NCBI GenBank assembly: GCA_041601615.1
Contig: JBFIHX010000004.1
Span: 64,001 to 128,000, forward strand
Direction: 5' to 3'
Length of the DNA stretch: 64,000 nucleotides
From: Thermoplasmatota archaeon
GTDB lineage: Archaea > Thermoplasmatota > E2 > JACPAO01 > JAHFTW01
The notes under the pieces are model-generated. The model did not search any database. It was given only the letters and a program-made list of their open reading frames with translations, and was not told where the DNA came from. This document shows, piece by piece, positions 1 through 64,000 of the stretch (position 1 is the first letter of the stretch; each line of letters starts with the position of its first letter). The position numbers were made by a program, and so were the translations under genes.

Positions 1-622
1 AGTTCGGGTCAAAGTGCCCAAAATTGAGGCCATCGCCGAGCACGTTCGTACCGTCCCAGATCAATTCAGACTGCGCAGCCGTGACAGGTCCCGCCACGAA
101 CACATCGAAGGTATTGATCGAATCCAGAGCGGCGCACGGGTTGACAGAGCCACCCTGCCAGGCGGAACCGTCGACACCTGGGAGGCCGAAGCCACACTGG
201 ATGTATCCGGTGTATTGAGTCACCTGCGTAAACGGCAGGTTGGCGGTGTCGCGCTCCAATTGCACCTTGACGATTGGCGGCGCCGCGATTCCCGCCTCCA
301 CCACGGTGCTTGTCTGGGTTGAGCTGAAGCCGAGTTTGCTGATGGCGAGGAAGTAGGATCCGGGCTCTAGGTCTTTGAACAGGAAGGCGCCGTCCGCATT
401 GCTGGTGGCTTCGATGCCTAGGCTCTGGATGGCGACGCGGGCGCCCTCGATGGGTGTGATGGAGGCGTCTAGGACCAAGCCCCGTATGACGCCGCGATCC
501 TTGTCGACCACTATGTCGCCAAACTTGTCGTCGTCATCGCCGGGACCTGTTTTTGTTGCACCCTCCGTGCAGCCGGCGAGGACCACGGACAGGGAGATTG
601 CGAGGATGATGAAGAACCTCAT
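1..622 (-). CDS. Lipoprotein with carboxypeptidase-regulatory-like (Ig-like) domain, 3' end runs off the window; paralog of 799..1647
   Basis: Hand translation (absent from ORF track): MRFFIILAISLSVVLAGC...RGVIRGLVLDASITPIEGARVAIQSLGIEATSNADGAFLFKDLEPGSY; lipobox LAGC; open to base 1. Confidence 0.85.
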   Translation of the reverse strand, partial: MRFFIILAISLSVVLAGCTEGATKTGPGDDDDKFGDIVVDKDRGVIRGLVLDASITPIEGARVAIQSLGIEATSNADGAFLFKDLEPGSYFLAISKLGFSSTQTSTVVEAGIAAPPIVKVQLERDTANLPFTQVTQYTGYIQCGFGLPGVDGSAWQGGSVNPCAALDSINTFDVFVAGPVTAAQSELIWDGTNVLGDGLNFGHFDPN

Positions 623-798
623 GCGCAAAAACCGGTTCCTGGAGAGTAAAACAGTTGTTGTCACATTGCAGGACAATCAGGTACACGAGGGAGAAAAGCG
701 AAAAGGGTGTGCTGGCGGGTAGCCGGGGCCAAAACGGCCCCTGCGTTCGCTGCTACCACAGGCGCGAGGAGTGCTACGGGATCGAAGGCCGAGGAATC

Positions 799-1647
799 CT
801 AGCTCGGAGTGGGGTGCTTGCCGTTCTCGAGGAACGTCCAGCCTTCGTCGGGCGAGAAGCCGTAGAAGTTGGTGTTGATGATCTCGAACTCCTGCTCGGC
901 CACCAGCGACGGGGAGGTGGTGCCGGGGAACACGCGCAGCAGGAACGACTCGTAGCCGGGGCCGTTTTTGCTCTCGATGAGGGTACCGTTGACCAGCAGA
1001 ATGCGCGGGCTCGGACCGTCGGTGGCGATGTAGTTGCTGGCGGTGGTGCTTGGGTCGTAGTGGCCAAAGCTCAGGCCGTCACCAAGAATGTTGGTGCCTT
1101 CCCAGAACAGTTCGGATTGCGAGGCTGTAACTGGGCGCTGCACGAACACGTCGAAGGTGTTGACGGAGCCGGAGAGGAAGCACGGGTTGACGCTGCCGAC
1201 GCCGGGAATACCGAAGCCACATTGGAGGTAGCCGGAGTATTGCGAGAGTTCGGTGAAGGGGATGCTTTCGAGGTCGGGTTGAAGCTGGACCTTGACGATG
1301 GGCGGGGTGTCGACGCCGGCGACCACGTTGACGCTGGTCTGGGCCGGGCTGAAGCCGATTTTCTTGACGCCCAGGAAGTAGGTTCCGGGTTCGAGGTCGG
1401 CGAAGATGAATGCGCCGTCGGCATTGGAGACCGTTTCGATGCCGAGGCTCTTGATGCTGACCGTTGCACCTTCGATGGGGACGATGGACGGATTGAGGAC
1501 GATGCCTCGAATGGCGCCTTTGTCATCGTCCACGTCGATCTCGTCGAACTTGGTCTCTAGCTCGTCGCCGGAGTCCGCTGGAGCGCTTTCTGCACATCCG
1601 GCCAAGGTCACGGCAACAAGGATGAGCGCGAGGGACAGTGTCCGCAT
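799..1647 (-). CDS. Lipoprotein with carboxypeptidase-regulatory-like domain
   Basis: MRTLSLALILVAVTLAGC lipobox; GAIRGIV..PIEGATV..SNADGAFIFADLEPGTY motif; start moved to the ATG at 1647. Confidence 0.85.
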   Translation of the reverse strand: MRTLSLALILVAVTLAGCAESAPADSGDELETKFDEIDVDDDKGAIRGIVLNPSIVPIEGATVSIKSLGIETVSNADGAFIFADLEPGTYFLGVKKIGFSPAQTSVNVVAGVDTPPIVKVQLQPDLESIPFTELSQYSGYLQCGFGIPGVGSVNPCFLSGSVNTFDVFVQRPVTASQSELFWEGTNILGDGLSFGHYDPSTTASNYIATDGPSPRILLVNGTLIESKNGPGYESFLLRVFPGTTSPSLVAEQEFEIINTNFYGFSPDEGWTFLENGKHPTPS

Positions 1648-1950
1648 AGTATGGGACGATACTTTCGGGCACATAGCCGTTGTGTCGCAATCAATGCGCA
1701 CCGGCCATCCAGGCCCGCCAGGGACCTCATACGTCCATCATAAGTCCATCACGAGCCAACGGTGTTCGGGCCAGCCCCTGCGCTCTATTGGGAGGGGTGC
1801 AGAGAGGATGAGCGCGAGTGGGAGGGAATGAGTTGGGCGGCGAGAGGCAGGGTTGGAAGGGGAGGGGATGAAAGGGGCAGGGAGGGGCGGAGTGGGGAAC
1901 GGGGAATGGTCCCGGAGCCGGGCGCATTTGCACTGTTTTGGAATCGCGGT

Positions 1951-2178
1951 TTAGTGCGCGTCGCGGCGGCTCTTGGCGTAGTACGCCACCAACAACATTG
2001 TAATGGCAGCCAGGGGAACGAGCAGGAGCACCAGGCCCCACGCCCGCACAGGAGCACTTTGGCTAAGCATCATGCCGGCGCCCACAAACAGGCTGCCCAG
2101 AAACAGCAGCCAGACCCAGCCGTAGGAGATGCGACGTTCGCCCTCGTCTTCGTGCACTTCCGTCTTCAGGCGGGCCAC
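1951..2178 (-). CDS. Small two-TM membrane protein, unknown function
   Basis: 75 aa ORF with two hydrophobic stretches; directly downstream of the regulator on the same strand. Confidence 0.55.
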   Translation of the reverse strand: MARLKTEVHEDEGERRISYGWVWLLFLGSLFVGAGMMLSQSAPVRAWGLVLLLVPLAAITMLLVAYYAKSRRDAH

Positions 2179-2200
2179 AAGCGACCGAGGCGGCAGCGAC

Positions 2201-2599
2201 TCATAGACCCCGCGACAAGGTTTCGTGGCGGGCCCGGTACGCGTCGCGGCAAGTGGTGCAGCAGAATGGATGTTGTTTGGACGCGATGTGGGCCCAGACG
2301 GGTGCGCCAGTGCGTTGTTTGCACCAGTGGCAGGTGACGGCGGCGGCTCCCATCAGGTTGGGCCCGGCAAAAGCCTCCTCGTCGAGTCGCACGGTGTAAC
2401 CTAGGATGATGCCGGAGTCTTCCATGCGGCGGATGCGGGCGCTCACGGTGGGTTGGGTGCTGCCGGCGGCGCGGGCAAGGTCACGGTGGCTGCGGCGGGC
2501 GTCTGCTTGCAGGAGGCGCAGGATGGTGCGGTCCAAGTTGTCGAGGGCGTCGGTTTTCGCGTCGGAGTCGGCCCCGTGACCCAGTTCGTGCACACCCAT
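2201..2599 (-). CDS. Lrp/AsnC-type HTH regulator with C-terminal TRASH-like metal-binding domain (putative copper regulator)
   Basis: LDNLDRTILRLLQADARRS..PTVSARIRRMEDSGII HTH; CHWC...FCCTTC motif; divergent from HMA chaperone. Confidence 0.8.
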   Translation of the reverse strand: MGVHELGHGADSDAKTDALDNLDRTILRLLQADARRSHRDLARAAGSTQPTVSARIRRMEDSGIILGYTVRLDEEAFAGPNLMGAAAVTCHWCKQRTGAPVWAHIASKQHPFCCTTCRDAYRARHETLSRGL

Positions 2600-2604
2600 G
2601 ATGC

Positions 2605-2618
2605 TTTGCAATTGCAAA
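2605..2618. promoter_or_regulatory. Perfect 14-bp palindrome TTTGCAATTGCAAA, candidate operator
   Basis: Lies in the short gap between the divergent regulator and HMA genes. Confidence 0.55.
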
Positions 2619-2656
2619 CCAGAGGTAAAAAAGCACGCGCCACCCCATCTGGATCC

Positions 2657-2878
2657 ATGGGCCTATTTGGCAACTCAGAAACTGTGGAACTGACCGTCAG
2701 CGGCATGACTTGCGGGTCCTGTGTCGCGCGAGTAACCGATGCACTGCGCGATGTGCCGGGCGTCAAGCGAACCGAAGTACACCTTGATTCGGGCCAGGCT
2801 CGCGTCAAAGTCGCAATCGGCACCGACCGCCAGATGCTGGTGGATGCGGTCCGCACGGTTGGATACGCCACCGAGTAG
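2657..2878 (+). CDS. Heavy-metal-associated (CopZ-like) chaperone
   Basis: GMTCGSC motif, ~73 aa single HMA domain. Confidence 0.9.
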   Translation: MGLFGNSETVELTVSGMTCGSCVARVTDALRDVPGVKRTEVHLDSGQARVKVAIGTDRQMLVDAVRTVGYATE

Positions 2879-2890
2879 CCGATTGATCGC

Positions 2891-3403
2891 CTAGAACGCC
2901 CAGCGGCCTGTTTCCACCAGCAGCGCCATCAGGAACGTAGCTGCCACCACGCCGGCGTAGAACCAGGGCCAGGCATCGCGTCGGCGCAAGCCAAACAAGT
3001 GCACAAGGAGGCCGCCGGTCCAGGCGCCAGCACCGGGCAAGGGCACGGCAGCGATGCTCAGAAACACCGCCGATTCCTCGATGCGCTCGCCGCGTGGACT
3101 GACCTGGCGGCGAGTGCGGGCAAACACCCAATCAAGCACACGTTCGGAGCGGCGCCAGCTGCGAAGGAGGGATTCCAGGCGCGGATAGAGCCAGTGCGTG
3201 GTGGGCGCCACCAGTACGCTGCCAAGCAGGCTCCACACGACAGCTTCTGCCCAACCCATGTCGTAGAGGAGAATCGCCACCGGCACGCTGACGCGCACTT
3301 CGCCCAGGGGATTCCAGGCGAGAAACGCCACGGCTAGGGGGGCCGGGATGATGGCGAGCGCCTCGACCACCGGGCCAAGCAACGCGCTCCACCACTCGAC
3401 CAC
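2891..3403 (-). CDS. Small multi-drug export family membrane protein (COG2426-like)
   Basis: P.GE.R...P and VPLPGAGAWTG motifs; GTG start just after the pyrC stop. Confidence 0.75.
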   Translation of the reverse strand: MVEWWSALLGPVVEALAIIPAPLAVAFLAWNPLGEVRVSVPVAILLYDMGWAEAVVWSLLGSVLVAPTTHWLYPRLESLLRSWRRSERVLDWVFARTRRQVSPRGERIEESAVFLSIAAVPLPGAGAWTGGLLVHLFGLRRRDAWPWFYAGVVAATFLMALLVETGRWAF

Positions 3404-3405
3404 GC

Positions 3406-4710
3406 TTACGGCGCCTCGGGAAGGGCGACCATGCTGCGGCCGGAGCCCGCCTCTGCAACCAGCTTGCCGTCGGCGACCACGGGCGCACCAAGCAGGTAGG
3501 TGTGGCTGGGCATGCACGCTGGCATTCCGCCGTAGGGGCTCCAATTGCACTTGCTGTGCAGTGCTTGTTCATCGAGCGGAGCGGGGGCGTCGAGATCAAA
3601 GACGGCAAAGTCGGCGCGCAGGCCGACCGTGAGGCTCCCTCGGTCCTTGAGATTCAGAAGTGCTGCCGGCGCCTTCGTGACAGAGTCCACCACAATCGAG
3701 AGCGGAACGTCTCCTGCGGCGGCTCGGCCCAGAAGCAACGGCACCATGGTTTCCACGCCGGGAATGCCCGCCGGGGCCGAGGGAAACACGTCCTCCTTCT
3801 CCTTGGGTGCATGCGGTGCGTGGTCGGATTCCAAAATCGGGATGCGGCCGCTTGCGAAGGCCTCCATCATGGCGTCACGGCTCCGGATGTCACGAAGCGG
3901 CGGATTCACCTTGGCGTATCCTTCCGCAAGCCCCCAGCCTTCCCAGGTCAAAAGTAGGTGATGCGGGCAGACGCCCATGCTGAACTTGGCAGCGGTGGCG
4001 GCTTGCACCGCGTCTGTGGAAGCGACGTGGGCAATGTGGATGCGCGGCGCGGGCTTGATGCCTGGCATCGCCTTCATCACGTCGTAAATGGATTCGACTT
4101 CCGCAAGTGCCGGTCGTGCTCGATCGTGGTCGCCGGGCTCCACTTCGTTGCGGCGGTAGTGGTCGAGAATCCGCTGCGCCTCGCAGTGAAGAATGACAGG
4201 TTTTCCCGCCTTGCCACACAGCGCCAGGGCTTCCTTGAAGGCCGCCGCGTCGTCGAGCAACAAGTCCCCGGTGGTCGCGCCGAGGTAGACCTTCATGCCG
4301 ACGCTCCAGCGCAGCATTTCGGCGACCTCTCCCGTGTACCAGGTGCCGCCGGCCCAGAGCCCATAATCCACGACGACCTTTGATTGGGCGATGCGGTGCT
4401 TTTCGCGGATGGCTCGGATGGATGTAGTGGGCGGGAGCGTGTTGGGCATGTCCACAACACCCGTCACGCCACCAAAAGCGGCAGAGACTGTGCCGGTGTG
4501 CAGGTCTTCCTTGTGCGTCGCGCCCGGGTCCCGCATGTGCACATGAATGTCGATGGCGCCCGGCAAAATGGCGCGGTCGCCAAAATCCGTGTGCTCTTCT
4601 GCGACCTCATCAGGGCCAGTAATCTTCGCAATGATCCCGTTGTCGTCCACCCAAAGGACGCCCGGTTTGAGCGCTCCATCTTGGTAGATGCGGCCGCTGT
4701 AGGATTTCAT
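3406..4710 (-). CDS. pyrC: Dihydroorotase (amidohydrolase family)
   Basis: PGAIDIHVHMRDPG, DMPNT, KVNPPLR and SDHAPH motifs. Confidence 0.85.
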   Translation of the reverse strand: MKSYSGRIYQDGALKPGVLWVDDNGIIAKITGPDEVAEEHTDFGDRAILPGAIDIHVHMRDPGATHKEDLHTGTVSAAFGGVTGVVDMPNTLPPTTSIRAIREKHRIAQSKVVVDYGLWAGGTWYTGEVAEMLRWSVGMKVYLGATTGDLLLDDAAAFKEALALCGKAGKPVILHCEAQRILDHYRRNEVEPGDHDRARPALAEVESIYDVMKAMPGIKPAPRIHIAHVASTDAVQAATAAKFSMGVCPHHLLLTWEGWGLAEGYAKVNPPLRDIRSRDAMMEAFASGRIPILESDHAPHAPKEKEDVFPSAPAGIPGVETMVPLLLGRAAAGDVPLSIVVDSVTKAPAALLNLKDRGSLTVGLRADFAVFDLDAPAPLDEQALHSKCNWSPYGGMPACMPSHTYLLGAPVVADGKLVAEAGSGRSMVALPEAP

Positions 4711-5273
4711 CAGACAGACCCCCAGACACCGAGTTCACCGTCTCGAACCATTTCGTCGAGGGACTTGTGGAAGGTGCGCGTCCAGGAGCGAACATGCAAA
4801 TGGTGGCCAAGCAGCCCGCCCACGAGCAAGCCGTTGACCGCGATGATGGGAATCGAAAACACGGGGTCGCGCTCGCCGCCAAACGCAACGACCACGAGGA
4901 TCACTTCCAGGCCCCAAAGGAGCGTCAGAAGCGCCGCGAGCGCCATGCTGCGGTTGTGCGTGCTGCGGCCGCGTACCTTGCGATGCAGTTCTGGCACGGT
5001 TTCACAGGCCGGAGCGAGCTTCATCCAGTGGTTCCACATGCCGCGCAGGCTCGACTCGTAGCCATCCACGGCACGAAGTCCGGTCCACCAGCCGAGGCCG
5101 AGCCCGAGTAGGATGGCGCCCGCGTGAACGCCCATGCCCCAGGGCATCCACAACAGGAGTGCTGGAGCCAGAAGCAGCGCCGCAAACACAGTCAACAGGG
5201 CGGCGCGGCTGCGCGCGTGCCGGGAGTCACCCTGCAGGAGGCCCAAAAACTCGCGAGCGACACCACGCGCCAT
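4710..5273 (-). CDS. Hypothetical multi-pass membrane protein
   Basis: About four hydrophobic segments; stop overlaps the pyrC start; start codon uncertain. Confidence 0.6.
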   Translation of the reverse strand: MARGVAREFLGLLQGDSRHARSRAALLTVFAALLLAPALLLWMPWGMGVHAGAILLGLGLGWWTGLRAVDGYESSLRGMWNHWMKLAPACETVPELHRKVRGRSTHNRSMALAALLTLLWGLEVILVVVAFGGERDPVFSIPIIAVNGLLVGGLLGHHLHVRSWTRTFHKSLDEMVRDGELGVWGSV

Positions 5274-5408
5274 CGGCGCTACCAGGAGGCACTTCCTCTT
5301 AGGGCCCTCGGTTCGATGCGGAATTGTATGCAGGCGCAACAATATCGCACGCCGAGCCCGTGCGCGGGCCTTGGACCAGGCCTGCAGCCGGCGCCAGTGC
5401 AGCCGAAA

Positions 5409-6209
5409 TTAGGCGCTGGTCAACCGTCCAAACACCAGGAATGCCGTGTGCCCCAAGCCCTCAGAACTGGGCCGAATGCGGCGGTCCTTGACATCCCAAA
5501 GACGCTCGATCAGCTCCATGGCGCGAACGTCGGCAAAGCCAAGCGATTCGAGTGTCCGCACCGCCTGTTCCATCTGGGTCACCTGGGGGCAAAAGCAGCA
5601 GACGCGAGCGCCAGGACCCAAGAGCGGCCGCAGATTCGGCAGCGCCAGCCACGGCTCCGGTTGGTCCAACAACACCGCATCGAAGGGGCCGGCGACGCCT
5701 TCCGCGACACCCTGCGTCAGGTCGCCAAGAAACACATCCACGCGTTGTTTGAGTCCCGCGTGGACTAGGTTTTCGGACGCCCATTCGGCAAAATCTTCGC
5801 GCAATTCCTGCACCACAACCTTGCCGGTGTCGCCCACGGCGCTTGCCAGGACCATGGTGGTGGCACCCGAGCCGATGCCGGACTCCAAAACGCGGTCGCC
5901 AGCACCCACGCCCAGCTCAAACACGATGCGGCTGGCGTCCTTGGCACCGATGGTCTGTGCTTTGCGGCGCACGGTGCTGTGCAAGTCGGCGACGGTCGGA
6001 CGAAGCAAGGCGAGGGTTTTGCCCACAGCGACGATGGAGGCGCCCCATGCAAGGCCCGCGAAGCGATTCGGGTCAATGACGCCGAGCCCGCCGACCTTGC
6101 GTGCGTGTCCGCCGTCCACTTGCAAGAGCCAGCGGCGGCCCGTCTCCGGCTCCAATGCCAACACGCGGTCGCCCGCGACGATGAGGTCCGTGGAAGGGTT
6201 TTGGTCCAT
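5409..6209 (-). CDS. trmI: tRNA (adenine-N1)-methyltransferase, TrmI/Gcd14 family
   Basis: VLESGIGSG SAM motif, ELREDF, DAVLLDQPEPW, IRPS...GHTAFL. Confidence 0.9.
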   Translation of the reverse strand: MDQNPSTDLIVAGDRVLALEPETGRRWLLQVDGGHARKVGGLGVIDPNRFAGLAWGASIVAVGKTLALLRPTVADLHSTVRRKAQTIGAKDASRIVFELGVGAGDRVLESGIGSGATTMVLASAVGDTGKVVVQELREDFAEWASENLVHAGLKQRVDVFLGDLTQGVAEGVAGPFDAVLLDQPEPWLALPNLRPLLGPGARVCCFCPQVTQMEQAVRTLESLGFADVRAMELIERLWDVKDRRIRPSSEGLGHTAFLVFGRLTSA

Positions 6210-6217
6210 GGAAACGG

Positions 6218-6568
6218 TCACTGTTGCTTGGCAAAGGCAGCTTGCAGCTTGGTCTGGAGTTCTTCCAGTGCCTCGCGCAATTGCTCTTCCTGGCCCTTGG
6301 TGCGCTTGATGCGGATTTCCATCGTCTCCGCGTCGTCCTTGAGGCGGGCTACGGCGGCGTCTCGGCCGGCGTCCTGGACCAGGTAGCTGCCCACGTTGCG
6401 GTAGATCGTGGCGTCTTCTGCCAGCTCCTCCAGTTCGCCCGCGGCGCGGGTGTTTTCGTTCAGCATCGCTTCCATCTGCATGCGCTGCTGGGACACCTGC
6501 TGAAGTTGCTGGGACATTTGCTGAAGGCGCTGGACCTGGGCCTGAAGGTCCGCTGCGTTCTCGGCCAT
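6218..6568 (-). CDS. pfdB: Prefoldin beta subunit
   Basis: Coiled coil / IYRNVGSYLV hairpin / coiled coil layout, ~116 aa. Confidence 0.85.
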   Translation of the reverse strand: MAENAADLQAQVQRLQQMSQQLQQVSQQRMQMEAMLNENTRAAGELEELAEDATIYRNVGSYLVQDAGRDAAVARLKDDAETMEIRIKRTKGQEEQLREALEELQTKLQAAFAKQQ

Positions 6569-6673
6569 GGCGGCGGCGAGACTGGGCGCCGTCTTCAACG
6601 TTCACCCACGCCAGGCTCAGCCGTACCTGCACATCTACTTATCAACCTGAACATGTTCGAACCACACGCGAAC

Positions 6674-7363
6674 ATGGGACTGACGGAACTGCTCTTCCAA
6701 CTCGAAATGCCCGAGTGGCCCGTCGCCGGTTTTACTCGCGAAGTGCCCGACGCCCGCGTCATCATGAACCACATCCGGTTCGATGAGGACCACTTTCCGA
6801 TTCGCAACATCTTCACGGTGCTTGCCAGCAAGGAGGACGCGGCCCGGTTTCTGAAGCTCCTGGATGAATTGTACACCAACATCGATGTGCTGCGCCAGGA
6901 CGACAGCGCCCTCTCCGTGCTTGTTGATCCGGCGCCCGAGAAAATGAAATTCCTCAAGGGCCCCTTCACCAGCGCCCTTCGATCGCTAGGCGAAGATCGC
7001 ATCCTTCGCCCCATCGTCATCAAAGATGGCTGGATGACCGTCGGCGTCATCACCGCGGCCAGCGTCGAAATCGGCGACATCATCCGCACCGCAACGGACT
7101 CCTTCAAGAAAGCCGGCCTCCAAATGAAGCTCGTGCGCTGGGGCGAATACCGGCCCGAAGACCACCCCATCGGTGATTACGAAGAAAAGTTGACGCCCAA
7201 GCAAACGGAGATTGTCAAAATGGGGCTCGCACTCGGCTTCTACGACAACCCGCGACGCTGCAACCTGGAAACACTCGCCAAAGTGTTCGGCATCAGCAAA
7301 GCCGCCGCCCACAACCGCCTCAAATCCGCCGAGCGCAAAATCCTCACCTCGTATTTCTCCTGA
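6674..7363 (+). CDS. Transcriptional regulator with C-terminal bacterio-opsin-activator-type HTH (HTH_10)
   Basis: LTPKQ...GFYDNPRRCNLETLAKVFGISKAAAHNRLKSAERKI. Confidence 0.85.
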   Translation: MGLTELLFQLEMPEWPVAGFTREVPDARVIMNHIRFDEDHFPIRNIFTVLASKEDAARFLKLLDELYTNIDVLRQDDSALSVLVDPAPEKMKFLKGPFTSALRSLGEDRILRPIVIKDGWMTVGVITAASVEIGDIIRTATDSFKKAGLQMKLVRWGEYRPEDHPIGDYEEKLTPKQTEIVKMGLALGFYDNPRRCNLETLAKVFGISKAAAHNRLKSAERKILTSYFS

Positions 7364-7424
7364 ACGTCGGGCGCTTCCCCGACGATTCGCGGGCCATTTT
7401 ATGCACCAGAGGCCATGAAGGAGT

Positions 7425-7886
7425 ATGCGCCTCCTCGCCGCTTCTCTCTTCGCCGCCCTCATCCTCTCCGGCTGCACGGCCACGCAATCCTTCGAGGACG
7501 GCGAATTCACGGTGATGCTCACGGGCTCCCCCATCGACTCCGATGGACGCGCCACCTTCGACGTCACATTCACGCTCGAAGAACCCCTCACCTACACCCA
7601 CCCCGGCTGCAGCCCCGCCCTGTTTTCCGCCACAGTCCAACACGGCGACGGCATCGGGCTTGCGGAATACGGCAAAGAACCGTTGTTTGGCCCCTGCGTC
7701 ATCCGAGAAACCACGCTTCCCGCCGGCGCGCACACGGCCACATTCCACTGGAACGGCAACGACGGAGTGATGGACGGCGGCCAACCCCACGACGGCAAAC
7801 GCCTGCCCGCGGGCACCTACGACGTGCTCATCGAATTGCGCGGCAACGCAGAAAAGTCCACCACCGTCCAAGTCATCGTCTCCTAG
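7425..7886 (+). CDS. Lipoprotein with Ig-like (FlgD-like) domain
   Basis: LSGC lipobox; FHWNGND...LPAGTY motif. Confidence 0.7.
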   Translation: MRLLAASLFAALILSGCTATQSFEDGEFTVMLTGSPIDSDGRATFDVTFTLEEPLTYTHPGCSPALFSATVQHGDGIGLAEYGKEPLFGPCVIRETTLPAGAHTATFHWNGNDGVMDGGQPHDGKRLPAGTYDVLIELRGNAEKSTTVQVIVS

Positions 7887-9415
7887 GCAGGCTGGGCCGA
7901 AATCTGTTCCACGGCCTGCAATCCGACTGCTGCGTCCGCGAGGCTGTTGGCATAATACACCACGAGGTCCCAGCGATCAGCCCGCACCCGCCGCGCTTTG
8001 TCCCGCACCAATGCGTCCCGACGCTCCAGGACATCCAAGGCACGGTCAAGGACCTTGGTGCGCTCGTCGGCGGCGTCCACTTCATCCGCGATGGCGTCCG
8101 CATCCATGCCACCGTTGGGCAAATACGGATCCCCCGTGGCCACAGGGCGACCGTCACGCCGAATCTCCTCCAATACGTCGCGCAGCGCCAACAACAAGGT
8201 TCCTTCGTCCACGCCCTCTTCCATTCGAGCTTGCCCCACCCGCACGGCGGCGGCGCACACGGCAGTCACAGGAGTTGCTGGAACAGTGCGAGCAATCGCC
8301 TCCATCACGATTTGGCCAAACGGCAACAACGCTTCCTGGCGCACCTTGCGATCGGCGTCGTGCAAAAACGGCGCCTGCTTTGCATACCACTCGTCAAAGG
8401 AAATCGGCTCCCCAAAATGAATGGCCGCAACACCGTGCTTCTTGAGACGCCCCGAGAGGAGCCGACCAAGGTTCAAAGCCCCAATCATGGGGCCACGCAC
8501 CAGCAAACTTCCAAGACGCAGAAGCTTCACTCCGAAGCTGCGCCTCGCCCGGCGCGGGCGCCCGTGTGTTGCCTCGAAGACCATATTCTCGTCCTCAATG
8601 ACGCGATCAAAATTGATGCCGACCGGCACGAACACCAAGGGCTTGTCAAAGGCAGGGTCCAGTTTTGCCAGCGCCATGCTATCGAGCAGGCCAAGCTTCA
8701 CCGGCCGAAGTCGCCCATCCCGGCTGAGACCTCCCTCCGGAAACATCGCCTGCGTCACACTTTGCTTCGTAATCAATTCCACATACGTCTGGAGCGTCTT
8801 GTGGTACAGCGGATCCGTCTCGCCCCGACGCACGAAGTAAGAGCCAAACGATCGAAACAGGCCCTCCAAGGGCCAGACCCGTGCCCACTCCCCGACCGCG
8901 TAACTCACCTGCACGGACCGACTCAGCATGAAACCCGTGACCACAAAATCCGCGTTGCTGCGGTGGTTGCTGACGTACACGACGCTTGCACCTTCCGGAA
9001 TCGACGCCTGCGCACGGCTAAGGCTCTCCTGGTCGAGTCGCACATTGTACAGTGCATACGCGATGCGCCGACCAAGGCGATACCCGACCCGATAGTAGGC
9101 AAGCGGACTAAACTGCGGAACAATCTCCTCTAACCAAACCCGAACCCTCGCCTCCACGTCGTCATAAGACTCCCCGGCCCCCGTGGCCTGCTCCACCATC
9201 GCCTGCACCAACCCCGGCTCCGACAACACGAGCTGACGAACCGCACGGCGATGTGTATACCGAAACGGATCCTCCGGGATGCGCCGATCGCGCAAAAACC
9301 GATCCACGCGAGCCTCCTGACGCCGCTTGAAACCCGACACAACTAGGTGCCGCGCCCCCTCATAGAGCAACCAGCCCGAACCCGCCATGGGGAGCCACTG
9401 CCACCCCGAAGGCAT
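7883..9415 (-). CDS. Glycerol-3-phosphate / lysophospholipid acyltransferase (PlsB/PlsC superfamily)
   Basis: Catalytic NHRSNAD (HX4D), FVRR and FPEGGLSRDG blocks; start uncertain. Confidence 0.85.
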   Translation of the reverse strand: MPSGWQWLPMAGSGWLLYEGARHLVVSGFKRRQEARVDRFLRDRRIPEDPFRYTHRRAVRQLVLSEPGLVQAMVEQATGAGESYDDVEARVRVWLEEIVPQFSPLAYYRVGYRLGRRIAYALYNVRLDQESLSRAQASIPEGASVVYVSNHRSNADFVVTGFMLSRSVQVSYAVGEWARVWPLEGLFRSFGSYFVRRGETDPLYHKTLQTYVELITKQSVTQAMFPEGGLSRDGRLRPVKLGLLDSMALAKLDPAFDKPLVFVPVGINFDRVIEDENMVFEATHGRPRRARRSFGVKLLRLGSLLVRGPMIGALNLGRLLSGRLKKHGVAAIHFGEPISFDEWYAKQAPFLHDADRKVRQEALLPFGQIVMEAIARTVPATPVTAVCAAAVRVGQARMEEGVDEGTLLLALRDVLEEIRRDGRPVATGDPYLPNGGMDADAIADEVDAADERTKVLDRALDVLERRDALVRDKARRVRADRWDLVVYYANSLADAAVGLQAVEQISAQPA

Positions 9416-9548
9416 CCAGACCACGCACCGCAATCACCGCCCTCGACTTGAAACCGACGAAGCAGCGAAACGGCCCCCAAAACCCGATTCCTTTGCCCGC
9501 ACACCGCTAAACGCCCACCGCCGCCTGCGCTCCCGAAGGAACGAATCC

Positions 9549-9824
9549 ATGACCCGAGTAATCACCAGCGCCTGCGTCGGCACAAAAGACACCAGCTGCG
9601 TCGACGTCTGCCCCGTCGACTGCATCCACCCGCACAAAGGCGACGATGCGGACGCATTCAAACAAAGCTTCGACCAAGTCGAACACCTCTCCATCGACCC
9701 CGACGAATGCATCGACTGCGGCGCCTGCGAACCCGCCTGCCCCGTCGAAGCCATCTACCCCGACGACGAGGTGCCCGAAAGCGACAAAGAATGGGCAAAA
9801 ATCAACGCCGACTTCTTCGCATGA
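9549..9824 (+). CDS. Ferredoxin (dicluster, 7Fe-type motif), copy 1
   Basis: CVGTKDTSCVDVCPVDC and CIDCGACEPACP. Confidence 0.92.
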   Translation: MTRVITSACVGTKDTSCVDVCPVDCIHPHKGDDADAFKQSFDQVEHLSIDPDECIDCGACEPACPVEAIYPDDEVPESDKEWAKINADFFA

Positions 9825-9944
9825 CCCGCCAAAAAAACGCCAATCCACCCCTCCCATAGCCGTCAAAAAAGCCAATATTTCGGCGCGTCGAATCGCCAAC
9901 CCCTAAGTAAGGACGCGCACCATGCACACACAGGAGAGAACCGC

Positions 9945-10220
<276 letters not shown>

Positions 10221-10429
10221 GCAAGACCCCGAGTTCCTCTCTCCCCTCCTTCCAATTTGAGCCCCCGGTGGGTAAGTAGACGGAACCAGATCAGCGTACG
10301 CTCGGCGTTCGCGCTACGTGCGAAACCCATGGCTTCCTACCTGGAGCAACGCACGAGGCCGTCCAGGACAACAAAGTAGGGGAAAGGAAGGGGAAAGGGA
10401 AGAGATTCTCAAAGCTAGAGGCGACACGA

Positions 10430-10559
10430 GGCGTCGAAGAACCCACGCAGACCCCCCAAGGCCGTGCAAGCACGGCCTCGGGGTCCGCTCGGCCCAAGGG
10501 CCTCGCTGTCTTGCGCTGAACCTTTGGCGCTATTCAGCGCCAAAGAACCCGCGCAAGAC
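10430..10559 (-). mobile_element. Structured gene-end element at the secY stop with a displaced, recoded copy of the secY 3' end
   Basis: 10430-10450 encodes LRGFFDA versus LRGFFGA at 10536-10556; fold-back arm 10508-10531; core GGTCCGCTCG..CTCGCTG and CCGTGCAAGCACGG shared with 46416-46677; mobility is inferred. Confidence 0.65.
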
Positions 10560-12092
10560 GGGATGCATTTCCATCGCCTGTTCCTTCGCAATCTGCTCGT
10601 ACATGCGGATATAGATACCCACAGCCAAGAGCAAACCTGTCCCTGAAGCATTACCGATGGTTCCCAGCATGTCCGCCGTAGCCGCAAGGCCACCGACGAT
10701 TGCACCACCAAGAACCGTGATGGTCGGAATGTAGCGTCCCAGAATCTTCTGCAAGACACGCGGGTCGCGGCGGAAGCCGGGAATCTGCATGCCACTGCGT
10801 TCGATCTGCTTGGCGACCGCTTCAGGACCCATATTGGTGGTCTCGACCCAGAACTTGGCGAACATGATCGAACCACCAATGAAGAGCGACATGTAGATGA
10901 CGATCTTCAAGATGATCTGCCATGGCGCGTGGCCGCTGGCGAAGGCACCATAGGCGTCCGAGTTGAAAATCGGCAGGAACCAGTCACTGAGCCCATTGAA
11001 GGTACTCAGATACCAAGCGCCGCCGGCCACCGGTTGCAGACTCTGGCTGCCGGTCTGGTAGGTTCCGATCCACCAAGCATGCCCGATGACCGGGATCTTG
11101 CTGAAGAACGGGTGCTGCCAGAGAAGCAAGCTGAAGATGTTCACGTTGGCAATCAGCGCCGCCATCAAGATGACAGGGATGTTGCTGGCGTAGATCAACC
11201 GCAGCGGGTAGCGACCACGGGCGCCGCGCACCTTACCATGGGCAAGAGGCAGTTCCACGCGGGTACTCTCAGCGAACACCACGAACATGAAAATCGCCAT
11301 CGTGGCCAGGAAGGTCAGGATGGGATTGGGGAACGCTTGGTTGCCGATGAACATCTGCTCAAAGCCACCCTCGTTGACCAGACTGCGCAAGCTGCGCTGG
11401 CTGAACACGTAGATGACCATGGGCAGGGAGCCGCTGGGGGGATTGAACGTCGGGTCCAATGCCTGACCAGCCTGCGTCGGTTGCCAGTTGAGCGTTCCCT
11501 GGAACAGGGCTTGGCTCACACCGGCCGCGATGAACAAACTGATGCCGGAGCCGATGCCCCACTTGCTGATCAGTTCGTCCATCAGGAACACGACAATGGC
11601 ACCGAAGGCCAGTTGCAGCACAATCACGCTGCGGGCCATGCCGCCGCCGACCGCGTTGACAAACAAGTCGTCCGGTTCCAAGAAACCGTACACTTGCGGC
11701 ACGGATTCAATGAAGATGAACAAGAGAACCAGCACTTTCTGGGCACCTTGGTAGATCGCCTTGTCCTCGGTCTTCGAAAGATCGAGGTTGATGATCTTGG
11801 CGCCCGTGAAGAGCTGCATCACGATGCTGCCGGTGACGATGGGACCAATCCCAAGGTGCATGATCGTGCCGCTGGCACCGGCCAGGATGGCACGGAAGCC
11901 CTCGAAAATGTCGAGCTGTTGGGAGCTAACTCCGAACAGAGTGATGTTGGCCAGAGCAAAGTACAGCAGCAGCGAGCCGGTCGTCCAGAGGAGCTTCGTC
12001 TTGAAAGAGACGTGGCCCTCGGGCTTCCTGACCGCAGGCCAGCGTTCAATGATCGGTTTCAGTGCATAAAGGCGGCTTCGAGTCTCAGCCAT
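10530..12092 (-). CDS. secY: Preprotein translocase subunit SecY (archaeal type)
   Basis: MHLGIGPIVTGSIVMQL, KWGIGSGISLFI, LIYASNIPVIL, QIPGFRRD; follows rpl15. Confidence 0.97.
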   Translation of the reverse strand: MAETRSRLYALKPIIERWPAVRKPEGHVSFKTKLLWTTGSLLLYFALANITLFGVSSQQLDIFEGFRAILAGASGTIMHLGIGPIVTGSIVMQLFTGAKIINLDLSKTEDKAIYQGAQKVLVLLFIFIESVPQVYGFLEPDDLFVNAVGGGMARSVIVLQLAFGAIVVFLMDELISKWGIGSGISLFIAAGVSQALFQGTLNWQPTQAGQALDPTFNPPSGSLPMVIYVFSQRSLRSLVNEGGFEQMFIGNQAFPNPILTFLATMAIFMFVVFAESTRVELPLAHGKVRGARGRYPLRLIYASNIPVILMAALIANVNIFSLLLWQHPFFSKIPVIGHAWWIGTYQTGSQSLQPVAGGAWYLSTFNGLSDWFLPIFNSDAYGAFASGHAPWQIILKIVIYMSLFIGGSIMFAKFWVETTNMGPEAVAKQIERSGMQIPGFRRDPRVLQKILGRYIPTITVLGGAIVGGLAATADMLGTIGNASGTGLLLAVGIYIRMYEQIAKEQAMEMHPVLRGFFGAE

Positions 12093-12385
12093 ACGGTCAC
12101 CGGAGTGGAGCGAGCCGTCCAAAGGGGGCTCTGTCTTAAGTGCTCCCAAGGGGAGAACGGAGAACCTTGTCACACATCCCTAGTGAAGGGCAAAAAAGCG
12201 GGCAAAAACGGGGTGAAGCGCCACTCTACTAGATTTCGAGGCGAACAAACGAACATTCGGCGAAAGTGGAGATTTGCTTGAAGGGAAGCAAATGGTGCCC
12301 ACATGGCGGGCCAAGAGAAGAAAAGGAGGGGGAAATGGAGGGGAAATGGAGGGGGAAGGAAGAGGGCTGTGGCTTGTGGGCCGTC

Positions 12386-12802
12386 CTAGTCGGTCTTGAT
12401 GCTGCCGCCGGCTGCCTCGATCTTCGAGACTGCGCCGTCGGTGGCGTTGGCGACCGTCAGGGTCAGCTTGCCCGTGACCTTGCCGCTGCCAAGGAGCTTG
12501 GTGTAACCGGCCTCGGTGAGGTCGATCTCCGTGGCTCCCGGGAAGAGCTGTTCGAGGGCGCCCACGTTGATGGTGACATCTTCGGGGGTGCGGCTCTTGC
12601 TCTTGAAGCCGATGCGGCCCCAGCGCTTGGCTGCAAGACCGGCGTGCTTGCCGCCGAGGATCTGCAGTTGCAGGAATCGGTGCTTGTTGGCACCGGCGCG
12701 ACCGCGTCCACCCTTGAGACCTGCACCGCGTCCACCCTTGTGGCCGCGACCGTGCGTTCGGCTCTGGCGGCGGAACTTCTTGGCCTTTTCTCCCTTAGCC
12801 AT
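12386..12802 (-). CDS. rpl15: 50S ribosomal protein uL15
   Basis: RTHGRGHKGGRGAG..GGRGRAG; KLLGSG; KIEAAGG. Confidence 0.95.
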   Translation of the reverse strand: MAKGEKAKKFRRQSRTHGRGHKGGRGAGLKGGRGRAGANKHRFLQLQILGGKHAGLAAKRWGRIGFKSKSRTPEDVTINVGALEQLFPGATEIDLTEAGYTKLLGSGKVTGKLTLTVANATDGAVSKIEAAGGSIKTD

Positions 12803-13267
12803 TTAGTTCATCCTCCCGATGAGGTCGTTGATTTTGGCACCACGGTAGCCGAGGGCACCGCCGGCTTGGTAGGAGCGCTTGATGCCTTCGAGACCCTTCT
12901 TGGCAGGGTGCAGGCGCAGCAGGGGCTTGACGTCGGCGAGGTCCTTGTATTGGGCCTTGCCGTCGACGATGGCCTGTGCGAACTCCGCGATGGAGCTGTA
13001 GGCGCTGCCCGCTTTGACCACGGCGTCGGTGATTGGCTTGTCACCCACGAGACGGCCGCGAACGGTGATCATCTCGGTGAGGGTGGCGGCGTCGATCTCG
13101 CCCCAGGTGACGTAGTCCTTGGCGACTTGGAGCATACCCTTGGTGGTCTCGTTGTCAGGTAGGACAACACAGTGGTTGACCTGGTTGAGGCGGAGGTACT
13201 TCAGGGTGTCCTTGATCTTGGGGTTGATGTTGATTTGACCGCGCAGGCGGATGATTGCGTGCGCCAT
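12803..13267 (-). CDS. rpl30: 50S ribosomal protein uL30 (archaeal)
   Basis: IIRLRG..TLKYLRL..KDYVTWGE..RLHP..GALGYRG. Confidence 0.95.
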   Translation of the reverse strand: MAHAIIRLRGQININPKIKDTLKYLRLNQVNHCVVLPDNETTKGMLQVAKDYVTWGEIDAATLTEMITVRGRLVGDKPITDAVVKAGSAYSSIAEFAQAIVDGKAQYKDLADVKPLLRLHPAKKGLEGIKRSYQAGGALGYRGAKINDLIGRMN

Positions 13268-14172
13268 CAGGCATCGACCTCTTCTTGGACATCGGGTTGG
13301 CGGTCGGCCTTGATGGTCAAGGCGCCGTCTACCATCTGGGTGCGGGCGCGCTGGGCGGCCGTCATCTTGACGGTGTTCAGGCTTTCGAGGGCCTGGAACG
13401 CCGCCTTGGCGTAGTTGGTGGTGGTGCGGGTCTGTCCACGAGTGTGCACGTAGGCGTCCTTGACGCCGGCGAGACCGAGCACACTGCGAGCGACCTTTCC
13501 GCCCACAAGGCCGGTGCCCTGAGGGGCGGGGCGAATGGTGACTTCCGTGGAAGCGCATTTGCCCATGGTCTGGTAGGGGATGCTGGTGGCGGGGGCGCCG
13601 TCACCGGATTGCCAGGAGCCTGCACCTCGGCGCACTTCGATCATGTTGATCTTGGCGCGGTCGATGGCGCGGCGGATGGTGGGTCCGACTTCCTTGCCCT
13701 TGGCTTGGCCAAGGCCGACGAAGCCGTCCTTGTTTCCAGCGACACAGGTGATGGCGAAGCGCACACGGCGACCGGAGTCGGTCATGCGCTGGACCATGTT
13801 GATGTTCAGCACTTCGTCCTCGAGTTCGGGCAGAAGGGCGTCGACGATTTCGGGCTCGCGCAGGGGCAAGCCGCTCTGAATCGCTTCGCTCATGGTCTTG
13901 ATTTCGCCACTCTTGACGAGGCGACCTAGGCGGGTCTTGGGATCCCAGGGCGGCGGGGCGGGCTTGTCGAAGCGACGGCGTTGGCCGGGGCCACCGCGTG
14001 CTCCACCTGCTCCTCCACGGGGACCACCGGGGCCTCCGCGGGGGCCACCAGGGCCACCACGGGGTCCGCCGGGACCGCCGGGTCGACCGCCGGGGCCACC
14101 AGGACCGCCGGGGCCTCGGGTTCCGCGGCCAGGCGCTGGGGCGGGGCCGCGGTTCGGGGTTGCATCTGCCAT
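13267..14172 (-). CDS. rps5: 30S ribosomal protein uS5 with Gly/Pro/Arg-rich N-terminal extension
   Basis: WDPKTRLGRLVKSG, VQRMTDSGRRVRF, PAPQGTGLV. Confidence 0.96.
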   Translation of the reverse strand: MADATPNRGPAPAPGRGTRGPGGPGGPGGRPGGPGGPRGGPGGPRGGPGGPRGGAGGARGGPGQRRRFDKPAPPPWDPKTRLGRLVKSGEIKTMSEAIQSGLPLREPEIVDALLPELEDEVLNINMVQRMTDSGRRVRFAITCVAGNKDGFVGLGQAKGKEVGPTIRRAIDRAKINMIEVRRGAGSWQSGDGAPATSIPYQTMGKCASTEVTIRPAPQGTGLVGGKVARSVLGLAGVKDAYVHTRGQTRTTTNYAKAAFQALESLNTVKMTAAQRARTQMVDGALTIKADRQPDVQEEVDA

Positions 14173-14173
14173 G

Positions 14174-14698
14174 TTAGTTCTCCTCGTCGTCTGACTTAGC
14201 CGCCTGCGTGACACCGATGGCGTCGCGGACGGCTTCGAAGCTCTTCTGTTGGTCGAGGAAGGCGCCGTTGAGGCGGTCTTCCGCGGGGAACATCTCGTCG
14301 CCGTGGGGGACGTAGACGCCGGAGTCCACGATGCCCTTGAGCGCCGCGAACACCTTGCTGCCCTTGACTGCCGCGTGGCGGCCGATGTCCAGGACGGCAC
14401 TGTCGATGCCGCTGTCCATGGCGCGCTTGCCAGCCAGGAGGCCGGTTAGGTAGGCGGCCGGGGTGCTCTTGGCACTGCCCGTCCAGCCCATCTTGGCCAG
14501 CTCTTGGCCGACGGCGGTGGTCTTGACGTTGTCGCCGGTCTCGGCCCAGTCGATGAACTGGACGATGACGTTGCCGTTGGTGCGGCGCACCACGACTCGC
14601 GTCTCGCCGCTCTTCAGGAGACCGAGGCGGGCTTTGTAATCAGTGCGGCCTTCGCGCCGACGGCGGAAGGGGACGCGCGTGCGGGGACTGGTCGCCAT
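14174..14698 (-). CDS. rpl18: 50S ribosomal protein uL18
   Basis: RRRREGRTDY..R; AAYLTGLL; KVFAALKG. Confidence 0.96.
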   Translation of the reverse strand: MATSPRTRVPFRRRREGRTDYKARLGLLKSGETRVVVRRTNGNVIVQFIDWAETGDNVKTTAVGQELAKMGWTGSAKSTPAAYLTGLLAGKRAMDSGIDSAVLDIGRHAAVKGSKVFAALKGIVDSGVYVPHGDEMFPAEDRLNGAFLDQQKSFEAVRDAIGVTQAAKSDDEEN

Positions 14699-15159
14699 TA
14701 GGCCACCTCCTCGACAAGCTTGCCTTCGGTCTTCATGTGGGTCACCATGTGGGCGCGGGAGCGGAATTGACCGCCCTTGGCGCGCATGTAGTACTCGCGG
14801 TAGGTGTGGCGGTCGATGGCGCCACTTTCTCGGTAGCCGCGGATTTCGCTGCGCAGAGCACGGATGAGAGCCATCCAGCGCTGCTTGCGTGGCAGACGAG
14901 CGTACTTGGCACCCTTGCGGCTGCCGGGTCCGACTCGTCGTCCCTTGGCTTTCTGGGCGTCTAGTTTGCGGCCGCGGCCACGGGAGACACCCTGTTTCTG
15001 AACGGATACGATGACCTTGCCGTTGATGAGCTTGCGAACATCAGCGCGGGTCACGGCGCCGGCCACTTCTTCTTGGCGGTCGGGGTCGATGCGAACACGC
15101 GACTGGCCGACCTTCATGATGTCGGCGGCGAGGCGCTTCTGGTTGCGAAGATCCGCCAT
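14698..15159 (-). CDS. rpl19e: 50S ribosomal protein eL19
   Basis: QKRLAA; GPGSRKG..AR; WM..IRALR. Confidence 0.96.
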   Translation of the reverse strand: MADLRNQKRLAADIMKVGQSRVRIDPDRQEEVAGAVTRADVRKLINGKVIVSVQKQGVSRGRGRKLDAQKAKGRRVGPGSRKGAKYARLPRKQRWMALIRALRSEIRGYRESGAIDRHTYREYYMRAKGGQFRSRAHMVTHMKTEGKLVEEVA

Positions 15160-15660
15160 CTAGTTTCCTCCACGGTTGAAGACGCGGATCTTGAGTTCGT
15201 CTGCGCGCTTGCAGATGAGCTCGGCCTTGCGTCCACCGACGGTGCCGCCGATGCGGGCGCCTTGGGTGGTGGGCTCGACCTTTTCGAGGTCAGCGGGGTT
15301 GTACACGAGGACTTCTTCGAAGCCGCTCGGGTGCAGGCCGCGCGCGGCGACGGGGCCACGGTAGCCGATGCTGACCAGCGGTGGGCGGTACTTGTAGTGA
15401 CGGCGCTGCTTGGAGTGGATACCGGTCGGTCGGCGCCAGGGGGCGTGCTTGCCTCCGAGCTTCTTGTACCGGAACCATTCTTGGCGGCGGAAGGCAGGAC
15501 GTTGTTTGTCCTTGACCGCGCGGACCTCGAGGGCCGTCTTGGTCGCGTCGTCCAGAACCGGCTTGATTTTCGGCTGGACGTCCTTCTTGTCACCCTTGGA
15601 ACCGGCTTCGCCGGCGGCCTTTACGGCCTTGGTCTCCTGGGGCTTGGTTTCGTCGCTCAT
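15160..15660 (-). CDS. rpl32e: 50S ribosomal protein eL32
   Basis: FRRQ..WRRPTGIHSKQRR; RGLHPSGF. Confidence 0.96.
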   Translation of the reverse strand: MSDETKPQETKAVKAAGEAGSKGDKKDVQPKIKPVLDDATKTALEVRAVKDKQRPAFRRQEWFRYKKLGGKHAPWRRPTGIHSKQRRHYKYRPPLVSIGYRGPVAARGLHPSGFEEVLVYNPADLEKVEPTTQGARIGGTVGGRKAELICKRADELKIRVFNRGGN

Positions 15661-16214
15661 TCTTCACCTCCCTTGTTGGTGATGTAGATGCCATCCTGGA
15701 AGACGCGGATGTCGCGGCCCTTCACGCGGGTGGCAAGTTCGATGTTGGCCGCGGTCTGACCGACGGCGTGGATGTCGATGCCTTCTACGGTGACATCGGC
15801 GCCCTTGACAGTCACCTTGGCACCGGGAACAATCGTGGCTCGGCGAGCGTGGCGCTCCCCGAGGAAGTTCTCGATGACCACTTCGGTGCTCTGCACGTTG
15901 ACCTTGATGGGAAAGTGGTTGTAGACGATCTTGAGCTGGTAGTTCCAGCCGTCGGTCACACCGCGGATCATGTTGCGGATGTGTGCGGCGTAGGTGCCGC
16001 AGATCGCCTTGTGTTCGCGTCGGGGCAGGTCCTTGTGGACCCGCACCACGTCGCCGTCGACATTGACGGTGACGCCGCGGTAGCGGAAGCGACGCTCCAG
16101 TTCGCCCTTGGGGCCCTTGACGAAGGTGTGGTTTTCGCCGTCGGCATGGTCGACCGTGATGGTGACGCCGGACGGGATGTCCACTTCATGGATGATTTCA
16201 GAGAGAATCGGCAT
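15657..16214 (-). CDS. rpl6: 50S ribosomal protein uL6
   Basis: VKGPKGEL; HFP; NFLGE; DIRVFQDGIY. Confidence 0.96.
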   Translation of the reverse strand: MPILSEIIHEVDIPSGVTITVDHADGENHTFVKGPKGELERRFRYRGVTVNVDGDVVRVHKDLPRREHKAICGTYAAHIRNMIRGVTDGWNYQLKIVYNHFPIKVNVQSTEVVIENFLGERHARRATIVPGAKVTVKGADVTVEGIDIHAVGQTAANIELATRVKGRDIRVFQDGIYITNKGGEE

Positions 16215-16222
16215 AATATCAC

Positions 16223-16612
16223 CTAGTAGACGTAGGCGAGCAAACGCCCGCCTGTTCCGACCTCCTTGGCCTTGTATTGGTCGATGACGCCGTAGGTGGT
16301 CGTCAGAATCAGGGAGCCGAAGTCACGGGCCGGAAGGTACCGGGACTCCCACTCGTCGAATTCTGCCTTCTTGATGGCGTAGCGGGGCTTGATGACACCA
16401 CAGTTGTTGATCTGGCCGTTGAGGCTGATCTTGTACAGGCCGCCGCGTCCATCGTCTTCGTATTCGAAGGGGCCGATGTAGCCTTGGTCCTGCATTACCT
16501 TCAGAACGCGTCCAACGAGCTTCGAAGCGGGGGTGATGGTGGCCTCCGTTTTCTTGGCGCGCTCGGCGTTGCGGAGGACTGTCAATGCGTCTGCGAGAGG
16601 ATCGGTTTGCAT
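16223..16612 (-). CDS. rps8: 30S ribosomal protein uS8
   Basis: DPLADAL; GVIKPRY; GGRLLAYVY. Confidence 0.96.
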
Positions 16613-16621
16613 TTTGTCACC

Positions 16622-16783
16622 TCAAAAGTACTTCTTGAACCCGAGCGTGCGGGCGTTGTCGCGGAAGCATTGTCGACATAGGCGCAGGGCATAGCGGCGC
16701 ACCATTCCACGGCGACGTCCGCAGGCCTGGCATCCTTCGATGCGACCCTTCCAGATCTGGCGTTCTTTCATGACGAGGGGCAT
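16622..16783 (-). CDS. rps14: 30S ribosomal protein uS14 (zinc-ribbon type; absent from ORF track)
   Basis: Hand translation [53 protein letters not shown]; expected position between rpl5 and rps8. Confidence 0.95.
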
Positions 16784-17308
16784 CTAGATGACCTCCAGGT
16801 TGAATTTCTCGGTAAGGAACGCCATGCATTCCTCACGGGTGACACGGTGGCTCCGGGGAACCTTGCGTGCCATGAGCCGGCGGCGCTTGATGCGGTGGCC
16901 GGGCTTTTCTAGGGTGATGGCGACATCCATGCCAAAGACACCGATGTCGGGGTCGTAGCGTTCGCCCTCGAAGGTGGTGTGGTCGGTGACACCGAATTGC
17001 AGGTTGCCTTGGTTGTCGAAGCTCCAGGCGTAGATCTTGTTCAAGCGCGTGTAGAGTGCGCGTCGAATGAAGTCTTCAGCCGCTTCGCCGCGGACGGTGA
17101 CCTTGCAGCCGATGGGCATGCCGGGGCGGACACCGAGTTCGCGGTTGTTGACCTTACCAAAGGTGCGCATCGGCTTTTGGCCGGTGAGCTTCTCGGCAAC
17201 GCGTTCTGCCTTCTCGAGGCGGTCGCCGCCCTCTCCGACACCGAAGTTGACGGTGACCTTGTGGACGCGGGGCAGGGTCATGGGGTTGACCGTGGCTGCA
17301 TCAGACAA
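16784..17308 (-). CDS. rpl5: 50S ribosomal protein uL5
   Basis: NPM..KVTVNFGVGE; PIGCKVT; YDPDIGVFGMD. Confidence 0.96.
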   Translation of the reverse strand: MSDAATVNPMTLPRVHKVTVNFGVGEGGDRLEKAERVAEKLTGQKPMRTFGKVNNRELGVRPGMPIGCKVTVRGEAAEDFIRRALYTRLNKIYAWSFDNQGNLQFGVTDHTTFEGERYDPDIGVFGMDVAITLEKPGHRIKRRRLMARKVPRSHRVTREECMAFLTEKFNLEVI

Positions 17309-18020
17309 TGGACGTCACCTCGTGCTTGGGGAGGTTCTTGCGGTCACCGATGGGGAAGGCGTAGGGCTTGATGGTGGTGAAGCTCTTCTCGCCGGATTGC
17401 AGGTGGACCAGGTTGGCCTTGTGGCTGCGGGTCACTTCGATGCTGGCGATCGGGGCGATCTCACCGGCGTGCTGGCCACCCGTGATGAACACTTCAGCGC
17501 CTTCTCCAACGGGGAAGTGGCCGATGATCTTCTGGGAGGGCAGCTCGATGCGGAGCACGTCGCCGGTCTTGTAGTCGTCCTTCTTGACAAGCAAGTTGCG
17601 GCCGTCGTGCAGGTTGAGCTGGGTAGCGCCGCCCTTGACGGTGGTCTTGTTGTCGATTTGGCACATCTTCCAGGTCGCGTCCTTGGAGCCGACTTCGACG
17701 AAGCGCAGGCGGGCCTTGTGGTCCAAGACGACGCGCCAGGTGCGCTTGAGGATGGGTACGCTGACGACATCCATGAAGCCGACGGGGAACTTGGCGTCCT
17801 TGACGACGCGGCCGTCGACGTGGATCTTGCCGGCGCCGATGGCGGTGCGCGCTTCACGGCCGGAGGCCGCGAGGTCGAGGTAGTCACGCAGCACGGTCGC
17901 GAGGGGGACGGCGCGCTCGATGGCGTGCGGTCCGGCGCGCGGCTTGGTGGTGTAGACGTTGGTCTTGCGGGGGATGGTCCAGGACCGGGGGGTCGCTAGA
18001 CGCTTCAGGTGCTTGCTCAT
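17301..18020 (-). CDS. rps4e: 30S ribosomal protein eS4
   Basis: HLKRL..P.SW; GPH; FPVGFMDV; LHDGRN. Confidence 0.96.
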   Translation of the reverse strand: MSKHLKRLATPRSWTIPRKTNVYTTKPRAGPHAIERAVPLATVLRDYLDLAASGREARTAIGAGKIHVDGRVVKDAKFPVGFMDVVSVPILKRTWRVVLDHKARLRFVEVGSKDATWKMCQIDNKTTVKGGATQLNLHDGRNLLVKKDDYKTGDVLRIELPSQKIIGHFPVGEGAEVFITGGQHAGEIAPIASIEVTRSHKANLVHLQSGEKSFTTIKPYAFPIGDRKNLPKHEVTSIV

Positions 18021-18397
18021 TCGGAGGCCTCCTTGGACTTTTCATCGCCGCCCAGTTTGGTGCGGCGGCGCTTGTCCTCAAGGTTGAGGCGGGTGATCAG
18101 CAGGTTGCTGGCGTTGACCGGAAGGGCGACGTCGGTGCCGTCGGCCTTCTTGTGGGTCACACCTTCAACGATGACCTTGCGGTCCTTGGTGCGGATCTCA
18201 ACGACCTTGCCGGAGTGGCCGCGGTGGCCTCCGCGCATGACCTTGACCTCGTCGCCGGTGACGACGGGGATGGATCGGACGTTGTACTTCAGCAGCAGTT
18301 CCTCAGAAAGGTGACTGGCGATCTGCTTGCGGCGGATGTGCAGCGGGGCGTCGTAGAGCGCCTTTCGCTGCTTTCGGGGTTGGGAACTCGTCGTCAT
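18017..18397 (-). CDS. rpl24: 50S ribosomal protein uL24
   Basis: QPRKQRK..APLH; GDEVKVMRG KOW motif. Confidence 0.96.
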   Translation of the reverse strand: MTTSSQPRKQRKALYDAPLHIRRKQIASHLSEELLLKYNVRSIPVVTGDEVKVMRGGHRGHSGKVVEIRTKDRKVIVEGVTHKKADGTDVALPVNASNLLITRLNLEDKRRRTKLGGDEKSKEASE

Positions 18398-18406
18398 CAG
18401 AATACC

Positions 18407-18805
18407 TCAAACGATCGTGTTGGCCGTGGCACTGATGCGGGGCCAGCGTTGGGCGCTCTCTCGGGACACGGGGCCCTTGATCTGGCTTCCCTTGACTTCG
18501 CCGTCTTCGGTGATGATGACGCATGCGTTGTCTTCGAATTGCACGGTGACACCGTCCGGGCGCTTGTACGGGCGCTTTTGGCGCACGACGACGGCCTGGA
18601 GGATTTGGCGGCGCATTTCGGGGCTGCCCTTCTTGACGGAGACGATGATTTTGTCACCGACGCCGGCTGCGGGGTAGCGGCGGGCGGTGGTGTGGGTGCC
18701 GGGCACCATGATGATCTCGACGATCTTGGCTCCGGTGTTGTCGACGCAGTCGAGGCGGGCGCCGGTGGGTAGGCCGCGGGTGACGCTGCCGGGAATTCCA
18801 CGCAT
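18407..18805 (-). CDS. rpl14: 50S ribosomal protein uL14
   Basis: DNTGAK; AGVGD; FEDNA; KGPV. Confidence 0.96.
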   Translation of the reverse strand: MRGIPGSVTRGLPTGARLDCVDNTGAKIVEIIMVPGTHTTARRYPAAGVGDKIIVSVKKGSPEMRRQILQAVVVRQKRPYKRPDGVTVQFEDNACVIITEDGEVKGSQIKGPVSRESAQRWPRISATANTIV

Positions 18806-19153
18806 TTAGGTCGCCTCTTGGCTGCGGTTCTCGACCACGACGAATTTGATCGTCTTGCTGATCGGGCGGCACTCGGCGATGAGGACCTCGTCGCCGACGC
18901 TGACGTCGATGTTGCTGGGCAGGTGCGCAGGGTAGCGGCTGGTTCGCTTTTCGAACCGCTGGTACTTGGGCACCAGTCGCTGGTGTTCCTTCTCCACGAC
19001 GACGGCGCCACTCATCTTCGCGCTGACGACACGACCAACGATGGTCGCGCCGCGCACGGGAAGGGTGCCGTTGAAGGGGTTCAGGGTGTCACCAAGCGCC
19101 GGCGCACGCTTGGGCGCACGCACGTCTATGCCGATGTCACGGACTTCGCTCAT
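18806..19153 (-). CDS. rps17: 30S ribosomal protein uS17
   Basis: PF.G.L.VRG; GRVVSAKM; KYQRFEKR; AECRPISKT. Confidence 0.95.
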   Translation of the reverse strand: MSEVRDIGIDVRAPKRAPALGDTLNPFNGTLPVRGATIVGRVVSAKMSGAVVVEKEHQRLVPKYQRFEKRTSRYPAHLPSNIDVSVGDEVLIAECRPISKTIKFVVVENRSQEAT

Positions 19154-19335
19154 GAATGGTTCTCCTTGTATGCGGCGAGGACAGGTAACCCGGGTGGGTT
19201 TCTGGCCCCTTAACACCCAGCTCGTTTCCTTGCGGGATGCGGCCCGACCGCGGCGGGCAATGATGCGGTTTGATGGAGTCGAGGCATAGCCCTGACTCCT
19301 CTCTGGGGCGCGGTGAGGTGGCGCGAGATATAAGG
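19154..19335 (-). promoter_or_regulatory. Putative TATA-box promoter and long structured 5' leader of the rps17 sub-operon
   Basis: CCTTATAT on the minus strand at 19328-19335; hairpin at 19275-19299; AAGGAG SD-like motif before the start. Confidence 0.5.
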
Positions 19336-19582
19336 TTGGGGGTGGCTTCGTGTGGAGACGAACGGGTGTTCTATCTTCGGTGATTTGTAATGATTTTAGG
19401 GGAATGGCCGCCCCAATTGCCCCAAATAAATCCCCCCTTTGCAGTCATGAATAGATAGTAATGAAGAGGCATCGAGGCTAATTTGGCCTAATATTAGGCT
19501 CGGTGCGACCTGAGGGGTGTCGAATTTATCCTATAGAATTTTAATTCATAAATATTATATAGATATTTAATTGGGCCCCTTC

Positions 19583-20128
19583 ATGGAGACATTCTCCGAG
19601 CAACTACCACCCACCGTGATCACCAACCTGGACCAAATCCAAGACGGCCAAATCATTTCCATCAAGAGTGCGACGTTCGACAACGTCTTCCTGCGCATGG
19701 ACGGATCCGGAGTCACAAAGGCGACCGCCCAAGGGCAAGGCTCGGTCAATTGCCAATTCGGCGCCTATGAATGGGAGCAATTCCGCATCTGCAGGCACCC
19801 TTTCAACGCCTTCACATTCGAGTCCGTGGCCCACCCCGGTGTTTACCTTCGCATGGACGGCAAGAACGTTGTTCAGGACGAAAAGAACGGCGCGGGCACA
19901 GTCAACTGCCAGTTCGGGTACGGACCGTACGAGTTCTTCACGCTGACACAACTAGCTGACTCCATATTTGGCATTGAATCGGCCCTCTTTGACAGAGTCT
20001 ACCTCCGAATGGACGGGAGCAAGGCCGACGCATTTTCCGGCACCGGAGCCGGAACCGTCAATTGCCAATTTGGCGCAGTGGGCGCTGAACGGTTCTATCT
20101 CGTAGTTCACTCATCCCCGCCGGCTTGA
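19583..20128 (+). CDS. Three-repeat beta-trefoil (fascin-like) protein, probably horizontally acquired
   Basis: Three repeats of (I/F)xS..(P/D)xV(Y/F)LRMDG...G.VNCQFG...E.F; AT-rich upstream region. Confidence 0.75.
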   Translation: METFSEQLPPTVITNLDQIQDGQIISIKSATFDNVFLRMDGSGVTKATAQGQGSVNCQFGAYEWEQFRICRHPFNAFTFESVAHPGVYLRMDGKNVVQDEKNGAGTVNCQFGYGPYEFFTLTQLADSIFGIESALFDRVYLRMDGSKADAFSGTGAGTVNCQFGAVGAERFYLVVHSSPPA

Positions 20129-20242
20129 TTTGGTGCTCGGATTCACGGCTCTTTCTTCCCGCTTCTTCAACCCCACCGGCCACAGGTTGCTCTTCCCGCC
20201 CCCTCCGGCCCCCCGCGCCCTCCTTCGACTACCGTGCCGGCG

Positions 20243-20351
20243 CTACCGTACTTTTTTGGTGCGCCCATCGTCGCCCCCTCTGGGGCCACCGAAGGTCCAC
20301 TCGCCTGCGGCTCGCCGCAAAATGAAAGCCCTACCGGACCTTCTTTGTGCG
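20243..20351 (-). mobile_element. Structured gene-end element at the rnp1 stop with a synonymously recoded duplicate RTKKVR*
   Basis: 20243-20263 and 20331-20351 both encode RTKKVR* with 4 third-position differences; core CGTC-hairpin-ACCGAAGGTCC(A/G)CTC-hairpin-TCGC shared with 46563-46614; mobility is inferred. Confidence 0.7.
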
Positions 20352-20666
20352 ATCTTGAGACCGGAACTCAATGGCCCGACCTTCCACAATCACGGGCTCC
20401 CCCGTGCGGCCGGGTGACTGAAATGCAAACGTGCATGCCGCTTTCGCCAACTGCACGCGCCGACCACCGGAGCCACCCACGCGCAGGGTCAATGTGTGCA
20501 GCGTCTCGCCCACCACGTCGCCCGTGAGGCCTTGGATGCCGGCATCGGCACTGTCGTGGACGGTGCAGAGCAAGCCCACGAGTTCGCCACGGGCCACGCT
20601 TTTGGCCGGGCCTTGGAGTCGAGGGACGAAACGCTTCACGGGGCGGCCGACGCAGAGGGGCTTCAA
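20331..20666 (-). CDS. rnp1: Ribonuclease P protein subunit Rpp29 (component 1)
   Basis: ELVGL..V....GL.G.VVGET..TL; conserved position between SUI1 and rps17; start uncertain. Confidence 0.8.
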   Translation of the reverse strand: MKPLCVGRPVKRFVPRLQGPAKSVARGELVGLLCTVHDSADAGIQGLTGDVVGETLHTLTLRVGGSGGRRVQLAKAACTFAFQSPGRTGEPVIVEGRAIEFRSQDRTKKVR

Positions 20667-21070
20667 AGCAGTTCGGCGGTGGTGATGATGGGGACGCCTG
20701 CCTCAAGTCGGAGGGTTGCATCGTGCGTCCAAAGGATGCCGTGGACGGCGAGGGTGCATGCGACATAGGGTGCGTCTTTGGAACCGGATCGTTTGCATCG
20801 TTTTCGAGCTTCGGTTGCATGGATGGCCATCATGGCCTCCGACACACTTTCGATGCGGTCTTGGAAGGCTGCCCACACCGCTTCGAATACTGCGGGGGCG
20901 AGGAGGCTTTTTTTCAACAGAAATTCACGCCGAGAGGCCGCTTCCTCCCAAAGCCAGGCTGGGGCATAGAGGGGGCGGTCCAATTCCAAAATCAGGCGTC
21001 GGGTAGCTACATCTCGAAGAAGCGCACTGAACAGGAGGTTGGCATCCACCACAAGAGGTGGTTCAATCAA
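20663..21070 (-). CDS. vapC: PIN-domain (VapC-like) toxin
   Basis: VVDANLLFSAL, KDAPYVA and LWTHD acidic PIN motifs; TTG start overlaps the antitoxin stop. Confidence 0.85.
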   Translation of the reverse strand: MIEPPLVVDANLLFSALLRDVATRRLILELDRPLYAPAWLWEEAASRREFLLKKSLLAPAVFEAVWAAFQDRIESVSEAMMAIHATEARKRCKRSGSKDAPYVACTLAVHGILWTHDATLRLEAGVPIITTAELL

Positions 21071-21290
21071 GGGCTTCGAACCGCCGCGCCATTGATTCGT
21101 CCACGTCGCGGGCCACATCAGAGATGTCAGCCTCGGTCAGTTCGGACTCGGCGAGCAATCGGTCCCAGACATGCACATGATCCAGCTTGCGCCGGAATGC
21201 TTGGCGTGCCACTTCGGACCACTTGATTTCCTTGTGGCGCTTAATCTCCGCAAACAACTCGTCGTCCACGGACAGGGTCATGTTGGGCAC
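21063..21290 (-). CDS. Ribbon-helix-helix antitoxin (VapB-like)
   Basis: PNMTLSVDDEL....K.H.EIKWSEVARQA; directly upstream of the PIN gene. Confidence 0.8.
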   Translation of the reverse strand: MPNMTLSVDDELFAEIKRHKEIKWSEVARQAFRRKLDHVHVWDRLLAESELTEADISDVARDVDESMARRFEALD

Positions 21291-21293
21291 AAC

Positions 21294-21321
21294 CAGAAAT
21301 ATGTGTGCCCACATATTTCTG
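21294..21321. promoter_or_regulatory. Perfect 12-bp inverted repeat CAGAAATATGTG-TGCC-CACATATTTCTG, candidate toxin-antitoxin autoregulatory operator
   Basis: Immediately upstream of the antitoxin start; RHH antitoxins commonly bind such repeats. Confidence 0.65.
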
Positions 21322-21327
21322 TGTTGC

Positions 21328-21636
21328 TCAGTCGGCTTTGGCTCGGAACCCCATTTCGTCGAGGACCCCGACGACTTTTCGGACGTGGTCACCCTGCAAT
21401 TCAATGTGCCCTTCCTTGAGGGCCCCTCCACAAGCGCACTTGCTCTTGAGCCGAGTCAGGAGTTTTTTGGCATCGATGCTGGAATCGTTGAACCCGGTGA
21501 TGATGGTCATCAACTTCCCGTAGCGACGGGAATCTGTGGTAATCCTGAGTTCCAACTGCTCTTTGGCAATGGAATCCAGTTCGTCGAATTCTGAGAGTTC
21601 GGGTGGCAAGCCTGCTGCGCTGAAGATATCACTCAT
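21328..21636 (-). CDS. SUI1/aIF1-family translation initiation factor, paralog lacking N-terminal cysteines
   Basis: RRYGKLMTII.G; LKSKCACGG; IELQGDH. Confidence 0.9.
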   Translation of the reverse strand: MSDIFSAAGLPPELSEFDELDSIAKEQLELRITTDSRRYGKLMTIITGFNDSSIDAKKLLTRLKSKCACGGALKEGHIELQGDHVRKVVGVLDEMGFRAKAD

Positions 21637-21789
21637 CGAGCCGTTCGCAGATTGGATGGAGGCTCGTCTGGAAAAGCGTGACGGACACATCCCCGAAAGT
21701 ACAAAGGCCCAATAGTCGGCCCAAAACGCGGCCGAGGGAGTGTTGGATAAGGAGAGAAAGTGGAAAAAGGAGGGACAAGGACGTGTCGA

Positions 21790-22089
21790 TCAGTCAACGC
21801 GACTGTCGAAGCCAAGCTCTTGCAGGACTTTCTGCACTTTGCGCGCGTGGTCTCCCTGGAGTTCGATGTGATTCTCCTTCCGGGTGCCTCCACAGGCGCA
21901 CTTGTTCTTGAGCTTCGAGAGCAGACCATCCATGTCGATGCTGGTGGCGTCGATGCCGTCCACGATGGTCATCTTCTTGCCGTAGCGGCGGGTATCCACA
22001 AAGATGCGGATTTCCTGCTGTTCGCGGGCGATGTCCTCGCAGACGCAGATCTCCTCCGGCAGGCCACAGCCTGTGCAGATGCCGCTCAT
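21790..22089 (-). CDS. sui1: SUI1/aIF1 translation initiation factor with N-terminal Cys cluster
   Basis: CTGCGLPEEICVCE; RRYGKKMT; CACGG; IELQGDH; overlaps the rpl29 stop. Confidence 0.93.
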   Translation of the reverse strand: MSGICTGCGLPEEICVCEDIAREQQEIRIFVDTRRYGKKMTIVDGIDATSIDMDGLLSKLKNKCACGGTRKENHIELQGDHARKVQKVLQELGFDSRVD

Positions 22090-22289
22090 TGGGCCATGAG
22101 CTCTTCCTCACGCAGGATGGTGAGGATGCGGGCGATCTCTCGGCGCAGGGTGCGGATCTTGCCAGGGTTGGGCGTAGAGCCACCCATGGCTTGGACACCG
22201 CGCTCCTGCATGAGGTCGTGACGCAGTTCGTTGAGGCGCTCTAGGCGCTCGTCGTGCTTGAGCTCGCGGATTTCCTTGGCCTTCAGCAT
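22086..22289 (-). CDS. rpl29: 50S ribosomal protein uL29
   Basis: LKAKEIRE; NPGKIRTLRREIARILT. Confidence 0.95.
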   Translation of the reverse strand: MLKAKEIRELKHDERLERLNELRHDLMQERGVQAMGGSTPNPGKIRTLRREIARILTILREEELMAQ

Positions 22290-23086
22290 TATGCGTCACC
22301 TCCGACGGTGAAGCTCTTGCGCTCGCGGCGACCATCAGCGGCACCCTCCTTCTTGGCGGGCGCTGCGGCGGGCTTGTCACCGGCGGCGGCGGGAGCGTCT
22401 GCTGCGGGGGCGGCGGGGACAGTCTCGACACCAGCGGCGCTGGCTGCGACCTTGGCTTGCTTGGCCTGGGCTTCGCGGTCCTTCTCGCCGGGGGCGTAGA
22501 TCTTGACCACGTCGGGCAGGACGGCGTCCTTGCGCATGATGCGAACCGTGCAGCCGATGGTGCCCAGTTTCTTCTTGCACATGGCGTAGCCGGTGTCCAT
22601 CAGTTCTAGGGCGGTGTCGCCGCAGTACTTGACGTGACCCGCGATGAACTTCTCGCGGCGCTTGCGCTGACCGGTTAGCTTGCCGGCGATCTCGACGATG
22701 ACGCCCTGTGCGCCACTGCCCATGATGCGCTGGACGGTGCTGTGACCGACCCGGCGGAAGTGCCATCCGCGCTCCAGGCTCTCGGCCACCTTGATGGCCA
22801 TGATCTGGGCGTTGAGGGCGGGGTTCTCGCTGGGCTCTTCGACGCTGATTTGCGGGTTCTCCAGGTTGAACTTGGTGTTCAGGTCCGTGGTGAGCTGGTT
22901 GATGGTCACACCACGGCGGCCGATGACCATGCCGGGGCGTTCCGCGATGATGTTCACGCGGGTGCCGAGGGGAGTCCGCTGGATGTCCAGACCGCCGAAG
23001 CCGGCGCGCTGGGTTTCCTTGTGGATGAACTCCTTGACGAGCAGCCGGTGGACGCTTTCCTTGATGAACTTGCGTTCGACTGCCAT
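22289..23086 (-). CDS. rps3: 30S ribosomal protein uS3
   Basis: KH motif RPGMVIGRRG; LERGWHFRR; GKLTGQR. Confidence 0.96.
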   Translation of the reverse strand: MAVERKFIKESVHRLLVKEFIHKETQRAGFGGLDIQRTPLGTRVNIIAERPGMVIGRRGVTINQLTTDLNTKFNLENPQISVEEPSENPALNAQIMAIKVAESLERGWHFRRVGHSTVQRIMGSGAQGVIVEIAGKLTGQRKRREKFIAGHVKYCGDTALELMDTGYAMCKKKLGTIGCTVRIMRKDAVLPDVVKIYAPGEKDREAQAKQAKVAASAAGVETVPAAPAADAPAAAGDKPAAAPAKKEGAADGRRERKSFTVGGDA

Positions 23087-23554
23087 TTAGTTGTCCTCCT
23101 CTTCCATCTGGGTGACGATCACTTCAAAGTTGCAGAGCCGGTTGAAGCTCGGGGTGGCGCGGCCGTATGCGCGGGGCATGTAGGCCTTCTGGACGGTGCC
23201 CTGGTATGCACTTGCGTGCGTGATGACCAAGGTGTCCGTGTCCAGGCCCTTGTACTCGGCGTTGGCCTCGGCAGACTCGATGACACTGAGGAACATCTTG
23301 GCCACCTTGACGGGGTACTTGCCGGGGCCGAAGCCTTCACCGCGGCGGTGGGCAATCTTGCGCTTGCGGACCGTGAAGGGGACAGCCGTCTTGAGCGCCG
23401 CGACTTCCGTGAGGAAGACCTTGGCGCGGCTGACGGGCATGCCCTTGATGGCTTTGCAGACGTTGCGGCCGCTCTTGGGGGAGCAGTTGAGGTCCTTGCC
23501 GTAGGCGCGGGCCGTTTTTTCGGGGTCAGAGACCGTGCTGTATTTGGTAGTCAT
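23087..23554 (-). CDS. rpl22: 50S ribosomal protein uL22
   Basis: SPK; GKYPVK; ANAEYKGLD; PRAYGRA. Confidence 0.96.
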   Translation of the reverse strand: MTTKYSTVSDPEKTARAYGKDLNCSPKSGRNVCKAIKGMPVSRAKVFLTEVAALKTAVPFTVRKRKIAHRRGEGFGPGKYPVKVAKMFLSVIESAEANAEYKGLDTDTLVITHASAYQGTVQKAYMPRAYGRATPSFNRLCNFEVIVTQMEEEDN

Positions 23555-23565
23555 TGTCTCTCACC

Positions 23566-24033
23566 TCACTTCAACGGAACGTGCTTGCTGCCTCGGGTCG
23601 CACCGACACCGACACCCGAGTGGGCGCAGTATTTGGTGGAGTTTGCGAACTCGCCGAGGCGGTGACCGATCATCTCGGGCATCACGACGATGTCCTGGAA
23701 CTCTTTGCCGGTGTAGACGGAGACCGTCTTGCCGACAAAGCGAGGTAGGACTGCGAGGTGGCGGTAGTGGGTTCGCACGGCGTTGCCGGGCTCTGCCACT
23801 TCCATCTTCTCCAGGAACTTCTTCTCGGGGACGGTGACACCGCGCACGTAGCTGCGGCGCACTCGGCTCGGGAGCAGTTCGAGAAGGTCGTCCAGGGGCA
23901 GAGACTGGAGTTCTTCCAGGCTCTTTCCTCGGTACGAGAATTCCTTCTTCTGGCGGGTCTCGATGCTTGCTTGGAGCTTCCTTTGGCGGCGTCGTGCGGC
24001 ACCTGCGGAAGTGAATCCCTTCTTTTTGGCCAT
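23566..24033 (-). CDS. rps19: 30S ribosomal protein uS19
   Basis: FSYRGKSLEEL; RTHYR; PEMIGHRLGEF; GATRGSKHVPLK. Confidence 0.96.
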   Translation of the reverse strand: MAKKKGFTSAGAARRRQRKLQASIETRQKKEFSYRGKSLEELQSLPLDDLLELLPSRVRRSYVRGVTVPEKKFLEKMEVAEPGNAVRTHYRHLAVLPRFVGKTVSVYTGKEFQDIVVMPEMIGHRLGEFANSTKYCAHSGVGVGATRGSKHVPLK

Positions 24034-24038
24034 TTAAT

Positions 24039-24743
24039 TCACCTCTTCCCCGTCCGCTTGGGCGCGATCTTACCGACCTTACGGCCAGGGGGGGTACCAC
24101 GGGCGACACTGGTGCGTCCGGGCGTGTAGTTGTGGGCGCCACCGCCGTGCGGGTGGTCCACAGGGTTCATGGCAACACCGCGAACGCGGGGCCACTTGAC
24201 CGCCTTGGTCTTCATCAGGTGGAATTTCTTTCCAGCCTTCAGGAACGGCTTGTCGCCGCGTCCGCCACCAGCGACTAGGCCAACGGTGGCCCGGCAGTTG
24301 GGGTGGAACTTGCGGAATTTGCCGCTGGGCATGCGAACCACAGTGCTCTTGGAGTCGTGGCTGACGATTTCAGCAGCGTTGCCGGCAGCGCGGCAGAACT
24401 TGCCGCCGTCGTTGGGGCGGCCTTCCACGTTGAAAATGGGGGTGCCCTCGGGGATCTTGCTGACGATGGTGACATTGCCGGGCTTGATCTGGGTCGTGTC
24501 GGTGTACACGATGGCTTGACCGACACGGGCACCCTCGGCCGCGATCTGGAGGCTCTTGGAGCCGTCCGCGAACGCGATCTCACACAGGACCGCAGTGCGG
24601 CCGGGTGCGTGGATGAGTTTGGCGATTGATCCCTCGCCCATGAATTTCACGGGGTAGGAGACCTGTCCCTTGTGCTTGTGGCTGGGGCTCGTCAGGCGCG
24701 GCTTTGCAGATCCACGTCGACGGCTCAGAATTCGCTTACCCAT
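24039..24743 (-). CDS. rpl2: 50S ribosomal protein uL2
   Basis: MGKRILSRRRG; VRGVAMNPVDHPHGGG. Confidence 0.97.
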   Translation of the reverse strand: MGKRILSRRRGSAKPRLTSPSHKHKGQVSYPVKFMGEGSIAKLIHAPGRTAVLCEIAFADGSKSLQIAAEGARVGQAIVYTDTTQIKPGNVTIVSKIPEGTPIFNVEGRPNDGGKFCRAAGNAAEIVSHDSKSTVVRMPSGKFRKFHPNCRATVGLVAGGGRGDKPFLKAGKKFHLMKTKAVKWPRVRGVAMNPVDHPHGGGAHNYTPGRTSVARGTPPGRKVGKIAPKRTGKR

Positions 24744-24744
24744 G

Positions 24745-25008
24745 CTAGAACACTCCAATGCGCATGCCGATGTCCTCGGCGGTCGTGTCGCCACCGAACT
24801 TGACGATGGCGCGTTTTCCTTGCTTGGTGATGCGGGTGTTGACCGTGTCGACTTCGCACTCGAACAGGACTTGGACCGCTTCCTTGATCTGGGGCTTGGT
24901 GGCCGTGCGGCGCACCAGGAATTCCAGGGAGTTGTTCTTGTCCATCAGCATCATGGTCTTCTCCGTCACGAGGGGGTGGAAGACAATGGCGTAGGGGTCG
25001 ATGCTCAT
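24745..25008 (-). CDS. rpl23: 50S ribosomal protein uL23
   Basis: PLVTEK; ATKPQIKEAV; VNT. Confidence 0.96.
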   Translation of the reverse strand: MSIDPYAIVFHPLVTEKTMMLMDKNNSLEFLVRRTATKPQIKEAVQVLFECEVDTVNTRITKQGKRAIVKFGGDTTAEDIGMRIGVF

Positions 25009-25763
25009 TCGAAGACCTCCTTGATGTGTTCAAGAGCGCCCTTGGTGAAGACCGTCAGGCGGCCCACGTCGCCACCGGGGGCGAGGTGTTCGGCGCTGAT
25101 GTCTTTGGCGGCGACAACATCGCAGCCGACCAGGTTCTGGACACCGGGTGCCTTGCCGTCAATGGTCACGAAGAGCACCGACTTGGGGGTCTTGAGGCGG
25201 CGGCCACGCAGTTTGCCCATGCCGGGGCGAACGTGTTGTCCGTCCTTGGCGCGAGCGAGGTCACCGGAGAGGCCGAGGGCCTCAAGGGAACCGAGCGTGT
25301 CCTTGGTCTTGGCGGCGAAGAAATCATCTTCGACGACCACGGGGAACGACTGGACACCGTCGGTGCGGTGGCCACGACCGCTGACCAGTTCGCCATTGGC
25401 CGTTGCGGCCAGGGCGCTCTGGATTGCCAGTCGGCGTTCCTTGGTGTTGATTTTCAGGGTCCACAAGTGGCGGCTTTGCGGCGCGTGGGCGCGGCGTCCA
25501 CCGACGTTGTTGGGGGCCAGGGCCGCGACGCGACCTTGGGTCAGGCGGGGCACACGGCTGGAACCTTTGCCCTTTCCGACACTGGCGGTGGCGTGGCGCT
25601 CACCGGCGACGGGGCTGGAGCCGTAGGGCTGGCGGCGGTTGGCGCGGCTGACCTTGACGGCCTTGCGCACCAGGTCGGTGCGGACGGGGCCGGCAAAGGA
25701 AGCGGGAAGTTCGACATCGCCGCCCTTCTTGCCACCCTTTGCGTACACGGGGACTGTGCTCAT
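25005..25763 (-). CDS. rpl4: 50S ribosomal protein uL4
   Basis: RRQPYG; GGRRAHAP; KINTKERR; LAPGG..GRLT. Confidence 0.96.
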   Translation of the reverse strand: MSTVPVYAKGGKKGGDVELPASFAGPVRTDLVRKAVKVSRANRRQPYGSSPVAGERHATASVGKGKGSSRVPRLTQGRVAALAPNNVGGRRAHAPQSRHLWTLKINTKERRLAIQSALAATANGELVSGRGHRTDGVQSFPVVVEDDFFAAKTKDTLGSLEALGLSGDLARAKDGQHVRPGMGKLRGRRLKTPKSVLFVTIDGKAPGVQNLVGCDVVAAKDISAEHLAPGGDVGRLTVFTKGALEHIKEVFE

Positions 25764-26767
25764 ACGGATCGGGCTCCCTGCTTGCTGGCAGTGCTGATGT
25801 AGTCGATGCTGGGCTCAGCGTCGACGCCACGGGTGTAGCGGACGGCGTCGCGCAACTTGACGAGGCGCTTGGCGGGTCCGGGGATGCTGCCGTGGAGGAG
25901 GATGTAGGGGTTGCGTACCTCACCGTAGTGAAGGAAGCCACCCTTGGGGGTGATTTCGCTGCCTTCGGCGCCCATCTTGATGATGCGCTTGTTGTACTCG
26001 GTGCGGTGGTGCATGCCGCGCTGACCGTCGTTGGGGACGGTGGATTGCACAAACGCAGGATGCCAGGAACCCTGGGTACCAATCATGCGGCGGTGCTTGC
26101 TGTTCTTGTGCGTCAGCAGCTTGGTGCCGAAGCGCACTACACGGCTTTCGAAACCGTAGCCCTTGGTGACTGCCTGCACGTCGATCATTTGACCGGAGTG
26201 GTGGGCGTCGTTGATGGTGACTTCTTTGCCGAGGATTCCCTGGGCGAAGGCGAGGCGGGCGTCCATGTCGCCGCCGCCGACCCGGAACTCAAGGAGTTCG
26301 GGGGTCTTGCTGTCCACGCCGGAGACGAGGACGGGGGCGGTGCAGGCAAGAACGCGGACGTCGCAGACGTCGGCTTCCTCGGCGAGCTTCAGCTTGGCGG
26401 CCATGTCCTGCTTCTTGGGCAGGGGGAGGCGGCCGGCGAGGCGCTCGGGGAGGGTTTCGGCCCAGACTTCGGTCAAGGCGCGCTTGCCGTAGGGCGTCTG
26501 TTCGTACAGGCGCACCGCGGTGACGGTCATCGGGGGTGTCTCGACGACGGTCACGGGCATGACGACTTCTTGTCCGGAGGTGGTACTGTGCGGTCGGTAG
26601 TCGGTTACGATCGCGTGGGTCATGCCCACTTTGTAACCTGCGAAGCCCTGGAGCTTCGGTTCGCTACCGTCGGCCGCCCAGCTCTTCGTGTGTGGCACGA
26701 CGGAGCGCGCGCGCTTGCGGGGGTAGAACCCCATAGAGCCGCGTCGGGGGTGGTGTTTGGATCCCAT
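25760..26767 (-). CDS. rpl3: 50S ribosomal protein uL3
   Basis: PRRGSMGFYPRKRA; FAGYKVGMTH; HHRTEYNKRI; TPKGGF.HYG. Confidence 0.97.
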   Translation of the reverse strand: MGSKHHPRRGSMGFYPRKRARSVVPHTKSWAADGSEPKLQGFAGYKVGMTHAIVTDYRPHSTTSGQEVVMPVTVVETPPMTVTAVRLYEQTPYGKRALTEVWAETLPERLAGRLPLPKKQDMAAKLKLAEEADVCDVRVLACTAPVLVSGVDSKTPELLEFRVGGGDMDARLAFAQGILGKEVTINDAHHSGQMIDVQAVTKGYGFESRVVRFGTKLLTHKNSKHRRMIGTQGSWHPAFVQSTVPNDGQRGMHHRTEYNKRIIKMGAEGSEITPKGGFLHYGEVRNPYILLHGSIPGPAKRLVKLRDAVRYTRGVDAEPSIDYISTASKQGARSV

Positions 26768-26954
26768 TGTGTTCTCTCCATGTCCCTCTGGCCTGGGGCC
26801 TTCGGGTGGTTCGGGCGATGCACAGAGGCAGTGCGCCCGAGGAGATCCGGTCGTGCCGACCCCGCCCACTTCGGTCGTGGACAGGCTATGGCGCCCTCTT
26901 GCAAGAGCACCGGCTCTACCGGATGCAGGGCGGGCGACATGGGTGCTATATATG
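26768..26954 (-). promoter_or_regulatory. Putative TATA promoter and long structured 5' leader of the rpl3 operon
   Basis: TATATA at 26947-26952; hairpins at 26890-26911 and 26811-26840. Confidence 0.5.
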
Positions 26955-27416
26955 AACGTTCGCCAGATTTCAAGGAGGCCCCGTATGCAGGTGCGTGGGT
27001 GGCTTTGGCCTGGGTGCCTGAATCGAGCGACGGTGGCGATGCGGTGGTATGGAATTGGAGGGTGTTCTCTGGAGTATTCCGCTGGAGGCCGGATTCTTGG
27101 GGCTCCGGGCGCGGGGGCGCTGGCGGCCCTATTTTTCAAGCTCTGGCCGTGGGGAATGCCAGATTCGGCGGATGGGAGCTACCTACGCGTAGCATGGGCC
27201 AAAGGGGTGGGCCGACAGACAAAGGCGTGCAATCAAATGGATGCGCTCCGCTGAATGCGTGTAGGAGGAGCCGGCCTGACTCGAACTCCGATTCATTTTG
27301 CGAAGGCGCTTGAAGCGGGATATTCCCGTTCTTGATGGGAAAGGAGAAAGTTGGGAGTGGGTGCTGTGGCGTCAGGTGGCTTGATGGAGTCGCCATCGGC
27401 CACGGCCTACTTGGCC

Positions 27417-27650
27417 CTAGTGCGCCAGCCGGACGTACTTGTGTTCGCCAACGTGTCCTTCGACGGCGGCGGCGTAGTAGATCATGTAGCCAGCGCCAAG
27501 GCCGACGAGCGCGTAGATGGTGCGCTCCAGCCATTCGATGGCGCCGAAGACGGCGTTCACGAGGTTGAAGTCGAAGAGGCCTATGAGGCCCCAGTTCAGG
27601 CCGCCCACGATGACCAGTACGAGGGCAATCCAGTTCAGGGTTCGGAGCAT
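27417..27650 (-). CDS. DUF378-family small membrane protein
   Basis: LVIVGGLNWGLIGLFDFNLV...IYALVGL. Confidence 0.85.
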   Translation of the reverse strand: MLRTLNWIALVLVIVGGLNWGLIGLFDFNLVNAVFGAIEWLERTIYALVGLGAGYMIYYAAAVEGHVGEHKYVRLAH

Positions 27651-27739
27651 GTTTTTGCCTCGATTCCCTGTGGTTTCGGGAAGTGCTTGGTCCTTGCGAG
27701 AAGTGCGCACGCCGCAAGGGGTTGGCTGGGGCCTGAGGT

Positions 27740-27997
27740 TTAGGATCGACGGATGGGCTGGGTGCGTCGGGGTCGTTTCTTGAGTTCGCCGGAGCAATTG
27801 GGGCAGACGAATCCGTATCCTTCGGCGCAGTCGGGGCACCATGTGCATTCGTGGGAGCAAATGAAGCAGGCGTCGATCCAGGAGAGGTGCGTGGTGCAGC
27901 CGTCGCAGGCGTCCTTGTATTGGAGGGAGTCGGGGTCGAGGCCGGGCGCTTGTTTTGGTGCCAGTTCGTCCGGTTCGAGGTAGTCCTCGGCGTCCAC
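27740..27997 (-). CDS. DUF1272-like Cys-rich protein
   Basis: CDGC...ICSHECTWCPDC...CPNCSGEL..RPRR; start uncertain. Confidence 0.75.
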   Translation of the reverse strand: MDAEDYLEPDELAPKQAPGLDPDSLQYKDACDGCTTHLSWIDACFICSHECTWCPDCAEGYGFVCPNCSGELKKRPRRTQPIRRS

Positions 27998-28281
27998 GAG
28001 GTGGCGACGGGGCGATGGAACTTGAAGGCGGAGGTCGTGAGGCCCAGGCCGACCCCCACCGTTGGGTGGTACCGATTCCGATGGAAGGGCCTTCTGAACC
28101 CACAGTCCCTGGCGAAGCATATGGGGGATGCGGCAAAGTTGCCCTATGTATCTAGAACGAATGAGGGGCTTTGGACTCGAAACCGGCAAATACGACGCGC
28201 ATCTGGCCCGGCCTGTCCAGGGGGCAGTTCTCGTGGATGGAGCAGGCGAGGCGTCGTTTGTTTCGCATGTGCCAACCCCGT

Positions 28282-28364
28282 GCCAGTTTCGCATAGCTAG
28301 GTAGTGCGGCGGATTCGAAATCCGCTGGTCTCTGACCACGCAGGTTCAAATCCTGCAGCTGGCG
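28282..28364 (+). tRNA. tRNA-Ser (CGA)
   Basis: Acceptor stem GCCAGTT/AGCTGGC, anticodon arm GCGGA-TTCGAAA-TCCGC, long variable arm TGGTC-TCT-GACCA, T arm GCAGG-TTCAAAT-CCTGC, G discriminator, no encoded CCA. Confidence 0.95.
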
Positions 28365-28437
28365 CTGATTTTGTCCGCAGGGCCCAAGCGGCCGGACTGC
28401 CTCTTTCCTTCTCCGTCTCCTCGATTCGGTGCTTCTC

Positions 28438-28647
28438 ATGCTCGTCCATGTCCGTTTCCGACCCCGACGCCAAGATGACCGTTCGGTCGATTTGCCCGAC
28501 GGCGCGACGGTGAAGGATCTCGTGGAGGCGGTGGGGGAGCCGATTGATGTGATGGTGTGCGTTCGTGGTGGAGCGCCGATTCCCGACGACAGTGTCTTGT
28601 TTGAGGCGGATGAGTTGTTGCTGTTGTCGGCTGCCAGCGGTGGTTGA
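28438..28647 (+). CDS. Ubiquitin-like MoaD/ThiS (SAMP-like) protein
   Basis: ~69 aa beta-grasp pattern with C-terminal SGG. Confidence 0.8.
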   Translation: MLVHVRFRPRRQDDRSVDLPDGATVKDLVEAVGEPIDVMVCVRGGAPIPDDSVLFEADELLLLSAASGG

Positions 28648-29733
28648 ATGATTCTTGGTCGCGCATCGCCGGAGGGCACGGCCCGGTTTGCTGCTCGGCA
28701 CGCGGGTATGGCGTTTCGTGCCGTGGGCGGATTGCAGGTGAGTTCTCTGGGCATGGGCAGTTATTTGGGAACCACGGACCCGGAGGCACGCGCAGACTAC
28801 TCGGCGGCGGCTCTCGCTTGCTTGCAGGGTGGCGTGAATGTCTTGGATACGGCGAGCAACTACCGTGATCGCTGTTCGGAGCGCGACTTGGGCCGGGCTT
28901 TGGCGGCGTTCGTGGCGGCGGGGGGCGCTCGCGACGAGGTCCTTGTGTCATCGAAGGCCGGTTTTTTGCATCGGGACGCGGACGACGCGGAATGGATGCA
29001 GGAATTGAATCCGGATTCGCATGTGGCGGGCCATAGCTTGGACCCTGAATTTTTGCGCGCCCAGATTGCTCGCAGCCGGGAGGCGTTGGGCGTGGATTGC
29101 ATCGATGTCTATCATGTGCACAACCCGGAGCACCAGTTGCAGGGTGTTTCTGAGGACGAATTGATGCGGCGGCTCCGGGCGGCATTCGTGGTGCTGGAGG
29201 AGGCCGTGGACGCGGGGCACATTCGCATCTATGGCATTGCGACGTGGGATGGTTTGCGCGTCGGCCCTGGGCACCCCAGCCACTTGCCACTCGTCAAGGT
29301 CGTGCACGAAGCGGGCCAGGCGGCGATGTCGCTGGGTCGTCGTGCGTCGGAGCATCGTTTTCGTGCCGTCCAATTGCCGGTAAACCTAGGCATGACCCAG
29401 GCGGCGTTGGTGCCGAGTCAGCCCTGGAAGTTTGGCGACCACACGGCGCTCCAGGCGTGCAAAGACCTTGGCGTGTACGTCCAGGGGTCGTGTGCGCTGG
29501 CGCAGACGTCTCTCGTGGGCCGCATCGCGCCAGAGTGGGCTGAAGCACTCGGCACCGAATCAGATTTGGAAACAGCGATGGCGTTTGCTCGTTCGGTACC
29601 GGGCGTCCACACGGCGCTGGTCGGGATGGGAAAGCTCGAACATGCTCGGCAGAATCTGGAGTGGGCGCTTCGTCGTCCGCCCGACACGGGCACGGTGGGT
29701 CTCTTGTTGGGGCCCGGCGGACCGCACGGTTGA
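28648..29733 (+). CDS. Aldo/keto reductase
   Basis: LGMG; DTASNY; SE..LG; SKAG; DVYHVHNP. Confidence 0.9.
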   Translation: MILGRASPEGTARFAARHAGMAFRAVGGLQVSSLGMGSYLGTTDPEARADYSAAALACLQGGVNVLDTASNYRDRCSERDLGRALAAFVAAGGARDEVLVSSKAGFLHRDADDAEWMQELNPDSHVAGHSLDPEFLRAQIARSREALGVDCIDVYHVHNPEHQLQGVSEDELMRRLRAAFVVLEEAVDAGHIRIYGIATWDGLRVGPGHPSHLPLVKVVHEAGQAAMSLGRRASEHRFRAVQLPVNLGMTQAALVPSQPWKFGDHTALQACKDLGVYVQGSCALAQTSLVGRIAPEWAEALGTESDLETAMAFARSVPGVHTALVGMGKLEHARQNLEWALRRPPDTGTVGLLLGPGGPHG

Positions 29734-29740
29734 GGTTCGT

Positions 29741-30370
29741 TCAGTAGGATTCCCAGTAGGGCACGTCGAGCGGCGGCAGGTGCTCGTAGTCTGTGATGAT
29801 GATGTTGTCGCGGCTCCATGCTCCGAGGTATTGAACGTGGAGAACGCCCTGGTAGCGGTAAGTGCCGTGCACGTCGTTTTGGGTACAGGTGCAGGAGGTG
29901 TCGATGGTCCAATCGTAGACTTCGCCGGGCTTCAGGGTCTTGCCGCCGACCATCACGCCGCCGGTTGTGGCGACCACGGTGATGCGTTCGGGTACGTCCG
30001 GGTGCCACCAGACCAGTTGGTCTAGGGCCTCCAGCGATTGCAATTGGGGGGACCAGCAGCCATCTTCCCAGAGTTTGTCCGTCTCGTCCACGCGGATGGC
30101 TGCGACGTGGGCGTCTCTTGGGTCCGCTTGGTGCCATTCTGTGGCAACGTACCAGATGCGTTGCTGGTCATCATCGGCAGAAAACGGTGGCTGGGCTATG
30201 TCGCAGACTCCTTGCGGCTGTGGTTCGGGGCCCGTTTCCTCGACGCTGCCGCCGATTACAAGCACATGCAAAACGTCGGTCGGGGCAGGGGGAGTTCGAT
30301 CGGGTCCGGAGTCAAGGCAACCTGTGAGCACCGTGGCCAGCAAGAGGACCAAGAACCGGCCACGGTGCAT
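29741..30370 (-). CDS. Hypothetical lipoprotein
   Basis: VLTGCL lipobox after a basic/hydrophobic signal. Confidence 0.7.
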   Translation of the reverse strand: MHRGRFLVLLLATVLTGCLDSGPDRTPPAPTDVLHVLVIGGSVEETGPEPQPQGVCDIAQPPFSADDDQQRIWYVATEWHQADPRDAHVAAIRVDETDKLWEDGCWSPQLQSLEALDQLVWWHPDVPERITVVATTGGVMVGGKTLKPGEVYDWTIDTSCTCTQNDVHGTYRYQGVLHVQYLGAWSRDNIIITDYEHLPPLDVPYWESY

Positions 30371-30503
30371 GAGCCATCATGTACGCCCTAGCGGTTGTAG
30401 CTTTGCGTTTTGTTGGCAAAAAAACAACCAATCGCGGTACCGCCCGTGGCTGGCCGCTGGAACCGGGTGTATCTGCTTTTGACGGAGTTTCTTTCGCGCC
30501 ACC

Positions 30504-30956
30504 ATGGCGATGATCAAGGAATTCAAGGAGTTCATCATGAAGGGCAACGTGCTGGACTTGGCGGTCGCATTGGTGCTTGGCATTGCCTTTGGCGCCGTGG
30601 TCAAGTCGCTCGTGGATGATGTGATCATGCCCGCCGTGGGCCTAGCGCTAGGCGGCACGGACTTCACGAACTTGTACTGGGTCATGAAATCGGGCGCGAC
30701 TCCAGTGCCGGATGGCGCAACACTGGAGGCAGCACGCGCCACGGGTGCTGCGGTCATGGCGTATGGGTTGTTTTTGAACAACATCGTGACCTTTGTCATC
30801 ATTGGCTTTGCGATCTTCATGATCGTCAAGGCAGTCAATAAGGCCCAACGTGCCCCGGCGGCGACGCCAAGCAACATGAAGCCGTGCGCTCAGTGCACCA
30901 TGGACATTCCCTTGGCTGCTTCGCGCTGCCCCCACTGCACGGCGCCGCTGGCGTAG
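30504..30956 (+). CDS. mscL: Large-conductance mechanosensitive channel with C-terminal zinc ribbon
   Basis: FKEFIMKGNVLDLAVA; YG.FL...V.F; CAQC..CPHC tail. Confidence 0.93.
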   Translation: MAMIKEFKEFIMKGNVLDLAVALVLGIAFGAVVKSLVDDVIMPAVGLALGGTDFTNLYWVMKSGATPVPDGATLEAARATGAAVMAYGLFLNNIVTFVIIGFAIFMIVKAVNKAQRAPAATPSNMKPCAQCTMDIPLAASRCPHCTAPLA

Positions 30957-30964
30957 TGGGCTAA

Positions 30965-32314
30965 TTAGGGTCGGCCGGCGGGGCTGCGGCTGCCTGCGCG
31001 CACTTCGTGGACAAGATCCGCGAGGGACACGGAGCGAGATTCGCCGCTGACGAGGTCCTTGATGCGCACTTGGCCGGATTCGAGGTCGCGGTCGCCGAGA
31101 ATGACGAGAAGCCGGGCACCGACGGCGGTCGCCGCTTTGGTGATTTTGTCCGGTTTGCGTCCCAATAGGTCCATGTCCACGGGCACGCCGTCCTTGCGAA
31201 GCTGCGTCACCGTTTCCACGACGACTGCTTGCGCCGCCTCGCCGAGCGCTCCGAAGTACGCGACGGGACCGGCAGCGATGGGAAGCGCCACGCCTTGTTT
31301 TTCGAGCGCCACGAGGGTGCGGTCGAAGCCGAGGCCGAAGCCCATGGTATCTGTTTTAGCACCACCAAATAAATGGGATAAATCGTACCCGCCGCCGCCA
31401 AGAAGTTGGCTTTGGGCCTCCAGTTCCTTGCAGTGGAACTCGAAGACGACGCCGGTGTAGTAGTCGAGGCCGCGGGCGATGCCGAGGTTGAGGGTGGGGG
31501 TGATGCCGAGGTTTTCCAGATGGTTGAAAACTGCCTTGAGTTCATTCAAACGAGTGACCTGAGCACCCTTTTCCCAATCCATTGGTTCCATGGCTCCACC
31601 ACCTGACAAATGCAAACTTTGATCCCAATTTCTCCAGTGTTGTATCGCTTCGGCTATCGTACTGGAAGAAATTATTTTTCTAAATCCAGCAAGAACCTCG
31701 GGGGGTGCAGCGCCCCCAAGGTGTGCTTCCAGAGCGGCCCAGTCCTCTTTGTCGATAGTGCGCATAATCAGCTTGCGATCCAGGTTCGGGTAGCCCTGCA
31801 TGATGCGGGTTACCATTCGCCCAAGCAAATCAACGTGTCCAACTCGAATCTCCACATCCTTGAGCCCAAGCGCCTCGAAGCAACTGGCGCCGAGTGCAAT
31901 CAATTCCGCGTATGCCAGTGGCGTTCCGGCGCCGATTTGTTCGCAGCCGAATTGCCAGAATTCGCGGTAGCGGCCTTCTTGGGGTCGGTCGTAGCGGAAG
32001 CAACTGCCGTGGTAGAACCATTTGAGGGGCTTGGGGTCGAAGGCGTGGTCTTGGAAGTACATTCGCATGACGGGTGCGGTCAGTTCCGGGCGGAGCGTCA
32101 TTTTGCGCTTGCCCTTGTCTTCGAAATTGTATAATTCGGAGATGATGCCGTCGCCGCTTTTGGCGGTAAACAATTCCAATTCCTCGAAGGTGGGCGTTTG
32201 GACCTCGTGGAATGCAAAGCGCCGAAACACGTCGCGGATGCAGGCGGCGGCCCAGGTTCGAGCGGCCATTTCGTCGGGCCCGAAGTCGCGGGTGCCTCGG
32301 GGTCGGTTCGCCAT
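30965..32314 (-). CDS. hisS: Histidine--tRNA ligase
   Basis: PRGTRDF; LRPELTAP; FRYDRPQEGRYREFWQ; RGLDYYTG; GFGLGFDR. Confidence 0.96.
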   Translation of the reverse strand: MANRPRGTRDFGPDEMAARTWAAACIRDVFRRFAFHEVQTPTFEELELFTAKSGDGIISELYNFEDKGKRKMTLRPELTAPVMRMYFQDHAFDPKPLKWFYHGSCFRYDRPQEGRYREFWQFGCEQIGAGTPLAYAELIALGASCFEALGLKDVEIRVGHVDLLGRMVTRIMQGYPNLDRKLIMRTIDKEDWAALEAHLGGAAPPEVLAGFRKIISSSTIAEAIQHWRNWDQSLHLSGGGAMEPMDWEKGAQVTRLNELKAVFNHLENLGITPTLNLGIARGLDYYTGVVFEFHCKELEAQSQLLGGGGYDLSHLFGGAKTDTMGFGLGFDRTLVALEKQGVALPIAAGPVAYFGALGEAAQAVVVETVTQLRKDGVPVDMDLLGRKPDKITKAATAVGARLLVILGDRDLESGQVRIKDLVSGESRSVSLADLVHEVRAGSRSPAGRP

Positions 32315-32416
32315 GCCGTGCGCACTTTGGGGGGTGTCAAATGCGTACCGGCCGAGACACTTGGGACCACTGCCTAGGTTCGCGCTTCTTTTATCAGGGC
32401 TTTCGGTGGGAATTCC

Positions 32417-33859
32417 ATGGTCGTCCGGGCCCGTGGCCTCCCGTCCTTGCTGCTCCTGCTGCTTTTGCTTGCCCCCTTGGCGAGCGCGGGCTCTGTGGAT
32501 GATCCAGAACTGACCGATCCTTCCGGTGACGCCGATGATGGCATTCCGAACACCGACTACACGGGCATTGACATCATCAAGGTCTGGGTTTCCTCCGAGA
32601 ACGCCACGCATGTATTCGTGATGGTGCAGACCGTCGGCAACATCCAGGAAGGGAATCAGCAACAGTTCAGTTTCCAGCTTTTCTTGACGCACAATTCGAC
32701 CGAGCAGAGGATTCCCGTGGAGCTTGCGGGCTCCACGCCGAGTGTTGGTTCCATCGCGGGCAACATTCTCGAAGTGCCGTTCTCCAAGGCGGACTTTGCG
32801 GGCATCCGTCCTGGTGATGTTCTCGATTCTTTGTCTGTGATCTCCACCGGAACCACCGGGGCCTCGTCCATCAGCAGCGCTGGCGACCGTGCCCCTGACG
32901 AGGACGCCGCTCCGGCTCGCAACTACACCGTTGGTTCGCAAGCGATTGCGGGCGTGGATTATGATGGCGATGGCCTCGATGACCGCGACGAGCTTCGCAA
33001 CGGGACGAATCCTGCCAAAGCGGACACCGACGGCGACGGGCTCAGCGATTCGGACGAGTTGAACCGGGGCACAGACCCGAACAACGCGGACACGGACGGC
33101 GATGGCCTTTCGGACGGCGCGGAGGTTGCTCTTGGCACCGATCCACTGCTGGCAGACTCCGACAACGATGGCCTTAGCGATGGCGACGAGGTCAACGTCC
33201 ACGGCACGGATCCCCTTAAGGCCGACACGGACGAAGATGGGATCTCAGACGCGGATGAATTGACCTTCCAAACGGATCCGACGAAAGCGGACACGGACGG
33301 CGACGGCATCGACGACAAGACGGAGCTGGAAAACGACCGTTTGAATCCCCGCGATGCAAGCGATGGCCTTGCGGACCCGGACGGCGACGGTGTGAGCACG
33401 GCCGATGAGTTGGCGGCGGGCACGGATCCGTTCACGAGCGACTTGGACGACGGCAAGCTCACAGATGCGGGCCCCGGTGGCATCGCCTTGTGGATCTGGA
33501 TCGCCCTCGCGGTGATTGTGCTGCTTCTGCTGGTGCTGCTGTTCGTGCTCTTGGCGCGTCGTCGCCGTGAGCCGAAGGAAGATGCGGTACCCGAGGACAT
33601 CGTCGAGGTGGAGGAGTACTCCGAGTTGGACGATGATGATGCGCCGTTTGTTTTGAGCGAGGACTACCTTCGCGAGGGACTTTCGGACGAAGAAGTGGAT
33701 GCTGCCCGCGCTCGTTTCATGGACCGTGAGAAGCGGTTCTGGGACAACAGCAACCCCGACCGAAGCCGCGAGCACGACGACGAGGACCTTCCGGCTCCTT
33801 GGGGCGACCACGCGGAAGGCAGTGCGCCTCGCCGGCTCTGGAAGAAGCGCGACGAGTAG
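32417..33859 (+). CDS. Membrane-anchored surface protein with thrombospondin type-3-like Ca-binding repeats
   Basis: Signal peptide; about seven D(T/S)DGDG(L/I)SD..E...GTDP repeats; TM helix followed by RRRR and an acidic tail. Confidence 0.85.
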   Translation: MVVRARGLPSLLLLLLLLAPLASAGSVDDPELTDPSGDADDGIPNTDYTGIDIIKVWVSSENATHVFVMVQTVGNIQEGNQQQFSFQLFLTHNSTEQRIPVELAGSTPSVGSIAGNILEVPFSKADFAGIRPGDVLDSLSVISTGTTGASSISSAGDRAPDEDAAPARNYTVGSQAIAGVDYDGDGLDDRDELRNGTNPAKADTDGDGLSDSDELNRGTDPNNADTDGDGLSDGAEVALGTDPLLADSDNDGLSDGDEVNVHGTDPLKADTDEDGISDADELTFQTDPTKADTDGDGIDDKTELENDRLNPRDASDGLADPDGDGVSTADELAAGTDPFTSDLDDGKLTDAGPGGIALWIWIALAVIVLLLLVLLFVLLARRRREPKEDAVPEDIVEVEEYSELDDDDAPFVLSEDYLREGLSDEEVDAARARFMDREKRFWDNSNPDRSREHDDEDLPAPWGDHAEGSAPRRLWKKRDE

Positions 33860-33974
33860 TTCGATTTCCGTGGCTCCGGCCCGGTGAGGCTTGTTCAAGC
33901 TGCAAACGGGGAGCGGACGCTCAGGAAAGGACCTAGGTGCGCCGCGTGGGCGCATGATGCCGGTGGACGCTCGA

Positions 33975-35369
33975 TTAGAGGTCCTTGGTTTCGGCCATCA
34001 CTTGGTCGATGATTTCATCGACTGGGCCGACGTAGTTGGCGGGGTCTACGGCTTCGTGTACTCCGGCTTCTCCGAGCAAGCCGGTGATGATGGAGTGGCG
34101 AAGGAGCGCTTCGCGGTAGTGGCTGCCGTCTGCGATGGATTCCATGGCAGCTTCGCGGGCAACTTCGTGGGCTTCTTGGCGGCCCATGCCTTTCTCGGTG
34201 AGGGCAATCATCACGGCTTCGGCCATCATGAGGCCCTGGGCGCGTTCCATGTTGAGCGCCATGCGGTCGGGGCGGACGCGCAGGTGCGTGAAGACGTCCT
34301 CCATTTTGTGCACGCACCAGTCGACGAGGATGAACATGTGCGGGTGGATGAAGCGCTCGGGGGCCGAGTTGGCAAGGTCGCGTTCGTTCCATTGCACGGC
34401 GTTTTCCCAGCTTGGAATCAGCATGCTGCGGGCTAGGCGGGCCAGGCCGGAGACCTGCTCCGAGGTGATGGGGTTCTGTTTGTGGGGCATCGTGGAGGAG
34501 CCCACTTGTTTTGCTACGTCGAAGCCTTCGGCGACTTCGCCAATTTCGGTGCGTTGGAGGGTGCGGACTTCTGTGGCGAATTTCTCGAGGCTGGTTGCGA
34601 TGTTGGCGAGGTGCGAGAGAAGTTCGATGTAGCGGTCGCGTTGGATGATTTGGGTGCTGGCGGTGGTCGGGCGCAGGCCGAGGCGGTCGCAGACGATTTG
34701 CTGAACTTGGATGCCTTTGCCTCGGAAGGCGGCCATGCTGCCGGTAGCACCCGACATCATGCCGACTTCGATGCGCTTGCGCACTTCGGCAAGGCGTTGG
34801 AGGTGGCGGCCGGTTTCGCTGGCAAAGACGGCCATTTTGAGGCCGAAGGTGATGGGGACGGCACTTTGGCCGTGGGTGCGGCCGAGCATCGTGGTGTGGC
34901 GGTGCTCGTCGGCAAGCTTCAGGAGGGCGTTGCGCAGGGCGCGCAGGCGTTCGGCGACGAGGTTGGTGGCGTCGCGAAATTGCAGCGCGTTGGCGGTGTC
35001 GATGGTGTCGTAGCTGGTGGCGCCTTGGTGGACGTACTTGCCGGGCATCAGCTCGGGGAAGTCTTCGTCGGCGGCTTCGGTCATGGCTTTGACGACGGCC
35101 ATGAGGTCGTGGCGGATTTCGGCTTCGATTTCCTTGACGCGCTCTGGCGTGACGCGGCCGGGGTTGTCGGCGACTGCTTGCAGCGCTTCGGCGGCCGCAA
35201 GGGGCACGGTGCCGGTTTCGGCGTGTGCGTGGGCGAGTGCCGCTTCCACTTGCATGAGGTAGCGCAATCGGCTTTCTTCGCTGAAGACTTGCTTCATCTC
35301 AGCTCGGCCGTAGCGGTAGTCGAGGGGGCAAACCAGTCCGTCCACGAATGCGGCGAGGGGGCGCGCCAT
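33975..35369 (-). CDS. purB: Adenylosuccinate lyase
   Basis: HQGATSYD; GRTHGQ; GSSTMPHKQNP signature. Confidence 0.95.
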   Translation of the reverse strand: MARPLAAFVDGLVCPLDYRYGRAEMKQVFSEESRLRYLMQVEAALAHAHAETGTVPLAAAEALQAVADNPGRVTPERVKEIEAEIRHDLMAVVKAMTEAADEDFPELMPGKYVHQGATSYDTIDTANALQFRDATNLVAERLRALRNALLKLADEHRHTTMLGRTHGQSAVPITFGLKMAVFASETGRHLQRLAEVRKRIEVGMMSGATGSMAAFRGKGIQVQQIVCDRLGLRPTTASTQIIQRDRYIELLSHLANIATSLEKFATEVRTLQRTEIGEVAEGFDVAKQVGSSTMPHKQNPITSEQVSGLARLARSMLIPSWENAVQWNERDLANSAPERFIHPHMFILVDWCVHKMEDVFTHLRVRPDRMALNMERAQGLMMAEAVMIALTEKGMGRQEAHEVAREAAMESIADGSHYREALLRHSIITGLLGEAGVHEAVDPANYVGPVDEIIDQVMAETKDL

Positions 35370-35447
35370 GAAAGGGCTTCGACGGCTTGGTTCAGGGCGT
35401 GTACGTTGTGCCACAAGGGTCACATGACCGGATTCCTCCTCCGTTTC

Positions 35448-37211
35448 ATGCGCACACCCCGTGTCGTCTGGTTGGCCTCCTTGTTGGTACTAGTTGCTCT
35501 TGGCGGTTGCTTGACGAGCGACTCCAGCGCGGACCCATCGGATTCCGACTCCGAGTCTCCTGTTCGCCTTGGAGTGGAGGAATGGAAGGCACGGCTGTCG
35601 CAACCGATGTACGGTGCGGTGACGGAGTCCATTGTTGGGCTGACGGCCGAGGACGGGGCCCATCTGAGTTTGACACTGTTTTTGCCGGCGGGCCTGGAGG
35701 CGGGCGAGAAGGTTCCAACACTGATGGAATTGACGCCGTATCAGACCCTGGACCGGGGGCTTGGTGCGCTTTCCACTTCGCCCCATGCGGGCAGCGGTTG
35801 GCAGGAGATGGTTCTGCGGGGCATCGCGTTTGTTCGCGCCGACGCTCGAGGCACCCACAGTTCCGAGGGTTGCCTGGACTTTGGCGGCGAGATTGACCGC
35901 AGTGATGCTCGGGTGTTTATGGATTGGATTCGTGCGCAGCCTTGGAGCAATGGTCGCATCGTGACGGATGGCGTGAGTCATCCGGGGATGGGCAGTGTGG
36001 TGGCGCACGTGGCGGACCCACAGCTCACGGCGGCGATTGCCACGGCCCCCGTGGTCAGCTACTACATGGACGAGTGGTACCAGGGCGCAAAGTACGACAA
36101 CCAGTTCAACGGACCTGCCTATCAGGCCATTGAACTTGCGCCGACGACGTCCACGAAGCCGGACGATGTGGTGGCGCAAGCGGCACCGTGCACGGGCAAA
36201 ACCGCGACGGATTTTGGCATCGATGGCACCTGGGGCCCGTTGTGGCAGGAGCGCGACCTTGCCCTCACGCTCGAATCCGAACTGGAGGCCGGCACAGCGT
36301 ACTCGGCTCCGATTCTCATCAATCAAGGTTTTGCCGACTTGAACGTGCAACCGGATCACGCGCAAATGTACTGGGACTCGCTCCCGGATTCGTTCCCTAA
36401 GTCCATGATTCTGGGTTGGTGGTACCACTCTTGGCCCACCATGGAGGGACACCCGGCGGAGCATTTTTCGGACGTTCGCCAGCGATTCTTTGATCACTAC
36501 TTGCTGGGCATCGACAATGGCTGGGAAGCCGAGCCCCGCGTGGTCGTGGAGGACTCCCAGGGTACCTGGCATGAGAGCCATGATTGGCCTTTGGATGGGA
36601 GCGAGCGCTGGATGCTTTGGGCCTCTGAAGCCTTGGGACTCGCCCGACTCCCCACTGCGGATGGTTCTGCAAGCTACGCAGATCCGTTGCCGCGGGACCA
36701 GGACTCGGAAAGCGCCCGCCTGCGGTTTCGTGGCGATCCTGTGGAATCGGCGAAGTTGGTCAACGGGCAACCCGTGGTGGAGTTGGTCGCTTCGAGCAGC
36801 GGGTCCGAGACAAAATGGGTCGCGTTCCTTCTCGATGAGGCCCCCGATGGTTCCGTGGAACGCATCAGCCATGGCGCGACGGACAGCCACCGGTTGCACG
36901 AGCGCGACGAAGCGTGGAGTGCCTTGACGCCGAGAGAATCCAAGACTTGGACCATGAAGCTCCTGCCCACCGCGTATGTGTTGGAGGAGGGCCACCGCCT
37001 CGTCTTGGAAATCAGCAGCCAGGAGAGCAACATGATTCGTTTGGCGGATCGTTGCTGGGACGACCACCGAGGCGGCTCGTATTGTCCAAACGGAATCCTT
37101 CCCTCCGTCACAGCGGGCCGGGCCATCAATACGGTGCAGACGGGAGCCGAGGGCACAAGGGTCTTCGTGGATTTGGTGGACCCTGCGCTCAATGCGATCG
37201 GCCTCCACTAA
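35448..37211 (+). CDS. CocE/NonD family (Xaa-Pro dipeptidyl-peptidase-like) hydrolase, lipoprotein
   Basis: LGGC lipobox; TPY; DARGTHSSEG; WIRAQPWSNGRI; GVSH nucleophile region. Confidence 0.85.
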   Translation: MRTPRVVWLASLLVLVALGGCLTSDSSADPSDSDSESPVRLGVEEWKARLSQPMYGAVTESIVGLTAEDGAHLSLTLFLPAGLEAGEKVPTLMELTPYQTLDRGLGALSTSPHAGSGWQEMVLRGIAFVRADARGTHSSEGCLDFGGEIDRSDARVFMDWIRAQPWSNGRIVTDGVSHPGMGSVVAHVADPQLTAAIATAPVVSYYMDEWYQGAKYDNQFNGPAYQAIELAPTTSTKPDDVVAQAAPCTGKTATDFGIDGTWGPLWQERDLALTLESELEAGTAYSAPILINQGFADLNVQPDHAQMYWDSLPDSFPKSMILGWWYHSWPTMEGHPAEHFSDVRQRFFDHYLLGIDNGWEAEPRVVVEDSQGTWHESHDWPLDGSERWMLWASEALGLARLPTADGSASYADPLPRDQDSESARLRFRGDPVESAKLVNGQPVVELVASSSGSETKWVAFLLDEAPDGSVERISHGATDSHRLHERDEAWSALTPRESKTWTMKLLPTAYVLEEGHRLVLEISSQESNMIRLADRCWDDHRGGSYCPNGILPSVTAGRAINTVQTGAEGTRVFVDLVDPALNAIGLH

Positions 37212-37408
37212 GAGGGAGCCAAACTCGGGCGGAAACCGGGAAGCGGCCCGGCGACTTTCTCCACTCATGTGCGCGCCATGCGTGCGCGCGCGTCCTGTTT
37301 TGATGCTGCCAGATCAGCGGCCGAAAAATGGTCGGCAGGAAATGCGCACGGCACCTTCGGATAACGGTCCAAGGCAGGGGAAGAAGGAGGGAAAAGGTTC
37401 GTTCGGGC

Positions 37409-40048
37409 TTACCAAGCGCCGTTGTCGCTCCACCAGTCGGCGCCGATGGAGAAGCTGTTGCCGGAGGTTGGCGTGGGCGGGCTCTTGCAGGGCCAGGTCA
37501 AGACGGTGCCCCAGAAGCTCGGGCCCAGAACACTTGGGCTGCCGAGGGTGGGTCCGGTGGGCCAGGTTCCAAGCAGGTAGCCGTTTTGTTGGCAGCCGTT
37601 GCGTTCGACGGCTTCCGAGTAGCTGTCTTGTCCGAAGACATCCACGAGAATGCCTGCGGCATAGATGTCCTGGGTGTTGGTCAGGCACTGGGGTTCGATG
37701 TCGCCAAAGGGAGGCTGCATCGCAATGGCCATGCAGACGTTTGCCGGATGCAGCGGGGTGGGCTGCGAGGCGTAGGAGTACGCTTGCACGTGGGTGTCCC
37801 ATGGCTGCGGCACACCATACTGGTAGGCATGGGCGTCGTAGGTGTCCGATCCGCCTACGGAGTACAGTTGTCCGATTCCGTTGACGCCGGCGCCTTGTCC
37901 TTTCACGTCGGTGACCGGCATGGGTGCGTCCGCGTCGGCTTGGAGCCAGTAGTTGTCGTGGCCGGCGAGGTCTACGAGGGTGCCGATGGGCGGCATGGTG
38001 TGGCCGGGCGTGCTTGCGGCCGCACCGGGGTTGATGGCCCCGATGTACTTGGTGAGGTCCTGCGCCATCTCCAACACCGATTGCAGGGTCAGATCTTGCA
38101 GGGAAATCTGTTTGATTTGGGGCGGCTTGATTTGAATCCGCGTCAAATCGAGGTTGGGCACGACCTTGTTTGCCATTCCTTGGCCGTACGTGATGGCGTC
38201 GGCTGGCCCGATGGGGTTCGTGGCGCGGGTGAAGGCATGGTAGTGGTCGTAGGCGTCGACGAGGCCGGTTCGCGTACTGCCAAGGTTGCAGGGCGTGGCG
38301 GCTGCCACAGCACTGTCGATGGCGCCTGATGCGAGTCCGAGTGGGCGGACCTTTGGCGGGTTCATGGCGCATCCGTCGGGTTCGATGGGGCCAAGCGATA
38401 GCAGGGCGCCGTGCACGTAGGAGGCGGGCCCGAAGCTCAGGTACGGCGAGTCAAACCGGTCGTACATGAGGTTGCCCGCGAAGCCTTGGACGTACAGGTG
38501 GGAGCTGGCCTTGCAGCCTTCGGAGCGGGCGTCGGAGTTGGCGTGGAAGCTGTCTCGGACTCCGTGGTCGGCGTCGAGCAGAATGCCTTGGCCGAACCAT
38601 CCGGAGGCGCCTTGTCCGACGCCGACGGCGCGGCTGGTCACGGTGCAGTATCCGGGTGAGTCGGAGGAGACGTCGATGTTGTACGAGTCGCTTCCGAGCA
38701 AGTCAGCCAGCAAGCCGAGGGGTAGTTCGCATTCGGCAGAGGTGCCGTCTGCGGCTACGACGCCTGCTTTGTTGGCGCTGCATGGGCTTGGTACGCAGAG
38801 CCTGGACATGTCGCTGTCGAGGGAGCAGTTTCCGCCCGCGTTGTTGAATTGCGGGTGGATGGCGCTCTCAAGGTTCACGCCTTGTGCGAAGACGTATGCG
38901 TGGCTGCCTTTTTGGCCGGATGCGGCGGAGGCGGAGGCGTGGGCGCCTGCGTAGTAGTGGTCGTCGCCTTCTTTGTCGGCGAGGATTCCGATGCCGCCGA
39001 TGGAGACGCCTTGTGCGTTTGTGTGGGCGTTGTTGTCGGGGTCATCGCCGCGTTCTTCGGTGTACGAGAAGTACGAGTCGTGGCCTGTGTCGTCGCCGAG
39101 GAGGCCAAAGCCGGCGTCCATGCCGACTCCTTGTACGAAGGAGTAGGAGAGGTTCCAGTGGCAGTTTTGTTGCAGAGTGTTGGCGTTGTAGGTGTAGTAG
39201 CGGTCGTCGCCGGATGCGTCGATGAGTGCGCCGACGCCGGCAACGCCCACGCCTTGGGCGTAGATTTGCTGGAGGTGGTAGCCCCAGCATAGGTTGGCTT
39301 GGTTTCCGAGGCTCATGTCGTAGCGGTCGTCGCCCCAGCGGTCAAAGAGAACGCCGATGCCGCCGATGCCGACGCCTTGGCTCCAGCCGGAGTCGCCGTG
39401 GTTGGGGTGTTGGCTTCCGGTGCTGTATCGATCGTTGCCGCCGAGGTCTGCGATGATGCTGACGGGTGCTCGGAGGTTCGACCAGGGGGTGCCGGTGGCG
39501 GCGTAGTTGTCGTAGCAGTCGTCGCCGCCTGTTTCGATGATGAGCATGCGCTCGACGAAGTAGCAGTCGCTGCCGGGTCCGCCCACTTCGATGGAGCCGC
39601 TTGGGTCGATCCAAGTGGCGGAGATGGTGATGGTTGGCAGCGCGTGGACGGCGTCGATGATGGCTTGTGCGGCGTCTTGCAGGGGTTGGGTGTCGAGGTT
39701 GTCCAGTTGGTCTTCGAGCCATTTTTGGTTCTCGATGCTGACGGCGGTGCGTTCTTTTTGGGGCACTTGCGCGTGTAGCAGGAGGTCCCAGAATCGGTCT
39801 GGGTCGTCGAGGTCTGCAAAGACTTGGGCGCGGGTTTCCACGGCGGCTGCGAGCGCTTCCACGGCGGGCGCTATTGCCGGGTCCGGCGCTTGGACGGTCT
39901 GCCGTGGGAAGTCCAGGGCGTCGTAGAGGTGATCGAATGCGCGTTGTGTGGGGTCCACGTTGGGCGCGGTGGGTGTGTTCATGGCCACTGCGGGGGTCAG
40001 TAAGAGTGTGACCAGCAGTAGGCTTTGGAGGGCGGTTCGGGGGTTCAT
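37409..40048 (-). CDS. Large secreted repeat protein, unknown function
   Basis: Signal peptide; recurrent (A/V)QG(V)G.GG.G.L.D..G.D.Y repeats. Confidence 0.8.
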   Translation of the reverse strand: MNPRTALQSLLLVTLLLTPAVAMNTPTAPNVDPTQRAFDHLYDALDFPRQTVQAPDPAIAPAVEALAAAVETRAQVFADLDDPDRFWDLLLHAQVPQKERTAVSIENQKWLEDQLDNLDTQPLQDAAQAIIDAVHALPTITISATWIDPSGSIEVGGPGSDCYFVERMLIIETGGDDCYDNYAATGTPWSNLRAPVSIIADLGGNDRYSTGSQHPNHGDSGWSQGVGIGGIGVLFDRWGDDRYDMSLGNQANLCWGYHLQQIYAQGVGVAGVGALIDASGDDRYYTYNANTLQQNCHWNLSYSFVQGVGMDAGFGLLGDDTGHDSYFSYTEERGDDPDNNAHTNAQGVSIGGIGILADKEGDDHYYAGAHASASAASGQKGSHAYVFAQGVNLESAIHPQFNNAGGNCSLDSDMSRLCVPSPCSANKAGVVAADGTSAECELPLGLLADLLGSDSYNIDVSSDSPGYCTVTSRAVGVGQGASGWFGQGILLDADHGVRDSFHANSDARSEGCKASSHLYVQGFAGNLMYDRFDSPYLSFGPASYVHGALLSLGPIEPDGCAMNPPKVRPLGLASGAIDSAVAAATPCNLGSTRTGLVDAYDHYHAFTRATNPIGPADAITYGQGMANKVVPNLDLTRIQIKPPQIKQISLQDLTLQSVLEMAQDLTKYIGAINPGAAASTPGHTMPPIGTLVDLAGHDNYWLQADADAPMPVTDVKGQGAGVNGIGQLYSVGGSDTYDAHAYQYGVPQPWDTHVQAYSYASQPTPLHPANVCMAIAMQPPFGDIEPQCLTNTQDIYAAGILVDVFGQDSYSEAVERNGCQQNGYLLGTWPTGPTLGSPSVLGPSFWGTVLTWPCKSPPTPTSGNSFSIGADWWSDNGAW

Positions 40049-40060
40049 GGGTTTTCCTTT

Positions 40061-40083
40061 TGGTTGGTTGGTTGGTTGGTTGG
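40061..40083. repeat. (TGGT)5+ tetranucleotide tract
   Basis: TGGTTGGTTGGTTGGTTGGTTGG read directly; just upstream of the start at 40048. Confidence 0.85.
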
Positions 40084-40109
40084 GTGTGGTGGTGTGTGAG
40101 TGGGATGCG

Positions 40110-41330
40110 TTATTCGGAGGCAGGCGGGTCTGGGTAGGGTGCTGTTGCCCAGGGTGAGAGGGTAACGGGGCCTCGTATTCGGTTGGTTTCGGGCGGGTCG
40201 TGGCCCCACCAGTTGTTGGGCACATGGAGCGTGGTTTCGCCGGTGTTGTCGAGTAGGATGCCGGAGCCGACGATGTTGTTGTCTTGAAGGAGGATGCCGG
40301 GGTGCGTGGTGAGGTTGAGGAGGGTGCCGTGGCCGGAGATGGAGGAATGGGTGAGTTGGACGGGGCCCCGGGCGCGGAGGGCGGTTTGAACGTCGGTGAT
40401 GTGGAGGCGGTCTAGGGTGGCGTTTCCTTCATTGAGAAACAGGGCGAGGTTGCCTCCTTGGAAGGTGGAGTTTTGCAACGTGAGGTTGCTTGCGAATGCG
40501 GTGATGCCGTGCCCACTTGCCTGGAACATGGTGGCTTGGATGGTGGCATCGCTGTCGCGCAGGTAGATGCCGCATTCTTGCAGAAAGGTTCCTTCCTGCA
40601 ATGCGAGGGTGCTGGATTCGAGGCGCAAGCCGTAGTCGAGGGTGGAGCGTGACTGGATGGAGCGCAATTGAAGCGTGGATCGTTCGGCGTGGATGCCGTA
40701 TCCGGTGATGTTGTCCCAGGTGCCTTGTTGGATGTGGATGTGACTGTCGAAGAGTCGTACCGCATTTCCTTGGGCGTTTTGGAATTGGATGTTTTCTGCG
40801 AAGATCGTGCCCCTCGTGGCGCGAATCAGTTCCCCGGGGCTGTCTTGGAGCGTGGTGTCAAAGAGGGCGAGGGAGCCATGGATTTGCAGGGCACCGGCGG
40901 AGAGGTGGATGGTGCTGTTGCGGATTTCTAGGGTGCCGTCGACAATGAAGCGGACATGGCGAAGGTTAGCGTGGTCCAGCACTAGGTGGACGCCTGGTGG
41001 GACATGCACCACGGCGGCGCGATCGTCGCCTGCGGCTGGTGCGAAGTCAAGGTGGTTCCATGTGGTGGATGCGGGAAGGGTGAACGATGCTCCTTGTTCA
41101 AGCATCGATGCCGCGGGGGCTGGCGCGCTGCAACCGGACAGCATACTGAGTGTGATGGCAAGGGCTAGAATCGTGGCGCAGGTGGCGGCGCGGGGCGTGG
41201 CGCGGGGGCCGGTGCGCAGAGTGGCGCCGGAAGTGGTGCTGTGGGTGATTGCGTTGCGCGCATGGCGGCACGTTGGGGATGAGCTCCTTCTTGTGCAATT
41301 GTTGGAACGCATCCTGGGACACTTCGTCAA
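40110..41330 (-). CDS. Lipoprotein with right-handed parallel beta-helix repeats; true start probably downstream of 41330
   Basis: MLSGC lipobox; repeated GI.L..S...I.N..F patterns; NNWWG. Confidence 0.65.
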   Translation of the reverse strand: MTKCPRMRSNNCTRRSSSPTCRHARNAITHSTTSGATLRTGPRATPRAATCATILALAITLSMLSGCSAPAPAASMLEQGASFTLPASTTWNHLDFAPAAGDDRAAVVHVPPGVHLVLDHANLRHVRFIVDGTLEIRNSTIHLSAGALQIHGSLALFDTTLQDSPGELIRATRGTIFAENIQFQNAQGNAVRLFDSHIHIQQGTWDNITGYGIHAERSTLQLRSIQSRSTLDYGLRLESSTLALQEGTFLQECGIYLRDSDATIQATMFQASGHGITAFASNLTLQNSTFQGGNLALFLNEGNATLDRLHITDVQTALRARGPVQLTHSSISGHGTLLNLTTHPGILLQDNNIVGSGILLDNTGETTLHVPNNWWGHDPPETNRIRGPVTLSPWATAPYPDPPASE

Positions 41331-41552
41331 TTTGACTATCAGTGTATTCGTTGTTTTGTTCCCCCTTGATTTCGTGGATCGAGCCGGGAAACGGCCACCA
41401 AGGATGGGGAAATGCCAGGGGAGTCAGGGGTATTGCATCGGCGCTTGCTCGCGGAGCGCCGACTCCATGGATATGCAAAGGGAACGAAGGAAAAAGTGGG
41501 GAAAAGCACGGATAATGCAAGGGCCCTAGGGGCCCAAGATCAAGACCTCGAA

Positions 41553-43505
41553 TTAGCCCTGCAGGCTCTGCACGCAAGCCTTGACGTCACTGGTGCTGAT
41601 TTGCGTGACGGCCATGGCGGCGAGTTTGCGGCAGTCGGTGGTGTCCGGTACGCAGTTCTTGATGTCTGTCGTGGTCGGGGGCACTGCACTGAAGCAGGAC
41701 GTCACGTCGCAGGGGTCCGGGGAGAACGAGTCGCACGGATCAACCGGGCACAGAAGCTGAATGTTCAGCTCGCAGGGGTCCGGGTCGCAGCTCAGTCCGA
41801 GGTACTGCAAGAGTACGCAGGGGTCGACGGGGCAGTTGGCGGGTTTCTCGCAGGGGACCGTGCAGTCGAAGTCGATGAGGTTTTGGACAACGGGGCACGG
41901 GTCGGGGTCGCAAGGGTCGCCACCGGGCACACCGGGTCCGCCAGGCACAATGGGTCCAGCTGCGATGCGGGGAACCGGCAGGGAATCGGCGAGGCCCCGG
42001 GGTAGCTGCACGCCGTCCGTGGGGCAGCATTCAGCAGGAGGGGTGGGTCCACCGGGCAGGCCGGGGACGGCGACTCCGCCGGGGAGTCCGGCGCTTGGCG
42101 AGAGCAGGACGATGTCCTTGATGCCGCCTGGCGGGCTGACGGTGGACGAGCACACAGGCGGGCAGATGTCCACTTCGACGTCATTGGCGTGGTCCTGGCT
42201 GGGTTCCACTTCTTGGCCAATCAGGCACTTGGGGACAGCCGGGTCGTCGGTCGGGGGGTCGGAGTCGTCGATGCTGCCTTCGCCGCACAGAGCGCTGGCG
42301 TGGGCGTGGCTGACGATGATTTCGACAGTTTCGCCAAGAGGCAGGTCCAGGAAGACGTGCAGAGCGTTGCGGTAGACTTGGGAACTGCCGCTGGTGCTGG
42401 AGCCGACCACTTCGTCAAAGAGGACGTAGCCGAGAGTGCTCTGGGTGTTGAGAGGCGATCCGCTGACGGCAAGTTGGTTGTTGCGGATTTGCACACCAAG
42501 GGTTTCACCATCGGTGGTGTAGCCTGCGGCGCCGTTCATGGCGTAGGCGTCCACTTCGCTGCGAAGTACATCGACGCGCAGGAGGGCGGCGCCATTGTAG
42601 TTGATGCCGAAATCGACGATTTGGGCGCTGGCAGCGGAGTCCACGCGGTGCGTGCCGACGTCCACGGTGGCTTCGGCGTGGAGCACCTTGCCGAAGATGT
42701 CGACGTTGTTGACGGCGTAGTTGAAGGCCTGGACGTCGAGGTGTTCGTCGTTGGGTGCGTCGACGAAGTTGAGTTTGTCTACGCGGACGGCGGCGCCGCC
42801 GGGGTAGTTGGGCTCATTGACTTCGACGAAGAGGTCGTAGGCGTCTGCCATGCCCTTTGCCTTGCCCTTGAAGCTGTTGCGAATGTCATCGAACACATCT
42901 TGCAAGTCGCTGGCGGTGGTGGGGTTGTAGTAGTGGCTGGGGCTGGTCGCGGCGCCTTCTAGTTCGGCTTGGTTGACGTTGGGGCCAAAGCCGATGCTGA
43001 AGATGATGATGCCGTCGTTCTTTGCGGCGGTGGCGGCGGCGTGGGTGGCGGCCGTGTTGCCGGATACGCCATCGCTCAGAAGCACCATGAACCAGCCAAC
43101 GTTGGAGCGTCCATTGTTGGTGAATTCTTGGTGGCCGGTCTGGATGCCGATGGCGATGTTGGTGCCGCCGCCGGCGCTCATGGCGTTGACTGCGTACTCG
43201 GTGCTGGCCGTGTTGGTTGCACCCGTGTGGACGTTGTCAAGGCCCTTGTCGAGAGATGCGCTGCTGCTGTAGCTCACGAGGCCACTGTGGTCGCTGCCAA
43301 TGAGTTGGCCAAGCAGGAAGTTAGCGCCGGATTTGGAATCGGCGAGGGGTTGTCCGTACATGGAGCCAGAGCGGTCCATGACCAGCATGATGTCGGCGTT
43401 GCCGATGGTCTCGCATTCGGGATAAACCGGGTGGTCTGCTGCTGCATTGGGCAGGACGATCAATCCTGAAATTAGCAGCATGAACATCACAGAAATGGTG
43501 CGCAT
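41553..43505 (-). CDS. Secreted vWA-domain protein with Cys/Pro-rich C-terminal tail
   Basis: MIDAS motif DRSGSM, GGTN, LLSDG; repeated (D/N)PC motifs at the C-terminus. Confidence 0.85.
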   Translation of the reverse strand: MRTISVMFMLLISGLIVLPNAAADHPVYPECETIGNADIMLVMDRSGSMYGQPLADSKSGANFLLGQLIGSDHSGLVSYSSSASLDKGLDNVHTGATNTASTEYAVNAMSAGGGTNIAIGIQTGHQEFTNNGRSNVGWFMVLLSDGVSGNTAATHAAATAAKNDGIIIFSIGFGPNVNQAELEGAATSPSHYYNPTTASDLQDVFDDIRNSFKGKAKGMADAYDLFVEVNEPNYPGGAAVRVDKLNFVDAPNDEHLDVQAFNYAVNNVDIFGKVLHAEATVDVGTHRVDSAASAQIVDFGINYNGAALLRVDVLRSEVDAYAMNGAAGYTTDGETLGVQIRNNQLAVSGSPLNTQSTLGYVLFDEVVGSSTSGSSQVYRNALHVFLDLPLGETVEIIVSHAHASALCGEGSIDDSDPPTDDPAVPKCLIGQEVEPSQDHANDVEVDICPPVCSSTVSPPGGIKDIVLLSPSAGLPGGVAVPGLPGGPTPPAECCPTDGVQLPRGLADSLPVPRIAAGPIVPGGPGVPGGDPCDPDPCPVVQNLIDFDCTVPCEKPANCPVDPCVLLQYLGLSCDPDPCELNIQLLCPVDPCDSFSPDPCDVTSCFSAVPPTTTDIKNCVPDTTDCRKLAAMAVTQISTSDVKACVQSLQG

Positions 43506-43649
43506 AGCGCCGCAGATGGGTTTCGGCTGTTAGCTGTGGGCGTCACATTGTTACCCGGTTTTGGGCCGATATGAACCAACGCCTGCTCTCCGAACCGGGT
43601 GGGCGAGGCGCCCGGCAGGCTTCTACCTCGGGCGCGGCGTGCCCGTCGC

Positions 43650-45344
43650 ATGCGCGTTCTTGGTGCCGTTGCCTTGACGATCCTCGTGTCCTTTGCAGGC
43701 TGCCTTTCGAGCAATTCCACGACTCCCGATTCGGGCGCGGGGATGCAGATTCCGGTAACGGAGGGCGATGCGCAGCAACCGTTTGCGACGTTCCTTTGCA
43801 AGGACGGCTATGTGGCGGCCGGGGGGCTTACTGCTGCCAACTTGGATCGCTGCAACCACCGCGTCACCAAGCCCCTGTTGGATGCGTCCCGCTTGGATGT
43901 CGTCGGCCAGCATGGGCCCGCCAATGAGGTCAGCATTGCCATGAATCCGACAAACATCCTCAATGCGGCGGGCGGCGCGAAGGATTACACGGTCAGCTAC
44001 GTCAGCGACGACGCGGGGTGTGGCGAATTCACCGTCTGGATGGGCACCTATGCTACCTTCGATGGCGGCCTCACTTGGTCCAATGATTTGATGCCTGGAT
44101 TCCCCGGCGACGACCGACCCAGCCCGCTTTCTGGCAATGGCTGCAACACGGACCCGGTTTTGGTGTTCGACGACGACGGTACCTTGTACTACAGCGGCCT
44201 GAATTACCGGGGCGCTCGCGATGACTTATCCACCATCGATTTTCCGGGCACCGAGCACGACGCAGTCACCGGCAGCCAAGTGTACTTTGCCCGCAGCCAG
44301 GACGGCGGTGCCAGCTACGACCGGATTACGTTCACAAGCTTTGGCGACAACGACAACGTGTTCAACGACAAGCAATGGTTTGCGGCCCAGGCTGGCGGCG
44401 ACCACATGATTCTGACGTGGAGCGATTTCATCGGCCCCGGCCCCGTGATTCTGTACTCCGAGAGCCTTGATGCGGGCGCAACTTGGACCCCGCCTCGACC
44501 CATTCCGGGCGCCAACGCGCTCACGGTTTTGGCAGTTCAAGATTCCATGCCGCAGTACTTCACGGGCCCGGCCGGTGAGCAGCGCGTGGCAGCCACTTGG
44601 GTGAGCACGGGGGTTAAAGCAAGCCCCCACAGCGAAGGCCCCGAGTCGGTCATTGCCTACGCGGAGGGCATCGTCACTCCCGCCGGCGTCCAGTGGATTC
44701 CCGCCACAGCCGCATTTTCCTACAACCCGGTCCAATCTGGGCCCGGCCGCGACGGCAGTGGCCCAAGCACCTTCCGCTGGGGCACCATCCCCGTGCTTGC
44801 CGTAGACACCATTGGCGGCGCGTGCGATGGCCGACGCTATGTGGTCTGGGAGGACCAACCTGGGCCCCTGGACTCCGACGTGAACGTACTGCTTCGCTAC
44901 AGCGACGACGGCGTTGCCTGGTCCATGCCCCTGCGCGTCAGCTACACCGGCACCGGCGACCAATTGATGCCGTGGATTGAAACCGACGAGGAAGGCGGCG
45001 TGCACGTTGCCTACTACGACCGCCGCAACGATCCTGACAACCGCCTCCTCGACGTCTACTACGCATACTCCGAGGACTGCGCCGAGACATTCTTGCCAGA
45101 CATTCGAGTCACGGAAGCAAGCTTCGACGGCGACCTGGGCCACCACCAAAACGGCTCGCCCTTCATTGGCGACTACATTGGCATGGACGCCACGAGCGAA
45201 GCGGCGATGATCATCTGGGCCGACACGCGCCACACGGGAAGCCCCGGCCGCGAGGCAGGAAGCGACGTCTACACCGCGACGATTCTGCGGGACCTGGATG
45301 TTCGAGCCCAGTTCGACGCCGTGTTCAGCGAACCTCGGCCGTGA
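43650..45344 (+). CDS. BNR/Asp-box beta-propeller (sialidase-like) lipoprotein
   Basis: FAGCL lipobox; TFDGGLTW, SQDGGASY, SLDAGATW and SDDGVAW Asp-boxes; FIGDY. Confidence 0.85.
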   Translation: MRVLGAVALTILVSFAGCLSSNSTTPDSGAGMQIPVTEGDAQQPFATFLCKDGYVAAGGLTAANLDRCNHRVTKPLLDASRLDVVGQHGPANEVSIAMNPTNILNAAGGAKDYTVSYVSDDAGCGEFTVWMGTYATFDGGLTWSNDLMPGFPGDDRPSPLSGNGCNTDPVLVFDDDGTLYYSGLNYRGARDDLSTIDFPGTEHDAVTGSQVYFARSQDGGASYDRITFTSFGDNDNVFNDKQWFAAQAGGDHMILTWSDFIGPGPVILYSESLDAGATWTPPRPIPGANALTVLAVQDSMPQYFTGPAGEQRVAATWVSTGVKASPHSEGPESVIAYAEGIVTPAGVQWIPATAAFSYNPVQSGPGRDGSGPSTFRWGTIPVLAVDTIGGACDGRRYVVWEDQPGPLDSDVNVLLRYSDDGVAWSMPLRVSYTGTGDQLMPWIETDEEGGVHVAYYDRRNDPDNRLLDVYYAYSEDCAETFLPDIRVTEASFDGDLGHHQNGSPFIGDYIGMDATSEAAMIIWADTRHTGSPGREAGSDVYTATILRDLDVRAQFDAVFSEPRP

Positions 45345-46311
45345 TGTAGACCCAGCGCGCCGGAAATGAAGCACCGTCAAAAACGCGGTCGGCTGCCATG
45401 CGCAGCACCCGCAACCGATCCGAGACCGCCTCCGGGCTTGGTTCTGTGCCCTCGACCTTGGGGCTGCCACCCATCCAGCCAACGATGCCGTCGTGGTAGA
45501 CACCAAGGAACTCCATCCACTCACCCACATCCACGTCGAACACTTGTTCCCGCGTGGAGATGATCTCGAAGCCGGCAGCAACCAGCGCACTCGTGTAGGT
45601 CTTGAGCGGCCGCACCGGCAGGAAGTAGCGTTTGCGCAGCGCGTCGTGGCTCTCCATGCAAACGGCATCAGACAGCGCCGGTCGGTATGCTGCGAACGAG
45701 TCGTCCTCGGCCACAATTTTTGCCGCTTCGGCCGCAAGCGCGTGCACGGTTTCGTCGATGATCCATTCGCCCGTGTCCGGGTGCTCTGGGGCTATGTTGC
45801 CCGATTGAATCACGGCACGGCCGCCGGGTCGCAGCACGCGGCGCCAGGCACGCAACGTATCGGCAAGGTCGTAGTAGAGGTGGATGGCGTTGGCGCTGAC
45901 GATGGCAGCAACACCTCGAAGCAAGTGCATTCCAACGACTTCGTCCAAGGACTCCAAGCGACGCACCTCGGGTTGGTAGCGAATGAGTCGGAACGCCGTG
46001 CGCGGGTCGTTGCCGTGTTTTTCCAGGTCCAAGCGGAGGAATTTGGCCGAAGCATCCACGTTCAAGATTCCGATGCTGCGGTCGCCCGCGCGCGCCAGGA
46101 GCCTATCGCCGAGCAGGCCGGTGCCGCCGGAGTAGTCCACCACGATGTGGCCGTCGCCAAGAAATTCCAGCACTTCGTCCACCGTAGGGTTGAGGTTGTC
46201 GTACCAACCGTGGCCTCCCAACAAGTCATACCCCCGCGCCAAGTCCGACAACGGCTGCCGAGTCCAGGGGTCATCCTCGATGCGCTCAAAGCCCGCTGGC
46301 CAGACGTTCAT
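45325..46311 (-). CDS. Class I SAM-dependent methyltransferase
   Basis: VVDYSGGTG; ANAIHLY; RVLRPGG. Confidence 0.85.
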   Translation of the reverse strand: MNVWPAGFERIEDDPWTRQPLSDLARGYDLLGGHGWYDNLNPTVDEVLEFLGDGHIVVDYSGGTGLLGDRLLARAGDRSIGILNVDASAKFLRLDLEKHGNDPRTAFRLIRYQPEVRRLESLDEVVGMHLLRGVAAIVSANAIHLYYDLADTLRAWRRVLRPGGRAVIQSGNIAPEHPDTGEWIIDETVHALAAEAAKIVAEDDSFAAYRPALSDAVCMESHDALRKRYFLPVRPLKTYTSALVAAGFEIISTREQVFDVDVGEWMEFLGVYHDGIVGWMGGSPKVEGTEPSPEAVSDRLRVLRMAADRVFDGASFPARWVYITAEVR

Positions 46312-46415
46312 AGCGAACCGAAGACGCAGTACCAAATTAGGCCGTTCGATGGTTGCACAGACATCGCCATGGGTGCGAGGCAGGACATCGCGCCTGATTT
46401 GGCGCCGAAATGCTA

Positions 46416-46677
46416 GGCTACGCCCTCGGCAAACCTAGGGTTTTGGCAATCACCACCGTCCCGTGCAAGCACGGGCCGAAGGATTCCTCGGGCTTCGCCC
46501 TAGGCATCGCGAAAACGACTCCCCCTCGCTACGCTCGGGGCAACCCTAGCGTTTTCGCGATCCCCTTCGTCGCCGGACAAGCCGGCACCGAAGGTCCGCT
46601 CGCTGCGCTCGCTGATTACCAAAACCCGTTTCCCTCGGGCTACGCCCTCGGCAAACCTAGGGTTTTGGCAATCACCA
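46416..46677 (-). mobile_element. Tandem pair of 111-bp structured gene-end elements with three copies of the acyl-CoA dehydrogenase 3' end
   Basis: Stop codons at 46640, 46529 and 46418 (111 bp period); 46416-46455 identical to 46638-46677; 46529-46561 encodes the same [10 protein letters not shown] with 7 synonymous changes; mobility is inferred. Confidence 0.8.
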
Positions 46678-47797
46678 TCCTCTGCACTTCCGACGAACCC
46701 TCGCCGATCTCACAGAGCTTGACATCGCGGAACATGCGCTCCACTGGGTAGTCCTTGGTGTAGCCGTTGCCGCCGTGGATCTGAATCGCCTCGGTGGTGG
46801 CCTTCATGCCGACTTCGGAAGCGTAGAGCTTGCCCATGCTAGCTTCTTGCGTGAACGGCTTGCCTTGGTCCTTGAGGACGGCGGCGCGTTGCAGCAGGAG
46901 GCGGGCCGCGTCAATCTGCGTGGCCATGTCGGCGAGTTTGAAGCTGATGGCTTGGTTGGCGGCGATGGGCTTGCCAAATTGCTTGCGCTCCTGGGCGTAG
47001 GCAAGGCTTGCGTCCAGCGCTCCCTGCGCGAGGCCAAGCGCGAGGCTGCCGATGGCGATGCGGCCAGCGTCGAGGGTCTTCATGGTGCCGACGAAGCCCT
47101 GTCCAATGCCGGCGTCGCCGCCAATGACGCGGTCGTCTGCCAGCCACAGGTCTTCAAAGTAGAGTTGGCTCGTGATGCTGCCGCGCATGCCAAGTTTGTC
47201 TTCCTTGTTGCCCATGTTGAGGCCTTTCTCGCCCTTCTCGCCAATGAACGCCGTGATGCCGTGCGCGCCCTTGGAGGGGTCCGTCTTGGCCATGATGGTG
47301 AAAGTGTCCGCGATGTGGCCGTTGGTGATGAATTGCTTCTGGCCATTGATGAGCCAGCCGTCGCCCTCGCGCACCGCCTTGGTTTCGAGGCCCGCCGCGT
47401 CGCTGCCCGCGCTCGGCTCTGTCAGGCACCAGGCACCGATTTTCTTGCCCTGCGCCATGTCCGGGATGTATTTTTGGACCTGCTCGGGCGTGCCTTGGCC
47501 GTAAATGTGGCTGATGCCGAGGCCGTTGTGGGCGGCGAGGCTCAAACTGAGGCTGCCACTGACGCGAGCAATCTCCTCGATGGCAATATTGTAGCTCACG
47601 GTATCGAGGCCGCTGCCGCCGTGCTCGGGCGCGACCGTCATGCCCATGAGGCCCATGGCGGACATCTCGGGGACCATTTCGGCGGGCCACCAATCCTCGG
47701 CATCCATCTTGGCTGCGATGGGGCCAACGCGGCTCTCGGCGAACTCACGCATGGTCTGGCGGATGAGCTCTTGCTCCGGCGTCGGTTGGAAGTCCAT
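46640..47797 (-). CDS. Acyl-CoA dehydrogenase
   Basis: [10 protein letters not shown]; [10 protein letters not shown]; ERKQFGKPI; QIHGGNGY; [10 protein letters not shown]. Confidence 0.95.
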
Positions 47798-47919
47798 GAA
47801 ACGACCACGCAGGGTGTGGGTCTTGGGCGTTTCGCACTTGGCCGGCGCCTAAAGCAACGCTCGCGTCATGCTGGACTTGTCCCCAAACCCTTGTGGCGCC
47901 TGCTGCCGAGGAACAGGGT

Positions 47920-48795
47920 ATGAACAGACGCACTCGGTTCATGGTACTCGCCTTGTCGGCATTGCTGTTGCTTGCCGGCGCCTCCGCCATTCACCCCCAG
48001 GCCCTGCAAAATGGCAAAAACGTCATCTTCACGCACGGCGGCGGCAACGAATGGTGGGTTCAAGTGCGGCTCACCGGCACGGGCGGCGCGTCTGCCACTT
48101 CGGTGCAGGCGATGGACACGGGCGGCGGCTGGGTTCCGTTGAATTCCCAGACTTGGGGCGGCGACCACACCTGGTGGGCCGGCAGCTTCCACATCGAGCC
48201 TGGAAACAAGGTGATGTTCCGCGCCAATTTCCCCGGAGTCAACGAATTCCAGAGTTGCTGGTTTAGCCACCCGGCCGGCGTGGAAGATTGCGCCCCGCCT
48301 CCCTCGGGAACCCCTGGGCCGCCCGGACCCCCTGGGCCGCCTGGCCCTGCTGGTCCGATGGGTGCAAACGGAACTGATGGAGCGCCAGGCACCGCCGGCC
48401 CCCCCGGACCTCCAGGACCACCTGGACCGCCGGGCACCAACGGAACAAACGGAGCCCCAGGCCCCGCTGGACCCCCCGGACCCGCCGGCACCAACGGCAC
48501 GAATGGAGCACCGGGACCTTCGGGTAGTACCAAGGTAGACGGCACCCCATCCAACTCGGCAACCGGTGCCGCAAAAGGCACCCAAACCGCCGCCACGGCA
48601 TCCTGTGCCGCCGGCAAAATTCTGCTAGGCGGCGGGGCGGTTGTCACCACGACAGACACGGCCTTAGACAAGGTTGTGCTGGCCTCGTCCTATCCATCAA
48701 GCACGACTACTTGGACCGCCACGGGCACAGTGCTCGCCAATCTCAGCTCGGGCAAGATCATGACCGTGCAGGCCTTCGCCTTGTGTAGTCTCTAG
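47920..48795 (+). CDS. Secreted collagen-like protein
   Basis: Signal peptide; N-terminal beta domain; long Gly-X-Y run rich in GPP; C-terminal C..GK..LGGG..SYP domain. Confidence 0.85.
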
Positions 48796-49116
48796 CCAGC
48801 TCCTAGGGCACCTTCTCCTCCTTGACCTGCTTGTTTTTCCTCCAATTTCTCGTTCCCGCTTTGTTGGGCCGGCCCGCCCGTCCAAAACGGCCAGTAAGCC
48901 TCGGCCAGCTCGTTCAAACCAGACACCAACGATGCACATCAACGGCTCATGCATGGTCTGGACGGGAGTCCTGCACGAAGGATTTTGCAGGAGTGGACCG
49001 ATGGACGCTTGGCCTGCAGATGCCGACGCACATGCGGGCGTGAAAAGCGAACAGGCACAGCCCTCATCCGTGGAGGACCCACATTGAACCACGAACAACT
49101 CGATAGAACCAGCGTG

Positions 49117-49515
49117 ATGCGAACGATTCTTCGCCTGCTTCTGGGCGCTTTCCTGTTGGTTGCAGGACTCGGCCACCTTACCTGGGCGCGTACTGAATTT
49201 TTGGCGCAAGTGCCCTCATGGCTCCCCCTCGATGCGAACCTTGTTGTGGTCTTGTCTGGGGTCGTGGAAATCATCCTTGGATTGGCCTTGGTTGCGCTGC
49301 CTCGGTATCGGGCGATTGTGGGCGGTGCAACGGCGGCGTTTTTCGTCTTGGTGTTTCCAGGCAACATATCGCAGTTTGTCAATCGAGTGGATGCGTTTGG
49401 CCTGGACTCCGACTTGGCACGCGGGGTTCGGTTGTTGTTTCAGCCGCTTCTGGTCCTGTGGGCCTTGTGGTCGACCGAGGCGTGGAAGTCTTGGCGCAAT
49501 CGTAGGCGACGATGA
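49117..49515 (+). CDS. DoxX-like membrane protein
   Basis: AGLGH..; VPSWLP; SGVVEI; FPGNI; RL.FQP. Confidence 0.8.
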   Translation: MRTILRLLLGAFLLVAGLGHLTWARTEFLAQVPSWLPLDANLVVVLSGVVEIILGLALVALPRYRAIVGGATAAFFVLVFPGNISQFVNRVDAFGLDSDLARGVRLLFQPLLVLWALWSTEAWKSWRNRRRR

Positions 49516-49587
49516 TGCCGGCACGCTCGCACGATCGCTCGCCCCAGCCGATTGCTACGGAGGTTTGAACCGAATGGCCCCAGCGTC

Positions 49588-50907
49588 TCAGAACGTCCGC
49601 AGCGTCTCTGCCAAGGGCTGACGTCCGTGGCTGCGGAATGCAATCCACAAAGCAAGCGCGACGCTGCCGGCGGTGACGAGGACGGCGAGCACGATGCTGC
49701 TTCCGGTGGCGTGAAAATCCATGGGAAGCGGCAAGTCGCGGCGGCCGGGAAGGACTCCATGAAGGATGGCTCCGAAAACGCCTGTCGCGACTGCTGCGAC
49801 CACGATCGCAAGGGCGACCACCTGCACGACGAGGAGGCTGAGGGCGGTGCGGACGGTGCGGGGGCGGATGCCGATGGCGTGGCAGACGGCGATCTCGCGG
49901 TTGTGCGTCTCTAGTTGCCGAGTGACACCGTGGGTGACGAGGAATGCCGGAAGCAGGAACAGGAACGCTGCCATCAAAACGGAGAGTCCTCGCAGCACGT
50001 CCATGAGTTGCCCGAGGTAGCGTTGGGTGAAGGTTTCGCTGCCTTGGTGCGTCCAGCCATTGGCCTCGGCGATATCGTGGGCGCCGCTTGTGTCTCCGCC
50101 TCGCACCAGGAGGGCGTTGGCGATGGGTGCGCGGGGCTCGTGGCCCAGAAGCTGCCTTGCGTCTTCAATCGGGATGACGTAGGTGAAAGCGTCGAGCACG
50201 TCCACGCCGCTGTCGAAAATGGCGGCGATATGCCCGGGACGCCGGATGACATCCTGACGGCCTTCTTGCACGACCGCGGCTGTGAGTTCGAAGGTCAGGT
50301 CGTTGATTTCGGCCATGGGTGGCGGCCAGGAGGAAAGTTCCGACCGTTCCTTCGAGGTCAGGAACGCATCGAGCCGGTCGAGGCTCATGGTTACGGGGAT
50401 GCTGCCTTCCCCGGTGCCGGAATCAGGGAGCTTGCCGGCGACGATGTGTTCTTCGATGCGGGTGCGGCTGGCCGGGTCCTCCATCTGAATGCCAACGAGG
50501 GCCCCAAGGGTCACGACGCTGTCGCCGCTGCCGGCGGAACCGGGTGCATCGAGGTTGATTTGCGTATCCTCCTTGGCAGCATCGGCAAAGCTGCGGCGGC
50601 TCAGGATGCCTTGGGATTCCAGGTGGACAATGGGGTCGCCGCCGTGGCTTGAGAGTGCTGCGACGGCTTGCTGGAGGTCGGGAAAATTGCTGGGTGGGAT
50701 TGCGCCTTCGCCCACCACCGTGACCCGTACGTCTTCGGTGTAGAAGTCGCTGATGCGCGATTCGGTCTCGCTCTGCATGCCGGCAAACAGACCCGACACG
50801 AGCAAGAGGAGTGTTACGCTGCCCGCGAGCACCATGGCGGTGCTGACGTACCACTTGGTTGCACCTTTGCGCCAGCCTCGAGCCAAAACGCCAACGGGGT
50901 TCTTCAT
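49588..50907 (-). CDS. FtsX/MacB-like ABC transporter permease
   Basis: N-terminal TM, large external domain, REIAV..AIG motif, three C-terminal TMs. Confidence 0.75.
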   Translation of the reverse strand: MKNPVGVLARGWRKGATKWYVSTAMVLAGSVTLLLLVSGLFAGMQSETESRISDFYTEDVRVTVVGEGAIPPSNFPDLQQAVAALSSHGGDPIVHLESQGILSRRSFADAAKEDTQINLDAPGSAGSGDSVVTLGALVGIQMEDPASRTRIEEHIVAGKLPDSGTGEGSIPVTMSLDRLDAFLTSKERSELSSWPPPMAEINDLTFELTAAVVQEGRQDVIRRPGHIAAIFDSGVDVLDAFTYVIPIEDARQLLGHEPRAPIANALLVRGGDTSGAHDIAEANGWTHQGSETFTQRYLGQLMDVLRGLSVLMAAFLFLLPAFLVTHGVTRQLETHNREIAVCHAIGIRPRTVRTALSLLVVQVVALAIVVAAVATGVFGAILHGVLPGRRDLPLPMDFHATGSSIVLAVLVTAGSVALALWIAFRSHGRQPLAETLRTF

Positions 50908-52061
50908 GTATCGTCCTCCGCTGCACCGTTGCTGTCCGGTTCGTCCACGCTGCGTCGTGCTTTGGCCTTGGCAACAGTTTCCGCTTTCTTGGAGTCCACG
51001 TCCTTGTCTCGATTGCTTTTGGCCTTCTTTTTGCGCAGGGCCTTGACGGCCGCGACGTAGTTCGTGTGCCCCAAATCGCCGCCGCTCTTGATGTACTTCT
51101 GAGCGCGCTGGAACGTCTTGTCCAGGTGGCCAATGTGGACCACGGCGGTGCCAGGATTCACAAGGGGTGTCGTCGCGGTGCTCAGCACCACGCCGCCGTT
51201 GGGCGCAAAAACTCCGTCCACATGCTGACCAAAAGGATCGTTGATGGTGGCAAGGCGCTGGTTGGCCCGCACGAGATCGCCAGGGGCGACTTCCATGTAC
51301 AGGAGGCCGCCGTGGTCGGCGCGCACCCACTCGGTTTTGCGCACCAGCACTTGCATGTCTGGGCGGCGCACGCGCTTGTCGATCATTTCCAAGTGCTTCA
51401 TGACGCGCAGGATGCCCTCGGCGCCAATTTCCACGGCGTGCTCCTCGAAGCGGCCCGGTTCGCCGGCCTCGTAGATGATGCTCGGGATGCCGGCTTCGCT
51501 TGCGGCTCGTCGTAGGCTCCCCTTGGGTCCCGCGCCGTGCAGCATGATGGGCGTGCCGAACGCTTTCATCAATTCCTTGGCCACGGCGTTGTCGCCATCG
51601 CCGCGCACGTGGCAGAGGTTTTGTTGGCCAGCGGCGGCGGTGTGCAAGTCGATGAGGTGGTCGCTGCGTCGAATTACGCGCTCAAAGAGGGTGTGAGCGA
51701 TGCGGCTGGCCATGGGGCCGTCCGGGTCGCCGGGAAAAAACCGGTTCAAGTCGCGGCGGTCCGGCAGGTAGCGCGTCTGGCTCAGGAACCCGAATCGATT
51801 GACCACGGGCACGCCGACGACGGTGCCGCGCAGGGTCTCCGGTTCGAGCGCGTCAAGGATGCGGCGCACGATGGCGATGCCATTGATTTCATCGCCATGG
51901 ACGGCACCGGTCAGGGTCAGAACCGGGCCTTCTTCCGCGCCGCGCACGACCGTGATGGGGATGCTTGCGGGGTGGTGTGTGGTGGTCTCGCTGACCTTGA
52001 GGTTGATCTGGGCCACAGTGCCAGGTGCGACGCGGCGCCCGGCGATGATTTTGCCTTTCAT
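50904..52061 (-). CDS. Succinylglutamate desuccinylase/aspartoacylase family (M14) protein
   Basis: HGDEING; DLNRFFPG; IDLH; YEAG. Confidence 0.9.
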   Translation of the reverse strand: MKGKIIAGRRVAPGTVAQINLKVSETTTHHPASIPITVVRGAEEGPVLTLTGAVHGDEINGIAIVRRILDALEPETLRGTVVGVPVVNRFGFLSQTRYLPDRRDLNRFFPGDPDGPMASRIAHTLFERVIRRSDHLIDLHTAAAGQQNLCHVRGDGDNAVAKELMKAFGTPIMLHGAGPKGSLRRAASEAGIPSIIYEAGEPGRFEEHAVEIGAEGILRVMKHLEMIDKRVRRPDMQVLVRKTEWVRADHGGLLYMEVAPGDLVRANQRLATINDPFGQHVDGVFAPNGGVVLSTATTPLVNPGTAVVHIGHLDKTFQRAQKYIKSGGDLGHTNYVAAVKALRKKKAKSNRDKDVDSKKAETVAKAKARRSVDEPDSNGAAEDDT

Positions 52062-52948
52062 CGTTGCGCCTCGGCAAATTCAGCGGCATACGCAACGGCG
52101 GCGCCTGCGATGTCCTTGCCCGTGGCACGTTCCAAGCCTTGGAACCCTGGACTGGCGTTGACTTCGATGATTTTGGGGCCGACTCGCGACTCGAGGTAGT
52201 CGACGCCGGCCATTTGGAGACCCATGGCGTGTGCCGCTTCGATGACCGCTTGTTCGTCGTGGGGGCCGAGGCTGATGGGGCGCCCGAGCCCGCCGCGATG
52301 GATGTTGCTGCGAAATTCGCCGAGTTTGGCTTCTCGGCGCATGGCGGCGACCACTTTGTCGCCCACGACGAAGGCGCGCACGTCGCGGCCCTTGGATTCC
52401 TTGATGAATTCTTGCAAGAGAATGATGTGGCCGAGGCTCCAGAAGGCTTGCAGGATGGATTCGAGTGCTTCGCGGCTTTCGGCCAGCATCACGCCGATGC
52501 CTTGGGTGCCTTGCAGGAGTTTGAGGACACATGGCACGCCGCCCACTTGTTGGATTGCTTTGTCGATGTCGGAGACGCTGCGGATGACAGCGGTGCGGGG
52601 CATGTCGACTTTGCAGCGAGAGAGGACCTGGAGCGAGCGCAATTTGTCGCGGGCGCGCAGGATGGCTTGGCTTGGGTTGACGCAGGGGACGCCCATGACT
52701 TCGAATTGGTGCAGCACGGCGCAGCCATAGTCCGTGACGCTGGTACCGATGCGGGGGACCACTACGTCCACGCTGTCGATGTCGAAGGCGGCTCCTCGGT
52801 AGTACAGGTGTGGATCGTTTTGGTGCAGCACGAGGTTGGCTTTGGTTACGTCCATGGTGTTGACGCTGTGGCCGAGGTCCTGGCAGGCCTCGCGAAACCG
52901 CCGCATGGAGTACAGCCTCGGGTCACGCGTCAGGAAAAGAAACCGCAC
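52058..52948 (-). CDS. rimK: RimK-family alpha-L-glutamate ligase (ATP-grasp)
   Basis: RARDKLRSLQ; GTQGIGV; QEFIKE..GRDVR; FRSNIHRGG; EVNASPG. Confidence 0.92.
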   Translation of the reverse strand: MRFLFLTRDPRLYSMRRFREACQDLGHSVNTMDVTKANLVLHQNDPHLYYRGAAFDIDSVDVVVPRIGTSVTDYGCAVLHQFEVMGVPCVNPSQAILRARDKLRSLQVLSRCKVDMPRTAVIRSVSDIDKAIQQVGGVPCVLKLLQGTQGIGVMLAESREALESILQAFWSLGHIILLQEFIKESKGRDVRAFVVGDKVVAAMRREAKLGEFRSNIHRGGLGRPISLGPHDEQAVIEAAHAMGLQMAGVDYLESRVGPKIIEVNASPGFQGLERATGKDIAGAAVAYAAEFAEAQR

Positions 52949-53177
52949 GAGCGTCCATTCCAGGAGGAGACTTAAAGGCGGTTGGACAGAACGTGCGACC
53001 GCCGATAGTCATATTGTTAAAATAATATCAACTTCTATTGTCATGTAATAAATATTGTGGCATATGCCCCATTTCTTATTGGTTCTTGCATTCCTTCGAG
53101 TAATAATGTGTTCACAAAAAACATCAAACCAGAGGGTTGTGTATGGGCCCTCCACAACCGTGGAGGAGTGAAAAACC

Positions 53178-53378
53178 ATGAACAAAGCAATCCTCATAGG
53201 AACCATGCTCGTGATTGCCGGAATCGGATTCCTGGCAGCAGAACCCGCGTCCGCACAATCCGACCACTGTGAATCCAGCGCCAAGATCACCGAGGGCACG
53301 TGGACCATCGGCTGCCGAGTCGGCGGTGTGGTCGTCTGCTCGAAATACGAAAACTTCCAGGACCAAGGTTGCAGCTGA
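53178..53378 (+). CDS. Small secreted Cys-containing protein
   Basis: GGAGGAG SD-like motif, signal peptide ending ASA, four Cys; AT-rich upstream region. Confidence 0.65.
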   Translation: MNKAILIGTMLVIAGIGFLAAEPASAQSDHCESSAKITEGTWTIGCRVGGVVVCSKYENFQDQGCS

Positions 53379-53454
53379 CACGAGCCTACACTCGTTCCTC
53401 CCCCTACTCTTCCTCCCATCCGGGATTTCGGCGCCAGGTATGTGCCTCCAGGCC

Positions 53455-54300
53455 TCACGTCACACCAATGCGAAGCAACGCCTTGCCATCCTTGAAGATC
53501 CGAACCACGCCCGACTCGCTCACCGTCACCGCGATCGCCTTCGTCTCCCCGGTCACCGCAGCGCCCGCCAAGTGCCGCCCGCCCAAACCGCTGGGCAACT
53601 GCGTTGGGTCACGCACCTCAATGTAACGCCCCGCCGCCTCCACAACACCATCCTCGCGAATGATGATGGCGCCATCCACTTGCGCGAACTCCTTAATGGT
53701 CTCGTGCGTCGCCTGATCCAGCACATTGCGGTCCTGCGGCGGATGGCCAAGAAACGGATTCAGTACAATCTGACGACTATGCTTGAGCACACGATCCGTG
53801 TCGCCAATAACAAACAGCGCACCGACCGGATTCTTCTCACGCCCCTCCTTAGCAAGATCTCGGGCAATGTCCAACACCGCCTCCACCACGCGCACATCCG
53901 CACGGTATTCGAGGTCCTTGCGAAGCTTGGCCACACTCTCATCGTGCGCCATGTCAAACGCCAAGAAGCCGTGCCCGGCCTCGTCGCCCAACTGCACCAC
54001 GAACAAACGATCGTCTGCGCGCACCTGACCCTCCACAGTGGCCGCAAGCACCACATCGCGCAAATTGCGAAGTCCATTGATGCCGCCGCCCACACGGAAC
54101 CCCAAGGAAATCACGCGAATGTCCCCGTCCGTGTCCTCCAATCGGTCGCGCGCAGCAGGATGGGGTGTTGCGATGCGAAGCGGCGGACCCAGCGCCTCCG
54201 ACCAAGCCGTGAGTTGGTCCATGTCACTGCCGGTGACCATGGTGACGGTGGCCCCAAAGGCGTCACGAAACGCGCGTGCCTGCTCAAAGAGCGCCTCCAT
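53455..54300 (-). CDS. dacZ: Diadenylate cyclase (DAC/DisA_N domain, DacZ-like)
   Basis: EGRE..PVGALFVIGD; DGA; GLGGRH; VSESG. Confidence 0.85.
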   Translation of the reverse strand: MEALFEQARAFRDAFGATVTMVTGSDMDQLTAWSEALGPPLRIATPHPAARDRLEDTDGDIRVISLGFRVGGGINGLRNLRDVVLAATVEGQVRADDRLFVVQLGDEAGHGFLAFDMAHDESVAKLRKDLEYRADVRVVEAVLDIARDLAKEGREKNPVGALFVIGDTDRVLKHSRQIVLNPFLGHPPQDRNVLDQATHETIKEFAQVDGAIIIREDGVVEAAGRYIEVRDPTQLPSGLGGRHLAGAAVTGETKAIAVTVSESGVVRIFKDGKALLRIGVT

Positions 54301-54377
54301 CAAAGCTGCCTAGCAAGTGCGCGTTGAAAAGGCCAAAAGGTTCGGGTCCAAGGCCCCCGCGCCCGTCGCGCCAGCCA

Positions 54378-57300
54378 TCACTCCAAAGTGCCGCTGGCCG
54401 AACAATTGGGACAAACAATCGCCAACGGCCGAGCGCCCCGCGCCTGGAACCGATGCGTACACGCAGGACACGTGACGTCCACGGCGGGAACCGCACCCGC
54501 GCCGCCGCCAAACGGATCCACCACCGAATCATCATCGCCAAACACATCCGGCGACCCAGCGCCTTCGCCATCGAGCGCATGGACCGGATCACTGCCGAAC
54601 GGATTGTCCGGGTCATGCAGATCCTCGTCCTCGTGGAGCCAAGTTTCGTCGAGCCGCTGGTTGCGCAGGGCAAAGAACAGCACAAGTCCACCCACCACGA
54701 GCATCGCCACGACCGAAAGAGTCACCCAAGCCCACACAGGAACGCTGGGAGGATCAGCAATCAATTTGGCTCGGTTCGCGCCAAACGTAGCATTGGGCCC
54801 GCCGGGGTCGCTGCCATCCAGGAGCGCCGACTCGTCCCAGACAAAGCGGCACAAATTATCCGTAAAGTACGCAGTGACAAGGTACCCGTCGCCCTGACGC
54901 AACTTCAAATCGTCAAGGAAGCGACGCTGTTCGAAGCCATCCGCCGGCGCCTCCAGTTCCTCCCGCAACAACAGGCTTCCTTTGGCCGGGCGCATCCACA
55001 CTTGGTAGCCCACCAATTCGATGCCGTCGGGAAGCTCGCCGCGGTATTCGCCCCAAGTGACCGTGGTGCTACCGCGCTCGCGCACCGACACAATGTCGGG
55101 CATCAGCAAGTTGTCTGCGATGCAATCCACCGGCAACACCAGTTGCAGCGGGTAATGGAAAATGTCGCTCAAGCCACCGGGGCTCAGGGCCGCAACATGC
55201 AGCCACAGCGTCACCGGCGGACTGGCGTTGCGAAGATCAAAGCGAACCGCCGGCTCCGTGGCACGGTACAGCGTACCATTCGTGCCTCCGGGCGCCTCCG
55301 GCACCTCCACCGCCTTGGTCACGTTCTCGTCCTCGAACACCGTCGACTGCTTGTCGTCGATGATCCACACGTAGTCCAAACCGCACGCCTCGGGGTCCGA
55401 GAATCCCTCCAGTGCCACGCTACCCACGAGCTTGGTGCTCTCCTGGGCAACACCATTCTTGTCCAGAGGATGCGACGCACTGAGCAAACGAACCGAATCG
55501 CCGCCGACCGCGGGAGTCTCATCGTCCAGCGTCAGCAAGTCAGCCACCACGGCGAGATTGCTTGGGTTGCCAAAGTCATCGACGGCCTCCAGGCCAAAGT
55601 GGTAGGAGGTGCTCGGGCACAGGCCGCCGACGGTCACGATTTCGGGCAAACCGGGCTCCGCCGGACTAGCACCCTTCAAACTCAGCGTCGCCCACGCACC
55701 CTTGGCACGCAACGCAGCCGCTTGGGCTGCCGTGGGCTCGGCAGCAATCGGCTCCTTGGAAACGAACACCTGGTAGCCCGCAACCGAACCGGTCGCCGGA
55801 ATCCCCGCGTCGTCACTCGGAGCCACGAACGAAAAAGAAGCCGAAGTGACCGTCGTCTCCGCCGCCACCCCGTCCTCGTCAAGGCTGCCCGGGACCCCAG
55901 GCGGGTCCACGTCAAGGCGCAAGAGATGAATCGGCTCTCCGCTCACCAAGGCGCGGTCCTTTGCCGCATCTCCATTGGCCTCACGAATGTGCCCTTGGAC
56001 TGCCAACACAGCGTCGCCGCCGGTCGCATCCGCACTCAAATCCACGGCCGCAAGGGGCGCATTGAGCACTAAAAACGCCACTCGGTCCCCACGCGTATGT
56101 TTGACATCCGTGATGCCGGCAACACCGCCGCCCGCATCTTGATAGAAAAAGTCTGATTCCTGGAGATTGCGACCAGGTCCGCCCGAATCCGGGTCTACAC
56201 CCTCCACGGGCTCACTGAATTCAATGCGCAACCTGGTCTGGCCCACGTCGCCAAACACGCGAAGGATGCGCGGCCCAGCGTCGTCGATGTACTCGAAGAT
56301 GCCGCCATCGAAGCGCTCCAAGAGATTGCCGCTTGGATCACGCAGATCAGACTCGTTGTTGCCGCCCGAATACGTGATGCGCGGCAAATCACTGCTGCTG
56401 CCCTGCGGATCTTCCTCCAGCTCCAAAATGAGTGTGTCCGCCTCGTCCCAGATGCCTCCCGTGACATTCACGCCCCGCACGGTCCACTGATCCGAGCGGA
56501 ACGCCGACTGCACCAGCGGTTCGCTGAACTGCAAAACATACGCATCCATGAGACCGTCCTGGTCGCGGTCCTGGCTCGTGGCACGCAACACCACCGGCGA
56601 GGCGCCATCTGCTTCCTGGACACTGGCAAGTCCCACTGGCAAAACGTCGTTGCCTCGCACAGAATTGCCCGAACCGACCTCCGCAAGATCTTGGAACGGC
56701 ATCACGCCGTTGCCGCAAGTGCCTACAGTCAATTCAGGAACCAAGCCGGTATCCGAACCATGCGTAGAGCGCTCCTGCAACCGCACCAACAGCACCTTGC
56801 CGGCCGCGTCCACCGCCTTGGGAACCTGCCCCGAGCCATGATCCACCACATACGGAACCGAGCCACCATCGATGAACAGCGTCACCTTGATGCCCGGCTG
56901 CCCATCGCCACCCGTACAAGTGGAGACCGCCGGCTCGGACAACGTCACAAGCAGCGCGTCGAGCAAACCGTTGCGGTTGCGGTCCTGGGTCTGAACGCCC
57001 ACAACACGCGGCGCCGTCTCATCCTGAAGCGGCGCCCGGCTGGGCTGGAATGAAATGGTCTCACCATTGTGAATGCCCTTCGCCATGAACTTGTCCGGAC
57101 TCGACGACAAGGAAGCAGGCTCTAGGCTGCGAACATCCGACGGCTTGACCACAGACGTAAGGGTCACAAGCACCTCATCCGGGCTGCCGCCGCTCGCGAC
57201 AGCCAGCACACCCGCAATCGGATCGGCCGGTGGCTGGTCGTACACCACATCGAAGCTGCCGGCACCCGGCACACGCACCAATGGCACATTGAAGAACACC

Positions 57301-58016
57301 CGCACCACGTCGCTGCCAATGTCCGTAATCGCCGCAACAATGCGCGGCCCCCGGAGTGGCTGCGGCGCGATTCGGGCTGTGTTGCCCGCCAAATCTTTAA
57401 TCTGCACCGTCGCGGCCAAGGTGTCCTCGGCAAGGTCCTGAGCCGTCACCGGAGCATTGAGCGTCACGATGGTGTCCGTCCCGTCCGCCGCCACCTCAAT
57501 GATGGCCGTTGCACCTCCATTCGCCTCGCCGGTGTACTCAAGCTCCGTCGCCACAAACGGATCCGCAGCACCCTGCACCCGCTCCGTCCACCGCGCACGA
57601 ACATCCGCCTGCCCAGCTTGCGCCAAAACCGACACAAGCTGCGGCGGAGCACCGTCCACAGCCACCACGGAACCACTCGTCTTCTGGCCACCGCTTCCAG
57701 TCACCACATACTTGACGTTCGGCGTGGCACCCGAATCGAAGCCAGGCGCCTCCTGCAACAACAAATGCAGGATGCTGTCGGACGGCATCCGATACCCAAT
57801 GATGCTATGGGCTTGCACCGTAAATTCGGACAACCGAAGCGCCCGCTCACTGATGCGAGCATCAAAACTGAGCACAACCGCATCAATGCGGCCGTCGCCG
57901 TCCTCATCCTGCGTAAGCGCACTTGTCAACGCCGGAGCCGCTTGCGCCTGACCTGCCATCGGCATCTGGAGCCCCAGCAGCAGGGCGCAAAGTGCCACAG
58001 CAATGCGACGTTCCAT
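54378..58016 (-). CDS. Large surface protein with Ig-like repeats, C-terminal TM and zinc-ribbon tail
   Basis: Signal peptide; repeated D.D.(D/N)G..DA....(F/L)SE motifs; TM helix; acidic linker; CPAC...CPNC. Confidence 0.85.
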   Translation of the reverse strand: MERRIAVALCALLLGLQMPMAGQAQAAPALTSALTQDEDGDGRIDAVVLSFDARISERALRLSEFTVQAHSIIGYRMPSDSILHLLLQEAPGFDSGATPNVKYVVTGSGGQKTSGSVVAVDGAPPQLVSVLAQAGQADVRARWTERVQGAADPFVATELEYTGEANGGATAIIEVAADGTDTIVTLNAPVTAQDLAEDTLAATVQIKDLAGNTARIAPQPLRGPRIVAAITDIGSDVVRVFFNVPLVRVPGAGSFDVVYDQPPADPIAGVLAVASGGSPDEVLVTLTSVVKPSDVRSLEPASLSSSPDKFMAKGIHNGETISFQPSRAPLQDETAPRVVGVQTQDRNRNGLLDALLVTLSEPAVSTCTGGDGQPGIKVTLFIDGGSVPYVVDHGSGQVPKAVDAAGKVLLVRLQERSTHGSDTGLVPELTVGTCGNGVMPFQDLAEVGSGNSVRGNDVLPVGLASVQEADGASPVVLRATSQDRDQDGLMDAYVLQFSEPLVQSAFRSDQWTVRGVNVTGGIWDEADTLILELEEDPQGSSSDLPRITYSGGNNESDLRDPSGNLLERFDGGIFEYIDDAGPRILRVFGDVGQTRLRIEFSEPVEGVDPDSGGPGRNLQESDFFYQDAGGGVAGITDVKHTRGDRVAFLVLNAPLAAVDLSADATGGDAVLAVQGHIREANGDAAKDRALVSGEPIHLLRLDVDPPGVPGSLDEDGVAAETTVTSASFSFVAPSDDAGIPATGSVAGYQVFVSKEPIAAEPTAAQAAALRAKGAWATLSLKGASPAEPGLPEIVTVGGLCPSTSYHFGLEAVDDFGNPSNLAVVADLLTLDDETPAVGGDSVRLLSASHPLDKNGVAQESTKLVGSVALEGFSDPEACGLDYVWIIDDKQSTVFEDENVTKAVEVPEAPGGTNGTLYRATEPAVRFDLRNASPPVTLWLHVAALSPGGLSDIFHYPLQLVLPVDCIADNLLMPDIVSVRERGSTTVTWGEYRGELPDGIELVGYQVWMRPAKGSLLLREELEAPADGFEQRRFLDDLKLRQGDGYLVTAYFTDNLCRFVWDESALLDGSDPGGPNATFGANRAKLIADPPSVPVWAWVTLSVVAMLVVGGLVLFFALRNQRLDETWLHEDEDLHDPDNPFGSDPVHALDGEGAGSPDVFGDDDSVVDPFGGGAGAVPAVDVTCPACTHRFQARGARPLAIVCPNCSASGTLE

Positions 58017-58202
58017 TTCGACTCCCCGGATGACGTCCGGTACGTGTCGACCCGACTCCCGGTTTATAGGCAGTCTTGTGGCATCGTTGAACCAATGCCA
58101 CCCACTGCCTCCGAAAGCGGGGCGGATGAAGGCGGTTGAAAAAAGAAGGAGGAAGAAAAAAGCGGGAAGAAAGCAGCGAGGAATGGAGCAAAGACCCGGC
58201 GA

Positions 58203-61200
58203 CTAGCGCAGGATGCCCTTCACGCCACAGTTCGGACACGTGGTCTGCAAGGGTTTGGCGCCGTGCGCCTCGAACCCGTGGTCACACTTGGGACACTCGA
58301 TGTAGTGCTCCTCTGCGTGCGCAGTGTCCGCACCAGAATCCGTATCCACGTCCGCGCCAGCGACCCAGGGGTCCGTGCCCCACGCAGAGTCGTCCCACTG
58401 CGCAGACTCGTCCCAACCAGCCTCTTGCTTGCCACGGCGGCTGAGTGCCACGGGAATCACGACGACGGCCACGATGCCGATCACACCAATGGCCACCAGG
58501 AGCCAGACCCACCAGGGCATGCCATCGCCACCGGCGGTCGCAGGCGGATTGCCCACGGAGCCGGTCGGCTTGACAGCGAGCGCATCCAGTTCGTCGCTGG
58601 TCTTGCCCTCATAGCCAGGCGCATTGTCGACGTCGTCCACTTGACCGCCCGCCGCGTCCGTTAGGAAGTACAGCGTTACGAGGTACTTGGCCGTCTCCGG
58701 CGCACCCTTGTCCACGAACTCACCGGAGATGAAGTCCACATGGGTCGCAGGCAAGTCCACAAGGAGCGTGTACGGACTGGTGCTGCGCCAAATCTGTAGA
58801 CCAGCGATGTCCAAGTCCGTGGTCGGCAGCGTCCAGCGAAGGATGTTGTCCGAACCGCTGCGCGTCACACTCACGGTCTTCTGCAGCGCTTCGTTGCCGT
58901 CCTTGATGTCCTCCGAGTCCGGAAGCACAACATCCGGATCAGTAATCAGAATCGGGTAGTGCGCCGTGGTGCCGTGGAAGCCACCTTGGCTCTCGCCGCG
59001 CACATGGAAGTACCAAGTGCCTGCGTCCACATCCGTGAAGCTCACCGTTTCCGCGACAACGCTTCCAGACCGCGTGCCTTGCACTTCCGTGCCATCCACT
59101 TCGTAGGTGGAAATCTGGTTCAAGGCGTAGTAGTAGGTGATGGTGCTCTCGCCGTCCGTCAGGCCCGACCAAGAGAAGGTCGGAGATCGGCTCGTGCTGC
59201 CCACACCCGCCGCATGCGTCGGAGACGTAACCAGCAGCTCGCCCACCGGGGGCGTGGTGTCCGGTGCCGCCGTCGTCGCGGTGACCGTGCCGGGCGTGCC
59301 CGTGAGGCCTGCCGCGTCCTTGGCTCGAACACCGAAAGTGTACTCCTTAGCAGGAAGGAGACCAGAGACAACGACGTTGACCTTCGTTCCGGCCGCAGGC
59401 ACCGTCGTAATCACGTTGCCCAGCGTGTCGGTCATCGTGAATGTGCCCACTTCGCCCTCGGTGAAGACCGCGAGGGTCGTGCCGAGTTTGTGGCGCACTT
59501 CAAACGCAGTCACAGCGACGTTGTCCGTCGGCACCGTAAGTTGCAAAGTAACGGAGTTACCGCCCGCAGTGACCAACACAAGGTCCGTCACCGCAGAGGG
59601 ATTCACCGTATCCTTCGGGTTCACCTTCGCCGATGCGGCGACCCCGTCCGAAGGCAGGCCCGCCGTATCCACAGAGACAACCAGGAAATGGTACGTCTTG
59701 TCCACGGGAAGACCCGTAACGGTCAGCGACTGGGCAGTGTTGCGAATCGGAGCCGGAGGCGTCGCAGAGTCGCCAATGGCACCAGCCGTGACAAGGTGGG
59801 TGCCCGTCTGGCCGTCCGGGTTGTTGGCGTCGATTGCACTGCCCTCACGGATGTAAATCCGCAGAGAAGCCAAGTCCGTGTCGCCGGAGGTGGTCCAGGA
59901 GAGCTTGACATTGCCCGTCGTCGCAGAAACTTCGATACCCGTGGCAGTCAAGCTGGAAACGTCCAACGGAGGCGTGGTGTCCGAGGGAGCACCACTCAAC
60001 TTGAAGCTGGGCCGCGTCGCCTTGTTGCCGACCAAGTCGTGAATGGACTTCAACACGATGACATCGTTGTCAATGTCCTCCTGGCTGAGCGTTGCATCCA
60101 GAACCAACTTCACGGAGGCCGAGCCAGCCACATGCGTGACACTGACAATGGCCGCAGCGCGGTCGTTGGCGCCCGTGTTGCCGTTCTGGTAGCTGAAATC
60201 AGCCGCCGTCAACGCAAGCGGAGCGCCCGGCGTGCTGCCCGACGCACCCACAGGTTCGCTGAACACAATGTTCACATCGTTGCGGCCAGGGACCGCATCC
60301 GGGTTGGGAGACACACCAATGTCTAGGTTGGGGCGAGCTCGGTCCACTTCCGCAATGGCATCGGAGCCAATCAAGGCCGCAAGCTCATTGCCTGCAAGAT
60401 CCTTGACGCCAGGAGCCACCGGGTCATAGGTAACACGGTAGACCTTGTCTGTGTTGGCCGTGCCAAGTTGCGTAATCAGAATGAGAACACGCTCGTCGTT
60501 GATGGTCGCACCCGTGCTGAATCCGCCATCACGCTTGGCGTGGTTTACAATGGTCCACTCGGCCGGATCAAACGTAGAATCGTCCATCGGCTCAGAGAAC
60601 ACCAGTTCCACCGCATCCAAGCGACCGTCCCCATTCAGGTCGCGGAACGCAGCCTCAGGGTAGATGACGGGGTTGGCGGCAGGGGCCGTATTGATGGGGC
60701 CACCATCCGCAGTCAACAACCGGGGAGCAGCGCCATCCTGACTGGTCTGCGCCGTGAAAGCGGCCATGACATTTGCCGGAGAGGCCCTGTCCTTGATTTG
60801 CAGGGAATTGGAATTGGGCGCGTACGCGACCTTGACTGCCTTCCCGGTGCCGAGCGTCAGCCCGTTTTGATGTGCAGCAATGTCCGTCAAGACGTCGTCC
60901 TCATCCAGTTCGAAGAAGATGCGAGCGTCGTCGTTGCAGGTGGTCCCGACGAGGTGGGACTTGATGCTCACGATTTTTGCCGGCTGGTCCAGGTAGGTTA
61001 GCTTCCAGTCTGCAGCTTCGAGGTTGTCGCAAGTCGCGCCGGTGCCATCGTCGATGTTCTCACTGAAGGTCACACGGACGTGGTCGAGTAGACCATTGCC
61101 ATCTGTATCCAGCGTGTGGATCGAAGCAACCGTAGGCGGAGCGCCGTCCGAGATGGCAACATCCGGCAGGGCCGCACCCGTGAAGCTGTTCTTGCGCAGC

Positions 61201-64000
61201 AAGTTGCCGGAGGCGTCCTTGAGCGTGCCCAAGACAGCGATCTTGTCCGTGCCAATGTCCGAAGCGTGCAGCGGAGCATTGAGGGTAATCGGTTGCGTTG
61301 CGCCGGAACGAATGCCGACCGACTTGATGTTCGAAGCGCCCTCGCCATTGCTGGTCTGGGTGTTGACGTTCAAGTAGTCCAAATCGGAGGTCGTAATCCG
61401 GTTGTCGTTCGGGTTCGCACTCAGCACTTCTTCACTGAAGCGGAGGCTGACAGCGGCACTGCCTGGGCTGCCACTGGCGACCAGAAGCAGAGGCATCGCC
61501 TTGTCCACGGACTGAATTTCGCCAGACGATCCCACAGGCACGCCGCCGTTGAGGCTGGCCAGGAAGTTGCTGTCGCCATCGTTGATGTATTTCAGCTTGG
61601 GAACCACGGCGGTGCTCCAAGGCTTGTCGTTCAAGGGGCCGTCTTCGTCGAAAATCAGGTAGACCACGGCGTCGTCGCGTGCCGCTGCTCGAGAAGCGCA
61701 AGAACCCGTGGTCCATGTATCGGATACGGACGGTTCGTTCGAGAGCTGGATGTCGGTTTCACCAAACAGAACCTCGTGTTCGTCGGTTCCTACGCTAATG
61801 GACCAGTCCCCAAGGTCGAGGTTGCTGCACGTGGAACCGCTGCCGTCGTCCACGGCCTGACTCAAGGTCACACGCAGAGTGTCGATGCGGCCATTGGCAG
61901 CCTTGGATTGTCCCGCAGCCGAGGTGGGATTGTCGAACAAATCCAGCGTCTCAACGCTCAGAATCTGCACGCCGGCTCCCGCCGTCAGAGCGTAGGCCCC
62001 AGGCTTGACAAAATTGCCCTCCAGGTCCTTCACAGTGGAAGTCGTAGAGCCTCCGGATCCGACGCGAATGTTGACCGAGTCGCCGCCCGTCGTCAAATCA
62101 CTATCCACGAGGCTGCCAACGAGACCAATCGTCACCGTCTTGGAGCCCGCAGTATGCGAGACACTGGAGATACCTTGTGCGCCCTGGTTGTTGGTGTTGC
62201 TGTAGGAGAAATCCGACGCACTCACCAATTGAATTGGCTCACTCAAAGTCATCACGGCGCTGCTCGTGCCCGTGCTGCCGAGCATCGAAACCACGATGGG
62301 CGCGGCCTTGTCGACGGTTGCATGAGGCAGCCGCGTGGGGCCGGTAACGTCATTGAATCCGAACGCCACCATGGAGCGACCGGCCAAGTCCTTGACGCCG
62401 CCCGCAGAAGCATCGTACGAGATGACCGGCGTGTGATCGGTGTCAGGGCTCGAACCGGCAGGGAACATTACATACAGAAGGTGCGGCGAAGTGTTGGGCG
62501 CCTTGGGAGCCACATACTTGCCACCCGTTGCAGCCACGGCCGTTCCGCCTGCGCCGTCGCGAATCATGAATCCTGCCGAGGCGATGTTGCCGTCCTGGAC
62601 CGCTTCCGACATCGTCAAAACAATCGAATCCAGTCGTCCATCCGGCTTAGGGTCCAAGGGATTGGATCCAACGTCCCCCGTGTGCACCCCCAAGACAGTG
62701 GGAGCGGCAAAGTCAAGCGCCGGGACCAACGTGAAGGGGCGGGCCGATTGCTCGCTGCCCGAGGGCGACTTTAGGACTTCCTTGATCCCAATACCACTCG
62801 AACTCAATTCAAGAGTCGCGCCCGTGCCCACGGAGGCCACAGGAGTGAAGCAGACGAACACATAGCGCGCATCCAAACCGGTAGGCATCGGACAGCTAGC
62901 CGAAGGCGCATCGCCAAAGTCGACGACGTTGGTGACGTCGAAGGCCGTGGTCGCCGCGGTCTTGTCCGCATTGCGCAGTTGAAGTTTGAAACTCGAAGCA
63001 GTGGTGCCGTCGGCAGTGACGCTCTGGTCGTACCGCACGCGCACGGCGTCCAGCACACCGTTGTTGTCGCGATCAATGGTAGCGACTTCTTCCACGACCG
63101 GAGCTTGATCGACGCCGAGGAACATGGCGCGGACCTTGTCCACCTCAGTGTTGGCGAACGTCTCCAGGCGATCGTCCAAAGGCACCTTGTGGACGCCCGT
63201 CAGAATCGCCGTCGTGGTCGTTCCAGCACCGCGCACGGCGCCGCTCTTGATGATGATCTGATCCGAAAGAATGTCTGCCGAGGAAACGCGGTTGTTGAGG
63301 GTGAGAAGAACGCGCTCCGATCCAGCCACATGCGAAACAGCCGAAATGCCGCTTGCACCCACCGTGCCACCCACATCTTCGTAGTCGAAGGCAGAAAGGG
63401 CGAGGGCCGTGCCGGTGGCAGATTCCACAGGGCCATCGAAGACCAGCACTGCCTTGTTGGAGCCGATGCTGGTTAGGACTTTGAGGTCGGTTGGGGTTTG
63501 GTTCCAGGGGAGTTCGATGGAGGGGTTGGAAATTAAGGTTCCAGCCGAGTCAACAAGTGCAGAAGAATTTTCGTTGCACTCGCCACTGGGCTGCAATTGG
63601 GTCCCAAGACTAGGTTTGAAGCCTTTCGCCCGATCATTCCCGTCGGGCGGCGCCGTGAGGGTCACTTGCGCCGAAGGAGTTGTGCTTGAGGGAACGAATG
63701 ATTCCACGGAGACAACTGTGGTACCCGGCACCACATCCAACCAGCAAACGGAGTTTTTGGCGTCGTTGGTAGGAGGCGATGTAGAAATGAACGTTTTTTC
63801 GGTGAAATGGTACACAAGACTCTTCGTTCCGGCCGGGAACACGCGAACTAGTCGAGGAGGGTAGTTTTCAACGCTCTCCGAAACATCAGCAGCGAGGATG
63901 TTGGCCATTGTGTCGCGGTCTTTGTCTCGAACCACTCCATTGGAGTAGGTTAGTTGGGGCAGCACGGAAGGCGCATCGCCAAAGGATACCAGTTCTGGGA
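58203..64000 (-). CDS. Giant surface protein (>1930 aa, 5' end beyond the window) with Ig/FN3-like repeats, C-terminal TM and zinc-ribbon tail
   Basis: Frame stays open to the window edge; same D.D.NG.LD...FSE repeats; DTTPP/FN3-like modules; WWVWLL TM; CPKC...CPNC. Confidence 0.85.
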   Translation of the reverse strand, partial: PELVSFGDAPSVLPQLTYSNGVVRDKDRDTMANILAADVSESVENYPPRLVRVFPAGTKSLVYHFTEKTFISTSPPTNDAKNSVCWLDVVPGTTVVSVESFVPSSTTPSAQVTLTAPPDGNDRAKGFKPSLGTQLQPSGECNENSSALVDSAGTLISNPSIELPWNQTPTDLKVLTSIGSNKAVLVFDGPVESATGTALALSAFDYEDVGGTVGASGISAVSHVAGSERVLLTLNNRVSSADILSDQIIIKSGAVRGAGTTTTAILTGVHKVPLDDRLETFANTEVDKVRAMFLGVDQAPVVEEVATIDRDNNGVLDAVRVRYDQSVTADGTTASSFKLQLRNADKTAATTAFDVTNVVDFGDAPSASCPMPTGLDARYVFVCFTPVASVGTGATLELSSSGIGIKEVLKSPSGSEQSARPFTLVPALDFAAPTVLGVHTGDVGSNPLDPKPDGRLDSIVLTMSEAVQDGNIASAGFMIRDGAGGTAVAATGGKYVAPKAPNTSPHLLYVMFPAGSSPDTDHTPVISYDASAGGVKDLAGRSMVAFGFNDVTGPTRLPHATVDKAAPIVVSMLGSTGTSSAVMTLSEPIQLVSASDFSYSNTNNQGAQGISSVSHTAGSKTVTIGLVGSLVDSDLTTGGDSVNIRVGSGGSTTSTVKDLEGNFVKPGAYALTAGAGVQILSVETLDLFDNPTSAAGQSKAANGRIDTLRVTLSQAVDDGSGSTCSNLDLGDWSISVGTDEHEVLFGETDIQLSNEPSVSDTWTTGSCASRAAARDDAVVYLIFDEDGPLNDKPWSTAVVPKLKYINDGDSNFLASLNGGVPVGSSGEIQSVDKAMPLLLVASGSPGSAAVSLRFSEEVLSANPNDNRITTSDLDYLNVNTQTSNGEGASNIKSVGIRSGATQPITLNAPLHASDIGTDKIAVLGTLKDASGNLLRKNSFTGAALPDVAISDGAPPTVASIHTLDTDGNGLLDHVRVTFSENIDDGTGATCDNLEAADWKLTYLDQPAKIVSIKSHLVGTTCNDDARIFFELDEDDVLTDIAAHQNGLTLGTGKAVKVAYAPNSNSLQIKDRASPANVMAAFTAQTSQDGAAPRLLTADGGPINTAPAANPVIYPEAAFRDLNGDGRLDAVELVFSEPMDDSTFDPAEWTIVNHAKRDGGFSTGATINDERVLILITQLGTANTDKVYRVTYDPVAPGVKDLAGNELAALIGSDAIAEVDRARPNLDIGVSPNPDAVPGRNDVNIVFSEPVGASGSTPGAPLALTAADFSYQNGNTGANDRAAAIVSVTHVAGSASVKLVLDATLSQEDIDNDVIVLKSIHDLVGNKATRPSFKLSGAPSDTTPPLDVSSLTATGIEVSATTGNVKLSWTTSGDTDLASLRIYIREGSAIDANNPDGQTGTHLVTAGAIGDSATPPAPIRNTAQSLTVTGLPVDKTYHFLVVSVDTAGLPSDGVAASAKVNPKDTVNPSAVTDLVLVTAGGNSVTLQLTVPTDNVAVTAFEVRHKLGTTLAVFTEGEVGTFTMTDTLGNVITTVPAAGTKVNVVVSGLLPAKEYTFGVRAKDAAGLTGTPGTVTATTAAPDTTPPVGELLVTSPTHAAGVGSTSRSPTFSWSGLTDGESTITYYYALNQISTYEVDGTEVQGTRSGSVVAETVSFTDVDAGTWYFHVRGESQGGFHGTTAHYPILITDPDVVLPDSEDIKDGNEALQKTVSVTRSGSDNILRWTLPTTDLDIAGLQIWRSTSPYTLLVDLPATHVDFISGEFVDKGAPETAKYLVTLYFLTDAAGGQVDDVDNAPGYEGKTSDELDALAVKPTGSVGNPPATAGGDGMPWWVWLLVAIGVIGIVAVVVIPVALSRRGKQEAGWDESAQWDDSAWGTDPWVAGADVDTDSGADTAHAEEHYIECPKCDHGFEAHGAKPLQTTCPNCGVKGILR

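Follow-up and report, generated by a model that had tools for sequence, protein, structure and literature searches.

Behind the secY gene of a Thermoplasmatota archaeon lies a gene-free module of three hairpins (P1-P2-P3), about 80–110 nt long, which belongs to a lineage-specific set of such modules placed at the 3' ends of conserved genes and of tRNA genes in one Thermoplasmatota family. The anatomy of the module, its family, its targets, its patchiness, its conservation above the neutral level, an allele swap between congeners and the mostly silent divergence of its spare gene-end copies can be observed directly in the genomes compared. We read the module as a small recombining gene-end cassette that is exchanged between lineages, an explanation to which we give an even chance.

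The locus comes from a metagenome-assembled genome (MAG; GCA_041601615.1, labelled G000) of 2.79 Mb in 30 contigs, which is 93% complete. The window is the whole stretch of DNA analysed, 64,000 nt at G000:C4:64001-128000, and positions are those of the window unless a contig or locus is named.

Anatomy of the element behind secY

The secY ORF, of the archaeal Sec61 type, matches the Pfam families SecY (233 bits) and Plug_translocon, the Sec61 plug domain (38 bits), and its C-terminus reads ...MHPVLRGFFGAE*. Three parts follow in the 145 nt behind the gene, namely the P1 hairpin, the P2 motif and the P3 hairpin, and after them comes a decayed copy of the gene end. The features are as follows.

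10530–12173, minus strand: secY ORF, stop TAG at 10530–10532; the true start may be internal
10536–10559, minus strand: P1 5' arm, formed by the secY codons VLRGFFGA, the last eight before the final sense codon
10532–10535, minus strand: P1 loop GAAT, the final sense codon GAA plus the first base of the stop
10508–10531, minus strand: P1 3' arm, an inverted copy of the gene end that begins with the AG of the stop codon
10483–10507, minus strand: P2 motif, AGCGAGG-N-CCGAGCGGAC (pattern match at G000:C4:74483-74507)
10454–10482, minus strand: P3, a long hairpin with a CTTG loop, then GG; an inverted repeat with 14-nt arms (93%) that contains the 14-mer 10462–10475
10430–10451, minus strand: decayed direct copy (echo) of the secY codons LRGFFGA, with no stop in place
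10365–10405, minus strand: pyrimidine-rich tract

The two arms of P1 (10508–10531 and 10536–10559) are 24 nt long, 83% complementary and only 4 nt apart. Within the 3' arm, perfectly paired blocks of 9 and 10 bp stand on either side of a 6 x 6 mismatch block; the earlier note had described these blocks (10522–10531 with 10536–10545, and 10508–10516 with 10551–10559), and both were found where it placed them. P2 has a short stem and a small loop, flanked by an invariant GC-GA ... GA-GC. As RNA, the 138-nt stretch has a minimum free energy of -91.2 kcal/mol in the sense orientation (z = -8.9) and of -79.1 kcal/mol in the antisense orientation (z = -7.5). An Rfam scan of 10150–10750 returned seven weak matches, none at the gathering threshold (best 18.9 bits against a threshold of 100).

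Between the gene end and its echo, a direct repeat of 19 nt (10431–10449 and 10537–10555) has 84% identity at a spacing of 106 nt. By codon, the seven codons differ at five, four synonymously and one not (GGC to GAC), so that the repeat LRGFFGA/LRGFFDA of the earlier note was recovered in place and with the silent differences reported for it. The frame of the distal copy also runs on to a stop at 10415 (...LRGFFDASCRL*), again as had been noted. Beyond the echo, the pyrimidine-rich tract marks native downstream DNA, since insert-free relatives have a like tract directly after the secY stop (L012, L013, L017, L018 and L023, compared with L009 and L010).

An ORF of 154 aa without a Pfam match (10415–10879, minus strand) crosses the 3' part of secY and the element out of frame; this reading frame, which ends in the distal copy, is an artefact of the high GC content. 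A tandem pair of ferredoxin genes (Fer4; 9387–9824 and 9945–10220, both plus strand) converges on secY. The part common to both, 241 nt long, is repeated at a period of 395 nt; this is a gene duplication and not a gene-end echo.

Chance similarity and the assembly

Taken alone, the direct repeat at secY is weak and only marginally above chance. Its local score of 11.5 compares with a maximum of 9.5 in 20 shuffles, and a score of at least 11.5 was reached by 133 of the ~3,350 G000 ORFs against 45 in a reversed-sequence control. What makes the repeat convincing is that the same register, directly after the same hairpin, recurs in relatives. The 14-mer at 10462–10475, which the earlier note had found again at 46461–46474, occurs exactly twice in the window, against an expected count of 0.06, and two occurrences were reached in 1 of 100 shuffles.

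Across the genome, 38 of the ~3,350 GC3-filtered ORFs are followed, at up to 400 nt, by a strong copy of their final 45 nt, compared with 3 in the control, which again was the reversed sequence. Among the top-ranked copies, which were the ones used (those ranked lower are trivial self-matches), the shortest have about 12 nt and the longest 199 nt, and their spacers can be grouped into a few families of hairpins.

In a second sample, one contig (X2, 607 nt, 10222–10828) crosses the whole element with no differences, and in the assembled contigs of four DNA runs of one study no junction skips the element. In X3 and X4 the contigs end at the element edges (10420/10516 and 10238/10532), a coverage hole. 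We regard it as extremely improbable that the layout is a chance similarity or an artefact of metagenome assembly in which strains were mixed. The genome is indeed a MAG, and the direct repeat by itself scores no better than 45 ORFs of the control; but the second-sample contig spans the element without a difference, strong echoes number 38 genome-wide against 3 in the control, and the same layout appears in assemblies from many unrelated projects and assemblers.

secY ends across relatives

At secY loci from 29 relatives, the final 45 nt of the gene were compared with the 400 nt downstream, with the following outcome.

10 of 29 relatives: clear secY-end copies (score 17–42; shuffle maximum at most 12), five of them with two copies
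1 of 29 relatives: a weak secY-end copy (L016)
1 of 29 relatives: a secY-end copy interrupted by two 1-nt insertions (G002), visible only in pairwise alignment
13 of 29 relatives: no secY-end copy despite 797 nt of downstream DNA
4 of 29 relatives: downstream DNA too short to judge

Empty and occupied orthologous sites thus both exist among the relatives (10 clear and 13 without a copy). Every unit opens, directly after the stop, with an inverted copy of the gene end of its own species, and the arms track species-specific silent changes. Spacers of the P2 type lie behind secY in G000, G001, G002, G012, G015, G019, G020, G022 and G023; other spacer types were found in G010, G016, G020 (first unit), G021, G009 and G026. 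Unit order differs within one genus, running from type 1 to type 2 in G020 and from type 2 to a type 1 remnant in G012. Exact gene-end repeats at secY reach 42 nt (in G020). The hairpin DNA that separates the copies measures about 75–100 nt and has room for no ORF.

The earlier note had tied the duplicated gene end to the core of the element, here P2, and had named relatives that keep both copies without the core as evidence against its proposal. Relatives of this kind exist in part, as secY-end copies also stand behind spacers of other types (L019, L025, the first unit of L020, and L016), so the duplication does not depend on the core. Nor does the core imply a duplicate: secY of G022 (locus L032) has the arm, P2 and P3 and no gene-end copy. 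This locus and most of the tRNA cases described below, which likewise have no echo, indicate that carrying a gene end is not obligatory.

A second spacer type behind secY (L019, L020 and L025, from three genera) has an arm as long as ~37 nt, in which the mismatch blocks occupy matching places. Its linker is C-rich, and the reverse complement of that linker resembles P2-like words; the spacer may represent a module of the same kind in reverse orientation.

A swap of the live secY end between congeners

Two genomes, G001 and G002, are congeners of G000, with G002 the closest, and G003 is the outgroup. The secY genes of G000 and G002 have 86% DNA identity, and third positions are 65.8% identical over 500 codons (171 of 500 differ). 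Towards the stop, third positions differ in 9 of the 11 final codons, against 6 of the 20 just before. The ~65 columns that cover P2, P3 and the beginning of the distal copy contain a single mismatch and a single 1-nt gap (~97% identity) between the same two genomes. The P1 arm cannot be aligned between them at all, and identity breaks where arm and copy begin.

In G001, it is the middle copy, which is not live, that aligns to the live end of G000 and the beginning of the G000 arm (57 columns, score 39). In G002, the decayed distal copy aligns to this live end at 17 of 18 positions with one gap. The distal copy of G000 in turn agrees with the live end of G002 at 17 of 21 positions and with that of G000 itself at 16. 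The live secY ends of G001 and G002 resemble that of the outgroup. Over the last 33 nt of G000 secY, the best match from another genus reaches 27/33 against 23–24/33 for the congeners, whereas in the 60 nt before these the closest matches are the congeners (54/60); this discordance of nearest relatives along the sequence is suggestive and not significant.

Relatives that have no insert keep the same SecY C-terminus, ...PVLRGFFGAE, and the protein of G000 is unchanged by the swap. The earlier proposal that secY had acquired a replacement C-terminus from the element is thereby supported in part, as a silent swap of the last ~10 codons that is tied to the arm. Comparison of the last 33 nt with other genera and the congeners found no donor.

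A dispersed family of modules

Among the 38 genomes of the order, a strict P2 pattern has 46 matches in 19 genomes, at 1–9 strict cores per genome. All matches are in family f1 (18 of 31 genomes besides G000); the six genomes of f2 and f3 have none, and the reversed pattern has none. Of 35 P2 instances inspected, 18 follow the stop of a long ORF on their own strand at a distance of 21–123 nt and at least five lie 27–52 nt behind a same-strand tRNA gene (Leu, Gly, Glu twice, and Leu). At one additional locus, 19 nt of a tRNA end are copied exactly. At tRNA genes P1 is self-contained and shares only the last 3–5 bases of the tRNA, and most of these cases have no echo. Orthologous targets recur across genera, namely secY, aEF-2 and genes whose products end in ...AAAGLGALFG* and ...HHEIDEVQV[IV]*.

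Over 17 aligned copies of P2, GCGA and C-AGCG are invariant and the stem covaries, with double changes in three of six pairs; P3 was not in register in the MAFFT alignment, and its covariation was judged by eye. The module is invariably oriented like the gene upstream of it. Its sense strand folds better than the antisense strand in 40 of 42 copies, with a mean difference of -9.1 kcal/mol against -5.2 kcal/mol expected from composition, so that over half of the folding advantage is due to base composition.

Inspection by eye led us to discard two RNA readings. A bulge-helix-bulge intron would have exons that are unable to pair, and a K-turn, C/D or H/ACA RNA reading of P2 fails on tandem G-A pairs that have no 3-nt bulge and on the lack of box motifs.

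The window holds a second array of this family.

46416–46640, minus strand: array behind an acyl-CoA dehydrogenase gene (46640–47797, minus strand)

It runs in the order arm, P2 (46594–46613), P3, a diverged gene-end copy, a second arm with hairpin, and an exact copy. The second hairpin contains the shared 14-mer (46461–46474), and the exact gene-end copy is 38 nt long (~46417–46456).

Spare copies and arrays

Spare and live gene ends differ mostly at silent sites. In the relatives, spare secY ends differ from live ones at 47 synonymous and 9 non-synonymous codons, and at 5, 8 and 48 sites by codon position, a count that leaves out one gapped alignment. Among random single changes, 25% are expected to be synonymous. 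For 27 loci of G000, the corresponding figures are 96 synonymous and 65 non-synonymous codons, and 41, 30 and 118 by position; these come from 37 alignments, a few of them low-scoring and probably spurious. Some spare copies have up to 10 of 16 codons changed with no non-synonymous change, and such silent-only divergence indicates that the spare copies are not decaying local duplicates. Several are closer to the live ends of other genera than to their own, as in the middle copy of G001 (42/48 against 38/48). Silent differences taken over from paralogues in the same genome are impossible for single-copy secY; for the acyl-CoA dehydrogenases they are possible.

Four arrays of two units have unlike units, those behind secY in G001, G015 and G023 and the one at 46.4–46.6 kb of the window. 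In each, the outer copy is nearly identical to the live end (36/37, 26/27, 17/17 and 38/38) and the middle copy has diverged silently. In six tandem arrays of G000 with identical or like units, the nearer copy is the more similar one, and these arrays accordingly fit plain tandem duplication. Where units are near-identical, the tandem arrays have periods of 87–121 nt.

Search for an enzyme and the integron of G000

In G000, at 93% completeness, there were no hits for Y1 transposase (PF01797), reverse transcriptase, Cas1 or the TnpB-type domain (PF07282). Three tyrosine recombinase genes are present, none adjoining a module, and the repeats flanking them are only chance 15-mers. No link between the family and a recombinase or transposase was found.

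An integrase of the integron type is encoded in G000 (TIGR02249, 414.7 bits; cut-off 265; L119:850-2160, plus strand, which is G000:C16:15954-17264). Next to its gene, 11 attC-like repeats of ~75 nt each stand in a row (G000:C16:112-13888), and the genome has ~57 such repeats in all, on C1, C21, C25, C11 and other contigs. Archaeal integrons have reportedly been described in print already, and integron recombination uses folded single strands. The modules might on these grounds be products of the cell's own integrase, that is, attC-like folded hairpins that had entered gene ends, used as secondary sites, as empty cassettes, and the centre of the attC-like repeats has the word GCGAGCG...CGAGCGG in common with P2. 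We nevertheless consider this origin very unlikely and reject the link, because profile match and co-occurrence both fail. An nhmmer profile built from the attC-like repeats of G000 gave 57 hits at E up to 1, none of them at a gene-end module. Over the 38 genomes, an integrase above the cut-off is found in 9 and the core in 19, with no association between them (both in 5, integrase only in 4, core only in 14, neither in 15), and the core-bearing genomes without an integrase include one that is 94% complete in 10 contigs (G006).

How a gene-end cassette would act

We infer that the module moves at all, in which direction the end was replaced and how the joining took place. The cassette would join a gene within its last codons and bring along an intact, synonymous copy of those codons with the stop. 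In P1, this copy would make up the 5' arm and an inverted copy of it the 3' arm. Because an intact copy is brought along, an essential gene would stay whole. The resident gene end would be displaced behind P3 and would then decay.

Once in place, the gene-end copies could act as homology for further exchange. Units would then stack into arrays, be lost by loop-out or pass between lineages, and any intact copy might become the live one. At secY of G000, the live last ~10 codons would be an allele of the cassette type. An ancestral array like that of G001 (host-type, foreign-type, host-type) could have given rise to the layouts of G000 and G002 by two different deletions, and with such an ancestor and such deletions G000 would now be using the foreign-type end.

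Two candidates for the joining step are a site-specific or hairpin-directed strand exchange and plain homologous recombination. If a folded single strand with a stem that mimics its target were exchanged into the chromosome, then, by analogy with known hairpin systems, the product would read gene end, tiny loop, inverted copy, hairpins, gene end. A bolder form of this idea would make the modules a new gene-free mobile DNA that homes to essential genes and tRNAs, at their ends, by means of a folded target copy, in which the inverted arm and the gene-end copy form a site-mimicking stem, and that is spliced in by single-strand exchange and always restores the gene it has entered; we find this form doubtful. 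A role as the 3' structure of the message is possible as well and would be compatible with mobility.

Some observations count against the cassette reading. No recombinase or transposase could be linked to the family, the integron integrase does not co-occur with it, some copies lack an echo, and the search for a donor of the G000 end found none. Neither an excised form nor an empty allele was seen at this particular locus, and the reading does not explain how a module would refit its arm to a new gene. The six tandem arrays with like units fit plain tandem duplication, and the high conservation of P2-P3 is equally expected from a function in cis.

Such a cis function would be a structure, under selection in the transcript or in a single DNA strand, in which the stop codon is locked in a hairpin that protects or terminates the message. 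Nothing would move, and the spare gene ends would be by-products of how arms arise. We judge this rather unlikely as the whole account, even though much of the structural evidence suits it: P2-P3 is ~97% identical where silent sites are 66% identical, an invariant GC-GA...GA-GC surrounds a covarying P2 stem, the orientation is always the sense of the upstream gene, folding is better on the sense strand in 40 of 42 copies (-9.1 kcal/mol against -5.2 from composition alone), and the secY element folds strongly (z of -8.9 sense and -7.5 antisense). This reading could also hold for a mobile module that doubles as a 3' structure. A purely local structure does not predict intact spare ends that have only silent differences and resemble the ends of other genera. 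The modules are, moreover, patchy among close relatives, with 13 of 29 secY loci empty despite ample downstream DNA; unlike unit types occupy one site, in an order that varies between congeners; and Rfam has no match. Local errors of replication or repair are an explanation that we hold to be quite unlikely. Here template switching would produce a direct-inverted-direct triplication, slippage and unequal exchange would stack the units, and the shared motifs would reflect a bias to stable GC-rich hairpins and not common descent. The order direct, inverted, direct is what two switches would leave, the loop between end and arm is tiny at 4 nt, and arrays of near-identical units with periods of 87–121 nt are in line with slippage. 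Errors of this sort do not, however, account for a conserved P2-P3 stretch of ~55 nt that sits between the inverted and the second direct copy and is far more conserved than silent sites, or for a strict P2 pattern that is found 46 times in 19 genomes while its reverse is found 0 times.

Comparison with known systems

Folded single-stranded hairpins integrate at integron attC sites and, using Xer, in CTX-type phages, and the known systems of this kind recognise one fixed site. By analogy with them, a folded, target-mimicking stem would predict the order seen in the modules, and strand-specific folding would be a further likeness. The modules differ from them in stems that change at each locus, in the lack of a match to the attC profile and in the lack of co-occurrence with IntI. 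In quasipalindrome or template-switch inverted triplications, a short segment is present as a direct, an inverted and again a direct copy and the loop is very small; the modules share both this copy order and the tiny loop. Unlike such triplications, the modules enclose a conserved foreign P2-P3, and their spare copies have silent differences foreign to the lineage.

MITEs, REP/BIME elements and IS200/IS605-derived palindromes resemble the modules in being short, gene-free, hairpin-rich and dispersed just behind genes. In contrast to MITEs, the arms of the modules vary by locus and match the local gene, and there are no family-wide terminal repeats and no target duplication of fixed length. 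In contrast to REP/BIME and IS200/IS605-derived elements, the copy number is low (1–9 strict cores per genome), and G000 has no Y1/RAYT transposase or TnpB. Judged by defining features, the modules fall outside MITEs, REP/IS200-derived elements, attC sites, plain products of template switching and all families in Rfam.

Archaeal integrated elements insert in the 3'-distal parts of genes and tRNAs with an att duplication by tyrosine recombinases, reconstitute the gene end and form arrays at one site, and ef-2 is a known target of thaumarchaeal casposons (PMC6563490). The modules agree with these elements in several ways: the targets are the 3' ends of conserved genes, aEF-2 included, and of tRNAs; the insert is flanked by a direct repeat of the gene end; the element can provide a new end and stop codon; and arrays arise through re-use of one site, with empty and occupied sites among relatives (PMC6563490). 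The modules stand apart by an insert of only ~60–130 nt with no gene and no fitting ORF, by a repeat length of ~12 to 199 nt, by an inverted gene-end copy directly after the stop and by the lack of a linked integrase (PMC6563490). MITE-like sRNA elements of a different kind have been described (PMC6009581). Full-text literature searches returned no account of gene-end hairpin modules of this kind. The modules are best filed as a miniature form of gene-end integration.

If the cassette reading holds, a passenger of ~100 nt can silently rewrite the ends of core genes again and again while the protein stays the same. Such rewrites are easy to miss and would distort codon-level and phylogenetic signals at gene ends. 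A strict motif, orthologous targets and natural empty sites make the modules a testable system for the making and moving of gene-free hairpin modules. For annotation, spare gene ends and extended false ORFs such as 10415–10879 should not be called genes.

Modules at further loci

The aEF-2 gene of G000 (G000:C5:74500-74680, which is L003:1440-1620) is followed by the same type of module with a 21-nt copy of its own end, and the orthologous site is occupied in G005, G020 and G017 as well. Beside an opposite-strand tRNA-Lys gene of G012 stand four tandem P2 units with a period of 149–153 nt (L138:1500-2000, which is G012:C124:8860-9336). At L123 (G000:C4:203700-204100; gene at C4:203967-205280, minus strand), a module separates two genes that, in its absence, would overlap by ATGA. 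The upstream gene is terminated there by the proximal copy, and the distal copy, exact over 21 nt, supplies the start region of the downstream gene.

Follow-up and report, generated by a model that had tools for sequence, protein, structure and literature searches.

ORF-less structured cassettes at duplicated gene ends form a family-restricted class in uncultured Thermoplasmatota archaea

Why should three unrelated genes of a Thermoplasmatota archaeon each run into a short structured unit that is followed by a further copy of the same gene end? This question is raised by the 64-kb stretch of DNA analyzed here (the window). An initial annotation had proposed that secY, rnp1 and the acyl-CoA dehydrogenase gene (acd) share this architecture, with two units at acd. 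All four units were recovered on the minus strand, in gene sense, with the second copy of the gene end directly 3′ of each. They were scored with a covariance model (CM R1) built solely from units at other loci, in a search space of 64 kb.

At secY, whose ORF terminates in ...HPVLRGFFGAE*, the first hairpin (P1) lies at 10508..10559 (fold MFE −76.6 kcal/mol, z = −7.5); its 5′ strand consists of the last 10 codons and the stop TAG (10530-10532), and its 3′ strand is the arm (10508-10529). The conserved core at 10452..10507 comprises P2 (5 bp stem), a GGA linker, P3 (13 bp and a CUUG loop) and a terminal GG. It matched CM R1 with 73.9 bits (E = 3.7e-12) and is 97% identical to the L039 core, while the gene itself is 87% identical. 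The displaced end, copy 2 at 10421..10451, contains a 1-nt deletion and non-synonymous changes and is thus decaying. At rnp1, which encodes RNase P p29 (PF01868), P1 (20317..20351) holds the last 6 codons, the stop TAG (20331-20333) and a short arm. The core spans 20264..20316, of which 20274-20316 was matched by CM R1 (22.2 bits, E = 0.018) and the 3′ strand of P3 was read by eye. Its copy 2 (RTKKVR*, 20243..20263) differs at four positions, all synonymous.

At acd, P1 of unit A (46613..46674) is formed by copy 1 (46640-46672, stop TAG 46640-46642) and its arm, followed by the core at 46562..46612 (CM R1 match over 46562-46613, 35.9 bits, E = 4.9e-5), with a single difference from the G002 core. 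P1 of unit B (46506..46561) combines copy 2 (46529-46561) with its own matching arm, and the core at 46451..46505 is a variant with GAGGAAUCC (CM R1, 25.5 bits, E = 0.0043). Copy 3 is placed at 46414..46450, omitting 5 nt that fall inside the core match of unit B. Copies 1 and 2 differ at 7 nt, as do copies 2 and 3, in each case only synonymously, and copies 1 and 3 are identical across 40 nt (46416-46455 = 46638-46677). The stability of the folds exceeded that of shuffled sequences by far for secY and acd unit A (z = −6.4), and by less for rnp1 (sense z = −2.6) and acd unit B (sense z = −2.2). The copy spacings first proposed were borne out at rnp1 (88 nt) and acd (111 and 111 nt), and the value at secY is 106-107 nt because of the deletion in copy 2. 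The difference counts of 7, 7, 4 and 5 had to be replaced by 4 nt for rnp1 and 7 nt for each acd pair, with copy 2 of secY decaying.

The cassettes are about 85-150 nt long, roughly 100 bases, and carry no ORF of their own, in line with the suggestion of a non-autonomous element. They fold into three hairpins. In P1, the last 7-20 codons and the stop (6 codons at rnp1) pair with a locus-specific arm. P2 has the form GC-GA-stem-GNA loop-stem-GA-GC with a GNA triloop, its GA...GA elements forming an internal loop of tandem G.A with GC/GC as the closing pairs, and P3 is a 13-bp stem whose tetraloop is often CUUG. The TTCGG that had been placed ahead of a hairpin does not form a loop but belongs to P3, as whose 5′ strand it closes on CGAAGG past the inner hairpin. 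When 94 model matches (73 distinct) were aligned, 95.8% of the P2-P3 cells were paired versus 66.8% in shuffles (0/500), and both sides had changed in 18 of the 19 pairs. Sliding the 3′ partners along the alignment reduced the pairing to 30-51%. Model alignment and pairing test support a single repeat family, in which the covarying core is common to the units and the parts that match the target are particular to each locus. The sense strand folded better than the antisense strand in 75/78 units for the core and in 59/78 for the P1 region. The cassette structure is specific to, and selected on, the sense strand. This specificity, together with RNA-type motifs (about 52 G.U cells in the stems, the tandem G.A and the CUUG loops), suits a 3′ UTR RNA at least as well as a folded single-stranded DNA.

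To see how far the family extends, the covariance model was run on the host genome (G000, 93% complete) and its relatives. It found 13 units in the host and 120 matches in 27 of the 38 genomes of the order, at 1-15 matches per genome. The matches are confined to one family of Thermoplasmatota (25/31 genomes, compared with 0/89 in other families of the class). The cassettes are a family-restricted class in one family of uncultured Thermoplasmatota archaea. In agreement with the remark that no described family was recognized, literature searches found no description of such a cassette, and in an Rfam 15 search of the whole window no family reached its gathering score apart from a tRNA at 28282-28364. 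RtT RNA, the tyrT 3′ repeat of E. coli (RF00391), is built of repeats, every one of which closes with a further tRNA-Tyr 3′ end. It was the sole near-match in an E-value search of 46380-46740, and homology to it is not supported, the score of 19.3 bits lying far under the gathering value of 45 (E = 0.23).

The targets are conserved genes and recur; Pfam and translation identified them as SecY, EF-2, S7, NusA-KH, Spt5, thermosome, RNase P p29, acyl-CoA dehydrogenase, aldehyde dehydrogenase and a SIS protein. L12, TFB, V-ATPase D, DUF35 and BCCP were read by eye from the C-terminal sequence alone, and tRNA gene ends are targeted as well (L144, L147). About 15 unrelated genes carry the same 55-nt core, which is conserved in both sequence and structure. 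In 47/76 units an ORF of 80 aa or more on the same strand ends within 90 nt upstream, most often 19-43 nt ahead of P2; a convergent ORF was found at 21/76, and pyrimidine-rich tracts lie downstream. The core matches are associated with duplicated gene ends, a second copy scoring at least 24 being present in 39/74 units versus 13/217 control windows.

Empty sites were found in related genomes, the filled and empty pairs compared being at most 95% identical and showing no freshly made insertion junction. The secY site is filled in G000, L039, L040, L048, L049, L056, L058, L059 and L161 and apparently empty in, for example, L041, L045, L047 and L050-L052. Units at acd are restricted to genus g1, with an empty site in G003-G008 and G012-G015. 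Occupancy of orthologous sites is thus patchy among relatives, some of which lack the unit. Where a unit is present, the core of the first unit is 96-98% identical at a gene identity of 87-88%. First-unit cores are better conserved than synonymous sites, and units at orthologous loci are kept across genera, which looks like a host-level function and not pure selfishness. No near-identical cores were seen at different loci of G000, and recent movement from gene to gene is therefore not supported.

The junctions are precise. The second copy of the upstream segment begins 0-2 nt past the P3-GG, and its length equals that of the P1 5′ strand just before the core, as with 15 nt in L155 and 66 nt in L161. 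Each cassette abuts precisely on the 5′ border of the resident stretch to which its P1 corresponds. The protein stays as it was, while the former gene end is pushed downstream and decays there; later cassettes pile up upstream and give arrays. The claim that the element brings its own version of the target and keeps the host protein intact is thereby upheld, the working gene end being in the unit and the displaced one downstream. Among 22 units, the differences between copies affect 77 codons synonymously and 13 non-synonymously in frame, versus 12:103 and 15:97 in the shifted frames. In young units the copies do not differ (L048, L177, TFB and C4:203887 of G000, in whose second copy the ATGA overlap with the start of the following gene is preserved). 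Other copies are intact and recoded, with up to 10 of 12 codons differing only synonymously (e.g., L040, L026 and L183), and still others are decayed (secY of G000, L049 and L192). Recoding is therefore no inherent part of insertion, as the copies of the youngest units show. The idea of recoding as immunity to re-cutting found no support, there being no sign of a cutting enzyme either. Two-unit arrays can follow an A-B-A pattern, with a recoded copy between two outer ones that resemble each other (acd in G000, L040, L056 and L161), and near-identical tandem units also exist (L177, L144).

Our preferred reading, to which we would give about an even chance, is that the cassettes are undescribed ORF-less 3′-UTR elements that replace gene ends, are spread by host recombination and keep their core for a transcript function. 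From its position and strand bias, we infer that the cassette would be co-transcribed with the mRNA and its core retained because it serves the transcript, for example in 3′-end protection, processing or protein binding. Spread would occur mainly between alleles or orthologues of one conserved gene end across lineages, through host recombination for which gene body and duplicated end offer the homology, and without an enzyme of its own. Moves to a new gene would be rare events. Template switching within the hairpin may rebuild arms and stems; it has been described as creating and maintaining RNA hairpins through reverse-complement copies that keep stems paired (10.1101/2021.04.15.439925). Several observations count against this explanation. 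Recombination over segments of 15-66 nt that are only 65-85% identical should be inefficient, homologous recombination leaves the same P2-P3 core at about 15 unrelated genes unexplained, and simple recombination does not predict the A-B-A pattern. Copy number is low, and since mismatches between arm and copy show no synonymous bias (8:61), arm-templated conversion cannot be the source of the recoding.

A rival model, which builds on that of the initial annotation, is a selfish non-autonomous element mobilized in trans by a recombinase or nuclease; P1 of the folded strand would be a target image or guide and P2-P3 a protein platform, and integration would be site-specific at P3-GG/X and retargetable via P1. 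We regard this as rather unlikely, although the precise junctions speak for it. New units land directly after the resident core and 5′ of the copy, even at about 70-80% copy identity, and the A-B-A arrays fit a crossover at the 3′ edge of the core. The strand-specific structure is what a single-stranded substrate would show, a second core type (type B) has the same architecture at secY (L046, L048, L054), and tRNA gene ends are hit as well. However, the lack of an evident enzyme in the window extends to the order, where no candidate mobilizing enzyme was found. Y1_Tnp (Y1 HUH/RAYT, PF01797) was detected in 0/38 genomes including G000, the control search being positive in 6/14 reference genomes; Cas1 (PF01867), the integrase family needed for casposon- or CRISPR-type integration, in 0/38; and reverse transcriptase (RVT_1, PF00078), needed by group II introns, retrons and DGRs, with no hit in G000 and in 1/38 genomes of the order. 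The tyrosine recombinases of G000 are ordinary ones only. The 80 viral loci carried 0 units and the viral pattern scan was empty. The low copy number without bursts of near-identical copies and the cross-genus conservation noted above also argue against this model, and the arrays almost always involve the same gene, whereas a core-directed recombinase would make mixed arrays too.

In a bolder reading, P1 would be a programmable address: a single-stranded DNA or RNA cassette would find a match to its 15-66-nt hairpin strand and, helped by trans factors of the host or of other origin that recognize P2-P3, be written in precisely at the 5′ edge of the match, duplicating the target. The cassette would home from one species to another at those ends of core genes whose protein sequence is conserved, leaving essential genes intact through the replacement end. 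We consider this improbable.

Could the hairpins instead have been made in place, as vertically inherited 3′-UTR or terminator structures immobile between genomes, the arm arising by template switch and the copy by slippage or tandem duplication? Template switching places a reverse-complement copy beside its source and changes both stem strands together (10.1101/2021.04.15.439925). P1 and P2 stems are indeed exchanged wholesale among congeners with P3 unchanged, and the near-identical tandem units, the low copy number and the lack of an enzyme fit such an origin. Yet template switching is a mutational process and not an element, and it leaves the shared core at unrelated genes and the recoded displaced copies unexplained. 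Since intact displaced copies are recoded only synonymously, in-place divergence of an untranslated copy cannot be the source. Perfectly complementary arms were never seen, even beside identical copies (L048, C4:203887), and presence at orthologous sites is patchy. An in-place origin therefore seems quite doubtful to us.

It is highly improbable that the cassettes are scars of larger integrative elements (viruses, plasmids or casposons), with the gene-end duplicates as attL/attR and the core as an internal-deletion remnant. Archaeal integrated elements hit tRNA genes and the 3′-distal parts of protein genes including EF-2, can bring a new stop codon, keep the gene intact with its end duplicated downstream, and may occupy one site repeatedly, in tandem (PMC6563490). 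They share EF-2 and tRNA ends as targets with the cassettes. Those elements, however, measure kilobases, encode an integrase or casposase and have either a TSD of about 14-15 bp or att sites that are fixed, whereas the cassettes have no integrase inside and a duplication that follows their own hairpin. Against scars stands the structure itself, which is conserved, covaries, is strand-specific and keeps a fixed geometry at some 120 places, and the P1 arm pairs with the gene end, unlike att scars. No unit was seen to flank a larger insert, the 60 kb downstream of the NusA unit containing no second copy above chance, and Cas1 is absent, as stated.

How do the cassettes compare with short structured repeats? 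REP, BIME and REPIN sequences are short, structured, ORF-less repeats just 3′ of bacterial genes, thought to act on the transcript and mobilized, if at all, in trans by RAYT. The cassettes are likewise short, structured, ORF-less and 3′ of ORFs in gene sense. In contrast to REP/REPIN, the cassette hosts lack the required RAYT gene, the first, locus-specific hairpin holds the coding end and stop, and each cassette brings a working gene end and displaces the old one. PATE derived from IS200/IS605 need TnpA (Y1), use a 4-5-nt target and make no target duplication, and classical MITEs have their own terminal inverted repeats and a short TSD of fixed length; no Y1_Tnp was found in the genomes of the order, and the cassettes lack such repeats, their arm pairing with the upstream gene end and their duplication of 15-66 nt varying with P1. 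The CTX attP(+) and integron attC sites, with which the initial annotation drew an analogy, resemble the cassettes in being imperfect one-strand hairpins whose stem resembles the double-stranded target, strand-specific and read by XerCD or IntI at fixed sequences, attC having R″/R′ boxes. The cassette stem differs at every gene, and its RNA-type motifs point at least as much to RNA as to attP/attC-like DNA.

If our preferred reading of a host-spread 3′-UTR cassette holds, a gene-less module of 100 nt can repeatedly settle at the ends of an archaeal lineage's best-conserved genes, including those of SecY, EF-2, ribosomal proteins, TFB, Spt5, NusA and RNase P p29, harmlessly via a replacement end. 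It would combine two behaviours known only separately, a REP-like structured 3′-UTR repeat and, as in large integrative elements, an insert that supplies the gene end itself. The cassettes provide a natural young-to-old insertion series for the co-evolution of hairpin and coding sequence, and may mark information-processing genes in common at the post-transcriptional level. Should P1 function as an address, they would be a lead to a small retargetable insertion mechanism, and, if that address is programmable, to a natural, enzyme-light, retargetable insertion system.

Two further observations concern sequence data. The cassettes break assemblies, since contigs C28 and C5 end in a unit and C4 and C9 in a related repeat, and gene callers and tblastn can be led astray by the gene-end copies in tandem.

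The four units in the window, which lie at open reading frames for SecY (Sec61 type), RNase P p29 (rnp1) and acyl-CoA dehydrogenase (acd; units A and B, with gene-end copies 1 to 3), share a common anatomy when read in gene sense on the minus strand. Each starts with P1, a long imperfect hairpin whose 5′ strand consists of the last codons of the gene and whose 3′ strand is a locus-specific arm, the stop codon lying within or touching the loop. P1 is followed by P2, a short stem capped by a GNA-type triloop, with GA on each side and GC/GC closing, then by a GGA linker and by P3, a 13-bp stem whose tetraloop is frequently CUUG; the "TTCGG" listed as a separate core motif in the initial annotation proved to be the 5′ strand of P3. 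After P3 comes GG, and the second copy of the gene end starts immediately. The copy spacings reported earlier were confirmed at 106–107 nt (secY), 88 nt (rnp1) and 111 + 111 nt (acd). The accompanying claim that adjacent copies differ almost only synonymously held for rnp1 (4 differing positions) and for acd copies 1–2 and 2–3 (7 differences per pair), all of which are synonymous, but not for secY, whose copy 2 carries non-synonymous changes and a 1-nt deletion. Copies 1 and 3 of acd are identical over 40 nt. Translation of copy 2 by read-through or splicing was ruled out by the 106- and 88-nt spacings, which are out of frame, and at acd by an in-frame TAA in the arm.

Further units in the host genome (G000) were located by profile and pattern scans, and a covariance model (A3, R1) was built from eight units, all from loci outside the window. 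The model recovered all four window units, bearing out the shared core proposed for them, and gave 12 sense matches in G000 (13 units counting rnp1) and 120 matches in 27 of the 38 genomes of the order, with 1–15 in each. Across an alignment of 94 matches (73 distinct), pairing held in 95.8% of cells, compared with 66.8% after shuffling, and none of 500 shuffles scored as high; since the matches were aligned by fitting to the model, structure is favoured, but the margin is large nonetheless. Changes on both sides were seen in 18 of 19 pairs, and pairing was 30–51% once the partners were slid. These results showed that the cassettes are one family with a real structure. At E ≤ 1e-4, the core was detected in 25 of the 31 other genomes of the host's own taxonomic family (f1), and in none of 89 genomes from nine other families of the class. 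A loose pattern scan of viruses returned at least 119 stretches, with no model match among the 80 loci listed, and a stricter pattern returned none; in metagenomes, the stricter pattern gave 13 loci with no true unit, the sole model match (18.1 bits, E 0.08) being discounted. The cassettes matched no Rfam family: only one tRNA reached the gathering score across the whole window, and an E-value search over 46380–46740 returned a weak RtT match alone (19.3 bits, E 0.23), which was rejected as an identity and kept as an analogy only. The available part of 10.1101/2024.07.17.603846 gives no mechanism for rtT, and PMC10542128 holds no whole-word match.

The sense strand folds better than the antisense strand in the core of 75 of 78 units and in the P1 region of 59 of 78, and G·U occurs in about 52 stem cells. 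Motifs typical of RNA are present, namely tandem G·A, GNA triloops and CUUG tetraloops. The cores of first units are more conserved than the gene itself: between G000 and a related secY locus (L039), the core and the start of copy 2 are 97% identical and the gene 87%, and between G000 and G002, the core of acd unit A is 96–98% identical and the gene 88%. Wholesale exchange between congeners was observed for P1 (copy and arm) and for the P2 stem, and in the apical half of the hairpin of acd unit B, G000 and G002 share only about 50% identity, with codons and pairing retained. Of 76 units, 47 have an ORF of 80 aa or more on the same strand that ends no more than 90 nt upstream, mostly 19–43 nt before P2, and many of the remaining units are located at tRNA genes or inside arrays. 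Pyrimidine-rich tracts lie downstream, the units being placed between them and the stop codon. Together, these observations support the conclusion that the cassette is maintained in 3′ UTRs as a structure of the sense strand.

The core is present at about 15 different genes, and the target genes recur in different genera. By Pfam or translation, the targets are SecY, EF-2, ribosomal protein S7, a NusA-like KH protein, Spt5, thermosome, RNase P p29, acyl-CoA dehydrogenase, aldehyde dehydrogenase and a SIS protein; read by eye from C-terminal sequence only, they include L12, TFB, V-ATPase D, a second acyl-CoA dehydrogenase, DUF35 and a biotin carrier. At two loci, L144 (G012:C124:8500-9700) and L147 (G017:C380), a putative tRNA gene, read by eye, has repeats on both sides, namely four tandem 150-nt units of the main core type (type A) on one side, each with the tRNA 5′ end copied in antisense, and on the other a different repeat type, in which the tRNA 3′ end is copied in part. 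Other repeats were seen at secY 3′ ends. Type B units (L046, L048, L054), about 0–120 nt past the stop codon, have the layout of type A (gene end, complementary arm, hairpin, second gene-end copy) around an unrelated, C/T-rich core. In three related genomes (L042, L043, L044), the pyrimidine tract is followed by tandem repeats, each about 50 nt long, which contain a hairpin-forming motif and are not related to the core of type A.

The second copy of the upstream segment starts 0–2 nt past the GG after P3, and a second-copy score of at least 24 was obtained for 39 of 74 units, compared with 13 of 217 control windows. The length of this copy tracks the P1 of the unit immediately upstream, being 15 nt at L155 and L030, about 27 nt at L181 and 66 nt at L161. 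Consistent with the insertion proposed at the outset, orthologous sites were empty in relatives, including many secY loci and acd outside the host genus, the only genus in which the acd site is occupied. A purely local origin of the cassettes fits poorly and is improbable. Over 22 units, the codon differences between copies numbered 77 synonymous to 13 non-synonymous in frame, versus 12:103 and 15:97 in the two wrong frames; at the extremes (L026, L040), 8–10 codons are changed and the peptide is kept. In-place divergence of an untranslated copy is ruled out by this pattern, which implies either that both copies were working gene ends before being brought together or, alternatively, that coding constraint governed the changes in the upstream copy and the downstream copy stayed static. 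For the comparison of native and foreign copies, the nearest empty-site relatives of secY are 82–93% identical over the last 180 nt. A displaced copy of the NusA unit was sought in the 60 kb downstream, where the best score (24) was at chance level. Mutagenesis like that of DGRs was excluded by the synonymous differences and by the presence of a reverse transcriptase in only 1 of 38 genomes. It was also excluded that the arm is a fossil of a donor coding copy and the source of recoding by arm-to-copy conversion, because mismatches between the reverse complement of the arm and the copy are synonymous in 8 cases and non-synonymous in 61, and do not favour third positions (42/34/25).

The units could be arranged by age. 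The youngest have identical copies despite an imperfect arm (L048, L177, the TFB locus and G000 C4:203887). L048 has three identical secY ends, with a type-B and a type-A unit in tandem and two different cores, and at the TFB locus the entire P1 is duplicated. The unit at C4:203887-203937, outside the window, separates an acyl-CoA dehydrogenase gene from the gene that follows; the two copies of its 25-nt duplication are identical, and the dehydrogenase stop codon and the overlapping ATG (ATGA) of the next gene are both preserved. Copies in units of intermediate age are recoded yet intact, and those in the oldest units are decayed (G000 secY, L049, L192). At L161, the upstream unit is the younger, as shown by the order in which the copies decayed and by how far each extends. 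Two-unit arrays show an A-B-A pattern, with a recoded middle copy between two outer copies that resemble each other (acd in G000, L040, L056, L161). The secY lineage at L161 (G023:C1:400400-401100) also has a fourth, small hairpin, GCGACGC-CGCA-GCGTCGC, between each core and the next copy. The observations on junctions, copies and arrays support an insertion cassette that stacks into arrays and that displaces the resident gene end, bringing a working one of its own.

No mobilising enzyme was evident, in keeping with the initial annotation: Y1 HUH transposase and Cas1 were each found in 0 of the 38 genomes of the order, and of three tyrosine-recombinase hits in G000 (93% complete), none is close to a unit. 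Integration driven by an enzyme and addressed by P1 would suit the precise junctions and the A-B-A arrays, and we regard it as a serious rival reading, though an unlikely one. To a joint explanation, which we hold the most probable, we give about an even chance: the core would act for the transcript, host recombination would carry cassettes between alleles and orthologues, and template switching would remake the hairpins. The cassette resembles a REP-type 3′ repeat in that it works as one, combined with gene-end replacement, and the latter is common to the cassettes and the archaeal integrated elements described in the accessible part of PMC6563490. That the cassettes are scars of large elements fits poorly and is very improbable. 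By the defining tests of these groups, they are not REP/RAYT elements, IS200/IS605 PATEs, MITEs, casposons or retroelements. No account of such cassettes was found in full-text searches of the literature, and their integration mechanism is possibly new.

Contigs of G000 end inside these repeats (C28 3′ end/C5 3′ end; C4 3′ end/C9 5′ end), which indicates that the units limit assembly. A subfamily of GAGGGAAUCC type also occurs in tandem, spaced at 83 nt. Four DNA runs were used as contigs, and these break at the identical acd copies 1 and 3. No filled or empty variants were visible in them, rare variants being invisible in contigs. In one run (X4), a single 249-nt contig (depth 4) runs from 46637 back into 46416, closing a 222-nt cycle over both acd units; an assembly-graph loop would explain it, as might a longer array or a circle.

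Other repeats in the window include two direct copies of 237 nt, 84% identical and 396 nt apart (9548-9784 and 9944-10180), just downstream of the secY unit. Gly/Pro-rich 9-nt periodic repeats with collagen-like coding were found inside large ORFs at 13972-14117 and 48306-48512. At 33005-33315, likewise inside a large ORF, the repeats are 66 nt long with many GAC/GAT (Asp) codons and, read by eye, appear to be of a calcium-binding type.

Follow-up and report, generated by a model that had tools for sequence, protein, structure and literature searches.

A duplicated rnp1 gene tail in a marine archaeon, read as a probable unit of a small structured repeat family restricted to one family of Thermoplasmatota

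Small structured repeats at the ends of genes are well studied in bacteria, where they are represented by the REP and BIME sequences. These sequences, together with the REPINs, are short extragenic hairpin repeats that occur in hundreds of copies per genome and are found with RAYT transposases. To our knowledge, small structured gene-end repeats have hardly been studied in archaea. Casposons carry a Cas1 integrase and terminal inverted repeats and have a fixed duplication of 14–15 nt, and translational bypass is known both from gene 60 of phage T4 and from the mitochondrial ‘byp’ elements, the latter being mobile G+C-rich hairpins that lie inside genes. REP, BIME and REPIN sequences are also treated in the abstract of PMC2817692. 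For genomic islands in the ends of tRNA genes or of the aEF-2 gene, and for casposons, it has been described that the gene is regenerated and that a displaced copy is left behind (abstracts of PMC4383910 and PMC6563490). Whalefall-1 (RF01762) is a structured RNA that has been reported from marine environmental DNA only, and is regarded as a certain RNA of unknown function (Weinberg et al. 2010, PMC2864571). In the archaeal genus Pyrobaculum, C/D-box sRNA genes overlap the ends of genes and a MITE-like sRNA family has been described, with no tail duplications in the sections of the source that deal with them (PMC6009581).

The locus considered here lies in a stretch of DNA of 64,000 nucleotides (termed the window in what follows) from an archaeal genome of 2.79 Mb with a G+C content of 62% and a completeness of 93% (G000). 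At the end of the rnp1 gene of this genome there is a stretch of 109 nt, which we read, at a probability of roughly 0.55, as one unit of a small, non-autonomous, structured repeat family that is restricted to a single family of uncultured marine archaea within the Thermoplasmatota. The features of the locus are the following.

19571–20128, plus strand: beta-trefoil-like gene with three internal 156-nt repeats; a neighbour and not part of the element.
20243–20263, minus strand: X2, a non-functional second copy of the rnp1 tail, read as a target-site duplication.
20264–20295, minus strand: core part 2, a second hairpin (lower stem, variable upper stem, four-base loop) from the predicted fold and from covariation in 49 copies.
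20296–20315, minus strand: core part 1, a mini-hairpin (loop of three bases) and then the family's nearly invariant 10-nt motif, from an 11-copy alignment and model matches.
20316–20330, minus strand: fold-back arm, an imperfect complement of X1 by predicted pairing, with the stop codon at the hairpin tip; seen also at other loci.
20331–20351, minus strand: X1, the functional rnp1 tail of six codons and the stop (RTKKVR-stop), the real end of the Rpp29 ORF.
20331–20666, minus strand: rnp1, the host gene, encoding the RNase P/MRP protein Rpp29 (ORF; PF01868, E 2.8e-14).

The rnp1 gene has orthologues in 35 of 41 related genomes, and here it belongs to the large ribosomal-protein operon of the minus strand, which runs from L29 through two SUI1 paralogues, a small ORF with a PIN_2 ORF, rnp1 and the beta-trefoil-like gene to S17, the beta-trefoil-like gene being opposite in strand to the rest of the operon. 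The C-terminal peptide RTKKVR is conserved within the Thermoplasmatota family. As a first-pass annotation of the DNA had noted, the 3′ end of rnp1 is duplicated as RTKKVR-stop: X2 is identical to X1 at 17 of 21 positions, and the four differences are all synonymous third-position changes. The two copies are 88 nt apart from start to start and are separated by 67 nt, X2 lies in another frame, and the duplicated stretch of 21 nt can be extended up to 24 nt. The fold-back arm that had been proposed at 20316–20330 does pair with the gene tail in the predicted fold of the region, which has a z-score of −1.9.

A degenerate codon pattern for RTKKVR-stop has matches at X1 and X2 only in the 64-kb window, with a chance expectation of 0.03 (100 shuffles, none of which held two matches), and a match of 17/21 within 400 nt downstream of rnp1 was reached by none of 1000 shuffles. 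Random single-base changes in the rnp1 tail are synonymous in 15 of 54 cases, which gives a P of ~0.006 for four out of four. An exact-seed repeat finder did not report the pair of 21-mers because no exact seed of 7 is present in it. Comparison with two congeners (G001 and G002) places one of the changes in X1 and one in X2; the remaining two are not assignable to either copy from this comparison. DNA contigs from three runs of one study, one of which may be the assembly's own source, span the rnp1 element unchanged. Among contigs from four DNA runs, which cannot reveal rare variants, none had the joined form of rnp1 without the element. The rnp1 locus gave no match to Rfam at E ≤ 1. Two further explanations of the doubled tail were rejected: a foreign rnp1 allele that left the native tail behind is unsupported, the identities being symmetric (75% between G000 and G001 and 75% between G002 and G001), and in-frame read-through is contradicted by the in-frame stops that follow and by periods without frame bias.

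Across the family, a unit comprises the tail of a gene with its stop codon, an arm that pairs with this tail, a core of ~65 nt that forms two hairpins and, in many cases, the tail once more. Its host is either a conserved gene, whose stop codon it follows immediately, or a tRNA, where it comes after the 3′ end. An alignment (A1) and a model (R1) were built from 11 copies; R1 yields 14 matches at E < 0.01 in G000, which with one additional site (E 0.049 with R1 and 0.0067 with R2, a covariance model built without the rnp1 locus) make up 11 loci. When searched for with the covariance model, the core was found in 20 of the 24 other genomes that belong to the same taxonomic family, as against none of 16 genomes from seven other families of the order and class. 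The host genes in G000 encode an OB-fold protein, SecY, Rpp29 (rnp1), two acyl-CoA dehydrogenases, a NusA-like KH protein, V-ATPase D and TFIIB (TFB); one locus lies ~140 nt behind a LigB-like gene, and of the remaining two, one is a copy next to a tRNA, whereas in the other at least four 83-nt units form a tandem array. In relatives, the additional hosts are aEF-2, the stalk protein P1, cytochrome b, a biotin-lipoyl protein and several tRNAs. Contig C4 of G000, which makes up 8.5% of the genome, carries seven of the 11 loci (binomial P 7.5e-6). Nine of the 11 are co-oriented with the upstream gene, and in copies with an upstream ORF the core usually starts 13–32 nt after the stop; against a co-directional reading, one tandem array is antisense to both flanking genes and one copy beside a tRNA is on the other strand. 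Literature searches found no description of such an element, and the family is a new, taxonomically restricted, structured gene-tail repeat. The window also holds the following features of the SecY and first dehydrogenase loci.

10431–10555, minus strand: SecY unit, with X1 at 10537–10555, the core at 10447–10512 and a decayed X2 at 10431–10449 (SecY by Pfam).
46416–46677, minus strand: two tandem units with a period of 111 nt behind an acyl-CoA dehydrogenase gene (46640–47797).
46638–46677, 46529–46561 and 46416–46455, minus strand: dehydrogenase tail copies, the second with synonymous changes only and the third identical to the first.
46557–46622 and 46446–46510, minus strand: dehydrogenase cores.

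The tail of the first dehydrogenase is present three times, as two identical 40-mers and a middle copy whose codons differ at synonymous sites only, and each of the repeat units has its own fold-back arm together with a core like that of rnp1. An ORF with long collagen-like Gly-Pro-Pro repeats is found at 47893–48795 (plus strand). The array of at least four 83-nt units ends two contigs, C4 (235600–235753) and C9 (1–210), which are probably adjacent, with the assembly broken by the tandem array between them. The ribosome-binding site and start codon of the neighbouring opposite-strand gene recur in every unit of this array. A second dispersed repeat of ~80 nt with a hairpin of its own is present in G000 (C4:186274, C21:876, C21:6568 and C5:16723), and it has an exact 17-mer in common with the core of the dehydrogenase unit. 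In one relative (G021; C23:6300–9364, ~1400–1700), a 76-nt duplication with 75/76 identical positions flanks a core near an opposite-strand tRNA-Met; this is a complex rearranged tRNA locus that also holds an extra copy of the anticodon arm.

In the core, the nearly invariant 10-nt motif stands between a mini-hairpin, whose loop has three bases, and a second hairpin. In the latter, a conserved lower stem is joined to a freely varying upper stem that is often closed by C-U-U-G; the second-hairpin loop of the rnp1 copy differs from C-U-U-G. Tandem G-A pairs were noticed by eye on the flanks of the first hairpin, which makes L7Ae-type proteins candidate binding partners. Across 49 copies without the rnp1 locus, in an alignment that was fitted to the covariance model, 96.9% of the second-hairpin cells are paired, as against 64% in shuffles and 31–46% with slid partners, and 10 of the 11 pairs of this hairpin are changed on both sides in the 49 copies. 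This covariation bears out the compensatory stem changes that the first-pass annotation had proposed for the core shared by the rnp1 stretch and positions 46564–46614. The arm between the stop codon and the core is complementary to the last 15–25 nt of the gene. At NusA, in 18 genomes picked by eye from 24 (a nineteenth, G013, was later shown by the model to have the core), the tail folded with its own arm has a mean energy of −27.0 kcal/mol compared with −19.3 kcal/mol with the arms of other genomes, and the own-arm mean was reached by none of 5000 permutations; the arm therefore tracks the synonymous changes of its own gene. In a young 76-nt insert at the second dehydrogenase locus, the tail–arm duplex has an energy of −29 kcal/mol, which was reached by none of 1000 shuffles, and on a reading of the folding output the predicted duplex would include three G-U pairs.

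Folding on the sense strand, that is co-directional with the host gene, is better than on the antisense strand for the core in 43 of 47 copies and for the tail plus arm in 35 of 47, in copies that are related to one another rather than independent and with an advantage that comes partly from the loop bonuses of the energy model; this suggests that the element works as RNA and not as DNA. The element would work as RNA after transcription as the 3′ UTR of the host mRNA, and most likely, by analogy with bacterial REP, it would provide a structure that stabilizes or defines the 3′ end. In G007 and G005, the rnp1 tail contains the reverse complement of the 10-nt core motif. Judged from this match, the core may have originated as the fold-back arm of an rnp1 tail hairpin, or the match may be a coincidence.

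A direct repeat was found around the core in 27 of 47 copies at a shuffle p ≤ 0.02. In these significant repeats the upstream copy ends at the stop of the gene and the start of the downstream copy falls in the final 12 nt of the core; the repeat lengths are 12–76 nt and the periods 74–170 nt, with frame remainders of 9, 10 and 8 that show no preference. At the second dehydrogenase locus (C4 of G000, ~203.9 kb) the 76-nt insert is accompanied by a perfect 25-nt duplication, and both congeners have the uninterrupted site. Two coupled genes overlap here, the stop of one with the start of the other, and because the duplicated stretch covers both signals, neither gene is disrupted by the insertion. 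G002 lacks the element at the V-ATPase D and OB-fold gene sites, which are occupied in G000 and G001, and behind the first dehydrogenase there is one unit in G001, two in G000 and at least three in G002, with none in three other genera; it follows that units have been gained, tandemly amplified and lost. No near-identical donor copy of the 76-nt insert was found in G000, so that recent copying within this genome is unsupported; a longer relative of the insert was not found there either.

It is proposed that the element enters a site with duplication of the target tail (12–76 nt). Such duplicative entry would keep the upstream frame and the downstream neighbour whole, and RTKKVR-stop would occur twice as a result. 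The family would spread by duplicative insertion along a route that possibly needs no enzyme of the element's own, for example a copy mechanism based on template switching between nearby loci, to be followed by tandem amplification and loss of units. The enzyme search took in the TnpB zinc ribbon (PF07282), the Y1 transposase (PF01797), the reverse transcriptase (PF00078) and the tyrosine recombinase; the first three had no match in the 93%-complete G000, and the tyrosine recombinase had three. A diversity-generating retroelement was rejected, there being no PF00078 match in G000 and the differences between copies not being adenine-specific.

The three tyrosine-recombinase matches bear on a second reading, according to which the unit is a scar or miniature of a site-specific integrative element, with tail copies that resemble attL and attR and a tyrosine recombinase that acts in trans. 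The synonymous differences would then be explained by a gene tail that came in with the element, in the manner of islands in tRNA genes. The targets are those typical of integrative elements (tRNA 3′ ends, aEF-2 and other conserved genes), the synonymous bias between the tail copies is strong, the second NusA tail of G019 resembles the functional tail of other species of its genus, and a regenerated target with a displaced fragment is a known mark of islands (abstract of PMC4383910). All three recombinase matches, however, are on contigs that have no core match, merely 64–110 nt lie between the tail copies, and no integrase is found next to any copy. One core serves many different targets, unlike a sequence-specific integrase; the sole insertion seen against empty sites has identical, undiverged copies, and the arm tracks the first copy and not the second. 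An integrative scar is thus considered to be quite unlikely.

The distribution of the units has also to be weighed against the idea that they are resident, non-mobile cis-regulatory RNA modules, the extra tails of which come from tandem duplication or unequal crossing-over and are kept for the downstream gene, for example as its start region. The element is at the orthologous NusA site in most genera, with 11 of 19 NusA loci matching at E ≤ 0.001 and the motif visible by eye in more of them. The arms show compensatory change, tandem arrays of two to at least four units exist, and the second copy abuts or overlaps the next start codon in G019, in G023 and at the second dehydrogenase locus. A tail–element–tail order, on the other hand, cannot come from tandem duplication of tail and element alone, the same core is found behind at least 12 unrelated genes and beside tRNAs, and presence and absence differ between congeners at four loci. 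At rnp1 the gene that follows X2 is convergent, and X2 therefore cannot be a start region. We regard a resident module as unlikely, and retain duplicative insertion as the preferred reading.

When the first and second tail copies are compared, 49 changed codons are synonymous and 13 are non-synonymous, in 18 rows that comprise the protein-coding loci with a long upstream frame and that are uncurated, three of them with an uncertain reading frame; in four of the 13 non-synonymous cases the codon falls in the part of the second copy that runs into the core stem. This synonymous bias has a P of 7e-19 against an expectation of 25% and of 4e-10 against 40%, and the extremes, in which all changes are synonymous, are TFIIB in G016 (eight changed codons) and NusA in G019 (seven). 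The second NusA copies of G019 and G023 differ by one change in 27 nt, compared with differences at 48 of 152 third positions between their NusA genes, which indicates that some second copies are constrained where they lie; the G019/G023 copy may serve as the start region of the next gene, whose start codon it abuts. Other second copies are decayed, interrupted, or non-synonymously changed with compensation in their own arm. Duplication with neutral decay fails to predict the synonymous bias, and an added constraint on the second copy or a turnover of units is needed. There are three candidate accounts: the second copy may be constrained whilst the first drifts at silent sites, units may turn over within arrays, or units may arrive from diverged lineages.

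The same 49:13 bias is what speaks for translation of the second copies, the element being removed by an endonuclease and a ligase or being skipped by ribosomes, so that both copies would be under selection as protein. The codon-like variation among NusA second copies across genera and the conservation of the G019/G023 copy point in the same direction. This account is very improbable: the stop of the first copy already yields the whole protein, a number of second copies have a frameshift, a nested hairpin inside them or no stop any more, and no bulge–helix–bulge motif was seen on inspection by eye. Moreover, the period remainders (9, 10 and 8) show no frame preference, and the second copy at V-ATPase D has non-synonymous changes that are compensated in its own arm.

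A more active part could be given to the arm, as a guide by which the element would select sites, or would be retained at them, through RNA-type pairing with the target tail, G-U pairs included, with the second copy as a working part and not debris. Tail–arm pairing is already there in the youngest insertion. We hold such a guide function to be decidedly unlikely; if it were true, the unit would be an RNA-directed element that has no enzyme of its own, or that makes use of one from the host, homing to the stop-codon region of conserved genes and leaving the genes intact.

With regard to the family as a whole, the rnp1 copy is a divergent, weak member that is found in G000 only. In leave-one-out scoring with R2, the rnp1 core obtains 28.2 bits, and the resemblance to the core that had been claimed in the first-pass annotation stands out from chance among 30 rnp1 loci, where the core of G000 is the only match (E 0.0039), and does not do so over the whole 2.79-Mb genome (E 0.13). 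A sequence-only nhmmer profile built without the rnp1 copy did not retrieve it genome-wide, and blastn and nhmmer queries with the rnp1 element gave no significant match elsewhere. As a comparison of sequences, the likeness between the 67-nt stretch and 46564–46614 appears only moderately significant by itself, and the copy is identified because of its R2 score together with the architecture that it has in common with the rest of the family. The genome-wide E of 0.13 with the excluding model and the miss by the sequence-only profile are the points in favour of a chance resemblance in G+C-rich intergenic DNA, which we consider extremely improbable in view of the shuffle tests on the 21-mer, the P of 0.006 for four synonymous changes and the full family architecture at the site.

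No core was found at rnp1 in either of the two congeners, and local alignments of the 210 nt behind rnp1 with 12 relatives were all non-significant; the rnp1 copy is therefore read as an insertion in the lineage of G000 itself. It would have arisen after the split from the two sampled congeners, with the 21-nt copy as its target duplication. Relics of the element behind rnp1 in G002, G003 and G005, which had been an impression by eye, were dropped as the alignments were non-significant, and a second tail copy in G003 (14/21, shuffle p 0.02) did not hold up once testing at 28 loci was allowed for.

The gene between rnp1 and S17 had been described as foreign-looking, and it had been suggested that the element plays a role in cargo capture. 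The first of these points holds, in that outside G000 and G002 the relatives of the beta-trefoil-like gene found in a species-level genome collection are only bacterial, with 43–52% identity; they are records from Actinomycetota and Planctomycetota. Between G000 and G002 the gene is 54% identical and the flanking S17 95%. A role in cargo capture was not borne out: G002 has the beta-trefoil gene at the same place and an rnp1 locus without a core match, and none of the 29 other rnp1 loci has the core, though many hold other genes between rnp1 and S17. At the other ten loci of G000 the element directly follows its host gene or adjoins a tRNA, and no further gene separates the core from the host. 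Across the family, the rnp1–S17 interval varies with or without the element.

Several other features of this neighbourhood were observed. A PIN_2 toxin-like ORF and an overlapping small ORF upstream of it (20663–21431, minus strand) lie between the second SUI1 gene and rnp1; the pair is found in G000 only, being absent from the loci of G001 and G002, and a perfect palindrome of 12+12 nt (21294–21321) is located just upstream of it. The two tandem SUI1/eIF1 paralogues (21328–21690 and 21790–22089, minus strand) are ~55% identical, and since both occur in several genomes of the family the duplication is old. Upstream of S17 there is a leader of ~190 nt with a TATA-like box (~19217–19330, minus strand), which is conserved across genera of the family (L002, L006, L010 and L018) and has no match in Rfam; S17 seems to have its own promoter here rather than directly following rnp1.

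The family is of interest for its defined and strongly covarying structure, for its sharply limited taxonomic range, for a number of loci that comes to about a dozen in each genome, and for its targets, which are the tails of the most conserved genes. It brings together an unusual trio of properties, namely a hairpin made from the last codons and the stop of the host, long target duplications, and mainly synonymous differences in the second copy. As such, it offers a testable case for the structuring of archaeal mRNA 3′ ends, for harmless insertion at the stop codon of an essential gene and for mobility without a recognizable transposase. For annotation, the family accounts for pseudo-duplicated gene ends and assembly breaks in these genomes.

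Among the systems described so far, Whalefall-1 is like the core in having two hairpins, the second with a C-U-U-G loop and then a G-rich run, and the passages that describe it in PMC2864571 make no mention of gene tails or duplications. The gene-tail family has no Rfam match above threshold; one NusA-site copy aligns to Whalefall-1 at 23.6 bits, the best score obtained, below the gathering score of 37 bits; the cut-off was passed by none of 41 genomes, other weak matches did not coincide with the element, and in G000 there was no match at all. Like MITEs, the units are small, non-coding and present in multiple copies, and insertion with target duplication is shown at one locus. Unlike MITEs, they have no terminal inverted repeats common to the copies, the flanks of the core varying by locus to match the host tail; their target duplication is long and variable (12–76 nt, with 25 nt verified against empty sites) rather than short and fixed, and no parent insertion sequence was found (PF07282, PF01797 and longer relatives of the 76-nt insert).

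With genomic islands and casposons, the family has in common the use of the 3′ ends of tRNA genes, aEF-2 and conserved genes, where a regenerated end is accompanied by a displaced copy. It differs from islands in that neither an integrase nor cargo lies between the copies (67 nt at rnp1, and 74–170 nt from start to start in the family), and from both in being an element of ~100 nt in or beside which no integrase or Cas1 was seen, in a duplication whose length is not fixed and in the use of one core for many targets. The 12–76 nt of the gene-tail family do not fit the fixed 14–15-nt duplication of casposons. The inserts of translational bypass are similar in that a matching codon context comes some tens of bases after a hairpin that holds a stop codon; in the gene-tail family, by contrast, the protein is complete at the first stop and nothing indicates that ribosomes resume.

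REP and BIME sequences are like the archaeal family in being extragenic hairpin repeats just behind genes, often in arrays, that have no gene of their own and are thought to act at the 3′ end of the mRNA. The archaeal family has about a dozen loci per genome as opposed to the hundreds of REP, and the Y1/RAYT gene that accompanies REP and REPIN sequences (PF01797) has no match in G000. It also shows long target duplications, whereas REPs make none, and its arms are locus-specific, unlike REP, because they pair with the tail of the host gene itself.

Follow-up and report, generated by a model that had tools for sequence, protein, structure and literature searches.

What kind of process places two further copies of a gene's own end behind that gene, one of them spelled in different codons for the very same peptide? 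This question is raised by an acyl-CoA dehydrogenase gene at positions 46640-47797 of the window, i.e., the whole stretch of 64,000 nucleotides analyzed here; all coordinates and readings of the array behind this gene refer to the minus strand. The open reading frame (ORF) carries four Pfam ACAD domains (Acyl-CoA_dh_N/M/1/2, best E-value 2e-52), and its orthologues in metagenome-assembled genomes (MAGs) of other Thermoplasmatota share 75-88% identity with it. A repeat search returned one family with three 45-nt copies (46416-46460, 46527-46571, and 46638-46682), being 100, 76, and 96% identical to the reference copy, with start-to-start distances of 111 and 111 bp between the three tail copies. 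A 14-nt core of the tail copy matched three times in the window at up to two mismatches, compared with 0.31 matches expected. An earlier note on this DNA had described three copies with an exact 111-bp period and a purely synonymous middle copy, with which the repeat search and the codon comparison agree. Read from the gene outward, the order is A-E1-B-E2-A, with two units of ~111 bp, E1 and E2, located between the tail copies. The locus is limited on its right-hand side by a methyltransferase-like gene (45325-46335, minus strand; weak matches to Methyltransf_12/11), a homologue of which also lies downstream of the corresponding array in a congener (G002), and an antisense ORF running across the array has no Pfam match.

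The functional tail A1 (46638-46677, with peptide and stop at 46640-46672) and the distal pseudo-tail A2 (46416-46455), which is followed by unique downstream DNA, are identical across 40 bp, as previously noted. Tail B (46529-46561) differs from the functional tail in 7 of 33 nt, located at codon positions 3, 3, 3, 3, 3, 1, and 3 (T/C, C/G, C/G, T/G, G/C, A/C, and G/A, given as A/B). All seven differences are synonymous, the one at a first position belonging to an AGG/CGA arginine pair, and tails A and B consequently translate into the same ten-residue peptide plus stop. Among all 99 single substitutions of the 33-nt tail 27 are synonymous, and in a Monte Carlo simulation seven random substitutions preserved the peptide and stop in 5 of 200,000 trials. 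Together with the genome-wide codon differences described below (75 synonymous, 16 non-synonymous), this bears out the view that local duplication and decay did not produce the middle copy. The recoding of tail B needs no special process; it resembles the orthologous functional alleles of related lineages.

All genomes compared in this study are MAGs, and a tandem array of this kind could in principle be an assembly artefact, in which strain variants of one gene end were collapsed into a false tandem. Arrays of identical units found at contig ends (ends of contigs C9, C10, and C4) and the break of a congener's assembly within its dehydrogenase array would fit this explanation. We consulted Logan contigs of four runs from one marine-metagenome study, which is possibly the source of the assembly and does not represent an independent replication. 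A 242-nt unitig of the 31-mer graph spans A-E2-B-E1-A with no differences in three runs, which also passes the strain-collapse check proposed earlier. Its depth of 19.3, 5.8, and 6.5 resembles that of its flanks (28.5, 7.1, and 6.1), and the 40-nt A block forms a separate unitig of about twice the depth of its neighbours in two runs. Furthermore, MAGs of other projects, built with other assemblers, show this architecture again, and the intervening modules are structured and conserved, a feature that a collapse would not create. An artefact is thus extremely improbable. A joint in run X4 that "goes back 222" was considered as a sign of a circle and dismissed, being expected of a 31-mer graph with a 40-bp repeat at low depth.

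Both units share a peculiar anatomy. The inverted-repeat search returned two arm pairs (46613-46627 with 46660-46674, and 46503-46517 with 46550-46564), each arm being 15 nt long and 93% complementary, with 32 nt between the arms. The existence of one matching fold-back arm per unit had already been recognized, yet its extent is larger: the first ~26 nt past each stop repeat the entire tail in inverted, imperfect form. Together with the tail and the stop, this fold-back makes up a palindrome of ~62 nt with the stop codon at its centre (GC-GTA-GC). In the predicted hairpin, this codon constitutes the loop of a GC-GTA-GC mini-hairpin with tandem G.A pairs on either side. In unit 1, tail A1 provides the 5' half of this palindrome, and thereby the 5' arm of a predicted hairpin of ~25 bp, with the fold-back at 46614-46639; in unit 2 tail B does so, with the fold-back at 46506-46528 (arm CGTTTTCGCGAT plus cap half CGAGGGGG). 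The cap half co-varies with the recoding, reading CCGAGGGC/GCCCGAGG in A and CCCCGAGC/GCGAGGGG in B, and so does the outer stem. Past the fold-back of unit 1 lie a second mini-hairpin with tandem G.A pairs (module M, 46596-46613, cap type CGAGCGNAGCGAG) and a predicted two-tier hairpin H2 (46562-46595; outer stem CCTTCG/CGAAGG, inner stem GCCGG/CCGGC), which abuts tail B. The equivalent parts of unit 2 are M' (a GGGC-GAA-GCCC hairpin) and H2' (CCCGTG/CACGGG), both located within 46456-46505. Compensatory differences among seven related modules are found in the inner stems of H2.

Folding both strands as DNA and as RNA, as the earlier note had proposed, gave predicted hairpins with the tails as arms, with the sense strand being the more stable one in both cases: unit 1 reached -35.1 kcal/mol (z -6.35) for the sense strand as DNA versus -26.1 for the antisense strand, and -56.2 versus -43.8 kcal/mol as RNA. 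With the 95th percentile of cross-locus pairs as threshold, the fold-back of the tail is significant at 10 of 32 loci and hence not confined to this one; five loci of the set have mis-set stop coordinates.

Extension of the analysis toward relatives included two congeners (G001 and G002, with the present genome being termed G000), a genome of another genus (G006), and one of another family of the same order (G026). The dehydrogenase locus could be read in 10 orthologous loci, with one further locus being unreadable. A metagenome scan with the dehydrogenase returned one close orthologue of 83% identity, cut at residue 270. The number of units is zero in eight orthologues of other genera, one in G001, two in G000, and at least three in G002; the unit count is hence not invariant across orthologous loci. 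In G001 the single module is a hybrid of E1 at its 5' and E2 at its 3' side, and the second tail is decayed (MVLAKTRGLPRAQ, no stop). In G002 tail A' is followed by E1, B', and at least two further E2-B' units reaching up to unique downstream DNA, with the assembly breaking inside. E1 of G000 and G002 is identical at 73 of 77 positions, compared with 87% for the whole locus. B and B' were read to differ in 9 of 33 nt, affecting six codons synonymously and one non-synonymously. Since a B-type allele adjoins the unique downstream DNA in G002, the B-type occupies the native, distal position there, and the fold-back of this distal tail matches again.

These comparisons sort the earlier interpretation, two successive insertions with alternating alleles forming a chronological array, into two parts. 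That units with alleles and matching fold-backs of their own were inserted holds up, considering the varying unit number, the distal B-type in G002, and the congener-like distal tails at the other loci described below. A chronological order is unsupported, because a unit could enter any tail copy by recombination, e.g., B-E2 into the second tail of A-E1-A; entry of A-E1 followed by B-E2 and the reverse order both yield A-B-A. Allele B, proposed earlier for a test as the functional end in other strains, was not seen as the expressed end in any of the 10 readable loci. A2 is probably the displaced native end of the dehydrogenase gene. The 40-bp identity of A1 and A2 leaves no sign at this locus that A-E1 came from elsewhere.

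Re-encoded gene tails occur throughout the genome (2.79 Mb, 30 contigs, 61.7% GC, 93% complete). For all stop-to-stop ORFs of at least 100 codons, the last ten residues were searched for a stop-terminated re-encoding of at least 7 of 10 residues within 450 nt downstream. This test was positive for 41 of 14,038 ORF ends, compared with a single one when downstream regions were permuted. Some of the 41 are antisense shadows, low-complexity sequences, or natural paralogues (ribosomal stalk proteins), leaving ~30 genuine gene ends. Host genes assigned by Pfam include those of EF-2, RtcB, V-type ATPase D, a class II aminoacyl-tRNA synthetase, RNase P p29, a 2-oxoacid dehydrogenase beta subunit, and three more acyl-CoA dehydrogenases. 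The p29 gene provides a second example within the window (20243-20333, minus strand), where the gene end (DRTKKVR*; Pfam RNase_P-MRP_p29) is followed by a 62-nt module of the same M plus H2 type and a recoded tail (DGRTKKVR*). A direct-repeat census of 87 loci, in which internal protein repeats are mixed with elements, served only as a source of extra examples.

Across 29 curated loci the codon differences between paired tails amount to 75 synonymous and 16 non-synonymous ones, compared with an estimated ~43% synonymous under free decay of one copy (binomial p = 1e-14). Several tail pairs are perfectly identical over 18-75 nt with the stop codon alone being different. At the 24 tabulated loci the ORF runs without interruption into the proximal tail, which has a stop of its own. 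A single measurable spacer is present at 20 loci; it ranges from 54 to 109 nt, falls between 69 and 83 nt in 13 of the 20, and contains no ORF. At 14 of these 20 loci no more than 4 nt separate the end of the duplication from the first base of the stop, and the stop codons of the two copies often differ. The left edge of the duplication varies by locus, giving duplicated lengths of 14-195 nt.

The modules themselves fall into several sequence families sharing the common plan of a mini-hairpin and a second hairpin. A profile of the first family (nhmmer, E-values up to 0.003) detected 22 copies at 15 loci. At 13 of these the copies lie downstream of a protein gene and on its strand; at the other two, they lie upstream of a tRNA gene in opposite orientation, with the 5' part of the tRNA and its upstream region being duplicated.

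Which of the two tails is native can be judged best where the site of a congener is empty or occupied by something else. In these cases the comparison shows the distal tail to be the native one, with the proximal tail plus module being the insert: at four other loci the distal tail is nearer to the congener's tail, with a clear margin at three and a slight one at the fourth. At the RtcB locus, G002 has an empty site, and its tail matches the distal copy of G000 at 66 of 84 nt and the proximal one at 58; its TAA stop codon and downstream DNA likewise go with the distal copy. At the C9 locus, the tail, stop, and downstream DNA of the empty site in G001 match, by reading, the distal copy of G000, and in G002 this gene end is occupied by a module from another family, so that one gene end presents itself as an empty site, with a class II module, and with a class I module among three congeners. 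At the transketolase-C locus, the distal tail of G000 matches the two tails of G002 at 47 and 43 of 51 nt, and the proximal tail of G000 matches them at 37 and 39. A single substitution and a 5-nt indel separate the modules of both genomes there, leaving 73 of 79 aligned columns identical, with the genes being 88-89% identical. G000 has the module-matched allele alpha in proximal and allele beta in distal position, G002 has beta on both sides, and G001 shows an alpha-like working tail and at least two units. The slight margin belongs to the aminoacyl-tRNA synthetase locus, where the congener's tail matches the distal copy at 56 and the proximal one at 53 of 66 nt; G001 is marginally nearer to the proximal copy (54 versus 53) and has an array of its own encoding DRVTP* in three different ways.

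On balance, we favour a reading in which non-coding miniature cassettes, composed of a replacement tail, a stop, and hairpins, recombine within the tail homology and displace the native tail, and we consider it rather probable. They look like an undescribed kind of miniature mobile element. A unit of ~111 bp would consist of the replacement last codons and stop, the inverted tail copy, the G.A mini-hairpin, and the second hairpin, and would enter by recombination inside the homology between its own tail and that of the host. The gene would then end in the tail of the unit, and the host tail would be shifted downstream as an untranslated pseudo-tail; repeated entry as well as unequal crossing-over could let arrays grow and shrink. 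We infer the unit of mobility, this way of entry, and a horizontal origin, in which the carried tail would be the working gene end of an earlier or related host lineage. A tail that once was a working gene end would differ from the resident one almost only at synonymous sites, and the duplication edge would lie at the stop because the homology between lineages ends there. The tail pattern of the transketolase-C locus would follow from different crossover points within the tail, for which a fixed insertion point does not account.

Some observations fit this cassette reading less well. Long identical tails with different stops (e.g., over 75 nt) count against it, a host-templated duplication being their simpler source; the initial capture of a new gene's tail and the tracking of the tail by the fold-back count against it as well, both being outside its account. 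For the latter, a templated correction of the quasi-palindrome or a guide function may be speculated upon. Further points against it are the aminoacyl-tRNA synthetase tails, both of them about equally near to the congener, the 40-bp identity of A1 and A2, the negative searches for a linked enzyme and for a free form described below, and the reliance on MAGs and on runs of one study. The nearly perfect pairs are the reason why a transposable module of another type retains some, albeit low, probability. It would insert at or just after the stop, generate a long and variable target-site duplication of 14-195 nt from the host tail, and have its working tail overwritten later by homologous recombination with alleles of relatives. 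A right edge within 4 nt of the stop at most single-spacer loci would be expected of it, as would distinct module families with a nearly equal left edge at the same gene end of G000 and G002, and aminoacyl-tRNA synthetase tails being roughly equidistant from that of the congener. However, the drop of identity at the RtcB locus is confined to the proximal tail (58/84, compared with 66-78/84 in thirteen 84-nt windows of the gene body), whereas an imported tract would normally reach into the gene. The transketolase-C fold-back matches alpha, which is proximal in G000 and absent from G002 despite its near-identical module. In addition, the differences between B and B' are unexpected for two fossils of one insertion, and no transposase candidate was found. 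Altogether, this renders the transposable module unlikely.

Selection by the host offers another explanation, according to which the modules would be immobile 3'-UTR devices, i.e., mRNA-stabilizing or termination hairpins evolved in place with tandem duplication. The sense orientation of all first-family modules next to protein genes downstream of the stop as well as the better folding of the sense strand, both as DNA and RNA, would suit such a role. Native downstream tracts rich in pyrimidines come after the distal tail, so that module and pseudo-tail probably lie within the transcript. Evolution in place does not account for an additional tail copy under coding constraint, nor for near-identical modules behind genes that differ by 11-12% between genomes, empty versus filled sites among congeners, and module families common to ~15 unrelated loci. 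A benefit for the host would in any case be compatible with mobility. We regard purely host-selected devices as very unlikely.

Comparison with known systems places the units between several categories. Prophages and genomic islands integrate into the 3' end of protein or tRNA genes and bring a substitute end, as known for phage 21/e14 in icd. As in the present case, the gene is kept intact by a supplied end, the insert lies between direct repeats of that end, and tRNA genes are affected, too. In contrast, those elements are kilobases in size and have a tyrosine or serine integrase and a fixed core, while here an integrase link is missing, the crossover differs between G000 and G002, and the repeat measures 14-195 nt. 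The closest analogue in print appears to be the mobile ORFs of fungal mitochondria (atp6, atp9, cox2, and nad3 of Allomyces and Glomus), for which native C-termini are reported to be 91-98% identical to a relative and inserted ones 64-81% identical (PMC3630166). They likewise insert a foreign in-frame C-terminus, leaving the native one downstream, untranslated, and nearer to the relative, with largely synonymous differences (PMC3630166). Their inserts are ~1 kb in size and encode a LAGLIDADG or GIY-YIG homing endonuclease, whereas hairpins of 54-109 nt are found here. Further differences are the ~30 gene ends per genome, the arrays, and the fold-back of the tail. Viewed as tail-replacing elements, the present units provide an in-frame substitute end, and the native end lies downstream and is nearer to relatives, clearly so at three of four loci; with no ORF in the spacers, they carry neither an integrase nor a homing endonuclease of their own.

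Integron arrays are similar in being polar arrays of small units beside a fixed point, each with a folded hairpin site, and in that a gene-proximal entry would put the coding piece of the unit to use. They differ by their integrase and attI, neither of which is present here, and by R'/R'' core sites, none of which were seen by eye; moreover, the units encode alternative alleles of one tail. REP and REPIN sequences and other small palindromic extragenic repeats are also short, GC-rich, multi-copy hairpins located just past stop codons, in several families with a common cap motif. REPs require RAYT (Y1) transposases, none of which was found in G000, and leave gene ends unduplicated, unlike the present units. 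MITEs are defined by terminal inverted repeats and short target duplications of fixed length; here, the inverted repeats are internal (arm versus tail) and the duplicated length varies from 14 to 195 nt. PATEs derived from IS200/IS605 are reported to make no target duplication (PMC3119063). The present units fit neither these nor TnpB-guided elements, as duplicated tails are present and TnpA(Y1) or TnpB matches are absent from G000. A CRISPR array was dismissed from the anatomy, considering that the would-be repeats E1 and E2 are strongly different, and that alleles of a single gene tail take the place of spacers. A diversity-generating retroelement was rejected as well, as the differences are all synonymous and not adenine-specific, and no reverse transcriptase match was obtained in G000. 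An archaeal bulge-helix-bulge intron and translational bypassing were rejected from the anatomy, the required pairings being lacking.

A search for the enzymatic machinery returned no match in G000 to the Y1 transposase (PF01797; the control search matched 6 of 14 genomes), TnpB (PF07282), or reverse transcriptase (PF00078), and as this genome is 93% complete, their absence is not proven. No integrase linked to the elements was found in G000. The strongest candidate, a 436-aa tyrosine recombinase on contig C16, was discarded, as its homologues are limited to 8 of 24 family genomes, with G001, G002, and G006, all of which bear elements, lacking one. A low-GC region behind the module of a NucS gene (C4, 57.9-63 kb) was likewise dismissed as a large island; it encodes TPR, MarR-type, and unknown proteins and no integrase. 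Two module patterns gave no match each among viral contigs, the whole array as query gave none in phage and plasmid collections, and a free, circular, or autonomous form of the element was not seen. An Rfam 15 scan of 45800-47200 had RtT as its best match, at 19.3 bits compared with a gathering score of 45 (E 0.9). A literature search returned no description of such elements in archaea among the papers listed.

A bolder extension would make the units a new class of selfish cassettes that are enzyme-less or guide-bearing. The inverted tail, or a transcript of hairpin plus tail, might act as a base-pairing guide directing a nuclease or recombinase of the host or another source to unoccupied gene ends, and the synonymous tail would be the resistant rescue copy, resulting in a natural cleave-and-rescue gene drive at ~30 housekeeping genes. 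Since one conserved coding tail borders a module at either end, the module would have both homology arms needed for homing into any related genome, whatever lies downstream. We rate this extension as quite doubtful.

If the cassette reading is true, an order of uncultured marine Thermoplasmatota harbours prolific mobile DNA that is invisible to standard annotation, as it lacks ORFs, terminal repeats, and an Rfam family. It would edit core genes at their 3' ends (EF-2, RtcB, V-ATPase D, an aminoacyl-tRNA synthetase, RNase P p29, and acyl-CoA dehydrogenases) without breaking them, and would leave dated fossils of alleles that are older or foreign, a built-in record from which gene flow between lineages could be traced. 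At the same time, it would break short-read assemblies at housekeeping genes and mislead the annotation of gene ends as well as dN/dS studies. The strategy of bringing one's own gene end would then reach a miniature, non-coding scale, beyond kilobase prophages and mitochondrial homing-endonuclease genes. A testable question would then be by what means a hairpin module of ~76 nt, bearing a fold-back of its target, can spread although no enzyme is recognizable.

The elements occur across the order. In the 10-contig assembly of G006, 400 kb of which were subjected to the tail test, 7 of 2,025 ORF ends were positive compared with one in the control, and four of the seven matches show the same anatomy including co-varying fold-backs. 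For 185 kb of G026 the test gave 4 of 1,001 ORF ends compared with one in the control, and this anatomy is found there, too. The class-level outgroup G039 gave 0 of 507 (control 1), its GC content of 30% making it a weak control. The cap motif CGAGCGNAGCGAG occurs 29 times in G000, compared with three times for a reversed-pattern control; among 24 other genomes of the family it is enriched in 23, with counts of up to 34 compared with 8 in the control, whereas the remaining families of the order and class hardly differ from the control. The module caps GCGTAGC, GCGAAGC, GCGCAGC, and GCGGAGC fit the GCGNAGC motif. In work on oligonucleotide chemistry, this motif is reported to form extraordinarily stable DNA mini-hairpins (PMC13037366), with no link to a mobile element being seen. 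A separate, REP-like family bearing the same cap is also present in G000.

A second tail-carrying module of the window lies behind the gene for the RNase P subunit p29 (20243-20333, minus strand), the end of which, DRTKKVR*, is followed by a 62-nt module composed of M, the G.A-paired mini-hairpin, and H2, the second hairpin, and then by DGRTKKVR*. Four of the seven codons common to both tails differ synonymously. A threefold succession was found in the congeneric genome G001 (contig C4, locus L226) downstream of a class II aaRS gene, where the last five codons, DRVTP*, are present three times, each time encoded differently and each time followed by its own matching fold-back, i.e., the inverted copy of the tail after the stop codon. 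Within the MAG containing the window (G000), another gene end (C6:12238-12700) carries a 96-bp identical duplication, beyond which the tails differ at the protein level (..KKEVSHLKHGTDLHKATDLN* vs ..KKEVTHLKAGTIGQEAP*), as would be expected if the extreme C-termini originated from different lineages.

Tandem units are also located beside tRNA genes of the same MAG. Modules of family 1, as defined by the nhmmer profile, are arranged antisense to the tRNA upstream of tRNA-Ser(TGA) (C2:114776-115087, three modules with a 109-bp period) and of tRNA-Leu(TAA) (C14:35615-35800, two modules with a period of about 100 bp); at both sites, the 5' part of the tRNA together with ~35 nt of upstream DNA is duplicated in slightly changed form. 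Upstream of tRNA-Leu(CAA) (C5:116260-116600), two 122-bp tandem units were detected, each resembling a tRNA-like pseudo-gene in which an insert of ~60 nt with a GGGGCGCTGCCCC hairpin lies between a matching acceptor 5' end and a T-arm/3' end. The single ARAGORN call in this region was the last, normal tRNA.

Separate from the tail modules, G000 hosts a REP-like family of long intergenic hairpins of ~60 nt with the layout TAACGG..GAGCTAAC.. cap CGAGCGNAGCGAG ..GTTGAGCGATTTGTTA, the cap being a mini-hairpin motif common to this family and the tail modules. Copies are located at C1:1942, C1:204499, C4:186275, C5:16724, C16:3837, C16:5347, C21:891/2968/6581, and C25:4450/7047, and no duplicated gene tail was found near the REP-like hairpins of this genome.

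An 83-bp tandem unit is common to the end of C4 (235625-235753) and the start of C9 (1-200) of G000, and these two contigs are probably linked via an array of 83-bp modules. Such repeats also end several other contigs of this MAG, namely C5, C10, C11, C22, and C30.

The entire array of 111-bp tail units at the acyl-CoA dehydrogenase gene is covered by an antisense ORF of 113 aa with internal repeats (window 46410-46751, plus strand). Pfam gave no match for this ORF, and most likely it merely reflects the repetitive sequence beneath it. Upstream of the dehydrogenase, a 300-aa ORF (window 47893-48795, plus strand) displays a signal-like N-terminus and collagen-like repeats.
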